NCBI GenBank assembly: GCA_045837725.1
Contig: JBEWZL010000166.1
Location: 186,001-250,000, forward strand
Length of the DNA: 64,000 nucleotides
Origin: Vermamoeba vermiformis
Taxonomy: Eukaryota
Direction of reading: 5' to 3'
In this document: positions 1-64,000 of the stretch, piece by piece
Layout of the letters: every line of letters begins with the position of its first letter
How positions within the stretch are numbered: position 1 is the stretch's first letter
The notes under the pieces: generated by a model
What the model saw: the letters and a program-made list of their open reading frames with translations, nothing else
Databases searched by the model: none
Told to the model about the DNA's origin: nothing
Program-made: the position numbers and the translations under genes

Positions 1-968
1 AATGAATTCTTCTTTGGGCTGCACAACAATGGTGTGGCTATATTATCATTAATAATAGTTCATTAACAAAATGTTTGAAGACATACGCAGGGGTGACCAT
101 TTCAAACATGTAACACTTGGTCGTGTCTTTGGGCATTTGATACCGCATCTTCTTCCAAATGGACCAGAACAAGTCACAGAATCGGAGCTGATTCGTAGTC
201 AAGCTGTTGATGTATATATTAGATTAATTAAATAAGCGTAATATTTGATCTTGACTTACGTTCCCGTGGCATCCGGCATGCCAGACGAAGAGACCCACCA
301 CTCGTCTTTGTAATAATACAGCACTGCTAAACTGCCGTCTAGCTTCTCATAGACAGCCGCGCTACTCCAATCTAGCAGCATGGTTAGTATTACTGTTAAC
401 ACAGCGACAACGATTGCAGACGTTACCGATCGGATCTGCCCATTTTTCACCGTAGTTGAAAAACTTGTTGTACGGATACGAAACGACTTTCCAGTTATTG
501 TCTCGATCCAATATGATTGCTCGACATTCGCGCACAACTGCTACCTAATACAAAGAGAGATCAATTTTTGTGGAAAGGCAATTTCGCTTTAAAGTGAGCC
601 AAAAAAAGGCGGGTTGTATAAATTTCGTTTTATTAACGATATTGGGCGACAAGAGTACTGAAGCTAATTTTTGGGAATATTTAATGAATTTTTTGATTAA
701 GAATTATTGAGAAAAAACCCCGATCTACTTTACTTACATCCCAAGGGCTTGAAATCTGATCGTATTTGAATAGCAGCAAATTTTTATAAGTCTTGTGATA
801 TTTAACTTGAATATTGTAGTCTTGAATCAACGGCCCGATCCCGTTCTCTTTTACAAAGGACACGAGCTGGGGCGTAGATCCATCGCCGGCACTTGCTTGA
901 TCACTCATGCCAAATGACGATGAGGCCTGCTGCCTATTGTTATTGTTGTATTGTCTCTTGTTCGACAT
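1..968 (-). CDS. T4 Rnl1-like RNA ligase (3' end runs off the window)
   Basis: Spliced exons give LLLFKYDQISSPW / VRECRAIILDRDNNWKVVSYPYNKFFNYGE / DWSSAAVYEKLDGSLAVLYYYKDEWWVSSSG (motif I KxDGS) / YMFEMVTP; GT-AG introns. Confidence 0.85.
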
Positions 969-1092
969 CGTAATTCAAACAAGAATGAAACTCACAGAAA
1001 ACAAGCGCAACTGATTAAATCATGATTATTCATAAATATTAGGGCCTGTTTTGGAATATAATCAGTGCAGACCTTTAGCTGATCAATACAGG

Positions 1093-1432
1093 TGTAACGA
1101 AACACGAACCGCGTACAAGATATGCGTACTGAGGTGTTACGCAAGGGGTCTTACTCCCCCTTTAAAGACAACACGGCGTCCCGCCCTCCACGACTTCACA
1201 CGGCCCCAGATCCCAAGGCCCTAACCCCTCTACCGCGACTACAGCTCCTCCCGAGCCACGCGCTCATAAAAGTGTTTTTAGGGAATTCAGGATCGGACCG
1301 TGAGCTCACCTCAACGGACGATCCCTCTCCTGCCCGAAGGAATGGCCACCAATGTAACGAAACACGAACCGCGTACACCAAAAAGCATATGCGTACTCGG
1401 AGCGTGTTTTACGCAAGGGCAGTTTCATTACA
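1093..1432 (-). mobile_element. TRIM-like miniature LTR retroelement
   Basis: TGTAA...TTACA ends, 4-bp TSD CAGG (1089-1092 and 1433-1436), two related direct repeats (1093-1154, 1353-1432), PBS TGGTGGCCATT and PPT AAAGGGGGA on the minus strand. Confidence 0.75.
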
Positions 1433-1576
1433 CAGGTGTGACAAACGTCAACCGCGAAATTGCAACACAAATCCTATTGCGCGCTAAGTGAAGTGCACAA
1501 TAGTGAAAGTTTATAACATAATATATAGCTATTTATTTTGTATTATATATAGTATTATCATTGCACAGTGGAAAAG

Positions 1577-2772
1577 ATGACTGATCCAAACTGTGGGGAA
1601 GATCCAACGGGAGTTGGCATTGGTTTAGGAATTTTTTTAATCGTAGGAACTATTGCTGCCTATATTCCTCAAGTAAGTAACCTCTATAGCGTCATTAAAC
1701 GAAATTATTGCAATTATTTTTTTCAATTTTTCGTAACAATTTTAGGTGCGAAAATTGAAACTAATGCTTATGATGATTCTTTAGGAAATCACCTTTATTA
1801 AGACTAAGACAAACGAAGGCGTCAGTTTATTAGCCACATTATTTGGAAATATAACGAATTTCTCGACTATTCTCAATTGGCTCGTTCAAAATTGGTATTT
1901 ACTGACGAAATGCCACCCAGTGGTATGTATAGTCGAGTTATTATAATAATTAATGCACGATCAACAGAAAATCTTGATCTCGTTCGATCTGATCGCGTTG
2001 CACAAGTGGACTTTAACACTAACTCGCTTTAATCTAGTCTGGTTGGGATTACTTCACTCGATTGTTGCCTATTGGACAATTAGGCACGGTCTCTGCGCAC
2101 ATGTACCTCACATATCCTTTTGACAGATCGACACTTTACAAAACCGTTTTACGAGACCTATTAGCCTTAATTGCTTTACACCTATTTTCTATTCTTAGTA
2201 TTCTTCCGAAAGAATGCCACTATACGCTTCAAATACCTCAGTATAATGGGTTTCATCTCATTTACTCTCTTGTACATTGCTGGAGGTACGTAACAAACGA
2301 AGGCAGATACCGATGCTAGGTGTAAATATCTAACAACTTCGATAGGTCTGTTCAGCTTCTTGTTCCTGTTAAACACCCTTGGTCCTGAGCCGGATGTGGT
2401 ACAAATTCTCAACAAAGTTGTTGGTATTTCTGCTGCAGTTCTAGTAACAATGCAATACGTGCCTCAAATCTTTGCTACATGCAGGTTAAAGGTATTAGAG
2501 CTCGATTATTACGTAGCGGTAGATGTGTCCTTAACCCTTATTTTCTTCAGAAAGCGGGATCGCTTAACTTGGTGACGTTGTTCATCACAGCTTCAGGATC
2601 ATTCTTGACGGCTTTCTTCTTGTTCCTTTCTCACCAAGGCTGGATTATTTGGCTCCCTAATGTCGTGTCTGGCTTTCAACAGTTCACCGTTTTTGTGCTG
2701 TGTCTCATTTACAGGTGCCGCGAGAAAAGAGAAAAGGCTGCAACACCGCTGTTAAAAGACCCTGTAAATTAG
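1577..2772 (+). CDS. PQ-loop repeat membrane protein (cystinosin/PQLC-like)
   Basis: Two PQ motifs (AYIPQ, QYVPQI) and hydrophobic helices over 6 exons; the frame is restored by an AT-AC intron at 2112-2181. Confidence 0.85.
2112..2181 (+). other. U12-type AT-AC intron
   Basis: 5' ATATCCTTT, branch CCTTAAT, 3' TACAC; removal joins YLT|YFLFLVFFRK in frame. Confidence 0.85.
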
Positions 2773-3095
2773 TTCGGAATTAAACACTTTAAGTTCGCCC
2801 CGAGATTCGAGTTCGTGGCAAGACCGCTTTATGACGATGAGGACTCGGTTGATGACTGCTACGCCATATTGACACAGTTAAGTTGCTTGCCTGCAAACCT
2901 GTAGGAGTCAGACTCAAGCATCGCACGGAATTACTATTCTGAACTACTAGGAGATAGTGCGCAATGAAGAATAGTCGATGGTGCAAAAGTAAAAGTTTGA
3001 CGTTAATTTACCAAAGCCAATGCTGTGCAATTAAATACAAGTGTGATTCAAATAGAATACTACAGAACACTTGTTTGATTGTAATGGGTTACAGA

Positions 3096-4121
3096 TCATT
3101 TACGAGCAAAAACTTCCCTGCAGAAGTCCAAGAAGTAGATCCAAGAGCGTCGTGCCGAGGACTCTGAATATTGAGCTTTTCCAGGAAAATTCTCGTTGAT
3201 GTTCGTGAAGGAATGCACAGTGTTCGAGAACGAAATGAATTGGAAGTCTACTTTGGCATCGGTCATCTCCTTTTGGAACCCTGCAACTTCGCCAGAAACA
3301 AACGGGTCATCATGGCCGTGGAAGATAATCAGAGGGCACTTAATATTCTTCGCGAGCGAGGTGTCAGGAGTATTCAAAGAACCGTGGAACGAAGCTACGC
3401 CCAAGATCTCAGCGCCGGACCTGGCTGCCTCAATAGCGCCACAACCGCCCATGCAAAATCTGCACCAATCATTAGTTTCCATATGGATAAATATATAGGG
3501 CGGTAACTTATAAAGCAGTTAGAGTCACCCACTTACCCAATAATAACGACCCTGCCTGATGAGTTCTTGTGTTGCTTGGCTTGGTTGATAGCACCGTTAA
3601 CCAATTCGCGGAATAGCTTTCTATCACCATACACGAGAGGAGTATCTAAATTAGTAGCCAGATAAGTATTAGTATTATTATTTGTGTTCCAGCTAGATCG
3701 AGCTGGAACTCTGGAATTGAAAAAGCGTACAGTGCGGTCTAGACTCTTCTAAGGAAGAAAGGTTTCGTACGGTTTTGCCATATACATCAGCGGCAAAGGC
3801 CAAGTAACCTTCATTTGCAAGTCTACGAGCGTAGTTGAGTTCGTGATCTGTCAAACCGAAGCCAGCGTGAATGATCACAATTGTATCTAATTTCGCCGTA
3901 GATGCGGATTGAGGGTACACAAAAGCACCTTGCAACTCCTAAGTTAAATATGTTAAACGTTTTGGAGAGCGGAGAGGAGTTGATTTTATGTTAAAAGGAG
4001 TGGATTCCGATGCCAATTTTCAAAACGCACGTAAAGGTTACGAAGATTAGCACTGCGACCTTAGCTAACTTACTTTGCCTGCTGCGCTATAATCAACCCA
4101 CTCTTCGATATTAGTTGCCAT
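3096..4121 (-). CDS. Dienelactone hydrolase family protein
   Basis: GFCMGG nucleophile motif after splicing, GVASFHG, FHGHDDP, VHSFTN; 4 exons. Confidence 0.9.
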
Positions 4122-4252
4122 GTTTGGTGTTTCTAATGATTAAGTTGTTTAATTTGATCCGCTGCGGTACTTTCAAATTATTTATCTACGAAAGGTCGCG
4201 CGACGTCGCATTTCTACCTTTTCCAAATTTAAATCCATCCTAACTGTTGACA

Positions 4253-4333
4253 CTTACGGCGATTCTGCGCGTACGGCGTTCCGCGCTTACGGCGTTCCGC
4301 GCTTACGGCGATTCCGCGCTTACGGCGATTTCC
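4253..4333. repeat. Intergenic minisatellite, about 5 x 16-17 bp (CTTACGGCG(A)TTCCGCG)
   Basis: Direct tandem copies read from the sequence. Confidence 0.85.
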
Positions 4334-4706
4334 TTTTTTGTAACTTTGTAACTTTAGTTGTAAGCTTCCGCTCCGCTTTACCATCTTGGATCCAGCTACC
4401 TAAGCTGCATTTTCATGATTAGGGCCTTGACATCCTTATAAACGGTAGGACCTCCTTAAGCATGTGATCGACGGTTGAATTCTTCTTTGGATCTACCGGT
4501 AGTAATCTTTGATCGATGTCGGTCGAACGCGGTCAAACTCGTCGTGCGTCTGACCATCGGTTTGTATCCATATGTTTGACCAAAAATCTGCCACGTATGC
4601 AACGGAATCTTAAAGACGCCTTTAATAAACAGATCAGTGCGGTTAAGTCTCGCCATATCTTTTCGTTAATCCAGGAAACATCAACTAAATCTCTATTTAG
4701 CTCTAT

Positions 4707-6802
4707 CTATACATGTCTGTGGTAATCTTCAAGTGTAGCCTTCGCGGAAGACTTGGGCGGCACAGGGTTGAAGTTTGCAATCTCTTCAGTCACTTTGGCC
4801 AGGTCCAAGTTGAACATGCGCGTTACGTATTGACCGACTTCGCTGTTCTCGTACACACCTCGGAGACCTGGAGTGTTGTAGCCGTACAAGACGACGTTAA
4901 CTACGACCGCAAGTTAGTCTTCAATTAACAGGTGCTGTATTAGTGCACGTACCACTCGAATGATCGTGCGTGGCCCACGAGATGAGAGCAGGAGCTGAGA
5001 TGATCTAATAACGTAGTGTTAATGAGGAAGTTGGCTCATTAAATGGCGGCATACCTCGGATAAAGTGTATTCAAAGCGCGAGGCTAGGGACGAGTTCAAC
5101 TGTTCTGTGACAGGATCAACGAGGGCACGCAAGCGGTCCATGGAAGAAGTGCTCAATTCTTGACCCGTCTTTTCGAACACGAGGTTCTTGAAGGAAGCGA
5201 GGGTCATATTGTTGCTGCGATAGAGATCCGTCATTCGCTCAGTTGACATGTTGACACGATTGATCACTTCCGGGTACCAAATCTTCGGGAATGTGTTACC
5301 AACCCCTGAACACGTATTAACATCAATAATGCAGAGCTGTGATGTACTTACAAGGGCCCGGAAGGTCCTTCAAGGTGAAGTTGGTTGCAGCGAGAACCAA
5401 GCCACCAGTCTCGTGATCAGCCGTGCTGATAACAGATCTGCAAGGGAGTGTCAAAATTAAACAGTTAATAAGTCAATAATAATCGCGCACGTTTGTCCGT
5501 CTTGAATGGCGAAGTTGACAGCAGTTTGGAATGCCTCGTTGAATGCAACAATATCGTGCAAATGAGCTGCGATGTCATTGGAGTGGCCGGCGTGATCAAT
5601 GCGAGAACCTTCGACTAACAATACGAATCCCTCTTCGTTGTCCTAATTAGGAAATATGGGTCAATGCCGTTGATGTCAGTTAATCAAGTTCATTGAACAT
5701 ACCTTATTCAACAAGTCCAAGGCGTGTTGCAACATCTCTGAGAGCGAAGGCTCGACATTAGGATCACGATCAATCTCGTAACTCATGTGGCTCTGCGCGA
5801 ATAGACCGAGCAGTGGCAACTTGGCCTTGTTAGCGTCCTCTAACTCGCTCTTGTTGCGAATAATGTTGTAGCCGAGTTCAACGGCACGGTCCATGTGTGG
5901 CTAGCATGCAATATTGTTAAAATCCAATCTAGTATTATATTTAAGGGACAATGGAAGTACCTTGAATACGGCAGCACCACCACCGAGCATCAAATCAAAT
6001 TTGTGTTCGATTTGTTGACCCGCAATAAACTCTTCATAATCGCGATTGACGGAATGACTCGAAAATGCCGCTAATAATCGATTATTAAGAGTTCATTCGA
6101 GATATAGTACGATGGGAGCGGTACCTGGTGTCGCGTGAGACAGGCGAGAGGTAACGACCATACCAGTGCGCATCTTTTTCTTCATGGCAGCTTCTAATAC
6201 AGTACCACATGGCTTGCGGTTATCATCAACGGCAATGGCATAGTTGTAAGTCTTTTGTGCGCATGAATAAGCCGTTGCGCCTGCCGCCGAATCTGTTATG
6301 ACACTAAACACAAAAATCATTAATATAAAGATGTGACATGGAAATATTGTTGGAATATTACCTCGAACTTGAGTAGGTGTTCACAAGGCCAATTTGGTAG
6401 TTGTCTAGGGCTAAGCGAGACTTGTTCAAGCACATCTTGGCTAAGGTTTGTGAAGCAGGTCCAAATCCATCTTTGGATGTGTCAATTTATTAATTTGACG
6501 CAATTTAAAAAATAATTTCAACCAAAACGATCGAGATCTGAAATTCTTAAAATCTTTTTGGTAGCTCTTTTGAATTGGATAATGGTGTAGTTACCTCCAA
6601 TAAAAAATATTAAATTCTTGGGTTTAATTTCTGCGGTTAGGGAGTGCAATTGAACTCCGGCAATTATCAATCCGATGGTCAAACCAAGAATCACAACGCC
6701 AGCAATGATAGTTATAAGCCGCCAGCGTCGAAATGACTGCCATGGAGTGACCTCATAGAAGCCGTCCTCTAATAGAGCTGCCTCTGGGCTTGACTTCGAC
6801 AT
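4707..6802 (-). CDS. Alkaline phosphatase (PhoA/Pho8-like, type II membrane anchor)
   Basis: FIGDGFG, ITDSAAGATA (catalytic Ser), HATP, VEGSRIDHAGHSND, STADHETGG, HDHSSG motifs; N-terminal TM helix. Confidence 0.95.
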
Positions 6803-6945
6803 TTTCGATTGAACAATAAACTGACAAGTCCGGCTCAATAAATCTTCGACCAAGCGACTTTTCGACGGACATGTCACCCGAGGCACAATAACGATGCAGA
6901 TATCAAACACACATTGCTACAGTATAATACAACATTTATTGAGCA

Positions 6946-7568
6946 CTACACGTCAGTTTTGTGACTCTTGCTCTCGGGCTCAATGTCATCGTCCTCGTCG
7001 TCTGACAAATCATCCAACTTCCTCTTTCTGCTCGCCGTCACGCTGTTCTCGGCATTGGCACTCACGCTGTCGTTGCTCGTCTCATCGACTATACTATCAA
7101 CGTCCATGGTTGTTTCACGACCCAGGGTCTTCGTGACACTACGCGTGATGGGCGCATTGAGTGCTTTGAATGTAGCGAGGGGAATAGCTAGCTGTGCAGC
7201 CTGAACAGCTGCCATTGAGGGCTGCATGCCTGGCACGAGCTGATCTGAAGTTAAGGAACAAATACAACAAGAAGTGAATGTAGTAGATCTTATAGTGTTA
7301 TGTGGATACATTGCGAGGACCAGAAGGAGTCCACTGTTTGACGCGCATGCCTGCAACAGTAACGTATTTGCGCTCCCACCGCCGCGGCTCACCTACGGGC
7401 CACTCCACTGCAGATGCGGATGAGATCGTCAGCTTTGTAACTGCAGATTTAATAAGGGTCCTTACATTTTCTCTTTGGCTTCTTTTTGTGAGATCCTAAA
7501 TTAACTTTGAAGTCATCGTCATAAATCTTGTCGTTACTCCGCAGTGTTGATCTAATTTCGCGGTCCAT
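6946..7568 (-). CDS. Small nuclear protein with BCL7-like motif
   Basis: Three exons (25-nt intron 7441-7465; U12-like intron 7240-7309); encodes PRRWERKYVTVAGMRVKQWTP, basic NLS-like patches and an acidic tail. Confidence 0.55.
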
Positions 7569-8411
7569 CTGCCAGCAATTCAACTCTGTCAATAATTTTA
7601 AAATAATTAATAAATACTCCCATAAATAATGGTTATTTATTCGGCATTGTTTGACAAACATAAGCTGGCTCTTATTAAAATTGCTTATTTGGCCGAAAAA
7701 TAACAAGTTGTCTCAGGCCTACCTTTGATATGTACAATAAATGTTATTTACAATTGATAACTGTGCTGCGCTGTGGTTAAGATTGAATGCAGATCAAAGT
7801 AGACAGAAAAATTGAAATTGAACATTATTTAGAGAAGAACCCCCTCGACCTCCAGATGGAACTCAGTATTCTACAAGATACAACGAATACATACTTTAAC
7901 GACCGTCAGCTACTCCTGTGAGCAATGTAGGTATCGTTGTTCGCAAATCTCGGGTAGATCAAAGGTAAAGGGCTCGTTCGACGTTTCTTTGTCAATAATG
8001 CTGCACAGTATCATAGATACCATTCGAACCTCTTAAGTCCCTTTCGATAAAGCACGTGCTGATTTTCATTTTCACACACATCACCCAAATCAAATTTTTT
8101 CTTATTTCAAACGCGTGCACTGACAGATCTCACCATAAGAGTGATTGATCCAAGTCCTTATTATCCCGTCCTTGAAGAGAACTTATTTAACTGTGGATGC
8201 TGAGACTTCCTCATCGAAGGTCAGCAAATTGAATAACTCAATTATACAACACGATAGTTAGACTGTAAATTTGGGAGATATTTCTTTATATGGCCACTAG
8301 ATATTAGATATCGGTCGTTTTAAAACACAAAAAAGATTTTTGATCGGAAGAGAAAATTCATTTATTAATAATCACAATTGTATAGGGATTAAGAAATTAT
8401 AGTATTGCATA

Positions 8412-11400
8412 ATGGACAATCACATTGGCAACTATGGCTTCAAACTACGGTAATTATAATTTACAATGCCAACATAATTAAATATTAAATGCCCGAAGCG
8501 TTGTGCGGTCAACAAGGGTCACTTTTGACTATTAACGAATATTATAATAATACTTTATTATGATCAGGTTTACAGAAGAGCCGAAAACCAATTTGCGGTG
8601 CGGGGGTTACACCTGTCTAAAATTCAAAATACTCGATCACGCGGATCAAGAACTGCGACTTCAAGGATCAAATTTTGCAGGATTTATAAGCTCTACGTAA
8701 GTTTTATAATTGTTTTTGGAGTTCCCATGTTACCCATCTGAACTGTTCTAGATTTCGGCTCCGTAAAATTTTAACTAGTACGGCGGTAATAATTATTTTT
8801 ATTCGATTTGCAGTGGAATTTAATATTTTTGGCTATGAATATTTCTATTCTAGGCCTGTAAAATCAATGCAAACTCAAGTTTAATTTTTATACCGAGCTA
8901 TTTATAACCTAACATTTTACAATACAGACCCGACGGACGAGATGAAAAACAACAGAATGGGCTCGCATATAACGTTATGACGCCTCAAGGACCAGTTGCG
9001 TTGTTGATCCAACTCGGTGTGAATTTAGGCGCAGATCTGCGAGTAACAGGACCTTGCCGTAACTTGTGCTGCGAACGGGTGCTTGAAACACACGAGTCCT
9101 CATGTGATGCTTGCAAGGCCAATGCGAGTTGTCGGTACGTGAAGGGCGTGAGTTGTTGTAGGCGATTTACTCTGACACTGCAATAGGGCACGAACACGCT
9201 ATCCGACCTGTGCAGTGAACATGACCAATGAAGTCGTAATGTACATACGCGTCATGGAACAGTGCCACCATCTCGGTCTCAAATACTTCAATTTGATTGT
9301 TCGCGGCATTGACAACAAAACCAACTACAACACACTGCTCACTTCTATCAATTTCGTAGTGCACGATAATTCTCGGTTCAGTAAGTAGCCTTTCGAAATT
9401 CGCGCAATGCTTGGCAACTAAAGCATCATTTCATCAAATTTAGAAGCCAAAGAAGTCCCTGTGTCCGCTACTCCAAGCCCTCAAGTACCGACCATTGAGC
9501 GCATCAATCCGCAGTCAGGCACCTATCGCGGCAACGACACTGTTGACGTATTTGTAAATAATTATGTCCCGTAAGTATCCGCGCGATAGTGTCGAGTATA
9601 TGACTCTAACCGTTGTGTAGTGGCCTGTGGTGCAGTTTTGGCCCTATGCGAGTTCTCGAATGTACAGAAGATGCCAAGTAAGTGCCCAAATGACATTATA
9701 TATCAATGCTAATGCCTTATAGTCACCGAGTATTGATTTGCAAAACACCACCTTGTGTCCCACCACGCACGGTTGAAGTCAATTTGATCAAAGATGATGC
9801 AGTGCTCGTGCAAGCCAACAAGAAATACTACACCTACACACAAGATTACATGGATTTGTTGCATTTCTTACAATCACTCGTCCCACAAGGGCACAACCAA
9901 GATGTAATGGACTATTTGAACAATGCAGTCCAGTCAAATAACAGCTCCGATTTGAGCTCGAATAGTTTCTCCGACGAAGGCATGGATTATCAAGACCCTG
10001 ATATCTTTATCAACAGCTTTCAAACACTTCTCAAGAACAAGGCTGTCACGAACGATGAAATTCAAAAAGGTAATTGCATTGAAGAATTGCTGCTTTATTG
10101 TAAGCTACCGTACTAATCACCTTTTAGTGTTGATCTATTTTATTGATGCCGTGGCTCAAGTCCGCCACACCTTATTGAACGAAAGCCGAGAAGTGTTTGG
10201 CAATCTAACACGCGAGTCAGACATCATGACTTTAGCTCACATCGCAGCACTCAATGGCTATTTGACCGTGCTCGAACGTCTCGTGAAGGATTTCAAAGTC
10301 GATCTCAATCGTCAAGACATCGATGGCAACACTCCCATTCATTACGCTGGCATGACTGGACAGCGCAAAGTGGTCACATTTTTGGTTGACAACGGTGCCG
10401 AAGGAGACGTTAAGAATGTGTTCGGCGAAACGCCTCTTGACCTCGCTCACCGCGAGCATCACTTTGGCATCAAATTCGTACCAATGACAAAGTCACCATC
10501 AGTGCCAAACCTTGTAGCCAAGACTTCCCAAGCAACATCGAGTCCTGTTGGCTCTAAGGTCTCGAGTCTCTTGTCCTTCTTCGAGCGTAAGACCGCCGAA
10601 GCTGAAGCTGCCAAAACCGTGACTGCTGCGCCTGCTAAAGTCGCCACTCGACGTCGCAACTATGGTGCTCGTCGTTCAGTATCACAGCCCAACTCTGGTG
10701 GCAATCTTGCTAGTCCTAAAGGAAAGGTTGCAGTTGTTTCTCCGAGAGCTAAAGGTGCTGCAAAGCCGATGTCAAAACCCAGTCCCAGAACTTCAAAAGA
10801 CCAATGGACTGCTACATCTGCTGCCGAACAATGGCCTAAGGAATCTCCACCGAGCTCTCAGACGTGGTCGCAAACTAGGCCTGTTGAACAGTGGACGGAG
10901 CAAGCTGTAGTGGTTGCTCCTGGCGCAGTGGACGTGAAGACACAATGGGAAGCTAAAGATACGAAAGCTGAGCAATGGTCTGCCGAAAATAAATCAGAAG
11001 AATGGCCCAAAGATAAGCAGCCCGAGCAATGGACTGCGGAGAAGACGGAGCCGATAGAGCAATGGACTGCTGAAGCTACGAAGCCAAGCGAACAGTGGAC
11101 CCAAGATCAACCGACTGAGTGGAGTGCTGATAAGAAAACAACAGAACAATGGAGTGCCGATAAGAAAGAAGGCACCGAGCAATGGACCGCCCCTAGTGCT
11201 GAGCAATGGCCTGCCGAAAAGCAACCCACTGAGCAATGGGGTGCTGACAAGGCTACGGAACAGTGGTCTGCTGACAAGAAGGAGCCTACTGAACAATGGA
11301 CCACTCCAAGCGTGGAACAATGGCCTGCGGACAAGAAAGAGACTACGGAACAATGGTCTGCAGACAAGAAGCCCAACGAGCAATGGAGTGCTGATAAAAA

Positions 11401-14155
11401 GGAGGCTACGGAACAATGGTCTGCTGACAAGAAAGACCCTACTGAACAATGGACAGCCCCGAGCACCGAACAATGGCCAGCTGACAAGAAGCCAACTGAG
11501 CAGTGGACAGCTCCCACTGCCGAGCAATGGCCTGCCGATAAGAAGGACGCCACTGAGCAGTGGACAGCTCCGCGCACAGAACAGTGGCCTCAACAGCCTG
11601 GCAGACCATCCATGCCACGAGCACTCGCTGCACCTAGCGCCCCAAGCATGCCTAACAGAGCTCCCATTACGCCCGCTGCAGCTGCTGCTCCGCCTCCTCC
11701 TCCACCCACGGACCAGTGGACTAAAGATTCACCGAAGCGAGACTCCAGAACCAGAGCAGACACTTGGAGTGAAAAGAGCGACAGGCTCAAGGATTATATC
11801 CCTCCAAAGACAGATGCAACCGTAATGGCAGCCACCGCTGAATCACCGCCCACGGGCAGATTGCAGATCTCAAAATCGCGCGAAAATCTCAGCACTTCCC
11901 CGTCGAAGGATTGGTACGGACCTAAAAAGGCCGCAGTTGTCACTGCAAAGCGAACGACAAATCAAAATATCTTTGTCGCCACTGCGAGACAAGGCGGTGA
12001 CAGTCCTCCCAAACGTGACTCGTCACCCAACCGCAAAAACCGAAAATCAAGCAAGGGCGAGAAGCGTGAAGAGCTTGTGGGCAGTGGAAGCTCGCCACGA
12101 CGTGATTCGGTCACTAACCGACCTGAAGAGCTCAAGACTGAAGAGGACAAAGCACTGAAGCGCCGCAAGAGTGCCACTGGATTCAGCAAAATCAAGAAGA
12201 CAAAGGAAGAAAAGCTCTCAGACTTGTTTGATCGGTTACGCGAGGCTTATGAAAACGAAGATGAAGAGCGAGCGCTTGAACTCAAGGTCGAAATTGATTC
12301 ACTGAAAGAGACTATCATCAAGAAGGAAGAAAAGGAGAAGAAAAAGAAAGAGAAGGAGAACTTGAAAGAGAAAGAGAAGGAAGAGAAAGAGAAAGAAAAG
12401 CTTGCCAAGGCTCAACAGCGTAACTTGAAGAAGTCCGACAAGGAAAAGACCACTCCTCAACCCGAAGACCCTGCAGTCCAGACCACTGACGACAAGTGGC
12501 AGAAGCTCAAGTTGAAGAAGCGCAAGTCGAGCTCGAGTGGCAAAAGCAAGAAGGTTGTGAAGAACATTGGCCTCCCGTTCAACTTCCAACACCACGTGCA
12601 CGTTGACTTCAACAGCGAGCAAGGTCTGATTGGTCTGCCCTCTGAATGGATCGCCAAGTTGAAGGGTGTCGGTATTACCGAAAATGAAGCCAACAACGAC
12701 ATGGAAGCTACCATTGGTGTCCTCAACTTCCACTCGCAGTACATGGCTCAACAACAGAACCAAAGCCAAGACGTCGTTTCTCCACGTTCAGACTCCGACG
12801 AGAACAACCCCTTGGAGGTGCCAAACAGCCCAAGCGCAGAGTCCAAATGGCCTCAAGAGACGGGCAAATGGCCCCAAGAAACTGCTGAAAAGCCGACCAA
12901 CACAAATCAACCGCCAGTGCAGCCAGTGGACATCAAGGTCCCTGTCAAAGATGAGCCTGTCGCCACTGCAGAGCCACCGAAGACCACCGAGACCAAGGTT
13001 GAGAAGAAACCGTCCGTCAAAGAGCTGCCCAAACAAGCTGATCCTAACGACGAAAGTACCTGGGCTGCTACCGACCAAGAAATGATCGCTAGCAACATTG
13101 ACCTGTTGAACCAAGTCGAAGAACTGCCAGCAACGAAGATTGTTTCTATCGACGACATTGCCAAGCGTGAAGACCCTCGCGGCAGGTTCCAAAAGTTGCA
13201 AAAGATCGGAGATGGTGCTTCGGGTACCGTATACATGGGCTACGATGAAAGTGGCAGGAAGGTTGCCGTGAAAAAGATGAAGTTGAACGCGCAGAACTTG
13301 AATCTCGTGCTCTCGGAGATTGACATTATGCGCAACAGTCCTCATCCCAACATCATTTCTTTCATTGACGCCTATGTCACCGACAAAGAGCTGTGGGTCA
13401 TTATGGAGTACATGGACGGTGGCTGCCTCGCCGATATTCTCGAACAGTTTGAAGAGAACTTGCGCCTGACTGAACCTCAGATCGCCAACATTTGTCTCCA
13501 AACTCTCAAGGGCTTGATGTTCTTGCACAGCAAGCATCGTGTGCACCGCGACATTAAGAGCGACAACTTGCTGCTCGGCATGAACGGTGACGTGAAGTTA
13601 GCTGACTTTGGTTACGCCACGCAATTGACACGTGAGCGTCAAAAGCGTCAAACAGTCGTCGGCACACCGTATTGGATGGCTCCTGAAGTAATTCGAGGCA
13701 ACAAATACGATACTAAGGCAAGTAGTGCTTGATTTGTAAATTGCAACGCGCGGGCCGTGTAGCTAACGATCTCGTTATGACAGATTGACATTTGGTCCCT
13801 CGGAATTATGTTAATGGAAATGGCTGAAGGAGAACCACCATACATGGACCACCCACCTCTGCGCGCGCTGTTCTTGATCACAACTAAGGGCATTCCTCCG
13901 CTCAAAGAAGCCAACAAATGGTCGCCAGAAATGCAAGATTTCCTCGCCAAGTACGTCACGTGTCATTTATTCGTTGAAATATCTCTAACACGCGGTGACA
14001 ACAGGTGTCTCACTAAGGACCCAACTGAGCGACCCACTGCTGAGGACCTGCTCAATCATCCGTTCTTGAAGAAGTCTGGTCCTCCTTCGTGCATTGACGC
14101 GCTGATCCAAGACGCGATTAAACTGCGCAAGGAACGCATGTTAGCTTTTTGGTAA
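8412..14155 (+). CDS. COE/EBF-like DNA-binding domain + IPT/TIG + ankyrin + EQW repeats + CRIB + PAK/STE20 kinase fusion
   Basis: Exons 8412-8449, 8568-8696, 8928-9134, 9187-9380, 9444-9570, 9621-9678, 9723-10069, 10128-13717 and two 3' exons. CRIB IGLPFNFQHHVHV; kinase HRDIKSDN, DFG, GTPYWMAPE. One extra base near 9133 must be assumed. Confidence 0.85.
10799..11590 (+). repeat. Coding tandem repeat (T/A)EQW(S/T/P)ADKK, about 25-30 Trp motifs
   Basis: Visible in the translation and as degenerate GARCARTGG repeats in the DNA. Confidence 0.9.
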
Positions 14156-14477
14156 TTTGACTCTAAATTTGTAATTAATTGTTTTGTGCGTGCATTTATT
14201 TATTGCAATAAAATGTAAAATAGCTTTTGAACTCTTGCCGCTGAGTGAACTTATCGTGCTCCTTTACATTTACGATGACAAAAGATTTGTCCATCAACCA
14301 CATGCGACTAGTGTAGCGAATGGACTATAACAAAATGAAATTGAACGATTTGGGTAATTTGTGGAGGACCTGTCAAAAAAATGTCATTCCGCGTTGTTGC
14401 TTAATTTTTATTGTTTATTTCAACCAAGCTTACAATTGTACGACCAGCGTTCATTTGTTATATATTAATAATTAGAA

Positions 14478-16575
14478 ATGGGTTGTTTTGGCTCTAAATC
14501 AAGCGGTGGAGATCATACCGCGGAGAATGGAGGAGAACCCAAAATCAGATCGAGAGCAACGATCCAAAACCTCCAACAATGCCGTATCAGCCGTCTTATT
14601 AGGCTTACAAGGTTGCGGCAAATCTACAATCAGAAAACAACTTCAGGTATGGAACACTATTAAATCTGTCAAAATTGCAACTGTAATTGCTGCGTATCTT
14701 TAAAATTCATACAACTTATGACACGTTTGGTATTTCCTGGTTTTACCCTCTATATTTGCTATTATAGCTGGGACTTTCACATTGCAATTCCGGCCGGGAT
14801 GCGACCGTTTTTTTTTTTTTGCATTACCAAATATTAGTTATTTTATCTCTTTCATACCAAAACGTGACATATTTAATTTACTGGGTGCATATTTTAATGG
14901 TTGACGCTGAAAAAATCGAATATTTCGGATGACAGTGTCAAACAAATTAACGAAGATTTTAATTCGTATTATCCCAAATCCACACGGAGATAAGATATAT
15001 GTTACAAATGTTTTTAGGTCCCGAATTTATCGATTTTTCCGCAACGGAAGTGTTGACACAGAATCCAGCAAATCTGAACCGTTTCTCCGGTTCATTGCAA
15101 TATAGTCTTTACACATTTAAAAATTAATGGGAATCATATGCTTATTTTAATCACCACTTTAATGTAATACGATGCTAATCGGTTAATTTTGTACAGCTCA
15201 TCTATGGAGGCACGTTTACAGTAAACGAGTTGGAAACATACAAAAACATCGTTATTATGAACTTGATTCAAGTTACCCAACAAGTAAGTTAAAACTCCTA
15301 TTTAGCCGTGATTACTAATGATATCGGTTCCAAATTTAAATTGTCATGATTCCGCCGACAATAGAATTACTTGGGTCAACATTAATATACTAAATGGATT
15401 ATTTTATACGTATATTTGATTATATTAAACTCACCTTGAACTGAAAAACAGATCTTGCAATACGCTAAAAAACAACAAGAAACTGAAATTGATGCTGAGT
15501 AAGTATTAGCGCATTATTAGTAAAATATCGATACTCGTTGATTTATGTTGTTTTCGCGCTTAATCTACCGGTAACACTCGAGTAACTTTAAATTACTATT
15601 TTAGGACGGATAGTTGCAAAATGCTGTTGGGTATCACGAACGTTTATGACTTTACTATTACACCTGAGGTCGTAGCTGCTTTGCAACAAGTCTGGAAGTA
15701 CAAACGAGTAAGTTGCGGCCATAACAATAATAATCAGTTCCGGATCTAACTGAAAATTCTAGGCACACGAGCTTATCGATGTGGCAGTGAAAGAAGACAT
15801 GAAACCAGCTGCTAACTACTTTAAAGAACATTTGAATCGAGTATTTGCCCCTGATTACATGCCCACTGAAATGGATGTGTTGTTAGTCCGTCAAAGAACA
15901 GCAGGCATCAACGCCATTGACTTTGAAATGGAAGGCAAGGACAAGAAGAGCGATTCGAAGAAGAAAATTCACCTCGTCGACGGAGGTGGTCAATTGGCTG
16001 AACGACGCAAGTGGAACACGTACATCAATGAGAACAACACCGTCATCTACGTGATTGGTATCGATGAGGTACGGCAACTAATGCTCGAATTAACTCAACT
16101 GATGCGTATACTAATGATGCCTCGCACTTAGTACGATGTCCCTGCAGCCGACAAAGAAAACAAAGTTACAACGCTAGAACACTCGCTCGAAATCTTGGAG
16201 CAGACACTGACGTACTGCAAAGAGAACAACAAGCCCGTCATTGTCTTCTTGAACAAGACTGACTTGTTTGCTGCCAAGCTCAAAAAGGTGCAGTTCTCGA
16301 CCTTCTATCCTGACTGCAAGGCCGGTGGTGAGTAACTCACTTTGACACGTGTCAAGTCCCGACTGACATTTGTGACATGTTTAGACACAGACCCTGAAGT
16401 CGGCAAGAAGTTCCTCGAAGAGAAGGTGACAGCAATTGCCAAGAAACACAACTGCGACAACTTGTACACGTACTTGACGTGCGCTCTGGACCGAGACCTC
16501 GTCAAGCGTGTGTTCGAATCAGTGCGCGATCACCTCGTCACCACACTGATCAACACTAACTTCGGCTTCGATTAA
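14478..16575 (+). CDS. Heterotrimeric G-protein alpha subunit (divergent)
   Basis: MGC myristoylation/palmitoylation start, LLGLQGCGKST, RQRTAGI, DGGGQLAERRKW, FLNKTD, TCALD; apparent extra base at 14541-14544. Confidence 0.9.
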
Positions 16576-16737
16576 TCGAGCTCGTTAGGTTTCAGCTTTT
16601 AATTTATTTACTGAAATTATTTATGTTCTGTTTATAATACTGATACTTATATTATTTAATTCCGATCTCAATGCACCGCTCCTTGTAAGAGACTTCTAGT
16701 GTACAATAAATACTTATTACTTTATGTACATGCCGCA

Positions 16738-18084
16738 CTATCGGTCGCGCGTCAAGTGTGACAGAATGACACCTGTCGCAACACTCACGTTCAGTGAATC
16801 TAATCGTGCTGCTTTCATATTGACGTGTTGACGCGTGGGAATGGTGATTAATTTGTCGCAAAGATCTCGCACTCTGTTCGCCATGCCTCGTCCTTCATTG
16901 CCTAATTTAGTAATGTTAGGTGAGGGCCTCTTAACTGATTACAGTCACTTACCTAAGATTAAAATCGTGGGCTGTGTGAGTGACACGTCAAACACAGACT
17001 GCACACCGGTCTCGCCCTCACTCGCCGTGCCTACAATGCTCCAGCCATTCGCTTTGCTTTGCTTGAATCACGTGATCAGCACTGCAACTAGTCTGGTGAC
17101 AGCACTTACCTTCAGAAATCGTTCAAAGTGCCCAGCTTGATGTACGGGCAGTAACTCCAAGGCTCCAGCCGAGGCCTTAGACACAACTGCGCTTAGAGGA
17201 CACGTGTCCTTATGTCTAAATATAGTAATTCGTGTGTCAGTATTCATTCGTTGAATCTGTTTTAGTGAAACAACTCACGGCACAACCACGCCATCCACAC
17301 CAAAATAGGCGCAACTTCTCAGAACCGCTCCAAAGTTCTGCGGATCTTGCACGTGATCGAGTGCAATCCAGAGCGGAGATTGCGCGGAGATTGAAGTGTC
17401 GTGTGGGTGCATGAAGTCGATGGGCACAAACTCGAGCGGCGAGACTTGCAACACCACGCCCTAAATGCTACTGTTAGCGTTAGCCCCTCAATAACATCAA
17501 CGGTACGTACTTGATGCGCACCGTTGTTGGTCAGATTGTTGAGCTCACTGCGCGTCACTCTGATTGGCTCGTGCGTGGTGATCTTTGTGAACAGATCTAC
17601 CACTTGTTGCTTCTCTTTTCTGCACGTGATTAGTATTGTACTAATGATGTGGATATCACGCACTTCTCCTCTACTGTGCGCTGATCACTCTCTTCTTTGA
17701 CAAACAGTTTGAAGATTTGACGGCGCTTGGCCTCCAATGCTGCAAGTACTGGTTGCGTGCCATATACTACTGTGACATTGCTAGTATTGTCGTGATTGTA
17801 GTCTCGATCTATTCGGCGATAATGATCTCTGCGCTTGTAATCGTTGTCTCTGGGCCTTTCTGTGGCGTGTTAGTTAGATCTGCTGTTGTCCTCGCGTTGA
17901 GTGATTTTTAAAAATTAAGCAGAAACGAATAATTAATGTACTAATATCATTCATTACAATTCCTACCGTTATAATTTTTTCTGTAAGACAGAGATCGAGA
18001 AGGTTGAACGACTTGAGTAGTGCGTCTAACGGCAGCATAAATGCGCGTTATAGATCGCATTGAATGACACGAGAAGAGTGACAT
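16738..18084 (-). CDS. SpoU/TrmH rRNA methyltransferase, mitochondrial (MRM1-like)
   Basis: LDHVQDPQNFGAVLRS, SKASAGALE, GNEG, DSLNVSVATG; presequence-like N-terminus. Confidence 0.9.
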
Positions 18085-18342
18085 TATATAGTCCCAATAT
18101 CTTGGTGAGATGTTGTGACACGATCTGCAACAATGGTAAAGTAAGAACACGAACACCAAAGAAGCTCGTTTAATATTTCTTTGCGCTTTCGGGCCTTTAA
18201 TTGCTAATTCAAGCACCGAATATGTATGCACTTTTTGCTATAGTAGGTTAATCAGGGGCGAGAGTTCAGTACAAGTCCAGTTCCCAAACAAAATCAATTC
18301 ATTACTGTTTGATCTGCACTGTACAACAGCGCATTACATGAA

Positions 18343-20530
18343 ATGAGTAAGCGCAGTTTAGCTAAGAGTAGAGATAAGGCTCCAGTCACTAAGGAGGAAC
18401 CTGAAAAGCCCAGCACAAATGGCACATCCCCTACACCGCCCACCACTGAAGCAATTGCAAAGCCTGAGCAGCACGCGCATCATTCCCATCACCACAGACA
18501 TCCTGTCAGGCACCATAACTATGCCGTGCATCGTGTAGAGGCACATTCGCCATTGTCTTCCGAAAGTCCAGAACAAAATTTTCGTGGATTTTTTAATTTA
18601 GCCGGGATTATTTTAGTAAGTATGCAATTAATCAATGTCAATCATATCTAAATATTCAAAATTTCTCGTTTGAAAATTAATACGAATTAATTGCAATTCA
18701 TTAATTTTTATTTTGTGAAACTGTGGCTACGCGTGCTTATATAGACTTATTAGGTTGTAAATAACTTGCGACTCGTCATTGAAAATCTGCTCAAGTATGG
18801 TTTGCTGATCAATATGAATGTTATCAACCACTACATTGATTGGATAGATCTGTCTTGGACCTTAAGTAAGATTGCACCCGATCGATCAGTAATCTTTGCA
18901 ACCGTTCAATAACACACCATATATAGCACTGCCCGTGTTCATTGGCTATGTCGTTGTTCTTCGAACGCCTTGTGTACCAGAAGCGGATCACAGAGAAACA
19001 AATGAACTGGCTCAGCATGCTCAACATTTCATCGCTGCTAATTATTCCAGCGTCAATTATCAGATCAACGAACACGAACCCTGGTGAGTCTTAAAGTCCT
19101 ACTTAAGCACATCGAGTACTGACTAGTGGATGCACTCAGCTTCGGGCATCATCGTGCTCATGTTGACAGTGATCGTGTGGATGAAACTCGTGTCGTATTG
19201 TGTGGTCAATAAGGAGAACAGACGACTGCACTTGTTGGGCAATACGTATCATGAAGGTAGGAGAATTCTGGTCCCTGCTAATATATATTGACTGTGGTGT
19301 TAGAGCTGGAAGGAGTGGATCCCAAGGACTTGGTGACCTATCCCAACAATTTGACCGTGAAAAGTATCCTTGCTACAATTATTCGTTAATATAACACATG
19401 TCACTGCTAGTTATGAGCCTTAACTGTGACACGTGTCAAGACCTGTCATATTTCATTGCAGCACCCACACTCTGTTATCAAATGAATTACCCGCGCTCCA
19501 AGTCCATTCGCTGGTATTGGCTCACTGGCAAGTTCTTGCAGTTTGTAAGTGTCACGTGCCATAACTTTAATCACGTGCTCCATGCTGACCTCTTGACAGA
19601 TCTTCTTCACGAGTCTGATGGTGTTCATGACCGAGCAGTACGTCAATATGCCTCAATATATTCGAATAGAATAGTAATGTATTCGATGCACAGGTACATC
19701 ACGCCCACCATTCGCAACTCGGTGCACATGGTCAATGCCTCACGCAATGTGGTGTGGATGTTGTCTGAGCGCCTGTTGAAACTCTCAGTAAGTCGTGCTG
19801 ACTTCAGTTTGACACGTGTCAACGGACTGACACTCCGCTTAGATTCCGATGTTGTTTGTTTGGCTCTTGGGCTTCTATTCTCTTTTCCATTTATGGTTAA
19901 ACATCCTCGCTGAACTGCTCAAATTCAGCGATCGATCGTTCTACAAGGACTGGTGGTAAGTGCTACTGCCATTACACTCTAGTGTTGGTTGTTCAATCAG
20001 TCAATTAGGAACTCTACCACACTCGACGGTTATTGGCGCAATTGGAACTTGCCCGTGCATCACTGGCTGTTACGACACTTGTATTATCCGTGCATGCGCG
20101 CAGGCATCAACAAGTACCTCGCTGGCGCTCTTATTTTCTTCGTGTCAGCGGTCTTTCATGAAGTACGGTGATTGGCATCTCGTAGAATATTTGCAACGAT
20201 TAACCCCTTGGCCAGATTATTGTCAGCATTGCACTCCACACATTCAAGTTGTGGTTCTTCTTGGGCATGTTTTTGCAGGTAAGTTAGTTGCTTGTGTGGT
20301 GTGGTGGTCTCATTTTGACACGTGTCACATAGGTGCCTATGATCTGGTTCGGGCGATTGTTCCCTCAAAACTCTCAAATGGGCAACATTAATTTCTGGTT
20401 CAGCTTTTGCATTGTTGGTCAGCCAGCCCTCGTGTTGCTGTAAGTCACGTGCTTGTTCTAGGATATTGATACTAATGTGGCTGCTAGGTACTACTACGAC
20501 TACTATCAACGCGCATATCACGAGCAATGA
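18343..20530 (+). CDS. DGAT1: Diacylglycerol O-acyltransferase 1 (MBOAT)
   Basis: SPLSSE, NFRGFFNL, NLRLVIENLLKYG, APTLCYQ, FYKDWWN, WNLPVHHW, SAVFHE; U12-type intron 19364-19440; apparent extra base near 18944. Confidence 0.95.
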
Positions 20531-20597
20531 AGAGAGTCGTGTACAATACTGATGTATCAAATAACACTAATATATTTACAGCTAGTCGAGGGTACAA

Positions 20598-21850
20598 TTA
20601 TTGTTCGAGCAGTTGTTCAATTGTGAATTCACTGAACGACTTCAATCGGTCCAAGTGTGCTTGTGAAGCGGACACGTCAAAATTAGGCTGCCACAGATCT
20701 TTGAAAGATTGACAGGTGTCATTTGGGGGTCCGTGCGCAACAGAAACAATATGATCCTAAATATGGTTAATTGGCAATGCGTAATAATGAAATGCAGCAC
20801 TCACTGTGACACGATAGATATTGAAGAACCAATCACCGCGTGACACGTGTTCGATCTTCACTGTGGCACGTGCTGTGAGTGTACTGTTGGGACTGACACT
20901 TGTGACAGGTGTCAAAGTGAATTCTGCACGCTGTAGATCAAATCCTAGTCCAATGCTGATCAATTATTAGCTCGAGACCTTGATTTGACACGTGTCAAAC
21001 AGACGTACCCAAGCGCTTTGATGAGTGACTCTTTCAAGGTCCAAAATGTCGCGAACAATCTCATGCGATCTCGATCGTCCACACCTGCACGAATCTGTTG
21101 CCATTCATGAACGGTGAAGCAGTTGCTCATCAAATCAAAATATTCCTCGACTGCTGCGGAGTTAGCTAGCTTTCGATTGCCAAATATGGTAACAAACCCG
21201 AAGTGCGCGGCAGTTCCACATTCATGACGTCCACACCGACGAGCACGTGACAGTCAGCTGCGAGCACGACGAGCTGATGATGGTGCGACACATTGAAGTT
21301 GAAGTTGCTCGGCTATAATTATCACTGATCAGTACAGTACTGTTGCCTAATATAGTGAATGAGTCGTACGTGTTTGAAGTGTGTTTTGCGCTCTTTGGTC
21401 CGTTCAATATGCACAGCACTGTACGGCACGTGTAGCCGTTCATGAATGAGTTTGCGCGTCAACAACAACCCAGCCAATGAGAGCTTGGCATCGTTGTTGT
21501 CTTTGCCTGTTAATGTCCTCTTGTCTGGCGTGTAACGAATAAATCTAGCGAGGAAATTGAAAATAATTAAATTATTAATTAGAATAATATTCAATAAATT
21601 CTCTATCACTGCCTTTCGTCTCATCTCGTTGTTATCTATTCTCGTTATATTGTCACGTACTTTGATATTCGTACTCTCTCGTGCTCTGGTACTAATTGAT
21701 TCGCTTGTGCCCACTGCGCATCTGTTGGCTGCCACTGCGAGACATCAAAGTACCACCCAAGCGGTGTATCATCTAGTGAATGTATGAGATAATATGTAGT
21801 GATTATCAGTGCTATAATGCTATTGTACCTGCGAGTTGTGGTGTTTCCAT
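20598..21850 (-). CDS. 4'-phosphopantetheinyl transferase (AASDHPPT/Lys5-like)
   Basis: FNFNVSH, VGVDVM, FWTLKESLIKALG, GLGFDLQRAEF motifs. Confidence 0.9.
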
Positions 21851-21935
21851 CAAGTAAATACTAAGAAAGTAATAGTTATTAAAGTACCGTTTTGGTTGTT
21901 TTATTCCGCACAATAATACTGCTACATATATAAAT

Positions 21936-23987
21936 TTATGCCTTAGTGACCTCTTCAACGTGGTGTTGAATCAGATCGTACAATCGCTCCACGTGTTGCT
22001 GTTGAGTGGTGGCAGATCCAATGGCAATGCGAATGAAGTACTTGCCCGACATTAGGACGTGCGTTAAATACACTGCCCCTCGCTCGTTCAATCGTTCCAA
22101 CAACTAGGCATGACAATCAGTCACTGCGCAGCATATGAGCACGCATTACGTACCAGTTTGGTCTTGTCGTCCGAGTCGCGGATGCGGAACAATATGAGCG
22201 ACAAGGAGCGCGACAGTACTTCAATGCGCGCATCAGCTCGCAACTGCTGCTCGAGGGTGGTGGCAAGTGTCACGTGCTGACGAATGTACTGCTGCAGACC
22301 CCGCACACCGTAGCTGCGGATCACGAACCATAACTTCAACGCGCGGAATCTTCGGCCGAGCTGCACGTGCCAGTCTAAATATGGTAATGGTGAATGCCGT
22401 TCACTGAACGATGACTAAATATGGTAATGTACCTTTGAAGTCAGTGGCACCGCCCTCACTAGCCTTGTTGCGGAGATATTCGGGCAGTACGGCCATTGAC
22501 GCTGTCAACGACTTCTTGTCGCGCACCCTGCAAGCATTACCAAATTAGGAAATCATTCGCTGCATTGTCTAATTAGGCAAGTACGTACCACATGCACGAG
22601 CAGTCAAAGTTGACCAAGAGCCACTGTACAAAAGTGTCAAACAGAGGTCTCAATAGATTATGTCTAAATAAGGTAATATATCCATAAATAGTCATGGGTC
22701 ACTTGCCTTATGCGGATTGAAGTTGAACGAGTCCAGTGTCTCAGTGCCAGTCACGCGGAACTCGGGACAAATCATCGCACTGCCTGCCCACGCGGCGTCA
22801 AGGTGGTGCCACATGTCTGTCAGTGTCAGTCGCGCGCAGGGCAGTGTTTGACACGTGTCACTTACTGTACTTGCGCGCAATCAGGCCAATCTCTTGCACG
22901 GGATCGACAGCACCGCAGCCCGTAGTGCCGACACAACTCACCACGCAACTGGGCCACAGTCCTGCAGCAATGTCTGCCTAATTAGGTAATGTGTCAGTGA
23001 TCACGTGACTGGAGCACACCGTTCATGAACGCACTTGAATGGTCTGTTCGAGCAGGGCAGGATCAATCGCGTAGTTGTGTGCCGCATCCGCGACGAGAGG
23101 TCTGAAGTTGGGCAGTGGAATTCCTGCAATGATTAGCGCGCGCTTGATCGATGAGTGTGTCTATATTTGGAAGTCGGTGAATACTCGCAATGTTAGGGTG
23201 ACACGTGTCAAAGCGAGGCCCGTACCTGATCGGAACAATACACCACTACACGCTGCGCTACTGTCGCGTCTTGTTGCGCATCGAGGCCGTGTTGTTCCGC
23301 TGTTCTATATTTAGCTGCCAACACCGCGCAGAGCACCGAGTCAGAGGCAGTGTTTTGAATGACACCACCGCCCGTGCCACTCGTCGACAAGAAGAAGTCA
23401 GGCAGCGCTAGCATCTGCACGAGCCAGTCGAGCATCACTTGTTCGAGTTCAGTCAGCGCGGGTGAGGTGATCTGCCGCGTTCAGTGAACGGCTGGTCAGT
23501 ACGAAGTGGATCTGACGCGCTGTTGTACGTACCCACATCATGCCTTGTTGCCCGAGACCAGCGGATAATAACTCGCCCAATATGCCGGGGTAAGATCCGT
23601 TTGAGGGGAAGAAAGCGAAGAAATTAGGACTCTGCCAGTGCGTCAGATGTGGCATTACAATCGCTGTACGATGAATGAGTACCGCGTATAATGCATATAT
23701 ATTGCACTTACTATCAATGTCCTTGCGAATCAAGTCCCAGCTCTGCGCATCTAAGAAGTTTCGGCGTTAATTTCAATTTGTAAATACACGTGCCATTAAT
23801 AGGTTGATATTATCGTCCTATTAATTATAAATATGGTACCTTGAGGTGGGGAAGGAGGCAACAGTTTTTTCACGTCGTTGGGCTGAATATTTGTGTTGCG
23901 CACTGGCTGCTGCTCGATCGAGCTCATGTAATCAGCGATAAAATCAATGAGCTCGTGCCCTGCCTTGCGAAACTGTTCTGCGTTCAT
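21936..23987 (-). CDS. DDC: Aromatic-L-amino-acid decarboxylase (group II PLP enzyme)
   Basis: [36 protein letters not shown] (PLP Lys, across a GC-AG intron), [11 protein letters not shown]. Confidence 0.92.
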
Positions 23988-24430
23988 TATGGAGTGTATA
24001 TAGAACTGATAATATGGCGCTCTGTGTTTGTGATAAATGAAACAAACACTAAATAATATGAATCGCGTGTCTCGTTATACTACCACGCTCAATTTGCTTC
24101 CGAAGAACAACAGAAGATAATTTCAGAAGCTTCTTTGGAACGAAGTACACACCTCTCATTGGCGGCGCTGCTTTAGCTGCACTAGTAGAGTGGAATATGC
24201 ATCCATCAATAGTAAGCTGTTAAATAGTCTTAAGACTACATTTGATATCAATCGGCGATGCAAGATCATTCATTGGTGGATCTGGAACTTCAACAGCTGA
24301 TCTCGGTCATTTGAAGATTGTACGACAGGACGCGGTGAAGTATCGTCGCTTTGTGACCTCCAAACTAGTGGTCACTATTCTCGCGTTTCTTGTCGGCGCA
24401 GATCAACTAAAAATTCAAAGCAACGAACAG

Positions 24431-24941
24431 ATGTCATCGAGCAATCTCAAAGAGAAGTTTGAACAAGCCATCAAGGTGCATATTACAGTTCATATCAATA
24501 CACTAGTAGCAGTAATTGAATTGACGTCATGACAATCAGGATGCAGCACCCAAAGAAGTGCCGCGCGGACCAGGCAAAGTAGCGTGGCATGATGAAAATA
24601 ATCAAGGTGCGCGGTGTATATTTAGAGCAGTGCTATTATACAGCTGAGATATAGTATTATAATAATATTGTTGAGGATAATGCAAAAAATCTTGTGAAAA
24701 TATCTCGAGTCAAACTCGCATTCCAACGCAGCTAATAATGTTAATATCGCATATAGTAATTGATACTAATATTGTATTGATATAAGTGATATTATACAGC
24801 TATTACTACCAATAATCATAAGTAATAATAATAATGCTAATTAACGCCCTACCACCAGGTGCCAAGAAAGTTGTGAAGCCAGGACGTCCTAAACCCGATG
24901 GACCACCAGCACCCAAGAAGAGCATTGCAGATCTGCCTTAA
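24431..24941 (+). CDS. Small hypothetical protein (about 63 aa, 3 exons)
   Basis: MSSSNLKEKFEQAIK|DAAPKEVPRGPGKVAWHDENNQ|GAKKVVKPGRPKPDGPPAPKKSIADLP; in-phase GT-AG junctions. Confidence 0.65.
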
Positions 24942-25263
24942 TTGGTCGAATAACTCATGTCAAATGGAGACACGTATCATCAAATATCAAATGTGTAATT
25001 AAATCAAATGTAGATGCAATATGCTTTACCGATTAACCAACTCAGTACACGTTAATTTGCGCCAATCTCGCTGGAATTTACACGATCCACAAGAACAAAT
25101 TGCAATCGTGAAATTTCCCAAGGCCGAACAAAAAAATTAACGCTAGCGGTAAATTTAAGTCTCTTTCAAGTGTAATACCACAACTACTAGGTGCACATAA
25201 TAGCCTTTTGATTAGATTAAGCGGGCCGCGTTCAAAATACTGCTGCAGTTGTTACTCGACGGG

Positions 25264-27382
25264 ATGGAACATTTGCAACAACGAGAAAATCAACTGACAG
25301 CCTTGCTGCATCATGTACAACAATTGAACGAACAATATGCCATGTTGTGCAGCAATATCAAGCAGCAGTATCAAATTGAACCGAGCACGGATGTACTTGT
25401 CTTGCAAAATCAACTCTCCAACTTGCGCGACTTTTTCAGCGTGCTCAAGGTATGAATAACATTATAGTGGTCAATACGGTTATTAGAATTCATTTTTTTA
25501 TTAAATTGAAAAAACGACGACTTTCTTTAATCGCCGAGAAGATCCGATCAAAAAACTCAATCAGGAAAGATTTGATTTGATTCGCTGCGCTGTATTTACC
25601 TCGGAACAATTCCAAAAGAGCTACACTAACGTGTTTCTATTGCATTCTTGCAGGCAAAAGAGATTCCCGAGAGTCGCAGTGGCAATGGTCTGTTCTCTAT
25701 TTTGCCGCAGGAGATGATCCAGGTAACTAACCACTCGCAATACGCTTAGAGACATATATATAACACAGATATTTGTTATGCACTTGATATTTACTGCATA
25801 AGTATCACGCGGCGCAAGAGATTTTTCTGAAATTTAATAAAATTAACCGGATCCAGTCACGAACAAAGCTTATTAACTCGAATTAACACTCTATCAATAG
25901 TTGATTATGATGCAACTCAACAGCCCGCGCGATCTATTGTGTGCATTGGGAGCTACCAACAAGCAGTTCCACGCGCTGGTCGGTGAAGCGAGTCAAATCT
26001 GGTCTGCACTGCTGCGCGCTCATTATCCAACACGCGACAGCGCGCACCAGCTGCTGATTGCGCACAACACACCGCGATACGTCTACATGTGGCTGCACTA
26101 CTCGCCCACTGCGCGGCCATTGGAGAGTCAGTCTTTGCGCGAATTCGGCACTTTCAGCTGGTTCGAACAACAACACGCCGTCATCTACCAGGGTAAGTCA
26201 TGCTATATATATATGAGTACTATATATGGATAGGATATCTATCGCGCTTTGTCCCTCGTCGTTTTATTGCAATTTGAAAAAACTCCATCAACGCCTCGCT
26301 GAACGGTTTTTCCTAATTAGGAGAAAGAAAGCACGGCAAGCCCGATGGCTGGGGCAAGTTCACCTTCCCCAACGGCAGCACTTACACGGGACAGTGGCAC
26401 GAGGGAGAGCGCAACGGATTCGGTGTGCGCGTGTGGAGGTGAGTGTTTGACACGTGTCAATGCAAATGTTTCACGGACTGACGCACGAGTGACAGCGACG
26501 GCGGCAAATATGAAGGTGAATGGCGCAACAACAAGCGCGAAGGGTACGGCACGCACAGCCGCGCGAATGGCACCAGTTACTGTAAGTGCAACGAAATTGT
26601 TGCAAACACCGTTCTGACACGTGTCATTAGCTGGCGAATGGAAAAAGAATCGTCGCGATGGCTGGGGCGTGTTCTCGTGGAGTGACGGCGACAAGTACCA
26701 CGGTCACTGGCACCAGTCGCGCAGACTCGGCCTCGGTGTGCTGTATCAGCCCTCTGACCACGCCTCTGACCATGCCTCTGACCACACCTCTGACCACACC
26801 TCTGACCCCAGTGAGTGCGGCACGTACCAGTTGCAGTCGTGGATCATCAACTTGAACAACAACAACAGCAACAACGAGCACAAGTTCAATGTGCACAACA
26901 AGGGCACGCCACTCTTGCCCGCCCTCACGCCACACAACTTCAATGCCAAGCTATTTATAGAACACCGCGGCGACATGTCCGTCTTCGATCACCCGCTCTC
27001 GCTGCTGGCACTCTCCGCTGTCAAAACGAGGTCTTCGCAGGATGTCAGTGCGGACGATGACAGCTACAGCAGTGACAGCTCAGCCACTGACACTCCCATG
27101 TTTGACACGTGTCATCCAGTCGAGCGCACACTGACCAGCGACCGTCACGTGACAGCTGTCAAGCCCAATTTGTACATGCAAACTTTGCAGTTCAATTTCC
27201 ATCGCTCACTGCTGGCCAATCAACACGTGCCGCAGAATGACACGCACGTGGCAGTGACAGGTGTCAAACGACCCATCAGCGAGCTCGAGAGTGACAGCTC
27301 CGCACTGACGGACGAAGAGCTCGAGCTGTCAGATGTGTCACGTGATCACGTGCGCAAGAGACACAAGTCGGTGGACAAATAG
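25264..27382 (+). CDS. F-box-like and MORN-repeat protein
   Basis: Coiled N-terminus, LFSILPQEMIQ|LIMMQL F-box-like segment, repeats such as YEGEWRNNKREGYG and GEWKKNRRDGWG. Confidence 0.8.
26751..26808 (+). repeat. 12-bp coding tandem repeat (CCTCTGACCACA x5; SDHA/SDHT)
   Basis: Read directly from the sequence. Confidence 0.85.
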
Positions 27383-27516
27383 TGCTGTAAATAGCCGCGA
27401 CTATGTATAGACCCTGGTGTGCAGTAGAGCAAAGACTATGTACATATATTTATTTGCAGCTCTGACTGAGACACGGCACTTGACACGTGTCACAACCAGT
27501 CCTGTCAAACAATGGT

Positions 27517-28524
27517 TCACAGCAGTTTGTAGCTGTGCGTGGCGGTGTCTAAATAAATATCTCCATTCTCCATCATCTGCCGCTGGTTAGTCGTGCACAC
27601 TTGCCTAATATAGTAATCGCCTACCTCTGTGATGGTGTTGCGCAACAGTGGCACGCTGATTGACAGGTGCGTTGACAGCTGGTCAAATGTGAGTGTCACG
27701 TGCTCTTGCAGCAATTGACACACGCGCACTGGCAGCGAGACTGGTGGCACTGCAGCATTGCCTTTTTTGGGAAATAAAATGTCACGTGACTGCTGCAACA
27801 GGTGCCAGTGGTGCAGTTCCGCGAATGGGTCTTGATGCACGTGCAGCGAGTGGACGCGCAGACAGACCTGTTCGTACAGCTGGGCCTGCACTTGACGCTT
27901 CGACGCTATTTTTCCGCGACACTCCACCCACGTGCCCTGCAAATGACGCGTCAGTATACACGACAGTTGATTCCTAATTAGGCAATACCTGTGCCAACTG
28001 TCCACTGCGGCAGCGCACTATCGCGAGCCGTTGAGCAGCAGTGGTGCGCAGTTGATCGAAGAGCACCATGCACTGCACGACTCCTGTGCCGTCATCTGAT
28101 TGGTCGTCAGTCACGTGGTGTGGTTCATGAACGGCATTCACTGAATGCAATGCGTACCGATGTAAACGAGTGCACCTTGCTGTTCATTGCCGTGTCGCAG
28201 CCACACGACGATGCCTGCTACGCGCACGTAGCTGATCTTGCGCGGAGGATTGCCTAACTTGGGCTCAACTCCTTTGTCTTGCTTCAGACACCACTCTGCT
28301 AATTTGTTGACATCGCTGCACGTTAAGGTGAAGCACTCTAAATTATAAATCGTATTAATGCGAGTATTTTTAATAATTTTTAAATAATTTGTTGCATGCA
28401 GATCGAGAAATTCTCGGAAGCGCATTGAATAAAGGACCGCGTCTAACTGATATTAATAGTCTATATTTATATGTGTGCATGTATTGCTATCGCACCAGCG
28501 CGTACCGTGCATTGTGGTGTCCAT
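27517..28524 (-). CDS. STN1/RPA2-like OB-fold protein with C-terminal winged helix
   Basis: VRVAGIVV, DDGTGVVQC, VECRGKI, DPFAELHHW, MMENGDIY; start inferred from a short first exon MDTTMH. Confidence 0.7.
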
Positions 28525-28585
28525 GTCATATTGTTTGTTGCACTGCACGGAGCACAACTATCGCTGTAGTCTTATTAATATATTA

Positions 28586-30185
28586 ATGCCGCGATTGCTC
28601 AGCGCGAGTGAACGATCACGCGTGGGGTACTGCGTGCTCTTTCTGTGTCAAACACTCTTCGCGTGGCTGTTGCGAGATCTGATCAGTCCCAAAATCACGC
28701 CTGAATGTACGTCATTTTATTTTTAATATGGACATATCATTATGTTTTATTCAATGCGCTGCTAATCGAGCTTAAATAACGAACAAAATCAGTTGGATCT
28801 GAAATAAATTAATTAAATTCGAGTGTAATATTAATGTATCGCACTACAGGGTATTTGCGCATATTTGTGTTCGATGATGAAGGCTGCGCCACTTCACCAA
28901 ATTGTGTCGCCAAAGCGAATGTGATCCGACTCTGCTTCGCGTATTTCATGTTCTATTTTGTGCACGTGATCGTGTTTCTAATTATGGCAGCACGACACAA
29001 GTCACTCGAACACTTCGCTTCAGTGAACAGCTATGACATGCGCACGTGGCCCCTGCAAGAGACAGTGTACAAAGCAGAGCTATTTTTAGCGCACTACTGG
29101 ATCCCCAAACTAGTGGTGCTGCTGCTATTTATAGGCCTGTCGATACTCATCAACAGCGACATATTACTATATATAGGCTACTTTGGATTCTTCGGCGGTG
29201 GTCTGTTCTTGTTCCTGCAAATCATCACCCTGGTCGATTTTGCCTATTTTTGGAAAGAGAATTGGTCCTCACGCCGCACACTGGGCTGGTAAGTTGACAC
29301 GTGTCACATGACGTACCGCACGACTGACGCGCGTGTCACAGGCAGATCAGCATTCGCGTGATGACGGCAGTGCTGTACATACTGAGCGCGGGACTGTTGG
29401 CCATCATGGTGCACTGGTTCGTACCGAGCACGGACTGCGTGATCAATCTCGTCGTGCTGCTCGAGACTGCACTCGCGGCACTGCTCTTGTCGCTGGTCTC
29501 GTCGCTCGAGGCCGTGGAGCGCGGCTCACTGTTGACCTCTGCAGTGGTGACTGTCTACTGCGCATTCCTGTGCTGGGCTGCGATGGCTGGCGAGACAGGC
29601 ACTGGCTGCAACACTGATCGCGGTAGGTGATTGGTCTGCGGACTGGGATGTGCATTAATCCGTTCATGAAACAGATGACTTCCTCGACTTCCACACTCAC
29701 TGGGGCATTTTGATCGCTGTAAGTCACGTGACATAATTATTGCACTTTGTTCTGATCGGTGCCAAAAATAGACCAATCTGCTGACGCTCTTCTCGACCAC
29801 CTACGACACATTCTCCTATTTGACGCAACAGCCAGTGGACACCAGCGAAGTGCAGTACGTTTCAATGAATTCACGTGCTCAGGACGTTGAACCTTCCAAA
29901 TTTGGCTTGACCAAGTTGATGGTGGTGTTCGCGACTGCATCGACCTATCTCATGTCGACCTACGTGGGCTGGAACTTGACGCACGTGGACACGGAGCCCG
30001 ATGCTGGCACGGTGGCATTTTGGATCATGGTACGTGGTGTCACGCGATGACTATTTATAGACACTAACACGTGCCTGCAGATCTCCGCGCAGATATTGAC
30101 CGTGCTGCTGTACGCGTGGTCACTGCTCGGGCCATTAATTCTGCGCCGCTGCATGAACCGCGACGATGACTGGCACGAGGAATAA
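28586..30185 (+). CDS. Serinc/TMS (TDE) family membrane protein
   Basis: LFLFLQIITLVDFAYFWKE, GSLLTSAVVTVYC, LLYAWSLLGP; multiple TM helices. Confidence 0.85.
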
Positions 30186-30489
30186 CAACTGTAGATAGTG
30201 AGCATATAATATGCTCTATATACTCATAGGACTGTGAATAGCTAGCAGTGTGCTGCACATGTGTTATATAACCCATTTTGTGAATAAGAATAAACCGCGA
30301 GATTACAAATGGCTGTGGTTATGAAGTTCATTGGTGAATCTAATACTCGTTCAATAAGGAATTAAATTTTCCTTCCGGAACAAATTGTTTGCCTAATTAA
30401 GACCACGATATCCAAATGGAAAGGAAAGTACTTCTTTTATTACAAGTACTCGTCAGCTATTTACAATACAATACTCGTCCTATTCAGTG

Positions 30490-31294
30490 CTACATGGGGG
30501 GTGGTACAGCACTGACGTCACTCATCTCCATGCTCTCGAGCGGTGCCAGGCCCGACGAGCTCAAGTGCATCACATCGTTGCTGTTGTTCGAGTGCTCGTA
30601 GGTCAGACGCGAGTTCTCGTTGCTCGTGCCACTCATCGCCACGGCACTGCGCGAGGACCAGTCGATCGCAAACAGTGTGACGCGTGGTCGCTCGTCCAAA
30701 ATGTTGCGCACAATGAGCTGTGGCTGCGGCACTTCAGGCGGGTTGAGTCGCATCTCCTCGTTGTCGTATTCGTTCGAGAGGTAGTAGCCCACACGAATGA
30801 ACTCTTGGCCGCGATACGAGCACGTCAGCAGCAGCACTGTCACTCCGATCAGATCATCGCGCGGGATCTGGTTGAGGTCTGGAGGGTCAGCCTAGCATCA
30901 TTCGTTAATTATCGTGCAATTGGAAGAACTGGTTGTGGATGTGAGGATTAATTACCTGGAAAACAAATTTGTTCAAACCAACGGCAACTGGACCCAGCAA
31001 AATAGAGTCTAATATTAAATCCTTTTCTTGATTTTCCGGGCAACACACGTAGATTAAGCTCCACTCCAAATCTGCAACAGACACGAATTAGTTTAGAGTT
31101 ACATTACTCTGTACCACGTTATTTATTGCGTGCATATTTTAGAAAATAAATATTAATTGAAATAATCAATATTGAGATTAATTACCATCTTCAAGAGGAG
31201 ATGCGCATTCAAAAGTTATTTCAAATTGGAAAGGGTTTGTGAACTTGGTTGGATTGTCCAACACTTGTACGTGTGTTATATTGATGATACTCAT
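30490..31294 (-). CDS. ASF1: Histone chaperone ASF1
   Basis: [44 protein letters not shown]. Confidence 0.97.
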
Positions 31295-31464
31295 TTGTAA
31301 ATAAATGAGTTGTTGTCACACACTTGACGCAGAATTTTAAATACCGTTCAACAAACAGCGAACCGATTTTAAAAAAGCGCGCCATTTTGTGATGTTCGTT
31401 TTGCCGAGTTACGAGGACTCAATTATGGATAGGAGTGAACGATGAATGTCTACTGTACTTTATT

Positions 31465-33976
31465 CTACTGTTTTTGGTGCGATTGCTTTAAATTTGGGAA
31501 GCGATCTGCGATGAGAGGATAGTCGGGGCGTGATCGAGCTTGTTCGCTCATATCTCGCTGCAATTGAGCTATGTACAATGGCGTGAGTGACGATGGAGCA
31601 GGAGGTGTTTGAGCATTCAACTTCTTGGCTACTCGATGCAGTACTTGTTCTAACAGCTGTTCGCTCACGTCTGATGCGGTTGTGTTACTTGGGCTTGCGT
31701 TCTTTAGGATCTTGTAACCAATACATTAGACTCGTCGCGTATTAATGATCAATGAGTGGAACGAGTTATTACCTACCTTTCGTTTCTTGTTCGGGTGAGG
31801 GTGATCAGCAGCATACGCATCAGAGAACGGATCTTGCTCTCGCTGCTTCTCTTGTCGCTGTACATCGCGTGCTACAATGTCATTCCAATCAGTAGGCACG
31901 CCAGGGATGACGGGCAAGGGCTCGGCATTGTTGTTGTTGTTGTTCACCACTCCCGGTACGCTCGATCCACTGTGCGCGGCATAGACCCGCAAGACGTAGT
32001 CAGTGATCATCGTGCTGCTCATGGTCATCAACTCAGCGGGCAGTTGCTCCATGTGCACGAGGGCAGTGACGATGTGTCTGATGACCAGTGCGGCACTCTC
32101 CACGCCCGCATCCAGCTCCGCACTCAACGCGCGCACCCACTGCACCAAGGCGCTGTGTACCAGGGTGCGCAGAGCTCCGCTGCGATCAGTGCCGCTCTCA
32201 CTGGTGCACCACTGCACGAGTGACTTGATGCTGGGGGTGAGTGCACTCATCGTGATGGCCACGTGCGCGTTGTTGGGCAGCTGTTGTTGCAGTTCACTCG
32301 GCAGCGCGGTGTGACGCACTTGCACTTCAAAGGCCTGCACGAGTTGTTCCGCAAACTTGTGTTGCGCATCAGTCACGTGACCGGTACTGCTCAGACGCGG
32401 CAGTTGTTCCGCCATCCAGCGCTGTCGCACGAGCGGTTGAATGCGGTCCCAACAGCTCCACTGACCCGCCATGAGTGCGAGGAGTTCGGGCACGGTCATG
32501 TGGTCCAGCACGGCCTGCATCAGCCAGCTCACGGCATCGCTGCTGTCCAAGTGCGCGGCAGGGTTCATGGCACTGATCGCAGCGCTCAACGTCGCGTTCT
32601 GTTGCGGCGCGGTCATGAGCTGATTGACCGCTGAGAACATCTGATTCAACATGGCACCAGTGGGGTTGTTCATCATGTTCGCTGTGGCCGAGGGTGGCAC
32701 GGTGCCACTCGTCGTACCCGGGGTGTTGGGTGCCGCGGTGGTGTTGGCAGGTGGCACAAAGGACTGCATCATCGAGTTCATCATTTGCATCAGCGGATTG
32801 GTGTTCGTGTTCGGTGCAGTGGTGGTGGTGGCAGGTCCTGAGGGCGGAACATTGCCTTGGCGACGGATGGTGATGAGCGGAATATTCATGTGCATCGTGT
32901 TCTGTGCATTCTCTGCACCAGGGTCTGCGGTGGCAATCTGATAGACCTGCATGTGCGGGGTGACATTGGTGTTGCTGGCTGGTGGCACGTAGTTGGGATC
33001 GATCAGCGTGCCCATATTTGGCGAGACGAGTGTCAGCATGATGCCCAATTGGTGCACAATCTGTTGCAGTTGTCGGATCTTCTCCGCATTGTTGTTTTGC
33101 GTCAACTCGCTGCGACGTGTCAATGCTTGACTGACACGTGTCAAAGTAGCGCTCACACGGTCCAGGAGGTGCGTGTCATTTGACGTCTCTTGCGGGGTGC
33201 CAGGTGCCACTCCGAGCTGCGTGAGTTGTTGATCGAGCGTGCTCAAGAACTGTCGCACGTGTGCGTGTCTGTCAGGTGCGGGCACAGTGCCCACCATGCC
33301 AGGTGGATTGGCAGTGACAGTTGGTGGCACACTGCCACTCACATTCTGCGGTGCGGCATTGGGACCACCGTTGATAGTGTTCAACAACGAGCCAATGATC
33401 TGATTGATGGGTGGAGGGGTGCCATCGTTGGGAATTGAGATGGTGCCCATGACCATATTAGGAAATGCAACGAAATTTCGCTGTTGTGTGGTAGTGTTGG
33501 TGTTGGGGGCAGTGGGCGGCGTCTGATTGGTCGCTGCTTGGACTTGCGGCTTGCGCTCCACCATGTGCAGCGTCTGACCTGTCTCTAGTCCTGCAGCGAG
33601 TGTTAGCGGATCTGTGTGCAGAGTGCGCATCGAGAGCAAGAGCTGAAATTGAAAGCGCAGTACACACCGAAATCTGCAGCAGTCTTGTCATCAGTCATGG
33701 CTTTGCCTTGAAATATGAGTCTTTGAATATCTGCACTAACATTGGAGACTTGTTCGATCTTCTTTTTGAGTTCTGGAACGCTGATCTAATATTGAAAATT
33801 AAAAAATTAATTTGCAAATATGGCGGAACAATTAAATAAAGTAGTCGATAATTATGCTGTTAGCTCTTAATTGTTGAAAATGGGCAGATAATAATTCTTA
33901 CATTTTTAGGCACGGTAATGGAATAGACATTTGAATTGAGGGTTTTAACATTGATGGTGATATCTTCAGCACTCAT
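31465..33976 (-). CDS. BAG6-like ubiquitin-domain protein
   Basis: N-terminal UBL (INVKTL...QRLIFQGK...LHMVER), Pro/Asn-rich middle, DVQRQ...PFSDAY and NLS, C-terminal ADRFPN. Confidence 0.85.
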
Positions 33977-34131
33977 CTTTGCACTGTAGTATATATATAC
34001 ACGTTACTAGTGATACAAAGAGCTGTGGGTGCTCAATTCAACAACAACAAATAATGAGCTCAGATGACGTGTCATAAAAATTTTTATTTCGCAATTTGAA
34101 TATGCACAGAATATTTACAATGGTGTATTAA

Positions 34132-34444
34132 TTATTCATAATCACCTGGACGACGAGGCACTCGCTTATTGTCCCACTTAGTGAATACTTGCTGATCTTC
34201 CAGTTTCTGAACGGATCCAAATCGTTAATTCCGCATTAAATCAACCTTATATGCCATCAATTACCTCCAATTCTTTTTCAAGTTCAAATTTAGGAGCAGG
34301 GCGCGTGGGTCGATTGACTTTCGCGAGTTCAATGCCGCGATCGTGTCGCTCGTACTTGGCTTGACTCATTTGCGTCATGAAGAGCGTGCCGCCAATGACA
34401 ATCGCAATGAACGGCACCCCAAACTTGAGGAACTGCTTGCTCAT
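34132..34444 (-). CDS. COX16: Cytochrome c oxidase assembly factor COX16
   Basis: FLKFGVPFIAIVIGG, KYE, WDNKRVPR; an upstream in-frame ATG exists at 34567. Confidence 0.85.
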
Positions 34445-34597
34445 AGCTCTGTGCTCTTGTCCTCTCTTGCTGCTAATTTTGGCACCGATTCCCGATCCTT
34501 CCGGAGACTGAAAAGCACGTGGCGGTGGAAGGTTTAAACGAAAATTTCTGAATAATAACCACCACATTATCTACTACCACCAGAATACTAGCACCAC

Positions 34598-35345
34598 ATG
34601 AAAGCAGTACTGTTAGTGCTCGTGATTGTCGCGCTCACAGGAGTGCTGAGCAAGACCCCTCCAGTGTGGCCCAAGCAATTCGATGCTGCCTTTGATGTAC
34701 TCGTACCCAAATACGTAAGATTGTACTCGCCTATGTGCTCGTCATACTCACACTCAGCTGCAGGGAGCTGGATTCGTTCAGAAAGGTCATGTGTTCTACG
34801 ATTGGACGCTGCGTACCATGCGCGCTGATTACTATGACTGGTGCATCCCTCTCTTCGGCAAGAAGCGAGCTTCGATGGGCCTATATAACGAAACCTGCAC
34901 GTTCTTAATGACCAAAGTGGGCACTTACTTCATCAGCCCTGATTTCCCGATCGAATCTGATCGGTGCTGTTTGTTTGAGTCAGGACTGGCTATGCCCATC
35001 CCTAATTGGCTCTCTAACACGCAGTACAACGGCACGGTGACTATTCGCAATCAACTATGCGATCTCTGGTGGTTCCCAGGCACGAGTAAGTACCGGATGG
35101 AGTGCCGCACCTGATGACTCACCTATCGTGCGATTGTAGGTAACCCCGATCAACCATACTACGGATACTACGACCGAGCAGACGACGAGACACCAGTGCG
35201 CTTCTTGGGTCTGAGCTCCATCGGCGAGACACTGCTCGACTACACCTCGTATCACATCGGACCCAGCGATCCCAGTCTATTCGCACCCCCACCCAACTGC
35301 GAGCAGGCGTGTGTCAGTCCCCCGCCCCCCTCTATCATGTTGTAA
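34598..35345 (+). CDS. Secreted Cys-containing protein, ependymin-related/LolA-like fold suspected
   Basis: Signal peptide, PPVWPKQF, FYDW, CC, CDLW, LFAPPPNC; 3 exons. Confidence 0.6.
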
Positions 35346-35416
35346 ATGCAGTAAATAGTGTGCACACAGCGCAGTTAACTGAGCAGTATTTACATCTCCG
35401 TTGAGTGCTGCAGAGC

Positions 35417-36850
35417 TCAACCGAGTCTATGGTACATGATCAGCAGACACTCTTTGACTGCTTCAATGTAGCGGATCCAACACGACAGCGCGGTGGACTT
35501 GTTGTACCCTGCGAGGCCCAATCGATCGTAGTAGAGCGGCAGTTCATCTTCAATCACATTCAGCAGCACATCAACGTCACTCGCACTCAGTTCTGCGCGC
35601 AGACAGGGCTCGGCGATCTTGTCCGCGAGGTCCACAAAGATGTCTTTGAAGTGCTTGGCGTGCGAGAGATTGTAGCCGATGGAGAACAGCTCTTTGAGCA
35701 CATTGCCCAGCTTGTGCATCAGCGCACTCATCTTGCGACTCTCGAGCCGCGCACTCAACTTGTCCTTCACGCTGTGCTTGAACTCCGACAGCTGTTCGGT
35801 GATTTGATTCTTCAGCTCGCGCAGCACGGAGATCATGCGCGTGTCCAGATAGACGCTCTGTGCCTCGCCCAACATCACTGCTGTGCCGCGCAGATTGTCG
35901 CTCGTGCTCACCACCACCGTCCAGCGCGTCATCAGTACATTCGCCAGCGACTCCAAGTCACTGTAGCGCAGTGCTGATACGCGCTTGCGTGTCTCGAAGC
36001 GATGATGCACCAAGAAGAGTGCTCGTGCATATGTACTGCATAGGGGGGTGAGTGGACTGCGTGTCGTGCGCACAGTACTGCTTACCAGGCGAGTTCACGC
36101 GGTATTAAGAAGTGGTGTTGTATGAACTCGACGATAGATGTGTCCATTACACCACGCGTACTGGCACTCGTGTTGCTTGGCTGCGTACTCGTCGCGTTGG
36201 CTGCAGCTGATTGGCTGTTGCTCTTCAGCGCGGCCATCACTCGCTTGCGTATGCGGCGCAAATTGTCAAACTAGAATGGGCTTAGTTACGTGCGGCACGG
36301 CGATGATAATGGCACGCCTACCTGTCTGCGGCAACTCTTGAACTTAATTTGAAGTCGATCGCCGATCTCGTCAAGTTCTTTGCGTAATTTAGCTCGTAAT
36401 TTTTTTCCGATAAACTCTTTGACAAGATCGCCATCAATTGTATAGTACCTAATTAATCCGTCAATTATGTATTGTATCGTCAGTGAGCTGCGTACTGGTT
36501 TAAGATTTCTTGTTGGATCGAAGGTTCGATATTGAACAACACTTGTTGACTTAATGACTTGGGGTGCATTAAATAGTGTTCTAGCATTAAGAAGTTGCGA
36601 TATTGGTCGAGTACGTCACGCACGACAAGTTCGCTATCAAATTGTATTGCTTTCTTATTCTTACGCAGTTGTTGCGCTACTTTTTGAGCTAGTAATATAT
36701 TAATATTAATATTAATGATGATTATTCGTGATAACAACATCATGATGACTCACCTTTTACACCATTCACCCACGAGTTAAAGATCCGCAGGTCAATACGG
36801 ATTGGGTCTGCCACAAACACCCAAATTTCATCTTGAATAGGTGTCGCCAT
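35417..36850 (-). CDS. FIBP: FGF intracellular-binding protein (FIBP)
   Basis: DVLDQYRNFLMLEHYL, SCRRQFDNLRRI, RFETRKR, KDIFVDL. Confidence 0.88.
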
Positions 36851-37007
36851 CAGTGCGTGCTCAATAAGTCACTAGCGAAGAGAGCACTGATTTTTGCCCA
36901 TCAAACTTGTGCGCTGATTTTTGACGGTCAAATCTTCGCGACCGTTTTTTTTTTGCCCGCGCAAAAATATTTGAACTTAATCGATTCGACAGCGCTCATA
37001 AAACACA

Positions 37008-38007
37008 ATGGCGAGCCCTGAAAGTGATATTGGCGGCGTTAATACACGCTCGCAAAAATTCTCGGAGGTCAATTTAATGAATTTAGTTTATTTTGGAACT
37101 CCAACCCAAAAAGAAATCCAACAAGACTTCGATATAATTGATTCCCTCGATAAATATACACACTTAGAGCCTGTTCAGCGCATACTAAGTCAAGAGCGAC
37201 TAGCAGCAGTAATGAAATTGCAGCGCGTAATTCGATCGAAGCTTAACAAAAAGAAACAAGAAGACTTCTTCGCTCCCGCCAATATAACCAACAATGCCAT
37301 ACCAGACACAGCAGATGTTAATTTGGTAGTCGATAAATTCAAAGAGATGAATGAACAATGGACCAAGAGTGTCGAGTTATTGGATGCAGAACAATTTAAA
37401 GCCGCACGAAGCAAGGTAAAGCGCTAAACTGTGCTCCGCGATGGCACTTACATTATTGCAGGGTATTTCCGACGATCAATGGGGTGTACTGACAAAAGAT
37501 CTGCTCGATTGCAAGTCAAAACTACACCAAATCCGGGAGAAGCGAGAGACCCTACTGCAAGAGCTGCAACTGCGAGAAGAAGAGGAGAAGTTAGTTATGC
37601 AACGACACTCTGCACGCGTTGAACAGCTGAAGCAACAATTAACGCGCATTGATCGCGAAAAGACAGAATTACTCGCGCAGATCGAGCGCGGTGATGTGTC
37701 TGAACTGCTGGCGATGGATCTGCCTGACGAACTCTCGTACCCTGACAGCCGCAGACCTGGTGCAGTACCAAGTGATGAGGGTCGCAAGAAAAAGCGTGTT
37801 GTGTCTTGGGCTCAAGTGGAGTCAGATGCGGTACAAAGTCACAGTCCGAAGCGCATTCAACCAGCGCGACCGTGCTTGAAGAAGCGTGCGGATGACAAAG
37901 AGAATAGAGGCCACAATAATACTAACCACAGTGGTCGTTCACAGCTGCGTCCTCCGTCGTTGAATCATCAGTTCTTCAAAGCCATTCCGCACAAGCCAGT
38001 GCTGTAG
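37008..38007 (+). CDS. Hypothetical coiled-coil protein (IQ-like and RVxW motifs)
   Basis: Two long exons joined in phase; AVMKLQRVIR and KKKRVVSW. Confidence 0.65.
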
Positions 38008-38148
38008 GACCAGCGTGAATAGTTCTCATGTCTTGTAAATAGCGTGTAGTGTATGAGTATAGTAAACTCAAGTGTTTATTATATAGCACGTGTTTATTAC
38101 AATCAACTGTACAAGGAATGCGACTAATTAGAGGGCACAAGAACAGTG

Positions 38149-40568
38149 TTATTTGTTGGGCTTCTTAGGGTACTGCTGCTTGTGACCGTGTTGCTTGTTA
38201 TTATGACCACCGTTCTTATTGAAGTGCTGCTGTGTCTTGTTCTTAATGGAGGCCACTAAGCTGCTCAATGGTCGTTCGCTCTGCTCAGCTGTTACATCCG
38301 TCGCGTGACTTTGTTGACGTTGTTTGGCTTTAACTTGATTGATTGCACTCACTGCACTAGTCTTCTTCGCTTGTGGATTGGTGGGATCAATAGCGAATCG
38401 CGGATCTGAAGTCAAGCGAGCGAATCTAGGATCCAGAGTGAAATCAGCGCTCTTGTCTTTATCAGCAGAGTGACTGCTCTTGTGCTTCTTATGCGGTCTC
38501 TCATCCTCATCGTGCTCAGTGTCGCTCTTGGTCTTGAGATCAGTGATCAGCAACTCCAATTCAGCCTCGCTCTGTTTATTCTCAGAATTGTCTGCTTTCT
38601 TCTTGTCTTTGCGCTTGTTCTTCTTCTTGCTCGCTGCTGCAACATGAGTATTGCTCTCGTCACTACAAACTGCACACTTACCCTTAGCAGGTGCTGCGTC
38701 CTCGGCGTTGTGATCACCAAACGGATCTGCCTCGTCGTACTCGCGCTCAGACTCCTCTTCTTCCTCCTCTCGCTTGCGCTTGCGGTGTTCACGCTTCTTC
38801 TCGCGACGCTTGTCCAAATACTGCTCCCACACTGTCTTGTCTTTGTCCTCTTCCGCGCGCTTCTTCTTCTCGAGCAGTTGTTCCGCGAGCTCGCTGAGTC
38901 CGCTGGTGAAGGTTACTTCCATGTCCATGTCCCCCTCGCTGCTGGCACTCTCTGCACCCTCGTCTTTGAAGCCACTCAGCAGGGCGGCGTAGCGTGCTCT
39001 GATCTTCTCTTTGTCGGTGGATTTGCTGGCGTGCAGTTAGTGACACGTGTCATTTGCAGATACATATCCCACGCTGCAAATATTGTCGCTTACCTCTCCT
39101 CATCACTCAGCTCCTCTTCGCTGCTCTCACTCGACGCGAGATAGGCGCTGAAGTCTGACTCCTTCACGCCGTAGCCCTTCTCATTCCTGTCACGTGCCAC
39201 GCGCCACACTTCGTTCATGACGCGCTGACGGTGCGGGTCTGTGCGGTCCCACGTGAGATCGATTTTCGTGTGTCCCACTGGCCCCGCACCGAATGTGGGT
39301 GGCTTGTAGTCAGCGGGCACATCGCTCGGCGTGGCAGATGAGGTCGGAGTGCGGTCCTCAAAGCTCTGGTCGTCGGGGATGTAGCGCAGATCCATGGCCT
39401 GTGAACTGCCTTCAATCTCCATGCCGTCCAGTGCCTCGTACAGCGCACGTGATGTGGCTAGGGAGTCGCAGATCACCACACCAAAGTAGTACCTAAGCAG
39501 TGTTATTATTAATAAGGGGCCATTGATTGTATCTGCGTGCTGTCGTACTTGAGTTTGGACAGCTCTCGCTTGCGCAGCTTGGGAATGCTGACTGCTTTTT
39601 TGCCTTTTTTGGACTCACTGCCCGATTTGGACACTGACTCCTCCTCGTGCTCACTCTCTTCACTGAACACATCGGGGCCTTGCTCCTGTTCACGTGCCAT
39701 TTGTTCGAGACCGAGATTGGACGGATAAATGTGCACGTGCAGGATGGAACCCTGACTCGGCACGAAGGACTGGCACACTGCCAGCAGATCCACTGCGCGC
39801 ATGTAGTCCCAGTCGCAGTTCAGCACGGCCAGGCGCTTGGTCTCGTCGCCCAGCGGAATATCTTCTTCGGGCTCGTCCTCCGCACTCTCTGCCAGGGCCT
39901 CATCATCGTCATCGGAGCTCTCCGAACTGCTGCTGGCATCACTGTCGCGCGGCACAGTCAACAGCCCAATGCGACCCTCTTCGCGCAGCTCCTCGTCCTC
40001 GTCGTCCAGTGCCTCTTCAGCGCTCTGATGCACGGACACCTCGTCTTCGGGCACCTCAGCCTCGTCCTCAGCGCGGTGCTCGTCCTCGAGTGCGTAGAAC
40101 TTCTTCAACTGACTCGCTTGATCGGTGCTCGCTCCTCGGCCATAGCGATCGATGTTTGCTGGCAAGAGGACGTCAGTTCTGATCTGGATCGCGGTTTGGA
40201 TCGGGGTGTTGAATATAATAGAAAAATAGGGCAAAAAATGACAGTAAATAAGTTATGAATATTCAGGTGTAAATTAACAAATTCGAGTGGCGATCTGCAT
40301 CAGATCTCTGATCGCAGACTGACTTACTGAAGTCGTTGAAGTTCTTGTCAGTGAACATGCGACTGAAACGATTGTCTATCTTCACCTTAGTCTCATTTTT
40401 GGGCAGCTTTTGAAAGCGCGGATCGAAGTGCAGTTTGGAGAAACGATCGTCCTTGATCGGCTGTTCATCGTCTTGACGGGGCTTGTTCTTGCCCTTAACA
40501 ACTTGCTTATTATTGCCGTTGTTATTGGGCCTTTTATTATTGTTATTGTTCTTATTCCTGTTGTTCAT
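38149..40568 (-). CDS. ESF1: Pre-rRNA processing factor ESF1 (NUC153 domain)
   Basis: DDRFSKLHFDPRF, TKRLAVLNCDWD, DLRYIPD, LTWD, MEVTFTSGL, DPRFAIDPTNP. Confidence 0.95.
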
Positions 40569-40784
40569 CACTGCGCTGTAAATTCAATTGTTTGATCTGC
40601 ACAGCTAACGCTACCAGAGCGCACCTCTCCATATTCACTGCGATTACTCGTCCTTTTATCAATAGTACAGTAGTACCGTGGTATTAATCGCTCGCGTCAC
40701 TTGGACATACTTAATATCAAGCCGAAAATCAATCAGAAAAAATATTTGTCAAAAAATAATATAATTATTATTCCTAACAACAAG

Positions 40785-41684
40785 ATGTGGACTTGGCTCA
40801 TCCTATTCACCCTCACATACATGGCTGTGAGTGCAGTACTGACCCGCATCTGGTCCCAGCGCACCCCCGCGCTGCACGCAGGCAGTCCAGTACACGTGGT
40901 GCTGGTGGCTGCGCACCCCGATGACGAGGCCATGTTCTTCAGTCCCGCCATTCTCGCGCTCAAACTGCAATATGGTCCGCGACTCAAGCTGCATCTGTGC
41001 TGTCTCAGTGCAGGATATCTCAGTCCTGCGCAGCTGGCACGTGGCTACGATCGCGTGCGTGAACTGCGCGTGAGTGTGCGTGCCCTGGTCGAGGACTGGC
41101 ACGACGTGCACGTGGGGCATCAGATCGACGATCACAGTGCCGTGTGGCAGCCAGTCAAAGTGGCCTACGAACTGGCCCAAGCACTGCGTCACGTGACTGT
41201 GCACGTGCTGCTCACATTTGACCGGCAAGGTGCCAGTCAGCATCGTCATCACGTGACTGTGCATCGCGCCTGTCAACTGCTGCGCGCTGCTCTTCAACCA
41301 GGGCACGCCGAGGACCCTGAAGCGGAACAATTGCGTGCGCTGCTGGAGACTGGTGGCATTAATTTTCCGCCGCAGTGGCAACACGTGAGCTATTTTCAGC
41401 TCCGCAGCGTGTCATTGCCTTATAAGGTACGTGCAGCCGTTGAAGCGTTCACTGAACTAAACTCCTCACAGTACTTGGCGTGGCTCGCAGTGCCGTGGTT
41501 GCGGGTCATTTGCCAGGGCCCAGAGTTCAACAGCTCTACCAGGGCTCCACAACTGCTGCTGAGTCCCGCACCGAGTGTCACGTGGCAGGCGATGCGACTG
41601 CACCAGTCCCAATTCGTGTGGTTCAGAGTGCTGTACCTCACTGCTGCCTCGTACGTCTACTACAATGTGCTCGTGCCACTCTGA
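40785..41684 (+). CDS. PIGL: GlcNAc-PI de-N-acetylase (PIG-L)
   Basis: N-terminal TM, AHPDDEAMFFSP, TFD..G.SQH..H, AMRLHQSQFVWFR. Confidence 0.92.
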   Translation: MWTWLILFTLTYMAVSAVLTRIWSQRTPALHAGSPVHVVLVAAHPDDEAMFFSPAILALKLQYGPRLKLHLCCLSAGYLSPAQLARGYDRVRELRVSVRALVEDWHDVHVGHQIDDHSAVWQPVKVAYELAQALRHVTVHVLLTFDRQGASQHRHHVTVHRACQLLRAALQPGHAEDPEAEQLRALLETGGINFPPQWQHVSYFQLRSVSLPYKVRAAVEAFTELNSSQYLAWLAVPWLRVICQGPEFNSSTRAPQLLLSPAPSVTWQAMRLHQSQFVWFRVLYLTAASYVYYNVLVPL

Positions 41685-41767
41685 GGGCTATTTTTAGAAC
41701 TGTCATTTATTGTTGACACGTGTCACTCAATTGCTATGTACAGAAGGAGGGTGCGGAATAACTCGTC

Positions 41768-43676
41768 TTATTCCCAGAGCACGACTACACCATTGCGATC
41801 ACAGCTCGCGATCTGATGGCCGTTAGGGTGCCACGCTGTCGCGACCACTGTAGTCCTGTAAATAGCGTCAATAATAAACACACGCAGCTGCACTACACGT
41901 ACTTGTGTCCCTTCTTGAGAATGGACTCGAGCTTGCCAGTGGTGGTCTCCCAGATGAACACGAGGCCATCGATCGAGCCCGCAGCAATGTACTGGCCATC
42001 GGGACTGAAACAGGCACGCGCAAAGTTGACGCCACTGCGATAGCTGTCGTGTCTGTCGGGGTGGGTGAGTGACAGGTGTCAAAGTGAGTGCCGCACGACT
42101 TACTTGAATGTGACTACTTCCTCCCACGTGCGGTTGTCAATCAGCTTGAGTGTGTTGTCGCGACTGTTGGTCAGATAGGTCCTGCCGTCAGGGGCGAGTG
42201 TCACCGAAGTGATCTGCTGCGAGTGCAGGTTGTCCATGTCGCGGATGGGCTCGCCGTTCTTCATGTCCCAGATGCGCAGGTGCGAGTCCAAGTGCGCGGA
42301 GGCAATCATCGAGTTGTCGTACGAGAGTGCCACGCCATTCGCAGAGCTGAAGCAGAACAGCGTGCGAATGCAATAGCCCTTGGAGAGGTCCCACACCTTC
42401 AAGGTGCGGTCGTGCGAGGCAGTCACCACGCGCTGATTGTCAAACGAGAACAGTGCGTGCGACACCTTGCTGATGTGGCCAGTGAGCGAGTGTCGCAGTC
42501 GGTTCAGTCCGCCCGTGTATCGTCCACACGCGCGCTGCATTGTCGTTGCTCGCCGCGAGCACGTTGTCGTTGGGCGTGTTCCAGTCAAAGCACGCGCTGT
42601 TCACACTCTGCACGGCCCCGCTCAGCTGACTCTTGGCGCTGCCAGTGGGCACGTCCCAGAGCTTGACGAGCTTGTCCTGGCCTGCAGTGACGAGCATCAT
42701 GCCCGAGCTGTTGTAGCTGACGGAATTGCACTCGCCCTCGTGCGCGCTGATGGTCTTCTTGGCCTGCTTGGGGATGGTGACGTGTATCAGGCCACTGCCA
42801 CGGTCCAGCAGTGACTCGGTGAGCGGTCCTGAGGGCTGCGTGCCCTTGACAGCCTCGAGCAGCTGATTCTTCTTGTTCAGATCTGCAATTGTCTGGTACA
42901 ACTGACTCGCTTCGTCCATCTTCTTCGCGTCTTCAGCGGCACGCTTCATCCACCGATCCAACAGCTCCTTGTTCTCTTTCTCCACTTGCTTCACGCGCTC
43001 TTCAGCACGCACGAGCTCTACTTGCAGTGCTTGCAGCTCTTCTTTCAGGATCGTGATGGTCACATCCCGCTCTTTGAGTTCTTCGCGCGAGGACTGCAAA
43101 TTGTGCTCGAGATCGCTGATCTGTGCTCGCAGGTCCTCTATTACACGCAGCTTGTCTTCGTACTCCTCGCGACTCGTTTTCAATTGGCCGGTCAGATCGA
43201 GCAGACTCTTCGAGCTCTCTGAGATCTGTTTGTAGGCTTGGGCCAGCTCCTCTTGCAGCTTGAATATACGCTGATTGAGTTGCTGTTCTTGTTCTGGTGA
43301 GATGCCCATTTGCTGCTCTTGTTGGTACTTTTCCACTTGTTTGATCAGATCTTCATTGCGTCGCTTCAGCTCGTTGTTATCGCGCTGATATTTGATGCTG
43401 TCTTCACGCGCCTGTCGCTCTTTCAACAACAGCTTGTTGTCTGTAGTGCGAGAGTTAAAGGACCTTAACAACTGAAATTGAATGAATTTTTTAGTAATTT
43501 CGAAAATTAAAAATAATTATTCTTAAATAAGCTAATTAATCGAACGCCAATAATATGAGCTATTTAATATGTGACAGGATACTTTCGCTGATCAGATCTT
43601 GAAAGCCTTTCGTTTGGAGCTGATTGCGTCTTGTTAGCTGAGCGAATATGTCTTGTCGCCAATCGAACGCGCTCAT
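41768..43676 (-). CDS. ATG16: Autophagy protein ATG16 (coiled coil + WD40)
   Basis: WRQDIFAQL ATG5-binding helix, ENKELLDRWM, WD40 repeats (HDRTLKVWDL, NSRDNTLKLID); U12-like first intron; apparent extra base near 42520. Confidence 0.92.
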
Positions 43677-43909
43677 GGTTAGCGTTGAATAAGAACACTA
43701 TGGTATATTAATATAATATAATTGCAGCTGATACTAATGTCACTCGTAGCACTGAGAGCTGTGTCGATCGACTCTTTGACGCCTGTATTAATTACAACAC
43801 GCGCAGCGCAGCACCACACCTGCACGTGTAATTATAATACAGTACTAGCAGTATATATATATATCACCGTAGTATTATAAGCCCTATAATATTAGCAGAG
43901 CAATCACGA

Positions 43910-44497
43910 ATGAACAAAGATCTGGTGCAGAAGATTCCCTTGTTGACAGTCAATGCTGGTCCTCGCGATGGCGACAAGTGGATTAAGCGGTATTAATATA
44001 CATGTGAATTACTATGAATTATGCTATCGCTATTTACACCATTAATACACAGATTAGAAGAAGAATACAGCTCGCTGATCAAGGTACGTTGCTTTAACTT
44101 GCCGCTTAATGTGCTCACTAACACCACTTAGTACGTGCAAATCAACAAAGAGCACGACAATGACTGGTTCAGACTCGAATCCAACAACGAGGGCACGCGC
44201 TGGTTCGGTGAGTGCTGGTACATCCACGAGTACAAGCAGTACCGCTTTCAACTGCAGTTCGACATACCCGTCACCTATCCTACCACCGCACCGGAGCTCG
44301 AACTGCCGAGCTTGGACGGCAAGACAGTGAAGATGTACCGCGGCGGCAAGATCTGCTTGACCGAACACTTCTTTCCGCTCTGGGCGCGCAATGTGCCGCA
44401 CTTTGGCATCGCACACGCACTCGCACTCGGACTCGGACCGTGGCTCGCTGCTGAAGTGCCGCACTTGATTGCTGATGGCGTGCTCAAAGCTGAGTAG
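43910..44497 (+). CDS. UFC1: UFM1-conjugating enzyme
   Basis: [44 protein letters not shown]. Confidence 0.97.
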
Positions 44498-44653
44498 TGC
44501 CGCACTTGCCTTATTTAGTAAATACGACCCTTTTGTACAGAGACACGTGTCATCTAGCAGCTTATTGAGTGACACCTGTCAAACACCGCTCTGTGTTGAA
44601 TGTACAATTTTTCCGCAGGATTTATTCCGAGTGTTACGCTACACGTGTATTTC

Positions 44654-45691
44654 CTAATTTAGTAATTTGGCCACTTCATCGCGCAAGCTCTCGCTCTTGC
44701 GTTCAATGCCCTCGCCGCACTGCCAGTACGCGAAATCTACGACGGAAATTTCCTTGAGTCCCCAGGCCTTGGCGCGCTGCTGCAAGAGCTGCTGCACGGT
44801 GAGCGCGTCGTCGAAGAGATAGGACTGCGCGTAGAGGGGCTCAGCGTCCTCATCGAGGGGCATGCCACTCATCGACCCTGCTGGCACACTGCCACTGATG
44901 CCACGTGGTTTCATGCCGGCAATGTGCGTGGAGAGTGCGCGGACCAGTGCGCGCAAGTCAGCGAGGTGCGTGGTGACGTCACCAGTGATCTGCACGCGCA
45001 CCAGGGCCCCGGACTGACCCGCACCGAGCTCCAGACTGGTGGCACCGTGCTGCTGCTTGAGCTCTGCGGCACTCGCTGCGGCATTGTCGAAGGCACTGTG
45101 CACGTAACAGCCGAGCAGCGTGGTGGCACTGGTGGCACGCATCACTGTCACGCGACGCAGTTGACAGTTCTCTTTGGTGACACCGACCAGGGTCTGCAGC
45201 CACTCGCGTCCAGTCACGCCACTCCACTGCGCGTCCAACACGGCACTCACGGGCAGTGCACCCTCGCCCAGTGTGGGGTGCTGTGTGACGAGTGCGGTGA
45301 CGAGCTGCTGGCCCGTCTTCAAGAAGTCAGGTGTCTTGGCCACAAAGTCCGTCTCGCTGTTCAGTTCTAACAGCGCTGCGACATCGTTGCTGCCACGCTC
45401 CGCACCGCGCTGCAGGGCCACAAACACCCCTCCCTCTGCAGTGATGCGACTGCTCTTCTTGTCAGCGGTCTTCTTGGCTTGTTGCGCCAGCCACTCGACT
45501 GCTCGATCCAGATCGCCATTCGTCGCCACGAGAGCGTTCTTGCATTCCAACACACCTGCTTTAGTGCGCGCACGCAGTTCTTTGACGAGTTGAATAGGGA
45601 TCGCTGCTTCAGTCGATAAAGAGCGCACTTGCAGCAGAGGAGATGCAGATCTGAATCTCTTGGTGCTGTGTCGAATAAATGTTGCCAACAT
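44654..45691 (-). CDS. TSFM: Mitochondrial elongation factor Ts
   Basis: Presequence, LVKELRART, ECKNAL, ELNSETDFVA, GEGIE; single ORF. Confidence 0.95.
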   Translation of the reverse strand: MLATFIRHSTKRFRSASPLLQVRSLSTEAAIPIQLVKELRARTKAGVLECKNALVATNGDLDRAVEWLAQQAKKTADKKSSRITAEGGVFVALQRGAERGSNDVAALLELNSETDFVAKTPDFLKTGQQLVTALVTQHPTLGEGALPVSAVLDAQWSGVTGREWLQTLVGVTKENCQLRRVTVMRATSATTLLGCYVHSAFDNAAASAAELKQQHGATSLELGAGQSGALVRVQITGDVTTHLADLRALVRALSTHIAGMKPRGISGSVPAGSMSGMPLDEDAEPLYAQSYLFDDALTVQQLLQQRAKAWGLKEISVVDFAYWQCGEGIERKSESLRDEVAKLLN

Positions 45692-45880
45692 GTTTATCGG
45701 TAATGAATATGAATATTAAATTATTTATGCTAATAATCCTCCTATTCAGACGTGTTCGTGCAGGTCAGGGCTGAAGATAAAAATGACAAGCTGTGAAAAA
45801 ATTAATTTCCCAAACAGACGAACACAAACACAAACACAGCACAAGAACTGACATTAGGGCACGAGTATATATAGACCACT

Positions 45881-47009
45881 ATGCCACCTTCACGCCCCTC
45901 GAAAGATGAGATCAATTTCACGCGGCTGTTGCGTGCGTGCGAACAATTGGCTAACGAGGCCGATGGGGATCTGTTGAACAGCGCGCATTACACGCAATTC
46001 AAGCAGGTATATATATAGACATAGAGAGATATATATCTAGATATGCGATGTAATGTACTATTGTGTGGATAATATGGACAATATTGACATTGCATTAAAA
46101 ATAATAATAACATGTCTTTGCTGACGTCAGGGACAATAATTTACTTTATTTTAATAATAATCAACTGATTAAATATGTCCCTTAGTATTTAGATGATTTA
46201 AAGCGTCGTTTGGCTGGCTTAGAACGATTGCAAAAAGAAATGGATCCGAGGCAAGTCGTCACTGCTCATTATTAATAGTCATCATAGTAATAATAATATT
46301 GTGACTAGTCTTATTCTCGACAAGCACATTCAGCCCCCTACGCGCGAGACATTGAATGAATACAAGCGCAAATTAGACTATTTGAGCGAGTTGATAGATC
46401 CCCGTTTGGTACGTGGTGCTAAAAATAGACTTTTAACTCAATGACTGTCAGGCAACGAGAGACGACACGAGTTTGACTAATATGGTAGTGGCACACAATC
46501 CGCACTTGCGAGCAGATGAAAAGCGACTTGAAATTTCACTCCGATCACGTGCTCGTCGCAGTGCGCAGAACGAGATGCGCGCGAGATTGTTGAGCACGAG
46601 TGGTGAGCCGAGTGCACAGAGCAGTGCCGCAGACGAATCACGTGCCTCGCTGTTGAGCAGTGCGAGTTCGCAGAGCGGAGCAGATCCGATGGTCGAAGCA
46701 CTGCTGAGTCACCACCAGAGCTTGCAGGACCAGTACAGCGACGAACTCGTGCACATTGCTGCGCGCCTCAAACAGAACGCCAAGTCCGTGCAGACATTGT
46801 TGCACAGTGATCTGCAGAGCCTGGACAAGCTGAGCACGACGACCAACGCGAACTTGGATCGCGCTGATGCTGCTAACGGCTCGCTGCAGCAACTGATGCG
46901 CGTGGCGAGGGGCACCACTATGTCCACTTTATTGGTCCTAGTGGCAGCCACACTAGGCTTCGTGTTCATGTACATATTTATGAAGATTTTCTCCAAGCCG
47001 AGTCATTAG
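45881..47009 (+). CDS. USE1: Qc-SNARE USE1-like
   Basis: EINFTRLL N-terminus, HQSLQDQYSDELV SNARE motif, C-terminal TM. Confidence 0.85.
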
Positions 47010-47099
47010 CTAGGCCTGTAAATGTATTAAATGTAAATAGTTAAGAAAAGTTTGAATACAGCTGCTTCCTGAAGGATAATTGAAACTCGAAGTTGTGAA

Positions 47100-48800
47100 A
47101 GCATCATGAGAGATTTTGGACTAATGGTTACAGGATTAATTGCTGCCAGGGTTTAGTTGTACATCCAGGGTGAGGTCTGGATTGGTAGGTGTAGACGGGT
47201 GTCATTGCTGGGTGAGATGTCCAGCGTGGTGAAGGGAGGTCGTCTTGCTCAATTTAGCAGGACATCCGGATTTGGACAGGGCGTCCGCCATCACTAGGTT
47301 CTCATGGAATAAAAAGCTAATAGCGCCTAATTGTTGTGGATATCAATATTTTTGATGAGTTTGATGGTTTCCTTGCGGGCCAAGCTCTAGGGGAGGTCGT
47401 CTTGCCCAATTTGAGCAGGACGTCCTCCTAGGGATTGAGCTGAGGAAAGTTCCTCAGTTTTTGAAATCAAGCTCCAAATGTATCAAGTAACAGAGATTTT
47501 GATAGTTACAGCTTGCCATGACATATGAAATCGTTTGCACTATAGTGGGCAGAGTTCAATAGAAAGAATACACATGTGCCTTTGTTATGAGAAACTTCTC
47601 ATGCACTATATTCATTTCTCGGTACAGTTCTATGCAGAACTACATCCATAGGAGGATCGCTCAAATAGCACGCGATTTTTGGATAGGGTAAAACTGTTCT
47701 TTGTGCTGTAAACATATCCTGGTTGCGAATATATCTTGATAAAGATGCCACCTCTACATTCCTTAGCAGAAATATCCAACTTTCCAATGGTGGACGTCCT
47801 GTCCGGCAAAAATTGGACGTGTGCCACGGACCGCGCGTCCGCCGACCATACATCATATAGTATGAAGATTTTAATAAGATATCTATATGCCCTGTATATG
47901 ATTAAGCATATCCCCTCATTGTAAAAAGGTTTGCCACCATACTGGACAAAGTTACAACATAAAAAATATGGATGATGCAAAAAAATTTTCATAGCTAGGT
48001 GACAATGTATTGTATCCAAAGTTCAATGTTGCATAAAATACGCATAATTGTGTTGTACCATACATGTGCTGGAGGGTGGGTTCATACTTAATGCTGAAAA
48101 TTTACAATTTGCTGCCACTACAATATCTTTGATGATTACCTATATTTTCTTGTTAGATAGTGATAGATCTAGGAGTTTCCAAAGTTTCAATGGTATTGCA
48201 GCCAATAGAACAAAGTTCTAGTACATTAGTTCTTTGCAGAACAATGACATTTTCAGCCTCCAGCAGTATGCCCAAAGCCTCCTATGCCAACAGTGGTGCA
48301 TCTTAAGTCCGCTGGTACTAATGGCAAAGTTTGGTATAAGTTGGTCAATTACTAACATCAGCGAATGTCCACAGATGGATGAAAAATTTTTGGCAGACAA
48401 GTGATGTCCACCTAATGGTTTTTCTTTTTCCAAATCTGTCTCTTTTGCAAACAGGACGTGCGCTAGTATGTACAACAGACTGGCATTGTGCAGCATGAAG
48501 ACGATCTTCTTGATGTGTTCGAGCTTGTCGTGTGCACTTGCATCCACGCGTTGAATGCCTCGACAAGCAGCGACTGCAACTTCTAGCAACTTCTTAGCAA
48601 TTCCTGCACTATGGCAGGAAGTGTACAGTAGCATTCAGTAGGCAGAATCCGGTATGTTGTGCATGCCATTGAACGCATAATGCATGGTAAATTACTAAAT
48701 GTATGTTCATGCAGGTTTTGTGTAGTAGGAGGCTGACATCAACACTAACACTTGCGCCCAAGTATGAAAAGACTCCAAGAGAATGCATGATTGAAGGTTA
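47100..48800. mobile_element. Degenerate transposon-like relic
   Basis: Gene-free, CpG-poor island with internal repeats (47233-47267 vs 47391-47426) and a broken minus-strand ORF weakly reminiscent of KDZ transposases. Confidence 0.35.
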
Positions 48801-48825
48801 CGTGTATTTGGGCAGATCACATAGT

Positions 48826-51080
48826 TTATTTGTTCTCTTTGACAGGGGCCAGCTGTAAATTGTAGGCAAGCAACTCTTCATTAGTGAGTTCCCCAGGTGA
48901 GCCTGTCATCAATTCATTGCCTTTGTTAGACTTGGGGAAAGCAATGACGTCACGCAGAGAGGGGGCATTCAACATGATAGACAAGAGCCGGTCCAATCCC
49001 AGCGCAATACCTCCGTGCGGTGGAGCACCGTGCCCGAGAGCTGTGAGCAAGTGATTGAATTCATTGACTTTGCGCTCCGACAACAGCAACACATCTTTCA
49101 ACACCGTCAGCTGATCAGCAGCGCGATGAATTCGAATGGACCCCCCACCAATCTCCATGCCATTCAACACGAGGTCGTAGTGCTGGCCGCGGATCACAGG
49201 CAGTTTGTGAATGGCCTTTGGGTCCGTGCTGTGACCGCGCCACTGCTCTAACAGCGCGGCATCTTCGGGCACGGGGGCTGTGAATGGATGGTGCGTGGCC
49301 TTGACAACACCTGTGACACGTGTCAAAATGTCATTCGAGCGCAGAGGTTGACAGGTGTCACTTACCGTCCTCGAGTGTGAAGAGCGGGAAATCCACGACC
49401 CAAAAGAAGTGATAGGCGTGCTCGGGCAGTGTCAACAGTCCGCGCTTGATCAGCTCTTGGCTGCAGTGGACGCGCACTTTGCCGAGGTCCTGGAAATGAC
49501 ACGTGTCAATCGGTGATCTGTCACTAGTCGCTATAAATAGATCTTACATTGAGTGGATCATCACCCAGACCTGCGCTGAAGAACAGCAAATCTCCCTCTT
49601 GAGCGCCTATTTCCTTATTTAGTGCGCTCATCTCTGCGGCGGTCACGTGCTTTGTCAGGGAAGATTTCCACTGGCCGTCTGCCACCACGCGCACAGCTGT
49701 CACGTGCTCCACTCCGCGCTGCTTGATCTCCTCCATGACACGTGTCATTTGCGGCCCTAAATGAGGTATACGCAGTGCGCGCACAGTGCCACCATCGACC
49801 AGGGCAGAGCGGAACAATTCAGCGCGCGTGTCTCGCAAGAGGTGCGTAACATTGCACAACTGCAGCTCGTAGCGCGTGTCGGGCTTGTCACTGCCATATT
49901 TGTCCAAACACTCGCGGTACGTCACGCGCTTGAACGGCAGAGTGAGTTCTATATTTAGAAACTTGCGCCAGAGCACTCGAACGAGGTGTTCAATGACGTC
50001 CTGCACCGTCTTGGCATCAGCGAATGCGAGTTCGAGATCGACTTGCGTGAATTCCGGTTGACGGTCAGCGCGCAGATCTTCGTCGCGGTAACAGCGCGCG
50101 AGTTGAAAGTAGCGCTCAAAGCCACTCATCATCAGCAGCTGTTTGTACTGTTGCGGTGATTGCACCAAGCTGTAGAATCGTCCGCGCTCACGCGTGGGCA
50201 CAATGTACTCGCGCGCCCCCTCGCTGGTGGTGCGGAACAGAGTGGGGGTCTCGATCTCAAAAAATCCGCGCTCAATCAGTGTCTCGCGAATAGTCTGCAC
50301 TACTCGACTGCGCGTGCGTATGTTGTGCTGCATCTGTGGTCGTCGCAGATCTAAATAGCGGTACTTCAAGCGCGTCTCCTCATTGAGCAGCTCTTTGATA
50401 TTCATGCTGAAGGGCAGTTCCGTGCTCTCATTCAGCACTTGCAGCTGTTCTGCAACGACTTCAATAGCTCCAGTAGTCATATCTTTGTTCGTTTGTCCTG
50501 TTGGTCGCTCATGTACCACTCCCGTCACGCTCACTGTGGATTCAAGCGGCAGATCGCTGATCCTCTTTAATGTGTCGCTGTCTGCATCAACAAATGAACA
50601 ACGCTGCGCTATATCCACACGATACACTACCTTCGATCGGTATTTCCAGCTTGACTTGAGTACTGCCTTGCCCGTCGCGCAACACTGAGATGCGGTTCAG
50701 TTTCTGTGGACTCAAACTGCAGAATACATACCGATAAATACCAACACGTGCGTGTGATCACCATCGCGCTGCTTCTTATTTACATTGGTTAATATGCGTT
50801 TGGCCTCGATCCAGCCCCCCAGCACGACACGCTGGCCAGTGTGCTGCGCAGTGAGTGTCCCGCAGCTGTGTGTGGGCAGTGAGAAGGCGTAGGACTTGGC
50901 TGCTGCGTGCACGAGATGCAAAGCACGCTGTTGACACTGTGGCCAGTGCGAGGGCGCAGTGCGGTGTGGAGTGACGTGTTTGCGACCAGTGCGCGGTGCA
51001 CACCACAGCGCGGCTCTCGGTGCACGTGCGAGGACTGTGCGCGAGTGACGCAGTGCAGTGTGGAGCAGTCGTGGTAGCAT
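48826..51080 (-). CDS. DARS2: Mitochondrial aspartyl-tRNA synthetase
   Basis: THSCG, RLKYRYLDLRR, QSPQQYKQLLM, RCYRDEDLRADRQPEFTQVDLE, GGGSIRIH, PPHGGIALGLDR. Confidence 0.97.
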
Positions 51081-51232
51081 TGGAGCTGTTCGTGAACAAT
51101 AAAATCTCACCTGTGACAGAAATTCATTTGCGACCCGGAGTGAGTTCAGCTGCACACTACTTATAGGGCAATAATTAGTACAGTACTTAGGGACATATAT
51201 TTAGCAGTTGTTAGACGAACAAAGTGTAGTGA

Positions 51233-52583
51233 ATGGAGAAAACACCTATTGACATTGACGATCTGATCACTGACGCGCAGGTAATAAAGATACGATATTA
51301 TTATCTATGATATTGCAACAACACCTATTTGACATTAAGAGGAGACGAAGCTTCAGATCGCGATCCCGTGCTAAATATTGGCCGCAAAATTCTATCACAT
51401 TGCCTATCGCGTCTAACCCCTCTCGCAGGACGCCATGTTCGCAGGAGACTACGCGCAGTGCACGGCGTTGTGTCGTCAAGCGGTGGCGCACAATCGCGAA
51501 GAGTTCTCCGCGCACGAGCTGTTGATTCAGAGTCTGCTGGCACAGCACCGCGATCACGAGGCACTCGCTGCTGCACGTGATTGGTGCGCGGTACAGCCAC
51601 GTGCACTCACACGACAGGCCACGTGGACCATTGCACGACCGCGCCAGTGGCGACTGCTCGCTCATGCCGCGTACAAGGGTGGAGCAGAGGAGACACTGAG
51701 CGAGGTACTGGACCAACAACTGGTGCTGCTGCAAGATCTGACCAATCAGGAGCTGACCAATCAGGAGCTGACCAATCAGGAGCTGACCAATCAGGAGCTG
51801 ACCAATCAGGAGCTGACCAATCAGGAGCTGACCAATCAGGAGCTGACCAATCAGGAGCTGACCAATCAGGAGGTGAGTGAAGGAGTTGAAGATGTAACCG
51901 TGCGCAACGAAGAGAGTGTCGAGTCACCTGAGATGGACGAGCACGACCTCGCAGCCCAATCACGTGATGTGCAGTGGCAGGGCACGACAGCAGTGTTGGA
52001 TGCGGTGACGACAGCGGCACTTTGGTTTGATTTGCAGGCCCGACAGGCACGTGATCAACAGACGCGCGAAGAGGACACAGAGCTCTGCACGACCATCCGT
52101 GCCCTGATCGATCAGTGGTGCACGCGCCGTGGTGATCTCAGTGCGGGAGATACAGCCCTGGTAGAGCTGCTGTTGCTGTGGTGTCACGTGCGTGCTGCAA
52201 ATGCGGTGACACTCAATCACACGCCATTCACTGAACTGATGGCGCGCGATGTGCCGAATGAGATCAAGATATATGCCCTCGCGCTCTCTTTTGTACTGGA
52301 ATTCGACGCACACAAGCCACATCTGGCGTCAGAGGGTCACGCCAAAGTAGCGCAACATGTTCAACAGCTTACGCAACTACTACACAATAGTAACAATCCC
52401 AAAATACAGAACGATATGGACACTTCCCTGTTATATCGCACCATTACAGTACTGCTTAGATTTCTCGAACCCAGCGCAAAAGAACGAGATCAAGCTAAGA
52501 ATGAACTTGCCCATATTACCCGCAGACCCGGATTATCGTTGATAGTGCTCAATAGAGCATCAGCAGTGTTAGCAACGAAATAA
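51233..52583 (+). CDS. Hypothetical TPR-like helical protein with LTNQE repeat
   Basis: Short first exon plus a long ORF; TPR-like AMFAGDYAQC..LC helix pattern. Confidence 0.65.
51738..51872 (+). repeat. Perfect 15-bp tandem repeat x9 (CTGACCAATCAGGAG)
   Basis: Nine identical units encoding LTNQE. Confidence 0.95.
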
Positions 52584-52704
52584 AACGACTCGTTTGGAAT
52601 ATGTATTATAAATGGAGAATCGCTTTGTACGCGGTCGCATCCTTCTCGTATTCATAATAATAATCGTGCGTATTATGGTATAAAATATTTATAGTATTTT
52701 ATAT

Positions 52705-53040
52705 TTAGTCGTCGAACAGACCGAAAGCACCAATAGCTTCATCCTCAGATTTGGGTTTCTCTTCCTTCTTTTCTTCCTTGGCGGGGGCAGAAGAGGCGCT
52801 AGCAGCGGTGGGAGCGCTACCAGAGGGGGCAGCACCAACGGCGGGGACTGAGGCCAACTTTTCTTTACCAGCAGCAATAACCTCATCAAGGTTCTTGCCC
52901 TTAAGTTGCTCCAAAACTTGGTTCAAAGCAGCATCGTCGACATTGACATCAACGGAGCTCAAGATCTTCTTGATGGCAGCAGCATCGGGGTTAGCATTAC
53001 CACCCAAAACAGCAAGCAAGTAAGCAGCAACGTAGCGCAT
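52705..53040 (-). CDS. RPLP2: 60S acidic ribosomal protein P2
   Basis: MRYVAAYLLAVLGGN...GFGLFD-like tail (AFGLFDD); a 5' UTR intron ends at the ATG. Confidence 0.97.
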   Translation of the reverse strand: MRYVAAYLLAVLGGNANPDAAAIKKILSSVDVNVDDAALNQVLEQLKGKNLDEVIAAGKEKLASVPAVGAAPSGSAPTAASASSAPAKEEKKEEKPKSEDEAIGAFGLFDD

Positions 53041-53791
53041 CTAAAAATATAATAATTATTATTTATTATTTATTTTCGTTCAAAATTATTGAGCACGCGC
53101 TTAGATAGATAAATAATGCATAGTTAATTATTATTATTGGATATACAATTATTAATTTGTTGCTCGATACAATTTTCAATTTTTTCGCAGATTGATCGGT
53201 GCTTTAGTTTGTTATAATGATTGGCGTATTAATATGCAGCAAGGTAACAATGGTCGCAGATAGTTACCTTTATTTATTGAGGATTTGTGTTAGTGCGGAG
53301 TGAGGAACTCTAAAAAAACAATCGATGAAAGGAAGAAGAACCAAAACTTGACCGTCTTTTTTGCTTGCCAAATTTTGACAGTCAAAATTAAAGTTGCGAA
53401 ATTTGCCACCCAAAACCGATGAAACTAAGAAACATCCCTGAACTGCCTTTAACAACACCACGGAAGAGGACCTATAATAAGAAATTAGTTATAACATCTG
53501 TTACCAACGAGATGCTTTTAGATCTTTCTCTTCTTCGCAGTACACACAACGCAGGGACCTGCCTTCGGGCTGATGATAGTTGCGATTATACAAAGATCAA
53601 AAATTACGTTTATTTAAAAGTTTTCCGATTCATGTTGCACCCACTTAGTGGCACGTCAATAATTTCTCGCGTAACTTGTTTCTCTATGTCACTCGTGTCA
53701 ATCGCGATACGCAGAAAGAAAACACCACACTTCTTAGCCTACATTTCTTTAGTTCTCATATAAAAGGCATTTAATTAACAGACGAGTATCA

Positions 53792-54476
53792 ATGGGAGAT
53801 CAAGGGTCACCTGTCATAAAAAAAACTATTATATCTTCTCCTTTAACCAATTCTCAAAATAATTCCACGCTTGGGTCGAGTGCAGGTAACGCGAAAATGA
53901 TTGATATCACATTTATTTGTCTAACGAAGTGGATCGTGAAATTTATTTTGTTATTTACCGCAAAATCACACTAATTATCGTGCTCACAGAACTCCCACCG
54001 CCACCACCTCCTTTGTCAAGCAGTCCCGTGCGCGAGGAAGTCAAAGCTACCCCCACCAGTGCCCCTGCTCCGATCAGCAAGGCGAAGAAGTCACAAATCA
54101 CCAAGACAGGCTACATGTTCAAAGAGGGCGGCAAGTACAAGACCTGGTGCGTACCGATAGAGTGCTAGTGTACCCGCTATGCATATATATACATTGCTGC
54201 GTTGCACTCGCGAACTGACAGCGCGTCACTGACAGGAAGCAACGACTGTTCGTGCTCGATGCCGGCAAAGTGATCTACTACGCAGTGCAGGGCGCGAAAC
54301 AAGACAAGAAGGGTGAAGTGGACATGAGTCAAGTCACTAAAGTAGAGCCCGCGATTGGTGCTAAGCGCGAGTTCTGCTTTGAACTGGTGACCGCTGATCG
54401 CGTGTGGAAGTTTGCCGCGAGTTCGTACGAAGAGATGACTGCCTGGGTGGACGCGTTTCGATCGTGGGTCAAGTAG
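53792..54476 (+). CDS. Small PH-domain protein with proline-rich linker
   Basis: KTGYMFKEGGKYKTWKQRLFVL, FELVTADR, EEMTAWV. Confidence 0.9.
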
Positions 54477-54625
54477 TGGGCCTTGTAGTAGATAAAGGGG
54501 TGTTTTGTGTACTGGATTTATTCGTGGTCGTTGGCGAGATACATGTTACAGTACTCAGAGGGGTAGTATGTATAATCTATTGGGTGTAGGGTGTTCGGGA
54601 GAGTGGATCTGGATGTGGCTGAGAA

Positions 54626-55385
54626 TTATTGATTGTTGACTTTGTCCTGCAGCGACATAGTTACTAACTTGTGCAGTATAATATGATCGGAGATACATAC
54701 TTGATGGGACTTCAACAGCTTCTCAACAAAGTTTTCAATCTTCTCTCGTGGATGCAGTCCAATCATCGTGTCAATCACTTGTCCTCGTGCTGATGCGCAT
54801 CAATATGTGTTTCAATACGTTGAAGAATGAGAGTTACTTACAAAATGCGAATACAGCTGGAATAGCAGTTAAATTGAGGTGTTCAGCGGTGACTGGGTTG
54901 CTATCGACATCTAACTTGGCCATTTTAACTACTCCTTGACCTTTGTCTTCAACAGATTTCTCTAAAATAGGACCGAGTGTTCTACAAGGGCCACACCAGC
55001 TAATAACGAGATATTGTAAATGGGTTGGAATAAGAGGTCGGAAAATAATAATAATAAAAAATTGAAAATAATATTGCAAAATTAGTCGCCTATCACCAAG
55101 TACTTTAATAATGACAAATGTATTGCTGGTAGTAATGTTGCGTCTTGAAAATTATTTTTACCTTGCCCAGCAGTCCAAAACAACTGGATTCTTGTGTGAG
55201 GCTTCTACAACAAGCTGTTTCCAATTTTCATCAGTGACATCGAATGCAACTCCTGTATTGGCATTATCAGCTGTGTATTTAGAGGTTGAGAACAAGCTTT
55301 TGGAAGCTTGGAAGGAAAGAGATTTGGAGACGGAAGTGGATCTGGAGGATAATAAAGCTCGCGATTGACGAACAAGTGCTTGCAT
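54626..55385 (-). CDS. Mitochondrial thioredoxin
   Basis: Presequence, VVLDCWA|SWCGPC, AIPAV. Confidence 0.9.
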
Positions 55386-55669
55386 AGTTGTGCTTGATTG
55401 TTTGTAGCGCGGACAATTGAGCTTGAGAAGAGTGATGAAAAATGACTTCACCGGCGCACGTGATTGAGCACGTGACTGCGCAGTACAATACCGAGCAGCT
55501 AAATATGCACGAATTGGAGCAGCATGCAAAAGTAGCGTTCAATTCAACGTGCAGCGGTTATTTATTTGTTTTTACAAGGGAATGTTGAACCGATGCAACA
55601 AATTCAAAAATGTGCGGTCACCGAGACAATAGAGTGTTATTAATTACAAGAATTCGCGGCAAGGGTGAA

Positions 55670-57434
55670 TTAATAGAAGTGGGGTTGGGGAGGTGGTCTG
55701 GCACCAGGTTGATGAGGAGGGGGAGGTGGGCGGGGTTGATGGTGATGCGGGGGAGGGGGAGGTCTGTGCGGGGGCGGGGCGTGCGGGGGTTGTGGCGGAC
55801 GATGCGCAGTGTGTGGCGGATTGGGGGGCCGTGACTGATGGTGCGGTGGTGGAGGAGGTCTGGTGCTGTGGTGTGCCGTGCCATTGCCGTTGTGATGCGA
55901 TGACAGGTGTGACGTCACGTGACTGGGCAAGTGACTGACAGGGACGTATTGACCGCCCTCCACTTTCTGCCGCTTGTTCGCTCTGTTGTCCTCGGGGTAG
56001 TGTCGCGTGTGTGCAGGAGGAGGGTGTGCGTTGTGATAGGGCGGATGTGCAGTGTGTCCGTTGTTGTGACTGTACGGCGCGTGATTGGTGTTGTTGTGCG
56101 GGTGATGGGGCCCGACAGGACCAGGACCAGTGCGTGCTGGCAGCTGTTGTTTCCTCTTGCGCGCAGTGAACTCGTGACTGGACGGGTACTTGGGCAGCTC
56201 TGACGGGTCACACGGCATGGGCTCGGACCAAAAATAGTCGCTGTCCAGTGCCTGCGAGCACGTGATGCGCTTCTTGGGATCGAGCGTGAGCATGCGCGAG
56301 ATGAGATCGAGGGCCTTGGTGTCAAAGTTGCTGAACACTTCGCGCAGTCGTGGTCGGTAGCTCTTGGCAGGACAGAACTTGTCGTACCACACCAAGTTCT
56401 TGGCGTCGCTCCAGTTCTCTTCAGTCGGTGAGCCACACAGGCGGAAGATGAGATCGAGCTGATCCAGTTCAGTCTTGCCGGGGAATATCGGCTTCTTATA
56501 GAGCAGTTCCGCCATAATGCAGCCCACGCTCCACATGTCCACTGCAGGGCCGTAAGAGTTGGCACCGAGCAGCAGTTCAGGCGGGCGGTACCAGAGCGTG
56601 ATGACGTTGTTGGTGTAGTTGCCGCCCTTGGAACTGACGGGCCGCGCGAGTCCAAAGTCCGCGAGCTTGAGCACACCTTGGTTGTTGATCAGCAAGTTCG
56701 AGGCCTTGATGTCGCGGTGCAGCACGTTGTTGCTGTGCAGATAGTGCAGACCTTCGAGCAGCTGCTTCATGTAGCACTTGATGTGCTCGGGCTTGAACCA
56801 CTGCGCATTGGGGGCTTTGAGTGTCGGCGAGTCCAACAGCCCTGCTAGATCGTGATCCATAAACTCGAACACGAGGTAGATGCTGCCCTTCTTCACTGGA
56901 TCTCCTTCTGTACCTGCACGCGCGCGTTAGAATACTTATACTATTACACCGGAACTCGAGAATAAGAATTACAAAGCGCTAATCTGCTTTTGAAAGAAAA
57001 TTCTTACCTTTTGACGTGACGATTTCTTTGAGCTTTATTATATTCTTATGATTCAACTCTTTCAATATTTTTATTTCTCTGATGGCTGTAATTGGGAACT
57101 GCACAGAGAATAACAAATTACCAAAATGAGCATAAAAAAGCGTGAGTGATCCAATCTAACTTACACCGTCTTTCTCATTTTCCATTCGAATTCTTTTGAG
57201 TGCTACTATCTCATTTGTTATTTTACATCGAGCTTTGTACACTTGTCTACGGAGGCAAAGTATTATTTATTAAATTTTATTATTCTGGATGGAAAATTTT
57301 AAAATAATGACGAGGCAATCAAATAATTACCCATAAGTTCCTTCTCCAATTTGTTCTATTTTTTCATATATATCTACAGTGCGTGTGCCCCATTCAGGAT
57401 CTTGATTATCTTTATTATTGTTTGTGGACTGCAT
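55670..57434 (-). CDS. CTD kinase, PITAIRE-type CDK (CDK9/CDKC/CDK12 group)
   Basis: [37 protein letters not shown]; His/Pro-rich tail. Confidence 0.95.
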
Positions 57435-57651
57435 CTCTTCTTGCAAATCTCTTGGCTTAATAAATCATTGCTGAAAAAGAATACGAACTACAATAATAAA
57501 CGAGATACCAATATCAATCTAAATACAAGTGTCTGGTCTATTGTGTAACCGTGTTCTTCTCGAGTTCAAAAATTGTCCGCTCTCCAACATGCCTAATTAG
57601 GACCGCAAAAATAAAATTGATAAATCACCGCACTCCATCGACTAGGGAACA

Positions 57652-59298
57652 CTATTTACGTCTCAACAACACGAGTAACATGTCATTGACATTGGTGCCA
57701 GTGTGTCCGACTTCCAATGCATCGCCCAGGGCGTGAAACACGTGATAGGAGTCGTTCTGCTCCAAGCGATCACGTGCGTTCAATTGCTGTTCATGAATGC
57801 GCGCCACACTGCTCGCATCGATCACGGCACCCATCGCGGGGGAGTTGCCTTCAATGCCGTCGAAGGCTGCCGAGATGACTGTCCAGTCCCAGTGCTGCTG
57901 CCATTCATGAACCGAGTCACGTGACTGCAGACCCATGCCACCATCGACCAGGGCTGCGAGTAGGAGCTCTTGATTGCGACCTCCGCGGCCCTTGCCCTTC
58001 ACTGTCACCGTGCACTCGCCAGTACACAGCAGTGCCACCAGCTGATCCGTGTCTCGGAGCTCTCGTCCGAGCGAGTGCAGTGCGGGACACTGACCAGGGC
58101 CTATCAATTCACCGCGCAGCTGTCCAGCAATCATGTGCGCGAGTGACTGGCCCACATCACGTGCTTCACCCTTCATGCTGCGCGTCACCACTGTCACGTG
58201 CTGCACGCCTGACTCGCGCAACAGTTGTGACACGGCAAGTTCGGCGGTGAGTGCGCTGCCAATCACGTGATTGGTCACGTGCTCGAACAGTGCCGCACCG
58301 GGCTTGGGAGTCTCGTGCACCTCACCAGCCACACCGCGCTGCACGTGCTGCAACACTGCGGGGGGCACTTGTTCGCCGCGCTGCTGAATTCGTTCGTGAA
58401 GGACGCGCATGGCCTAGTGACAGGTGTCAAACAGTGCTCGGCAAGGAGCATCACGTGACTTACATCCTGGTAGGTGGAGGTGTCAGGCACCGTGGGTCCT
58501 GAGGCAATTACATCGAGCGGATCTCCAATCACATCGCTGAGCACGAGACTGATCAGCACCGAGTCATGCGATTCACCTGTTGCGGTCAGAGGACATTGCC
58601 ATATTAGGTGATGACGTTACCTTCGATCACGTGACGCGCGAGTTGTCCGCCTTTGACGGCAGAGAGGTGTTTGCGCACGGCATTGAGCTCGGTGATGTCC
58701 GCGCCAGACTTGAGCAGCAGGCCATTGATCGTCTGCAGCTCGTGCAGTGTGAGCGGGGCTTGGGGCAATTCGAACAGACTCGAGCCACCGCCACTCATCA
58801 ATACCACCACTGCGCGGGGGTGATCCGAGGCTGTTTCGCTGCTCGGGGTTAGGAATATGGAGTGTAGTTATTAGGTATAGCTTACTTAATGATACGAAGC
58901 TGTTCTAATGTGCCATCAATGGTGCTTTGATCTAAAATTGGATGTGCTGCGAAATTGATTTTAATATTGATGTTGCTATTCGGTCCCCCAAACTGATTGG
59001 GATGTGATTGACCCTTAGGTATATTAATTGCACCATATAAATTATATTTGTCGTTGCTGCGATTCGCTGCATCAATAAGGCCTTGACACATCTCCGCTGT
59101 CGCTTTGCCCGCACCAAGTACGACAACGCGTCTATCGGCACCGAGGGGATAGCGCAGCGTCGGTCCACCATTGGGTGCGTGGATCAGGATGTGATTGTCT
59201 TGAAAGGCGACGTGTTTCTGCACCAATTCACGCGGATTCACTGCGCGAATGCCGTGCATTATAGCCTTCTTAGCGAGCTCTTTGATTATAGCGCTCAT
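57652..59298 (-). CDS. Glycerate kinase, MOFRL family (GLYCTK/TtuD-like)
   Basis: GAGKA, SGGGSSL, ELNAVRKHLSAVKGG, SDVIGD, IASGPT, GGRNQE, TGTNVND. Confidence 0.93.
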
Positions 59299-59524
59299 TA
59301 TGTGGTATTGTTATTATAGCGACTGCAGGACTGATTGCACAAATTGCAAATCAACGAAGAGTTCTCTTGCCTAATTAGGAAATGACCGCAAGCGTAATTG
59401 ATAATGCGATGGTTATTTAAATGACAGTGCGTGACTGCAAATATGTACAATAAATACATGGACCCCTCAACACTTGAAGGTCCTTTAACTCGTTACAAAT
59501 GAACCAGATCCAACTCAGCGGCGC

Positions 59525-61368
59525 TCAATCGTCCAAGTCCACATCAGTTCTGAAGCTGATCTTGATCTCGCCATCATCCTGCGCCTTGGCTCGTCTGCGC
59601 GCCTCTTCGTCCTCATCGGGCACATTGAACTGCTGCATGGCGAGTGCTGCGAGATCAATGCGCGCTGGCCAGTACGCGAAGGTGAGCACGTGTATGTAGA
59701 GATTGAACAGCGCGAGGAAGGCGAGGAACTGCGCGGCATTGTTGGTCTGTGGTCCGACATAGCCGAACACGACGCCAATGATGGTGGCAATCAAGATGAG
59801 CACGGTGAATGTGGCCAGGAAGGTGAGGCGGAGGGCAATGTCCTTGTCGGGATCAATGTACGCGAGTGTGGTGACAATGGTGCGCGTGAGGGAGGGCGTG
59901 ACAGCGGAGTGGGGCGTGGAGGGTGGCGTGGACTCGGGGGCCACCTGTTTGACGGACTCTTTGAGCGCACTGCCCGCTTTGATGATCAGGAACAAGAGCC
60001 AGCACACATAGGCCAGCACCACCAGCAACATCACCACGTACATGACCTGAACGGTGACACGTGTCAATCGCTGCACTGCAAGCAAGGGGTCCACTTACCA
60101 AGTAGCCCGGTATCTCGTTGAGCGCACTGCCTGGATCGTCACTCGTGTACAGTCTGACGGAGATTAGTGCGTGACAGGTGTGACATGTCATCATCATGCA
60201 TGACACGTGTCAATGGTACGTACTGCGTCCAGGTGTAGATGGCGATGGCCAGTATCCAAAACACGAGCATGAGCGCCACTTTGGGTGCGTAAAATCGCTT
60301 GTAGCTGCGCGCGAGGGGCGTCTTCTTTCTGAACGCATCGAACATGACGAGCCAGAACAGCAGCAACAGGAACAAGAAGCTGCTCAGCAAGAACTGATTC
60401 AAGAACACTGGGAACCAGCCACTCATCAGCACGGACAGCGCGTAGAACGGATCTGAGGCAAGAGTGTTAGTACGATGTGCTGACACGTGTCAAACAGCGA
60501 GCAGCACGCACTGTTGTAGGCCAGCAGACCGAGCAGCAGCGCACCAATCCAGCGCTGTTCAATGGCCCAATCTCCCCAGCGATGTCCTGTCATCTTGCGC
60601 GCGTAGATGACGAGCCAGGCCGCGGTGACGAGCAAGAACACGAATCTGAACCACAGCTCGAACACGGTGTACGCCTCATTCACCGCGCTGAAGGTGAAGC
60701 GACAGTCGCGCAGCTGTGCACTCTCGGGGAATGCGAGCACGTGCAGCTGAATGCGATAGGCCCAGTGCGCGAGGTGCTTGGAGTGCAGCAGCGTGACGTC
60801 ATCGCACCACTCGCTGCCCAGCTCACAGGTCACGTGACGACTGTGCGGCGTGGTGCTCGCACTCAACACTTGCCACGCACTGCCCTCGCTCTCTTGCGCG
60901 TAGATGGTCTGGTGGAAAGTGATGCTCGTGTCCACATCTGTCACGTGTCACTTGTCGTTCACTGAAAAGTCCAGTTGCGGCAGTTACGTACCGACAGTCT
61001 TCCAGTGTTTGAATGACGCGATCAAATAGAGCTCTTGATTGAATTTAGAGAGGCCTGTCACTGATCCCTCCCATAATGACCCGTTCTAATGCGTGTTAGA
61101 CCAGATCCGGGTAATTGAATTTTACTTGAATTTATTACCTGTGCCCATTGCAGTCCCGGAGTTGGGTTTTCCACTTCGGCCGATATAAACACATCGGGGC
61201 CTAGTGATGAATATTTTTGTTGATTTTTTGTCAATTTTCTGTTTTTGTTTAAATTAAATTACCTGCCGCGCCGATAATAATTGAAATGATGAATAACACG
61301 GAGAACACTACAAACATCAGCAAGAAGGTCCTCTTACTGAGATTGTGCAGGTTCATCCTCATTCGCAT
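59525..61368 (-). CDS. TMEM181: TMEM181 (Wntless-like) membrane protein
   Basis: NLSKRTF, YTVFELWFRFVF, WAIEQRW, NDPFY, FYAPK, NLYI..LTFAYWP. Confidence 0.88.
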
Positions 61369-61616
61369 AATTCTAAATTGCAAGCGAGTTAGCTCTGTGA
61401 ATGTAGTGCAGCGCGGCACTTACGAGTTCTCCATTGCTTGAATAGATGACCTAAGAGGGCAGTTAAATTATCAAGTTGTTAGTGTGCGTATCATATGCCA
61501 CGCTGTTGTGCACGCAGTTGTCGAGCTAATGCAGTTCTGCGCTATTTCTCACACCCAACAAGACCGAGCGCAACAACACAGCTCCGATTGTACCACCACT
61601 CTATTGTCAGTTAAAT

Positions 61617-63903
61617 ATGGCTCAACCACCCATTGCACCCCCTCCTGGATTCGATGCTCCTCCTCCTGGACTCGATCGACCTCAAGATCTTGATCTCAAG
61701 TCAATTCAACAACTTGGCAACAAAATATTAGCCAAATCCAACGAAACAACTCTCAGCGATGATAACAAGCATAATAATAACGCTGTAGTGTCTGAGGACA
61801 GCAACGAGAAGAAAGAAAAATTAGAGAACGCATCTGTTAAAAACCAGAACGAGAGAAACACTAATAAACGGCGTGGTAGAGGCACCAATCAACCGCGCAA
61901 TCAAGGCGATCGTCATGCTAACAACGCACATTCTCACACCGAGGAGCATAAACCGCATTCAAAGAATCCTGGCCGAGGTCGTGGCCAACAGCGCGGAGAA
62001 CAATCATCGCGCGGCCGAGGTGCCAATAATACACAGAGTACTAATGCACCTGCTGCTGGCAAGAAATTGAAGAACATTTCAGATTTCAACAGTGCTCGAT
62101 CAGACACCAAAGCAGCAGCGGAGAAGCAAGAAGAGCTCACGAGCACCACTGTCCCCAGCGAGGACGCAGCAGACGACAGCGATGCCGTGTACTGCTTGAC
62201 GTGCTGCGAGCCCATTGCCTTCTTCGCACTCGGACCGTGCAATCACCGCGATCTGTGCGACAAGTGCTCGCTGCGCATGCGCGAGTGCTACAAGGACAAC
62301 ACGTGTCCGCTGTGCAAGAACGCGATTGAACAGGTGCTGTACACGCGCGACACGAGCAAGAAGTACGAGGAGTACGATGTGAAGCAGATGTGGTACGACG
62401 ACCTGTTGAAGGCGTACTTTGAAGACGAGGCACACTACACCAAGACACTGACGCTGTGGGACTTTGTGTGTCCCGTGTGTCGCGAGCACAAGAGCAAGTT
62501 CAACGGCCTGTTCGCGCTGCAGAAGCACATCAAGAGCGCGCACGAGCTGTACTACTGCGAGGTGTGTTTGAAGTACCGCAAAGTGTTCCTGCACGAACAG
62601 AAGCTCTATTCCAAGCAAGAGCTGCCCAAGCACAAGCGCGAGGGTGACAGCGAACTCAAGCTCAAGCCGCACTCGTGGTGCGAGTACTGCAAGCAATATC
62701 TGTTCGGCGAGGACGAGCTGTTCTACCACTGTCACGACAAGCACGAGACGTGTTTCTTGTGCGAGGGCAAGGGCATTCGCTGGCAGTACTTCCGCAACTA
62801 CGATCACCTCGAGCGACACTTTGACGCGCGGCACCACCTCTGTCACGATCAGGAGTGTCTCGCGCGCAAATTCGTGGTGTTCGACTCGCCGATTGAACTG
62901 CAGGCCCATCGCATCAGCGTGCACGGCAAGCAGATGAGCAAGCAGGAGCTGTTGCAGGCCAAGACACTGCAGGTCAATTGGAATGCCGGCACGAACACCA
63001 ATCAGAGCTCCGGGGCCAGTGCCGACGAGGGCTACGTGATGCACTTGAAGTTCGATGTCGGGGATGGTGCGCCGTCACCGAATGCCATCAAGTCCGCACT
63101 CGCCAGCAACGAGGCACCCAACAACAACAACAACAATAACAATAATAATAGTGACGGCAATGTGGCTGCCAATCTGTCGCGTGATGAGATTGCCAAGTAA
63201 GTACATACGAGCCATATATCACTGACACTCGATTGACACGTGTCACAGACGCAACAAGGCCGTCATCTCCGCCATGAAAGCCTATTTAGGCAATGAGGCC
63301 AAATTCACGCAGTTCCGCAATGTTTCGGCGCAGTTCCGACAGCGTCAACTGAGCACCGATCAGTACTGGCAAGAATTCATTTCCATATTTGGCAAAGACC
63401 CAACCGGCCTCGATCTCTTTGAAGCCCTGACTGAACTGTTGCCCGACACTGACGCAGACCTCCGTGCGACACTTTTGACACTTGTCGCGACTGCTCGTCT
63501 CGACCAGGGCCCGTCACGTGTGGACTCGCGCCAATTTCCTTCTTTGGCAGGCAATGCACGTGACGCACAACAAGTCTCGCTGTCAGCTAATTATAGCACA
63601 CTGCTGCGTCCCTCGGCACCCCCCTCGCGCGAAGAATTCCCCGCCCTGGCCCCGTCCCGTGCAGCGAGTGCCAGCACACGTGGCAGTGCCCTGCACCAAC
63701 ACCAGTACTTCCAGCAACACCCCTCGCTGCTGCCCAACTTCTACGCGCCCAGGAGTGCTGGCAACGCACCGAACTCTGCCGCGCAGCAATCCAACAATAA
63801 TCCCGCTGGCACCAATGCCGCGGTGAATAATCCCGCTCCAGCCAATCAGCAGCAAGGTGGCAAGAAGAAGAAGAAACAAGTGCAAGTGCTCAGCTGGGGA
63901 TAG
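61617..63903 (+). CDS. ZNF598: ZNF598/Hel2 RING E3 ubiquitin ligase
   Basis: RING (CLTC..PCNH..CDKCSLRMR..CPLC), C2H2 fingers, KFVVFDSPIELQAH, EEFPAL motifs, KKKKK tail. Confidence 0.93.
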
Positions 63904-64000
63904 GACTGCTGCACATGGCATTGTAATATAGTAAATCTCGTCCTATCGATCTGTAGTGCTGCTGTTCGATCACGTGATTGGCTTGAGAGTCCAAATATGG

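Follow-up and report, generated by a model that had tools for sequence, protein, structure and literature searches.

The locus at 8412..14155 of the window (the whole stretch of 64,000 nucleotides analysed here; all coordinates are on its + strand) raises the question of whether a COE/EBF-type DNA-binding domain (DBD) and a p21-activated kinase (PAK) are parts of the same protein, as an earlier note on this DNA had claimed. The locus is one gene, with one mRNA and one polypeptide of 1,668 aa. The coding region, assigned by script splicing of the window, RNA joints and orthologue colinearity, consists of 10 exons (CDS of 5,007 nt, from ATG at 8412 to TAA at 14153-14155, without internal stop). 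All introns are of the GT-AG type except one GC-AG intron; eight of the nine are 45-118 nt in length and the remaining one is 231 nt, and most of them have a CTAAC-like motif ahead of the acceptor and lack a pyrimidine tract. When spliced RNA contigs were placed on the window, their joints coincided exactly with the modelled positions for introns 1-8 (run X4, 8/9 introns; X18, 3/9; X19, 2/9), and a 2,399-nt contig (X4 record 15) joined exons 2-8, reaching 11304. Intron 9 was supported at the RNA level by X4 alone, in which a loose end at 13952 reads into exon 10.

Exon 1 (8412..8449; joint 8448>8567 (cut +1), X18/X4) begins with M1 and ends with the second base of the R13 codon, and an in-frame TAG (8400-8402) lies shortly 5' of it. 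A possible 5'-UTR intron (GT..AG; 8220..8385) is weakly indicated by one X18 contig, the loose end of which at 8384 matches the window at ~8204-8217; a possible non-coding upstream exon would then end near 8219. The DBD starts in exon 2 (8568..8696; joint 8696>8928, X18/X4) with N-L-R at residues 21-23, continues in exon 3 (8928..9134; joint 9133>9186 (cut +1), X18/X19/X4) with its middle part including the zinc knuckle, and has its C-terminal third, with V-V-H-D-N-S-R at residues 182-188, in exon 4 (9187..9380; joint 9380>9444, X4). The DBD-IPT linker and first IPT strands (exon 5, 9444..9570; joint 9570>9621, X4) and the middle of the IPT domain (exon 6, 9621..9677; joint 9677>9723, X4) were assigned with the EBF1 alignment, and exon 7 (9723..10069; joint 10067>10126 (cut +2), X19/X4) holds the end of the IPT domain (residue ~290, nt 9840) and a helix-rich linker (residues 291-366). 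Exon 8 (10128..13717; 1,196 stop-free codons) spans the ankyrin repeats through to the N-lobe and activation loop of the kinase. The GC-AG intron is intron 8 (13718..13783, 66 nt; X4 joint 13715>13782 with 2 ambiguous letters), spliced identically in P0010 and in the orthologue P0093. It is followed by exon 9 (13784..13950; splice model, RNA and P0093) and by exon 10 with the stop codon (14005..14155; the X4 loose end, and a junction matched in P0010/P0093). All peptide strings quoted in the earlier note were found on the + strand where it had placed them; its exon 3/exon 4 junction, '(G)TRTRYP', was wrong and actually reads ...ASC-R-ARTRYP.

Two transcript-type orthologues from a relative (P0093 and P0099, 1,641 aa each; source contigs of 5,133 and 5,268 nt) were colinear with the model (1-1668 versus 1-1641, 81% identity), and the residues at every exon junction, the start Met and the C-terminus were identical. 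P0010 (1,374 aa) is spliced and covers the IPT domain through the stop, and P0009 (an NCBI-sourced ORF) was 96% identical to exon 8. Identity to P0093 was 94.4% for the DBD, 95.4% for the IPT domain, 97.2% for the kinase and 70.6% for the middle region, and dN/dS was 0.05 for 168 codons of exons 3-5 in comparison with L002. Judged from these sequences, the DBD and the IPT domain are under strong purifying selection.

The COE profile and structure-sequence tests were performed with P0093, whose DBD and IPT domain show 94-95% identity to those of the window model. A phmmer search of PDB with its N-terminal 389 aa matched EBF1 (3mlp_A) with an E-value of 2.9e-16 (62.7 bits) in a single stretch across both domains (query 11-290, chain 28-315), and COE1/COE3 were the best 6 of the 10 PDB matches listed; DBD-only chains were matched at 3.8e-8 and 4.5e-8, and IPT-only chains at 0.007-0.0099. 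Pfam COE1_DBD matched the N-terminus alone with 27.1 bits (cut-off, 27; E-value, 3.6e-6), the match covering positions 35-224 of the 231 in the profile, and scored 23.5 bits, under the same cut-off, on full-length P0093. TIG scored 17.1 bits on the N-terminus (cut-off, 20.9), COE1_HLH was absent from the Pfam results for P0093 up to an E-value of 10, and single exons and in-frame intron read-throughs of the window gene gave no COE match. Identity between the head and EBF1 was ~26% (73/280 aligned residues, counted by eye), and the COE-type domain here is the most divergent among those found. On the strength of the EBF1, DBD-only and COE1_DBD matches, the claimed N-terminal order of a COE/EBF-type DBD and then an IPT domain was upheld, and we confidently assign the N-terminal 290 aa to a very divergent DBD of this type with an HCCC knuckle, followed by a COE-type IPT domain. 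Weak matches to Pfam DBB (E-values, 0.05 and 0.044; 13.9-14.1 bits, beneath the cut-off of 22.2) were found over the end of the IPT domain and the first helices in exon 7; the helices of the linker were seen only in a predicted model with an unusable pLDDT of 31.8.

The zinc knuckle (H111-x3-C115-x2-C118-x5-C124; 14 residues, 9091..9132), located with a regular expression and the EBF1 alignment, has its ligands aligned with H157/C161/C164/C170 of EBF1, the knuckle of which is described, in the available excerpts of the EBF1 literature, as a 14-residue HCCC motif. The pattern H-x3-C-x2-C-x5-C occurred a single time among the 127,996 residues of the six-frame translation of the window. By chance it arose in 0/20,000 shuffles of the protein and, when its Cys-rich first 200 aa were shuffled, in 9/20,000. 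R173, H235 (aligned with H184), N237, S238 and N61-L62-R63 (aligned with the N-L-R of exon 2) of EBF1 were retained in the P0093 alignment and K239 was changed to Arg; basic K119, R125, R127 and R129 lie in or after the knuckle. The position of EBF1 Arg-163, called 'absolutely required' for DNA binding in the excerpts at hand (R163A abolishes binding), is Ala in the head, which also carries N, A, A and T where EBF1 has K167, K168, N172 and N174, respectively. The knuckle had been described as fully conserved; this holds for the four zinc ligands, but 5/5 residues linked by mutagenesis to DNA binding are replaced, which we counted against a DNA-binding head.

At the other end, the CRIB, or p21-Rho-binding domain (residues 1180-1235, 12566..12733; Pfam PBD, 6.3e-14), gave a 24.9-bit alignment with positions 85-163 of the PAK2 chain, and the protein kinase domain (residues ~1387-1640, 13187..14068, split by introns 8 and 9) matched Pfam Pkinase at 1.6e-52 (2.3e-73 on P0093), the best 20 PDB matches being PAK2, PAK1 and PAK3 (E-values, 2.6e-57 to 1.8e-49). 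The catalytic motifs (HRD, DFG, APE, the ATP-binding Lys and the activation-loop Thr) are in place. The segment adjoining the CRIB/PBD is the autoinhibitory switch in PAK1-3, and by these matches the C-terminal part is securely classified as a group-I-type PAK with CRIB/PBD and adjoining segment. Two to three ankyrin repeats (residues ~404-478, 10238..10462; Pfam Ank_2, 1.6e-11; Ank_4, 1.4e-13) precede a low-complexity linker of ~700 aa between the two halves. Sequence inspection revealed 27 short Trp-ended repeats (residues ~590-853, 10796..11590; units of 4-18 aa, mostly 8-11 aa, mostly terminating in E-Q-W), which are the fastest-evolving part (middle region, 70.6% versus 94-98% for the domains, P0093). 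A Lys/Glu-rich stretch (12206..12463; 26% E, 26% K by composition) precedes a K-K-R-K cluster (residue 1163); the latter and the basic clusters at residues 1002, 1044 and 1104 could act as nuclear localisation signals. The claim that the COE-IPT head shares one transcript and ORF with the ankyrin repeats, CRIB and PAK kinase was borne out by the RNA joints, P0093/P0099, and the Pfam and PDB matches.

We favour, with moderate confidence, a Rho-GTPase-gated PAK with a dimerising, probably DNA-binding COE-IPT-helix-ankyrin head in one polypeptide. Rac/Cdc42-GTP on the CRIB would free the kinase, as in other group I PAKs, and the head would set the location and oligomeric state of kinase release. 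The head most likely dimerises, like the IPT domain and helices of EBF1 and BCAP, and most likely has a specific ligand, probably DNA; given the replaced minor-groove residues in the knuckle, the mode of recognition would differ from that of EBF1. This would yield a kinase gated by Rho GTPases and tethered at particular sites, or a DNA-binding head under the control of its own kinase. The usual site of PAK action is the cortex or the cytosol, and this was counted against the favoured explanation together with the non-DNA-binding TIG of BCAP, the COE1_DBD score below the cut-off on the full protein, the missing COE1_HLH, the sub-cut-off TIG and the lack of COE matches from single exons and read-throughs. 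The available part of PMC7128310 provides a precedent for an IPT domain and helices as a dimeriser beside ankyrin repeats in a signalling protein.

It is possible, though on the unlikely side, that the COE-derived head no longer binds DNA and is a dimerisation or docking scaffold of a cytoplasmic PAK, like BCAP/BANK1/Dof with their DBB and ankyrin repeats. The replacement of Arg-163 and four more DNA-binding knuckle residues and the weak DBB matches are consistent with this scaffold, as is BCAP itself, described in the same excerpt as cytosolic and non-DNA-binding, with an EBF1-like TIG and then helices and ankyrin repeats (PMC7128310). However, BCAP retains the TIG only, whereas here the entire DBD is present with the four zinc ligands, H235, N237, S238, K239-to-R, R173 and N-L-R; the DBD evolves as slowly as the kinase, and the basic residues in and after the knuckle persist.

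Gene density and short introns such as those of the window are in keeping with a microbial eukaryote. Were the contig from a compact-genome animal, the COE-type domain would be a fast-evolving animal paralogue, uninformative on COE outside animals; introns of ~50 nt occur in some small animals too, and the animal-sounding Pfam families FIBP and Wntless-like TM were found among the window ORFs. We consider this improbable, and the host is probably not an animal: the head is ~26% identical to EBF1, and animal COE is remarkably conserved and single-copy outside vertebrates according to an excerpt of PMC2394523; the intron lengths, the CTAAC-like motif and the absent pyrimidine tract, the dense genes with recognisable housekeeping families throughout the 64 kb, and the occurrence of the sequence in metagenomes of water and roots, as well as in runs under at least eight different organism labels, argue likewise. 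These points are all circumstantial, and the 64-kb window contains no rRNA or tRNA.

A precursor from which regulated proteolysis, in the style of NF-kB p105/p100 or Spt23/Mga2, releases a DBD-IPT(-ankyrin) factor from the kinase remainder is very doubtful. The DBD-IPT-ankyrin order is as in p105/Relish, Spt23/Mga2 and CAMTA, an ESM Atlas cluster suggested an SPT23/MGA2 DBD and TIG (0.83, under the 0.9 level and a lead only), and the long low-complexity linker is a possible cleavage region; yet no hydrophobic or membrane anchor was found (best 19-residue Kyte-Doolittle mean, 1.2), so that there is no Spt23-type membrane tether, no Gly-rich stop element was seen in the 1,668-aa sequence, and RHD, SPT23_MGA2_DBD and CG-1 gave no Pfam match to P0093 at E-values of 10 or less. 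The earlier suggestion of p105- or Spt23-like processing is weakened by the missing anchor and stop element. That the 5' exons and the kinase are two neighbouring genes has a negligible probability and is already contradicted: none of the placed RNA contigs spans the whole gene, gaps remaining at repeats (11304-11372 and 12222-12404), but the open frame of exon 8 is continuous across both gaps, P0093 and P0099 are full-length, and P0010 extends from the IPT domain through to the stop.

Compared with known systems, the Rho-GTPase-gated PAK that we favour resembles EBF1 (PDB 3MLP, 3LYR) in its HCCC knuckle at the aligned position of an N-terminal DBD, in the IPT/TIG directly after it and in ~280 colinear residues, with the DNA-facing N-L-R, R173, H235, N237 and S238 in common; it differs in its low identity and the five replaced knuckle residues. 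Unlike animal COE, it has no Pfam-detectable HLH and no C-terminal transactivation region, and has instead ankyrin repeats, the linker, a CRIB and a kinase. With group I PAKs (PAK1-3; fungal Ste20/Cla4; amoebozoan PAKs) it shares the CRIB/PBD and adjoining segment and a catalytically intact STE20-group kinase, but it has ~1,180 aa upstream of the PBD, and no PAK with a COE-type DBD, IPT domain or ankyrin repeats was found among known PAKs. Like BCAP/BANK1/Dof, it combines IPT/TIG, helices and ankyrin repeats in a signalling protein, and the BCAP TIG is described in the excerpt as closest to that of EBF1 (PMC7128310); unlike here, the BCAP TIG is preceded by a TIR rather than a DBD and BCAP has no kinase, and the DBB match here is sub-cut-off. 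The order of DBD (Ig-fold or other), IPT and ankyrin modules recalls NF-kB p105/p100/Relish, Spt23/Mga2 and CAMTA, and the EBF DBD is structurally Rel-like according to part of PMC2923972; the gene product differs from p105, Spt23/Mga2 and CAMTA in the unmatched RHD, SPT23_MGA2_DBD and CG-1 profiles and the missing membrane anchor. We found no published description of a COE DBD-IPT, ankyrin repeats and a Rho-GTPase-regulated PAK in one protein. To our knowledge, p105/p100/Relish, Spt23/Mga2 and CAMTA have no kinase domain, and the gene product described here is a new domain architecture.

The gene at 8412-14155 on the forward strand was modelled by joining its exons at canonical splice sites, which gave an open coding sequence of 5,007 nt (1,668 aa) in ten exons, all on the same strand: exon 1 (8412-8449), exon 2 (8568-8696), exon 3 (8928-9134), exon 4 (9187-9380), exon 5 (9444-9570), exon 6 (9621-9677), exon 7 (9723-10069), exon 8 (10128-13717), exon 9 (13784-13950), and exon 10 (14005-14155). 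The introns (introns 1-9) are 118, 231, 52, 63, 50, 45, 58, 66, and 54 nt long, respectively; eight have GT-AG borders, and intron 8 (13718-13783) has GC-AG borders that are backed by an RNA joint and by the spliced orthologues. The peptide strings quoted in the earlier note were all found on the forward strand at 8551-10116; the sole correction concerned the string at the exon 3/4 junction, the correct reading of which is ...ASC-R-ARTRYP. At least part of the stretch was contained in 20 of the 24 listed public sequencing runs (10 studies), and four runs were mapped for RNA support: X18 and X19 are RNA-Seq, and the RNA label of X4 is only a guess, yet spliced contigs were present in it; the fourth, the raw-read RNA run X24, yielded no mapped reads. 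Joints for introns 1-8 were found at the modelled bases in X4 contigs, and three and two of these joints were also found in X18 and X19, respectively; all the support for intron 9 comes from a loose end in X4 at 13952, whose sequence continues into exon 10. A 2,399-nt X4 contig links exons 2-8 and reaches 11304. The RNA contigs were interrupted at internal repeats (11304-11372 and 12222-12404), and exon 8 is a single 1,196-codon frame that spans both breaks. A loose end in a single X18 contig suggests an intron of 166 nt in the 5' UTR (8220-8385), in which case the transcription start would be upstream of 8200.

In the protein search with exon 8, the whole query was covered by two of the 80 matches, namely P0009 (an ORF call, 96% identical) and P0010 (76% identical, 1,374 aa); the others matched the kinase or the ankyrin repeats only, over 17% of the query or less. 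P0010 reads through the exon 7/8, 8/9, and 9/10 junctions, and its 90% cluster has 16 members, including P0093 and P0099, which are 1,641-aa orthologues from a relative. Since the source contigs of these two (5,133 and 5,268 nt) are too short to contain introns, we infer that they are transcript assemblies. The Met start, the C-terminus, and the residues at every junction of P0093 and P0099 agree with the window model, and residues 1-1668 of the model are colinear with residues 1-1641 of the orthologue (81% identity). Three metagenome contigs of a further relative (L001-L003; 3 passed of 333 pattern matches) have an exon layout that matches that of the window gene from exon 1 into the kinase. 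The candidate explanation that two genes had been artificially joined was ruled out for practical purposes by the RNA joints, the unbroken exon 8, and the full-length orthologues.

Comparison of the window with L002 over 168 codons (exons 3-5) gave a dN/dS of 0.05 (pS 0.62, pN 0.065). Identity to P0093 was 94.4% for the DBD, 95.4% for the IPT domain, 98.5% for the CRIB, 97.2% for the kinase, and 70.6% for the middle region; the head is constrained as tightly as the kinase. The orthologues are annotated as 'hypothetical protein' in the JGI source. Because the cluster representative P0010 lacks the N-terminus and the full-length orthologues are non-representative members, the COE-type head is invisible in searches of representative sets, and further relatives may be masked likewise by their cluster representatives. 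Within the 64-kb window, no paralogue of the head was found elsewhere with tblastn (best other match, E 2.8). A separate observation concerns a series of Trp-ended repeats at 10796-11590 (forward strand; residues ~590-853), which consists of 27 units of 4-18 aa (most of 8-11 aa, most ending in E-Q-W) with types that include S-A-D-K-K-x-x-T-E-Q-W and T-A-P-x-x-E-Q-W. The motif [EQT][EQ]W occurs 25 times in the window protein and 19 times in P0093; no other part of the protein evolves as fast as the repeat region, in which the RNA contigs break. To our knowledge, no family with this repeat has been described.

As for the surroundings of the gene, a new ORF starts at 14478 (forward strand), ~320 nt past the stop codon, with M-G-C-F-G-S, which resembles the acylation motif at the N-terminus of a G-protein alpha subunit; the Pfam families matched by the window's ORFs include G-alpha (3.4e-21). 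Of 55 non-overlapping ORFs with at least 110 aa in the window, three belong to the present gene and were left out, and a Pfam comparison of the other 52 gave 38 families at E ≤ 1e-4. The 25 listed are all ordinary eukaryotic genes, such as ATG16 with WD40, mitochondrial-type EF-Ts, AspRS with a GAD domain, ESF1, ZNF598-like RING, PIG-L, Use1, Serinc, FIBP, a Wntless-like transmembrane protein, and glycerate-kinase-like MOFRL/DUF4147. A second protein kinase lies at 55673-56926 (reverse strand), and a 653-aa ORF at 31729-33687 (reverse strand) had no Pfam match; rRNA, tRNA, and Rfam searches gave no match within the window. Runs labelled with at least eight different coded organism names contained near-identical sequence, as did water, aquatic, and root metagenomes, a pattern suggestive of a widespread microbe, free-living or associated, that is a minor component of the libraries of other organisms.

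The C-terminal half of the protein is, by sequence comparison, a group-I-type PAK module. Pfam searches of the window detected Ank_4 (1.4e-13), PBD/CRIB (E 6.3e-14, 52.5 bits with the cut-off at 21.3), and Pkinase (E 1.6e-52; 2.3e-73 on P0093). The best 20 PDB matches were PAK2, PAK1, and PAK3 (E 2.6e-57 to 1.8e-49), followed by PAK4-7 and MST-type kinases, and the PBD region was aligned to chain positions 85-163 of PAK2. Both the alignment and the translation show the HRD, the DFG, the Thr of the activation loop, and the APE.

The earlier note had read the N-terminal part as a COE/EBF-type DBD followed by an IPT domain. This was examined with the N-terminal 389 aa of P0093 as a stand-in for the window protein. 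Against PDB sequences, the segment matched the animal COE factor structure, mouse EBF1 (3mlp_A), with E 2.9e-16 (62.7 bits) in one stretch that covers the DBD and the IPT domain together (query 11-290, chain 28-315); 73 of the 280 aligned residues, counted from the alignment midline, are identical (~26%). The DBD-only chains 3lyr_A and 3mln_A matched with E 3.8e-8 and 4.5e-8, respectively, and the IPT-only chains of EBF1/EBF3 (3mqi, 3muj, and 3n50) with E 0.007-0.0099 at query 204-290; the IPT domain lies directly C-terminal to the DBD and is aligned to that of EBF1/EBF3. The best six of the ten listed PDB matches were COE1 or COE3, and the other four had E ≥ 0.2. In Pfam, COE1_DBD (PF16422) was detected with 27.1 bits against a cut-off of 27 (E 3.6e-6, positions 35-224 of the 231 in the profile), and no other DBD family was found at E ≤ 10; TIG had 17.1 bits against a cut-off of 20.9 (E 0.0055). 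On the full 1,641-aa P0093, COE1_DBD had 23.5 bits (E 4.6e-5) against the same cut-off of 27, so that routine annotation probably misses the domain. No COE1_HLH was found after the IPT domain in Pfam at E ≤ 10, and the 3mlp alignment ends with the IPT domain; the 76 residues that follow gave a weak match to DBB, the TIG-helix domain of BCAP, BANK1, and Dof (E 0.05), and helices after residue 290 were seen only in an AlphaFold2 model of mean pLDDT 31.8 (7-row alignment), which is too poor for use. Judged from these comparisons, the head passes the sequence tests for COE homology, and its profile score lies right at the cut-off of Pfam. The colinear match to EBF1 upholds the proposed DBD and IPT domain, and the COE1_DBD score, above the cut-off for the N-terminus and below it for the full protein, is borderline. 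Two features of the family failed, the HLH and the residues of the zinc knuckle that contact DNA; we file the head as a divergent COE-type domain and not as a COE transcription factor.

Exons 2-5 used singly had no COE match in Pfam, and exons 2, 3, 4, and 7 used singly had no COE/EBF match among PDB sequences, since single exons are too short for so divergent a domain. When the in-frame introns 2, 4, and 6 were read through (P0006-P0008), Pfam and PDB gave no COE match, only weak ones to DBB and RIH_assoc. Exon 3 against the longer lengths of 5.8 billion proteins left one of 30 candidates (P0001, an ORF fragment), and against 1.84 billion representatives it gave four matches at E ≤ 0.001, one being a near-identical fragment (P0002); the three others were judged on reading to be spurious similarity of repeats or low-complexity sequence. 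A search of longer proteins with residues 1-203 of P0093 gave 343 candidates, none at E ≤ 10; this is weak evidence for the absence of relatives because the full-length orthologues are hidden in the cluster of P0010. In the ESM Atlas, exon 3 had no usable match, and the leads for P0093 1-300 were all below 0.9 (RHD 0.88, COE-A 0.85, and SPT23/MGA2 0.83).

Residues were compared with EBF1 by adding 23 to the 3mlp chain index, which reproduces the residue names in the EBF papers. EBF1 has an HCCC zinc knuckle, a 14-residue motif, and the available text of PMC2923972 and PMC5411688 describes Arg-163 as 'absolutely required' (R163A abolishes DNA binding), discusses the roles of Arg-163, Lys-167, Lys-168, and Asn-172, as well as of Asn-174, in DNA binding, and treats His-235 as important for DNA interaction, with mention also of Lys-239. 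In the window model and P0093, H111, C115, C118, and C124 correspond to the zinc ligands H157, C161, C164, and C170 of EBF1; the 14-residue H-x3-C-x2-C-x5-C is unique in the six frames of the window and was found in none of 20,000 protein shuffles. The knuckle had been called fully conserved; this holds for the four ligands but not for the DNA-contact residues, none of the five of which is kept (Arg-163 to A117, K167 to N121, K168 to A122, N172 to A126, and N174 to T128), although the knuckle stays basic through K119, R125, R127, and R129. Elsewhere, N61-L62-R63, R173, H235, N237, and S238 of EBF1 are kept; H184, N186, and S187 are the counterparts of the last three, R188 stands conservatively for K239, and D185 takes the place of N236. 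The residues that define the fold and those of the major-groove type look preserved, unlike the DNA contacts made by the knuckle itself.

One polypeptide was shown to carry a COE-type DBD-IPT head together with a group-I-type CRIB-kinase tail, and the structural claim that a COE-type head is joined to a PAK is supported. In group I PAKs, a segment adjoining the CRIB holds the kinase off, and Rac/Cdc42-GTP releases it. By analogy, the kinase of the present protein would be restrained by the segment that flanks its CRIB until Rac/Cdc42-GTP releases it. In the available text of PMC7128310, the IPT domain and the helices that follow it dimerise in EBF1 and BCAP, and BCAP, which is a cytosolic adaptor, has ankyrin repeats after them. 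We lean, on such analogies, towards a head that would dimerise the protein and target it to a specific ligand, probably DNA, in a mode other than that of EBF. The main alternative is that the head is a pure scaffold in which DNA binding was lost; the replaced contacts of the knuckle speak for it and the basic and major-groove-type residues that are kept speak against it, and we regard it as somewhat unlikely.

An animal origin of the contig was also considered and appears improbable. The family itself is treated as animal-only in the literature searched: in the available text of PMC2394523, COE/EBF is reported absent in fungi, plants, protozoans, and Monosiga, and in that of PMC6040629, 'Transcription factor COE 1-4' is listed in a table where animal-specific gene families are treated. 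The introns are short with CTAAC-like motifs, housekeeping genes are dense, the sequence is present in water and root metagenomes as well as in the many differently labelled runs (at least eight coded names), and the divergence from the COE proteins of animals, which are otherwise highly conserved, is extreme; these features fit a microbial eukaryote. The proteolytic processing proposed in the earlier note, similar to that of p105 or Spt23, has the domain order in its favor and nothing beyond, and we give it little credence because there is no hydrophobic anchor (best 19-residue Kyte-Doolittle mean of 1.2, with the top windows in the DBD and the ankyrin repeats) and no match to RHD or SPT23_MGA2_DBD in Pfam at E ≤ 10, the ESM Atlas leads for these staying under 0.9.

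In the main text of the full-text literature, which was covered in part, no report was found of a COE-type domain in any organism other than animals, nor of a fusion of COE with PAK, and, in full-text literature likewise covered in part, no published architecture was found that joins a DNA-binding-type head to a CRIB-PAK kinase. Located in a probable non-animal, a COE-type DBD-IPT that is ~26% identical to EBF1 and under strong purifying selection would shift the point at which the fold arose or bring a transfer to light. The head also offers a far outgroup for separating the residues for the zinc-knuckle fold from those for EBF-type DNA recognition, and the Ala that it naturally carries at position 163 already provides a test of this question. 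The fusion makes it directly testable whether one protein can read Rho-GTPase signalling out at DNA. More tentatively, the COE DBD-IPT may be older than animals and may survive here in IPT-ankyrin surroundings that resemble those in CAMTA, Spt23, and BCAP, wired to a Rac/Cdc42-gated kinase so that a Rho GTPase would act on specific DNA sites through one protein; the COE factors of animals would then be no animal invention, having descended from, or sharing an ancestor with, such a protein.

Follow-up and report, generated by a model that had tools for sequence, protein, structure and literature searches.

A 12-bp palindrome iterated in introns and gene bodies of Vermamoeba vermiformis looks like a selected signal

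The window, a stretch of 64,000 nucleotides of contig JBEWZL010000166.1 of Vermamoeba vermiformis, is gene-rich eukaryotic DNA that contains 22 perfect copies of the 12-bp palindrome TGACACGTGTCA, or about one copy per two kilobases (Table 1). The degenerate pattern TGACANNTGTCA matches 30 sites, namely the 22 perfect copies and eight centre variants, of which seven are TGACAGGTGTCA/TGACACCTGTCA and one is TGACAGCTGTCA. The centre dinucleotide is CG at 22 sites, CC/GG at seven and GC at one, and A or T occupies the centre at none of the 30. A first-pass annotation made from the sequence had listed 22 perfect copies, none of them before 16343, and eight centre variants; all were recovered at the positions it gave, with no further perfect copy in the window. 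Its description of their placement, mostly in short introns with some in coding sequence and some in 3' gaps, also holds, as do its readings of the coding copies (FDTCH, LTRVS and MTRVM).

Sixteen of the perfect copies are located in GT-AG introns of 49-70 nt (eight placements with RNA contigs or homology, eight from our own crude gene finder only), three in coding sequence and three in UTR-like DNA; none of the 22 is clearly outside a transcript, and all 30 sites are within or adjoin transcribed DNA. According to our own gene model, the density of perfect copies is 2.95 per kb in introns versus 0.11 per kb in non-genic DNA (three copies in 26.7 kb), introns being about 30 times denser in TGACACGTGTCA than the sequence elsewhere, and only the copy at 19427 is near a gene start. 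About one intron in five bears the motif: with variants included, there are 19 intronic copies in 18 introns of the window, and motif-bearing introns average 61.8 nt versus 60.2 nt for the others. Placement at an intron end is frequent, either as GTAAG/TGACAC... or as ...GTGTCA/CAG. Coding copies in the window comprise three perfect copies and two variants, elsewhere a POP1 exon (L006) contains two variants and an ORC2 exon (L064) one, and further copies are found in spacers between convergent 3' gene ends.

Table 1. Sites of the palindrome and its variants in the window, with the basis of each placement.
Position	Form	Location	Basis
16343..16354	perfect	intron 16328-16384 (+), 15 nt past 5' splice site	GT..AG joint 16326->16384, RNA-like contigs, 4/4 runs
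19427..19438	perfect	55 nt upstream of predicted ATG 19482; 5' UTR or promoter-proximal	gene model, no intron found
19810..19821	perfect	predicted intron 19788-19842 (+)	own gene model only, lost after retraining; neighbouring intron end 19693 agrees with contig start 19694
20316..20327	perfect	predicted intron 20279-20332 (+), 5 nt before 3' splice site	gene model only
20710..20721	variant TGACAGGTGTCA	between, or at ends of, convergent genes	RNA joint 20756->20807 adjoins
20903..20914	variant TGACAGGTGTCA		pattern match
20986..20997	perfect	candidate intron 20956-21008 (-), 11 nt past 5' splice site	splice-signal and open-frame heuristic only
22849..22860	perfect	intron 22817-22865 (-), overlaps 5' splice site (GTAAG/TGACAC...)	intron removal restores frame of decarboxylase-like gene; gene model, also after retraining
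23199..23210	perfect	intron 23161-23225 (-)	CT..AC joint 23160->23226, 3/4 runs
26448..26459	perfect	predicted intron 26439-26495 (+)	own gene model
26615..26626	perfect	predicted intron 26582-26630 (+), 4 nt before 3' splice site; CTGAC within motif is sole branch-like word	gene model; X6 contig piece starts 26631
27103..27114	perfect	coding (FDTCH), 254-aa ORF 26618-27382, MORN repeat	RNA-like contig unbroken over 26631-27576
27150..27161	variant TGACAGCTGTCA	coding, ORF 26618-27382	
27255..27266	variant TGACAGGTGTCA	coding, ORF 26618-27382	
27481..27492	perfect	99 nt past stop 27382; 3' UTR facing convergent gene	within RNA-like contig
29295..29306	perfect	intron 29289-29341 (+), directly after GTAAGT	gene model; X15 loose end before 29341 reads last bases of upstream exon
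33132..33143	perfect	coding (LTRVS), 653-aa ORF 31726-33687 (-)	covered by RNA-like contigs
39041..39052	perfect	predicted intron (-), 39026-39093 or 38975-39093	
41714..41725	perfect	spacer between convergent PIG-L-like (+, ORF end 41684) and ATG16-like (-) genes	
42070..42081	variant, sense TGACACCTGTCA	predicted intron 42053-42103 (-)	gene model
44541	one-mismatch copy	beside 44570 variant	
44570..44581	variant TGACACCTGTCA	convergent spacer (+ gene end 44497; EF-Ts-like ORF end 44654)	
49314..49325	perfect	intron 49311-49365 (-), mitochondrial-type AspRS gene, 3 nt before 3' splice site	exon map from 96%-identical transcript protein P0001
49349..49360	variant, sense TGACACCTGTCA	AspRS intron 49311-49365 (-), overlaps 5' splice site	
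49497..49508	perfect	AspRS intron 49490-49547 (-), 7 nt before 3' splice site	
49736..49747	perfect	AspRS coding (MTRVM), variable stretch of GAD domain	
58418..58429	variant, sense TGACACCTGTCA	predicted intron 58414-58463 (-), 4 nt before 3' splice site	
60055..60066	perfect	predicted intron 60047-60098 (-)	gene strand ambiguous in gene model
60201..60212	perfect	predicted intron 60154-60223 (-)	gene model
60481..60492	perfect	predicted intron 60453-60511 (-)	gene model
63234..63245	perfect	intron 63197-63248 (+), ZNF598-like gene, 3 nt before 3' splice site	83%-identical protein P0153 joins ...SRDEIAK to RNKAVISAM across intron; gene model

Lower-order composition does not explain the enrichment of TGACACGTGTCA, because no copy appears across 100 dinucleotide-preserving shuffles of the window and Markov models fitted to the window's own sequence predict between 0.01 (order 2) and 0.55 copies (order 5). 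The shuffles contain a mean of 0.15 and a maximum of three matches to TGACANNTGTCA, versus 30 observed, and independent half-sites predict 0.31 occurrences of TGACA-NN-TGTCA, versus 30. An origin by chance, base composition, or an artefact of assembly or sequencing is refuted by these figures, by RNA-like contigs from four runs that splice out copy-bearing introns, and by independent metagenome assemblies that show the motif in matching context; metagenome contigs from different samples agree to at least 99.66%. Other exact palindromes, overlooked in the first-pass annotation, are also iterated in the window: GTCACGTGAC, which has no likeness to a branch site, is present in eight copies, seven of them in exons, and CCTAATTAGG, a second intronic palindrome, contains the branch-like word CTAAT.

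TGACACGTGTCA is made up of a pair of inverted TGACA half-sites; the spacer between them is fixed at 2 bp of G/C, and there is a weak T...A flank. As an inverted pair, TGACA/TGTCA is found 30 times with a 2-bp spacer, and no other spacing between 0 and 8 yields more than one occurrence; no everted arrangement occurs more than once, and direct half-site repeats occur at most five times. The palindrome is not extended, the bases at -1 and +1 being complementary in 5/22 copies, which is the chance rate. Copies with one mismatch number nine (seven of one centre variant and only two others) and copies with two mismatches 17, and the observed/expected ratio of CpG ranges from 0.92 to 1.16 across the sixteen 4-kb bins, without depletion. 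This sharpness, with 22 perfect and few decayed copies, together with a CpG ratio near 1, fits selection and not the decay of inserted copies, and dyad symmetry with a tolerated centre is the pattern to be expected from a dimer on duplex DNA. The asymmetric variant is found in both orientations.

The same intron motif is present on approximately 20 non-redundant, unlinked metagenome contigs, which were selected by the motif pair itself. The AspRS copy at 49497 appears to be retained in the orthologous intron of a relative (~95% protein identity), the surroundings of which have changed, and the relative's AspRS transcript keeps this motif intron unspliced, its other introns being spliced.

HIP1 (GCGATCGC) is an 8-bp highly iterated palindrome of cyanobacteria, common in coding DNA and of unsettled function. 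TGACACGTGTCA resembles it as one exact short palindrome that recurs roughly per kilobase through genes, has unrelated flanks and is not mobile, but differs in being 12 bp long, eukaryotic, another word, intron-dense, tolerant of a G/C centre and without sign of a link to methylation. The term HIP-like, used in the first-pass annotation, is a fair description of a motif that is real, sharply defined, highly iterated and without mobile-element flanks. The PATC anti-silencing signals of C. elegans are periodic A/T clusters, and the dosage-compensation entry motifs of flies and worms are degenerate GA-rich sequences or non-palindromic sequences of 12 bp; with these the palindrome would share the character of a DNA-level signal concentrated in introns and gene bodies of expressed genes rather than in promoters, possibly also domain-specific, the first 16 kb of the window being without TGACACGTGTCA.

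TGACACGTGTCA looks like a selected signal. The explanation tentatively favoured from the sequence, with somewhat less than even confidence, is that it may be a selected binding site, in gene bodies, of a dimeric DNA-binding protein with TALE-homeodomain-like specificity. According to excerpts of the two sources, the crystal structure of the TGIF1 homeodomain has two monomers bound to ATTGACAGCTGTCAAT (PMC6158717), and SELEX gave TGACAGGTGTCA as the motif of MEIS3 (PMC5449588), which bears out the likeness to TALE sites noted previously: half-sites, inverted arrangement, 2-bp spacer and T...A flanks are all shared with the sites given there, and 8 of the 30 window sites match them letter for letter. 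Unlike those published sites, the palindrome has a predominantly CG centre (22/30) and lies in amoeba introns and gene bodies rather than in enhancers or promoters, with about one site per 2 kb. It would be a cis-element under purifying selection across the genome of a Vermamoeba-related amoeba, most likely read in double-stranded form by an abundant homodimeric sequence-specific protein of TALE-like specificity, at sites inside transcription units. Most copies would be intronic because no other transcribed DNA is free from coding constraint, those in coding sequence would persist where x-T-R-V-x or D-T-C-H is acceptable in the protein, and in a copy abutting a 3' splice site YTGAC would double as the branch site. 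The function in gene bodies might be that of a domain or licensing mark, or of an intragenic regulatory site.

Support for recognition of DNA by a dimer comes from the strict geometry, sharpness and TALE likeness of the motif, from the copies in coding sequence and convergent spacers and the occurrence of the variant in both orientations, and, for a DNA-level reading, from the iteration of GTCACGTGAC, which lacks branch-site likeness; spread over unlinked contigs and retention in an orthologous intron support selection of the site. Against it counts the absence of a homeobox signature (WFxNxR) from 153 kb comprising the window and 20 loci. Regulatory DNA sites are expected in promoters, and transcription-factor sites are usually degenerate, so that the scarcity of the motif in non-genic DNA compared to introns and its near invariance argue against a regulatory site and a transcription-factor site, respectively. 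The half of the intron assignments that comes from the gene model only was also counted against this explanation, and the branch word in the 5' half of the motif and the CTAAT of CCTAATTAGG point to RNA instead.

Because the 5' half of the motif is the extended branch-site word of the organism, (U)UGACAC, a feature missed by the first-pass annotation (the 3' half is the exact complement of that word), the main rival is an RNA-level element of the pre-mRNA, which would act in splicing (as branch-site supply, as a decoy, or by pairing with a second branch word) or would label unspliced or read-through RNA as a tag that splicing takes away; this is considered possible but rather unlikely. It agrees with the intronic location of most perfect copies, with the confinement of all sites to transcribed DNA or its immediate vicinity, with the CTAAT of the second intronic palindrome, with the retention of exactly the motif intron in the relative's AspRS transcript, and with the resemblance of free-standing branch words (CTGACAC-like) to half of the motif. 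Trichomonas and Giardia introns carry a fused branch-site/3' splice-site motif of ~12 nt in essentially all introns; similarly, 7/18 motif introns have no YTRAY word other than the palindrome's YTGAC at 8-40 nt from the 3' splice site, with the branch A 12-17 nt from the intron end (one at 26 nt), whereas that motif is not palindromic and is fixed at the intron 3' end, and TGACACGTGTCA occupies variable positions in about one intron in five. Separate branch words in the other 10 introns lie at 9-18 nt in nine cases and at 32 nt in the tenth. YTRAY lies 9-20 nt before the 3' splice site in 8/19 intronic copies; the other 11, near the 5' splice site or in mid-intron, are too far upstream to serve, and their introns have a separate branch word. 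A bias on the sense strand (T at -1 in 15/19 intronic copies versus A at +1 in 6/19, p=0.008; in 3/3 window introns and 7/11 locus candidates the variant has its CC form on the sense strand) also favours RNA, but the flank asymmetry is due entirely to the seven copies that adjoin the 3' splice site and have C or T at +1, the remaining 12 having T in 9/12 and A in 6/12. Single-stranded recognition would give dyad symmetry no reason, copies persist in mature-mRNA sequence, and the motif as a hairpin has only a 4-bp stem, motif introns being not clearly more structured than others (fold z -0.47 versus -0.07, p=0.055); no Rfam family matched.

Introners, repeated sequences in many introns of one genome, are known from Micromonas and Aureococcus, and the motif is similarly intron-rich and frequently at an intron end. 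Typical introners are alike over their whole length and carry terminal inverted repeats at either end of the intron, along with direct repeats or target-site duplications; the palindrome shares only 12 bp, occurs at any intron position and in exons and 3' spacers too, and has no border repeats. Introners with inverted repeats exist in another protist, Amoebophrya, according to an excerpt of one report (PMC7789003). The sequence could be the relic or core of a mobile element that creates or invades introns, such as a collapsed pair of terminal inverted repeats, but this is largely refuted here and very improbable: ungapped identity of 30-nt flanks averages 0.300 (maximum 0.45) versus 0.280-0.288 (maximum 0.42-0.47) in five random position sets, in agreement with the earlier statement that flanks are unrelated, and inspection by eye found no target-site duplication or direct repeat at the borders of any of 18 motif introns. 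These two results argue strongly against a MITE or introner; motif introns, moreover, do not differ in length from others, and neutral relics should have left many decayed copies, of which few are seen. A functionless product of mutation or repair, through template switching at quasi-palindromes seeded by the branch word or through biased conversion, is improbable, though somewhat less so. In its favour, several distinct exact palindromes are iterated within the window, TGACAC, the seed word, is frequent in introns in its own right, and the restriction to transcribed DNA could stem from transcription-associated repair. Against it, intermediates are missing (only two non-centre one-mismatch copies and the 17 with two mismatches), seeding by a branch word would not yield one fixed 12-mer near 5' splice sites, in exons and in 3' spacers, and the motif was kept in an orthologous intron despite diverged surroundings. 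The conversion driven by methylation or repair that had been proposed earlier finds no backing in the CpG ratios, and there is neither CpG depletion nor TpG excess at the site, with no CpG-to-TpG variant among the nine one-mismatch copies.

A search of about 8.4 million papers for the exact 12-mer found it only in two unrelated virology papers, the 10-mer cores matched 56 papers, with no such motif the subject of any of the 30 titles listed, and the string 'palindrom' does not occur in the V. vermiformis genome paper. A broader proposal, speculative and on the whole doubtful, is that the Vermamoeba lineage has a previously unknown gene-body or intron tagging system, in which a selected palindrome, present in tens of thousands of copies and in about a fifth of introns, would be built from the amoeba's own branch-site word plus its complement. 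The reader of such a tag could be a dedicated dimeric protein that acts on DNA, or on both sense and antisense RNA. Licensing of genes is one conceivable role; others are to distinguish properly spliced sense mRNA from RNA that is unspliced, read-through or antisense, or to discriminate between host and foreign DNA in an amoeba infected by many giant viruses. Since Vermamoeba can be cultured and serves as a standard host of giant viruses and of Legionella, experiments such as pull-downs and reporter introns, as well as viral-genome comparisons, are feasible. If selected, the palindrome would be a very abundant, almost invariant and undescribed signal inside the genes of this amoeba, and a tractable case for asking what short introns do besides being removed, whether HIP-like word systems exist in eukaryotes, and how one sequence can double as branch-site word and homeodomain-type DNA site.

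The 12-bp palindrome TGACACGTGTCA, composed of two inverted TGACA half-sites and a 2-bp G/C spacer, occurs in 22 perfect copies in the window, at exactly the starts reported in the first-pass annotation, and is absent from the first 16.3 kb, as that annotation had it. The looser pattern TGACANNTGTCA has 30 sites (the 22 perfect copies, seven of TGACAGGTGTCA/TGACACCTGTCA and one of TGACAGCTGTCA), all with G or C at both central positions. No copy of the 12-mer appeared in 100 dinucleotide-preserving shuffles of the window; Markov chains fitted to the window with its copies left in predict 0.01 copies (order 2) or 0.55 copies (order 5), and the 147 TGACA and 134 TGTCA half-sites, if independent, would form 0.31 such pairs against the 30 seen. 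Given these expectations, lower-order composition and half-site abundance are ruled out as the cause, and the enrichment in the first-pass annotation survives comparison with a Markov background, run here on the window. The unit is sharply bounded: of the 27 occurrences of ACACGTGT in 14,001-64,000, 24 are part of the 10-mer and 22 of the full 12-mer, and the dyad stops at 12 bp, the -1 and +1 bases being complementary in 5/22 copies, with a weak preference for T...A flanks (23 of 44 outward flanks). Inverted half-sites with a 2-bp spacer are the sole enriched arrangement (30 sites); inverted half-sites with any other spacer from 0 to 8, and all everted arrangements, have at most one site each in the window.

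The placement of copies relative to genes draws on contigs from four runs, each of a different study, whose only label is probable RNA and which are spliced RNA, since their joints (GT..AG or CT..AC) skip 48-114 nt. Of the 58 joints, 15 were listed, and of the 285 contig pieces, 32; a copy for which no joint is listed is not taken as unspliced. Among these listed joints, copies 16343 and 23199 are inside spliced-out intervals; a loose contig end at 29341 reads the upstream exon, and a contig piece begins at 26631, immediately past copy 26615. The exon map of the aspartyl-tRNA synthetase (AspRS) gene obtained with P0001, a 96%-identical transcript-derived protein, puts copies 49314 and 49497 and the variant 49349 in two introns and copy 49736 in coding sequence; the frame of a decarboxylase-like gene is restored once intron 22817-22865 is removed, and the ZNF598-like exons are joined over 63197-63248 by the matching protein P0153. 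The remaining copies were placed by a purpose-written gene finder whose training set was ten long frames plus the RNA joints; it predicted 85 introns (5.4 kb, 8.5% of the window) containing 16 of the 22 perfect copies, a density of 2.95 per kb compared with 0.09 per kb in predicted exons and 0.11 per kb in the remaining window. When, against circularity, every motif-bearing intron was left out of a second training, 69 introns were predicted (4.6 kb, 7.2%), with 13/22 perfect copies and 3/8 variants. The 16 intronic copies (eight supported by RNA or homology, eight placed by the gene model alone) are accompanied by three coding copies (27103, 33132 and 49736) and three UTR-like copies, of which 19427 is just upstream of a start codon and 27481 and 41714 are in spacers of convergent genes, which bears out the initial description of mostly short introns, some coding sequence and 3' gaps. 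No perfect copy besides 19427 is found in divergent promoter spacers. Of the predicted introns no longer than 100 nt, 19 of 77 have a copy, as do 2 of 14 distinct introns among the RNA joints listed. Introns defined by splice signals only span 21% of all bases and contain 16/30 window copies and 26/71 copies in the metagenome loci described below, a test that is not discriminating; likewise, an open frame through the motif does not tell exons from short open introns.

Within introns the position of the motif is variable: two copies overlap the 5' splice site (GTAAG|TGACAC), ten are 6-22 nt downstream of it, and seven are 3-8 nt before the 3' splice site. In 7 of 18 motif introns no YTRAY word other than the motif's YTGAC lies within 8-40 nt of the 3' end, and the branch A is then 12-17 nt from the intron end (26 nt once); ten others have a CTGAC, CTAAC or CTAAT outside the motif, at a distance of 9-18 nt (32 nt once), and intron 63197-63248 has both a motif branch word and a separate one. 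Since free-standing branch words in this amoeba read (A)CTGACAC, the motif's 5' half equals the branch-site word and its 3' half is the complement of that word. In the sense orientation, 15 of 19 intronic copies are preceded by T and 6 of 19 are followed by A (p=0.008), in introns of even composition (A 0.279, T 0.276); this asymmetry was traced to the seven copies next to the 3' splice site, in which the +1 base is C or T (T 9/12 vs A 6/12 in the other twelve), and is therefore poor evidence for strand-specific recognition of the motif as such. Motif introns average 61.8 nt and others 60.2 nt, and the difference in RNA fold z (-0.47 vs -0.07, p=0.055) is marginal. No Rfam family or tRNA was found in the window. 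The word TTACCATATTTAG, which recurs in AT-rich introns, appears twice in one 58-nt intron, immediately downstream of the 5' splice site and again forming the 3' splice site.

Features of the window and of one metagenome locus (L056), with positions and strand where available
Feature	Position	Remarks
Palindrome GTCACGTGAC	27144, 27781, 29723, 32372, 41188, 55914, 57916, 60829	
Palindrome CCTAATTAGG	5642, 22977, 26312, 27973, 57592, 59370	
Word TTACCATATTTAG	22375-22432 (-), 20757-20806 (-)	AT-rich introns
PAK-like kinase with ankyrin repeats		long open frame
ZNF598-like RING protein		long open frame
Mitochondrial-type aspartyl-tRNA synthetase (AspRS)		long open frame
ATG16, EF-Ts, PIG-L deacetylase, dienelactone hydrolase		long open frames
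GC-AG intron	22624-22706 (-)	GCAAGT...CAG, 83 nt; decarboxylase-like gene; joints in 3/4 runs
Alternative 5' splice sites, 4 nt apart	31711-31776 (-)	joints 31710->31773 and 31710->31777, in different runs
Perfect 15-bp tandem repeat	51738-51877	unit CTGACCAATCAGGAG, ~9 copies, inside 388-aa frame 51417-52583
U3 snoRNA gene	L056 4902-5131 (-)	74 bits

The proteins encoded by the long open frames are ordinary eukaryotic ones. In a first search the ZNF598-like frame had its closest named homologues in Dikarya fungi, at only 33-39% identity; another match, P0152, is 84% identical to the window and belongs to a 90%-identity cluster with a Vermamoeba vermiformis EukProt protein, which assigns the window to a relative of V. 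vermiformis. An NCBI record, P0209, is 99.7% identical to the AspRS exon of the window and runs into identical intron letters, and is therefore from the same species, while P0198 and P0207/P0208 are from relatives (~95% identity). The draft genome of V. vermiformis CDC-19, according to the accessible text of its description, is 59.5 Mb with 41.7% G+C and 3.5 introns per gene. Genes in the first 16 kb are ordinary, among them those for the dienelactone hydrolase and the PAK-like kinase, and the 12 introns predicted there are short and resemble the others; as about one intron in five has a motif, zero motifs in these 12 is only mildly unusual. CACGTG occurs four times in 1-16000 vs 112 times in the rest (116 in total), and TG/CA observed/expected is 1.05-1.20 there vs 1.18-1.45 elsewhere. 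There may be a boundary here between domains that differ in composition or function.

Other exact palindromes are iterated in the window. GTCACGTGAC has eight copies where base composition predicts 0.05; their flanks are unrelated, and 7/8 are in predicted exons, where they often read H-V-T; ATCACGTGAT has four copies. The third, CCTAATTAGG (six copies vs 0.07 expected, 4/6 in predicted introns), embeds the branch-like word CTAAT, is also a TAATTA homeodomain-type word, and provides with its TAG the 3' splice site of intron 22978-23034. A frequent CCAAT-containing word was rejected as an iterated motif, being a 15-bp tandem repeat. The 388-aa frame that contains the perfect tandem repeat at 51738-51877 has no Pfam match.

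Metagenome contigs were scanned for pairs of copies spaced 130-160 nt apart, which gave at least 116 loci. Most of these are unrelated tandem satellites or come from other organisms that have TGACA-SS-TGTCA, as a rule in tandem arrays and with a GC or GG centre, and were set aside. The satellite loci (L002, L029, L039, L051, L066, L079, L088 and others) have units of ~30-200 bp and up to 20 copies per locus, with mostly GC/GG centres, and are probably from other organisms. Viral contigs had no match to the two-copy pattern at the single spacing searched. About 28 window-like loci, picked by eye and thus a subjective choice, yielded 20 non-redundant loci that resemble the window in composition, in having short GTAAGT...YAG introns and in where the motif sits; none overlaps the window, and 40 of the 71 copies in their 89 kb are the pairs by which the loci were selected. 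Pfam matches identify an ORC2 gene in L064, with one variant copy between two exon frames and another within the first, and a 717-aa POP1 exon in L006 containing two variant copies. These loci suggest that the motif may run through the whole genome of at least one member of the lineage, and coding copies are not rare there. The U3 snoRNA gene is the only known RNA family found in the 20 loci. Where different samples cover one region, their contigs are 99.66-100% identical, and hence uninformative on evolution. A more distant comparison is offered by P0208 and P0207, two frames of a single, incompletely spliced transcript from a relative (~95% protein identity), which reads through the intron orthologous to window 49490-49547: the peptides PIDTCH and MSHQ show nine of the motif's 12 positions to be identical and the other three to be compatible, amid several substitutions and a one-base shift upstream and a tail of CATCAG (TTTCCAG in the window). 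The transcript retains exactly the motif-bearing intron, the gene's other three introns being spliced out. This single inferred example is consistent with selection on the motif.

Purifying selection is the simplest account of why hardly any imperfect copies exist and an orthologous copy is retained; neutral decay of inserted copies and mutational production are disfavoured because both predict many imperfect copies. Only nine one-mismatch copies are in the window, seven of them the single centre variant and none a CpG-to-TpG product, and CpG observed/expected is 0.92-1.16 across all 4-kb bins, so that nothing speaks for methylation-driven decay or conversion; the methylation or repair branch of the first-pass interpretation is thus not supported, and a mutational origin is improbable. 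A mobile-element relic is more improbable still: a MITE or introner is contradicted by near-absence of decayed copies, by the lack of direct repeats at the borders of all 18 motif-bearing introns, and by 30-nt flanks that are unrelated, as initially described, with a mean identity of 30.0% among the 22 copies vs 28.0-28.8% in five random position sets. An artefact deserves next to no weight.

Our tentative preference, short of even odds, is that the motif is read as duplex DNA by a putative dimeric protein, which would recognise the dyad on double-stranded DNA, use as a branch site being a secondary role. Favouring this are the exact dyad, the fixed spacer, the tolerated G/C centre and the T...A flanks, the occurrence of the asymmetric variant in both orientations and of copies in exons and 3' spacers, the iteration of GTCACGTGAC and ATCACGTGAT, which have no branch-site likeness, and an excess of CACGTG in long frames (27 vs 11.2 +/- 2.7 in synonymous-codon shuffles). 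The suspected likeness to TALE-homeodomain sites is upheld, the variants being letter for letter the TGIF1 crystal site (PMC6158717) and the MEIS3 SELEX motif (PMC5449588) as given in the accessible parts of those papers. The main rival, possible yet rather doubtful, is an RNA-level element with branch-site use as its primary role; it would account for the restriction of the motif to transcribed DNA, its thirty-fold higher density in introns than in non-genic DNA, the branch-site word in the 5' half, likely the branch site in seven introns, and the other branch word, CTAAT, in the intronic palindrome CCTAATTAGG. The remaining probability belongs to an explanation not yet thought of.

In a search of the main text of about 8.4 million papers outside subscription journals, the exact 12-mer matched only two unrelated virology papers, and among the 30 titles listed of the 56 matches to the 10-mer cores no title concerned such a motif; "palindrom" is absent from the accessible text of the CDC-19 genome paper. 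The introners of Amoebophrya (PMC7789003), which emerged from a search on palindromic short-intron motifs, differ in every defining feature, as far as the accessible part of that paper describes them. The motif is classed as a HIP-like iterated word or homeodomain-type site, with an intron-centred distribution in an amoeba that is unprecedented.
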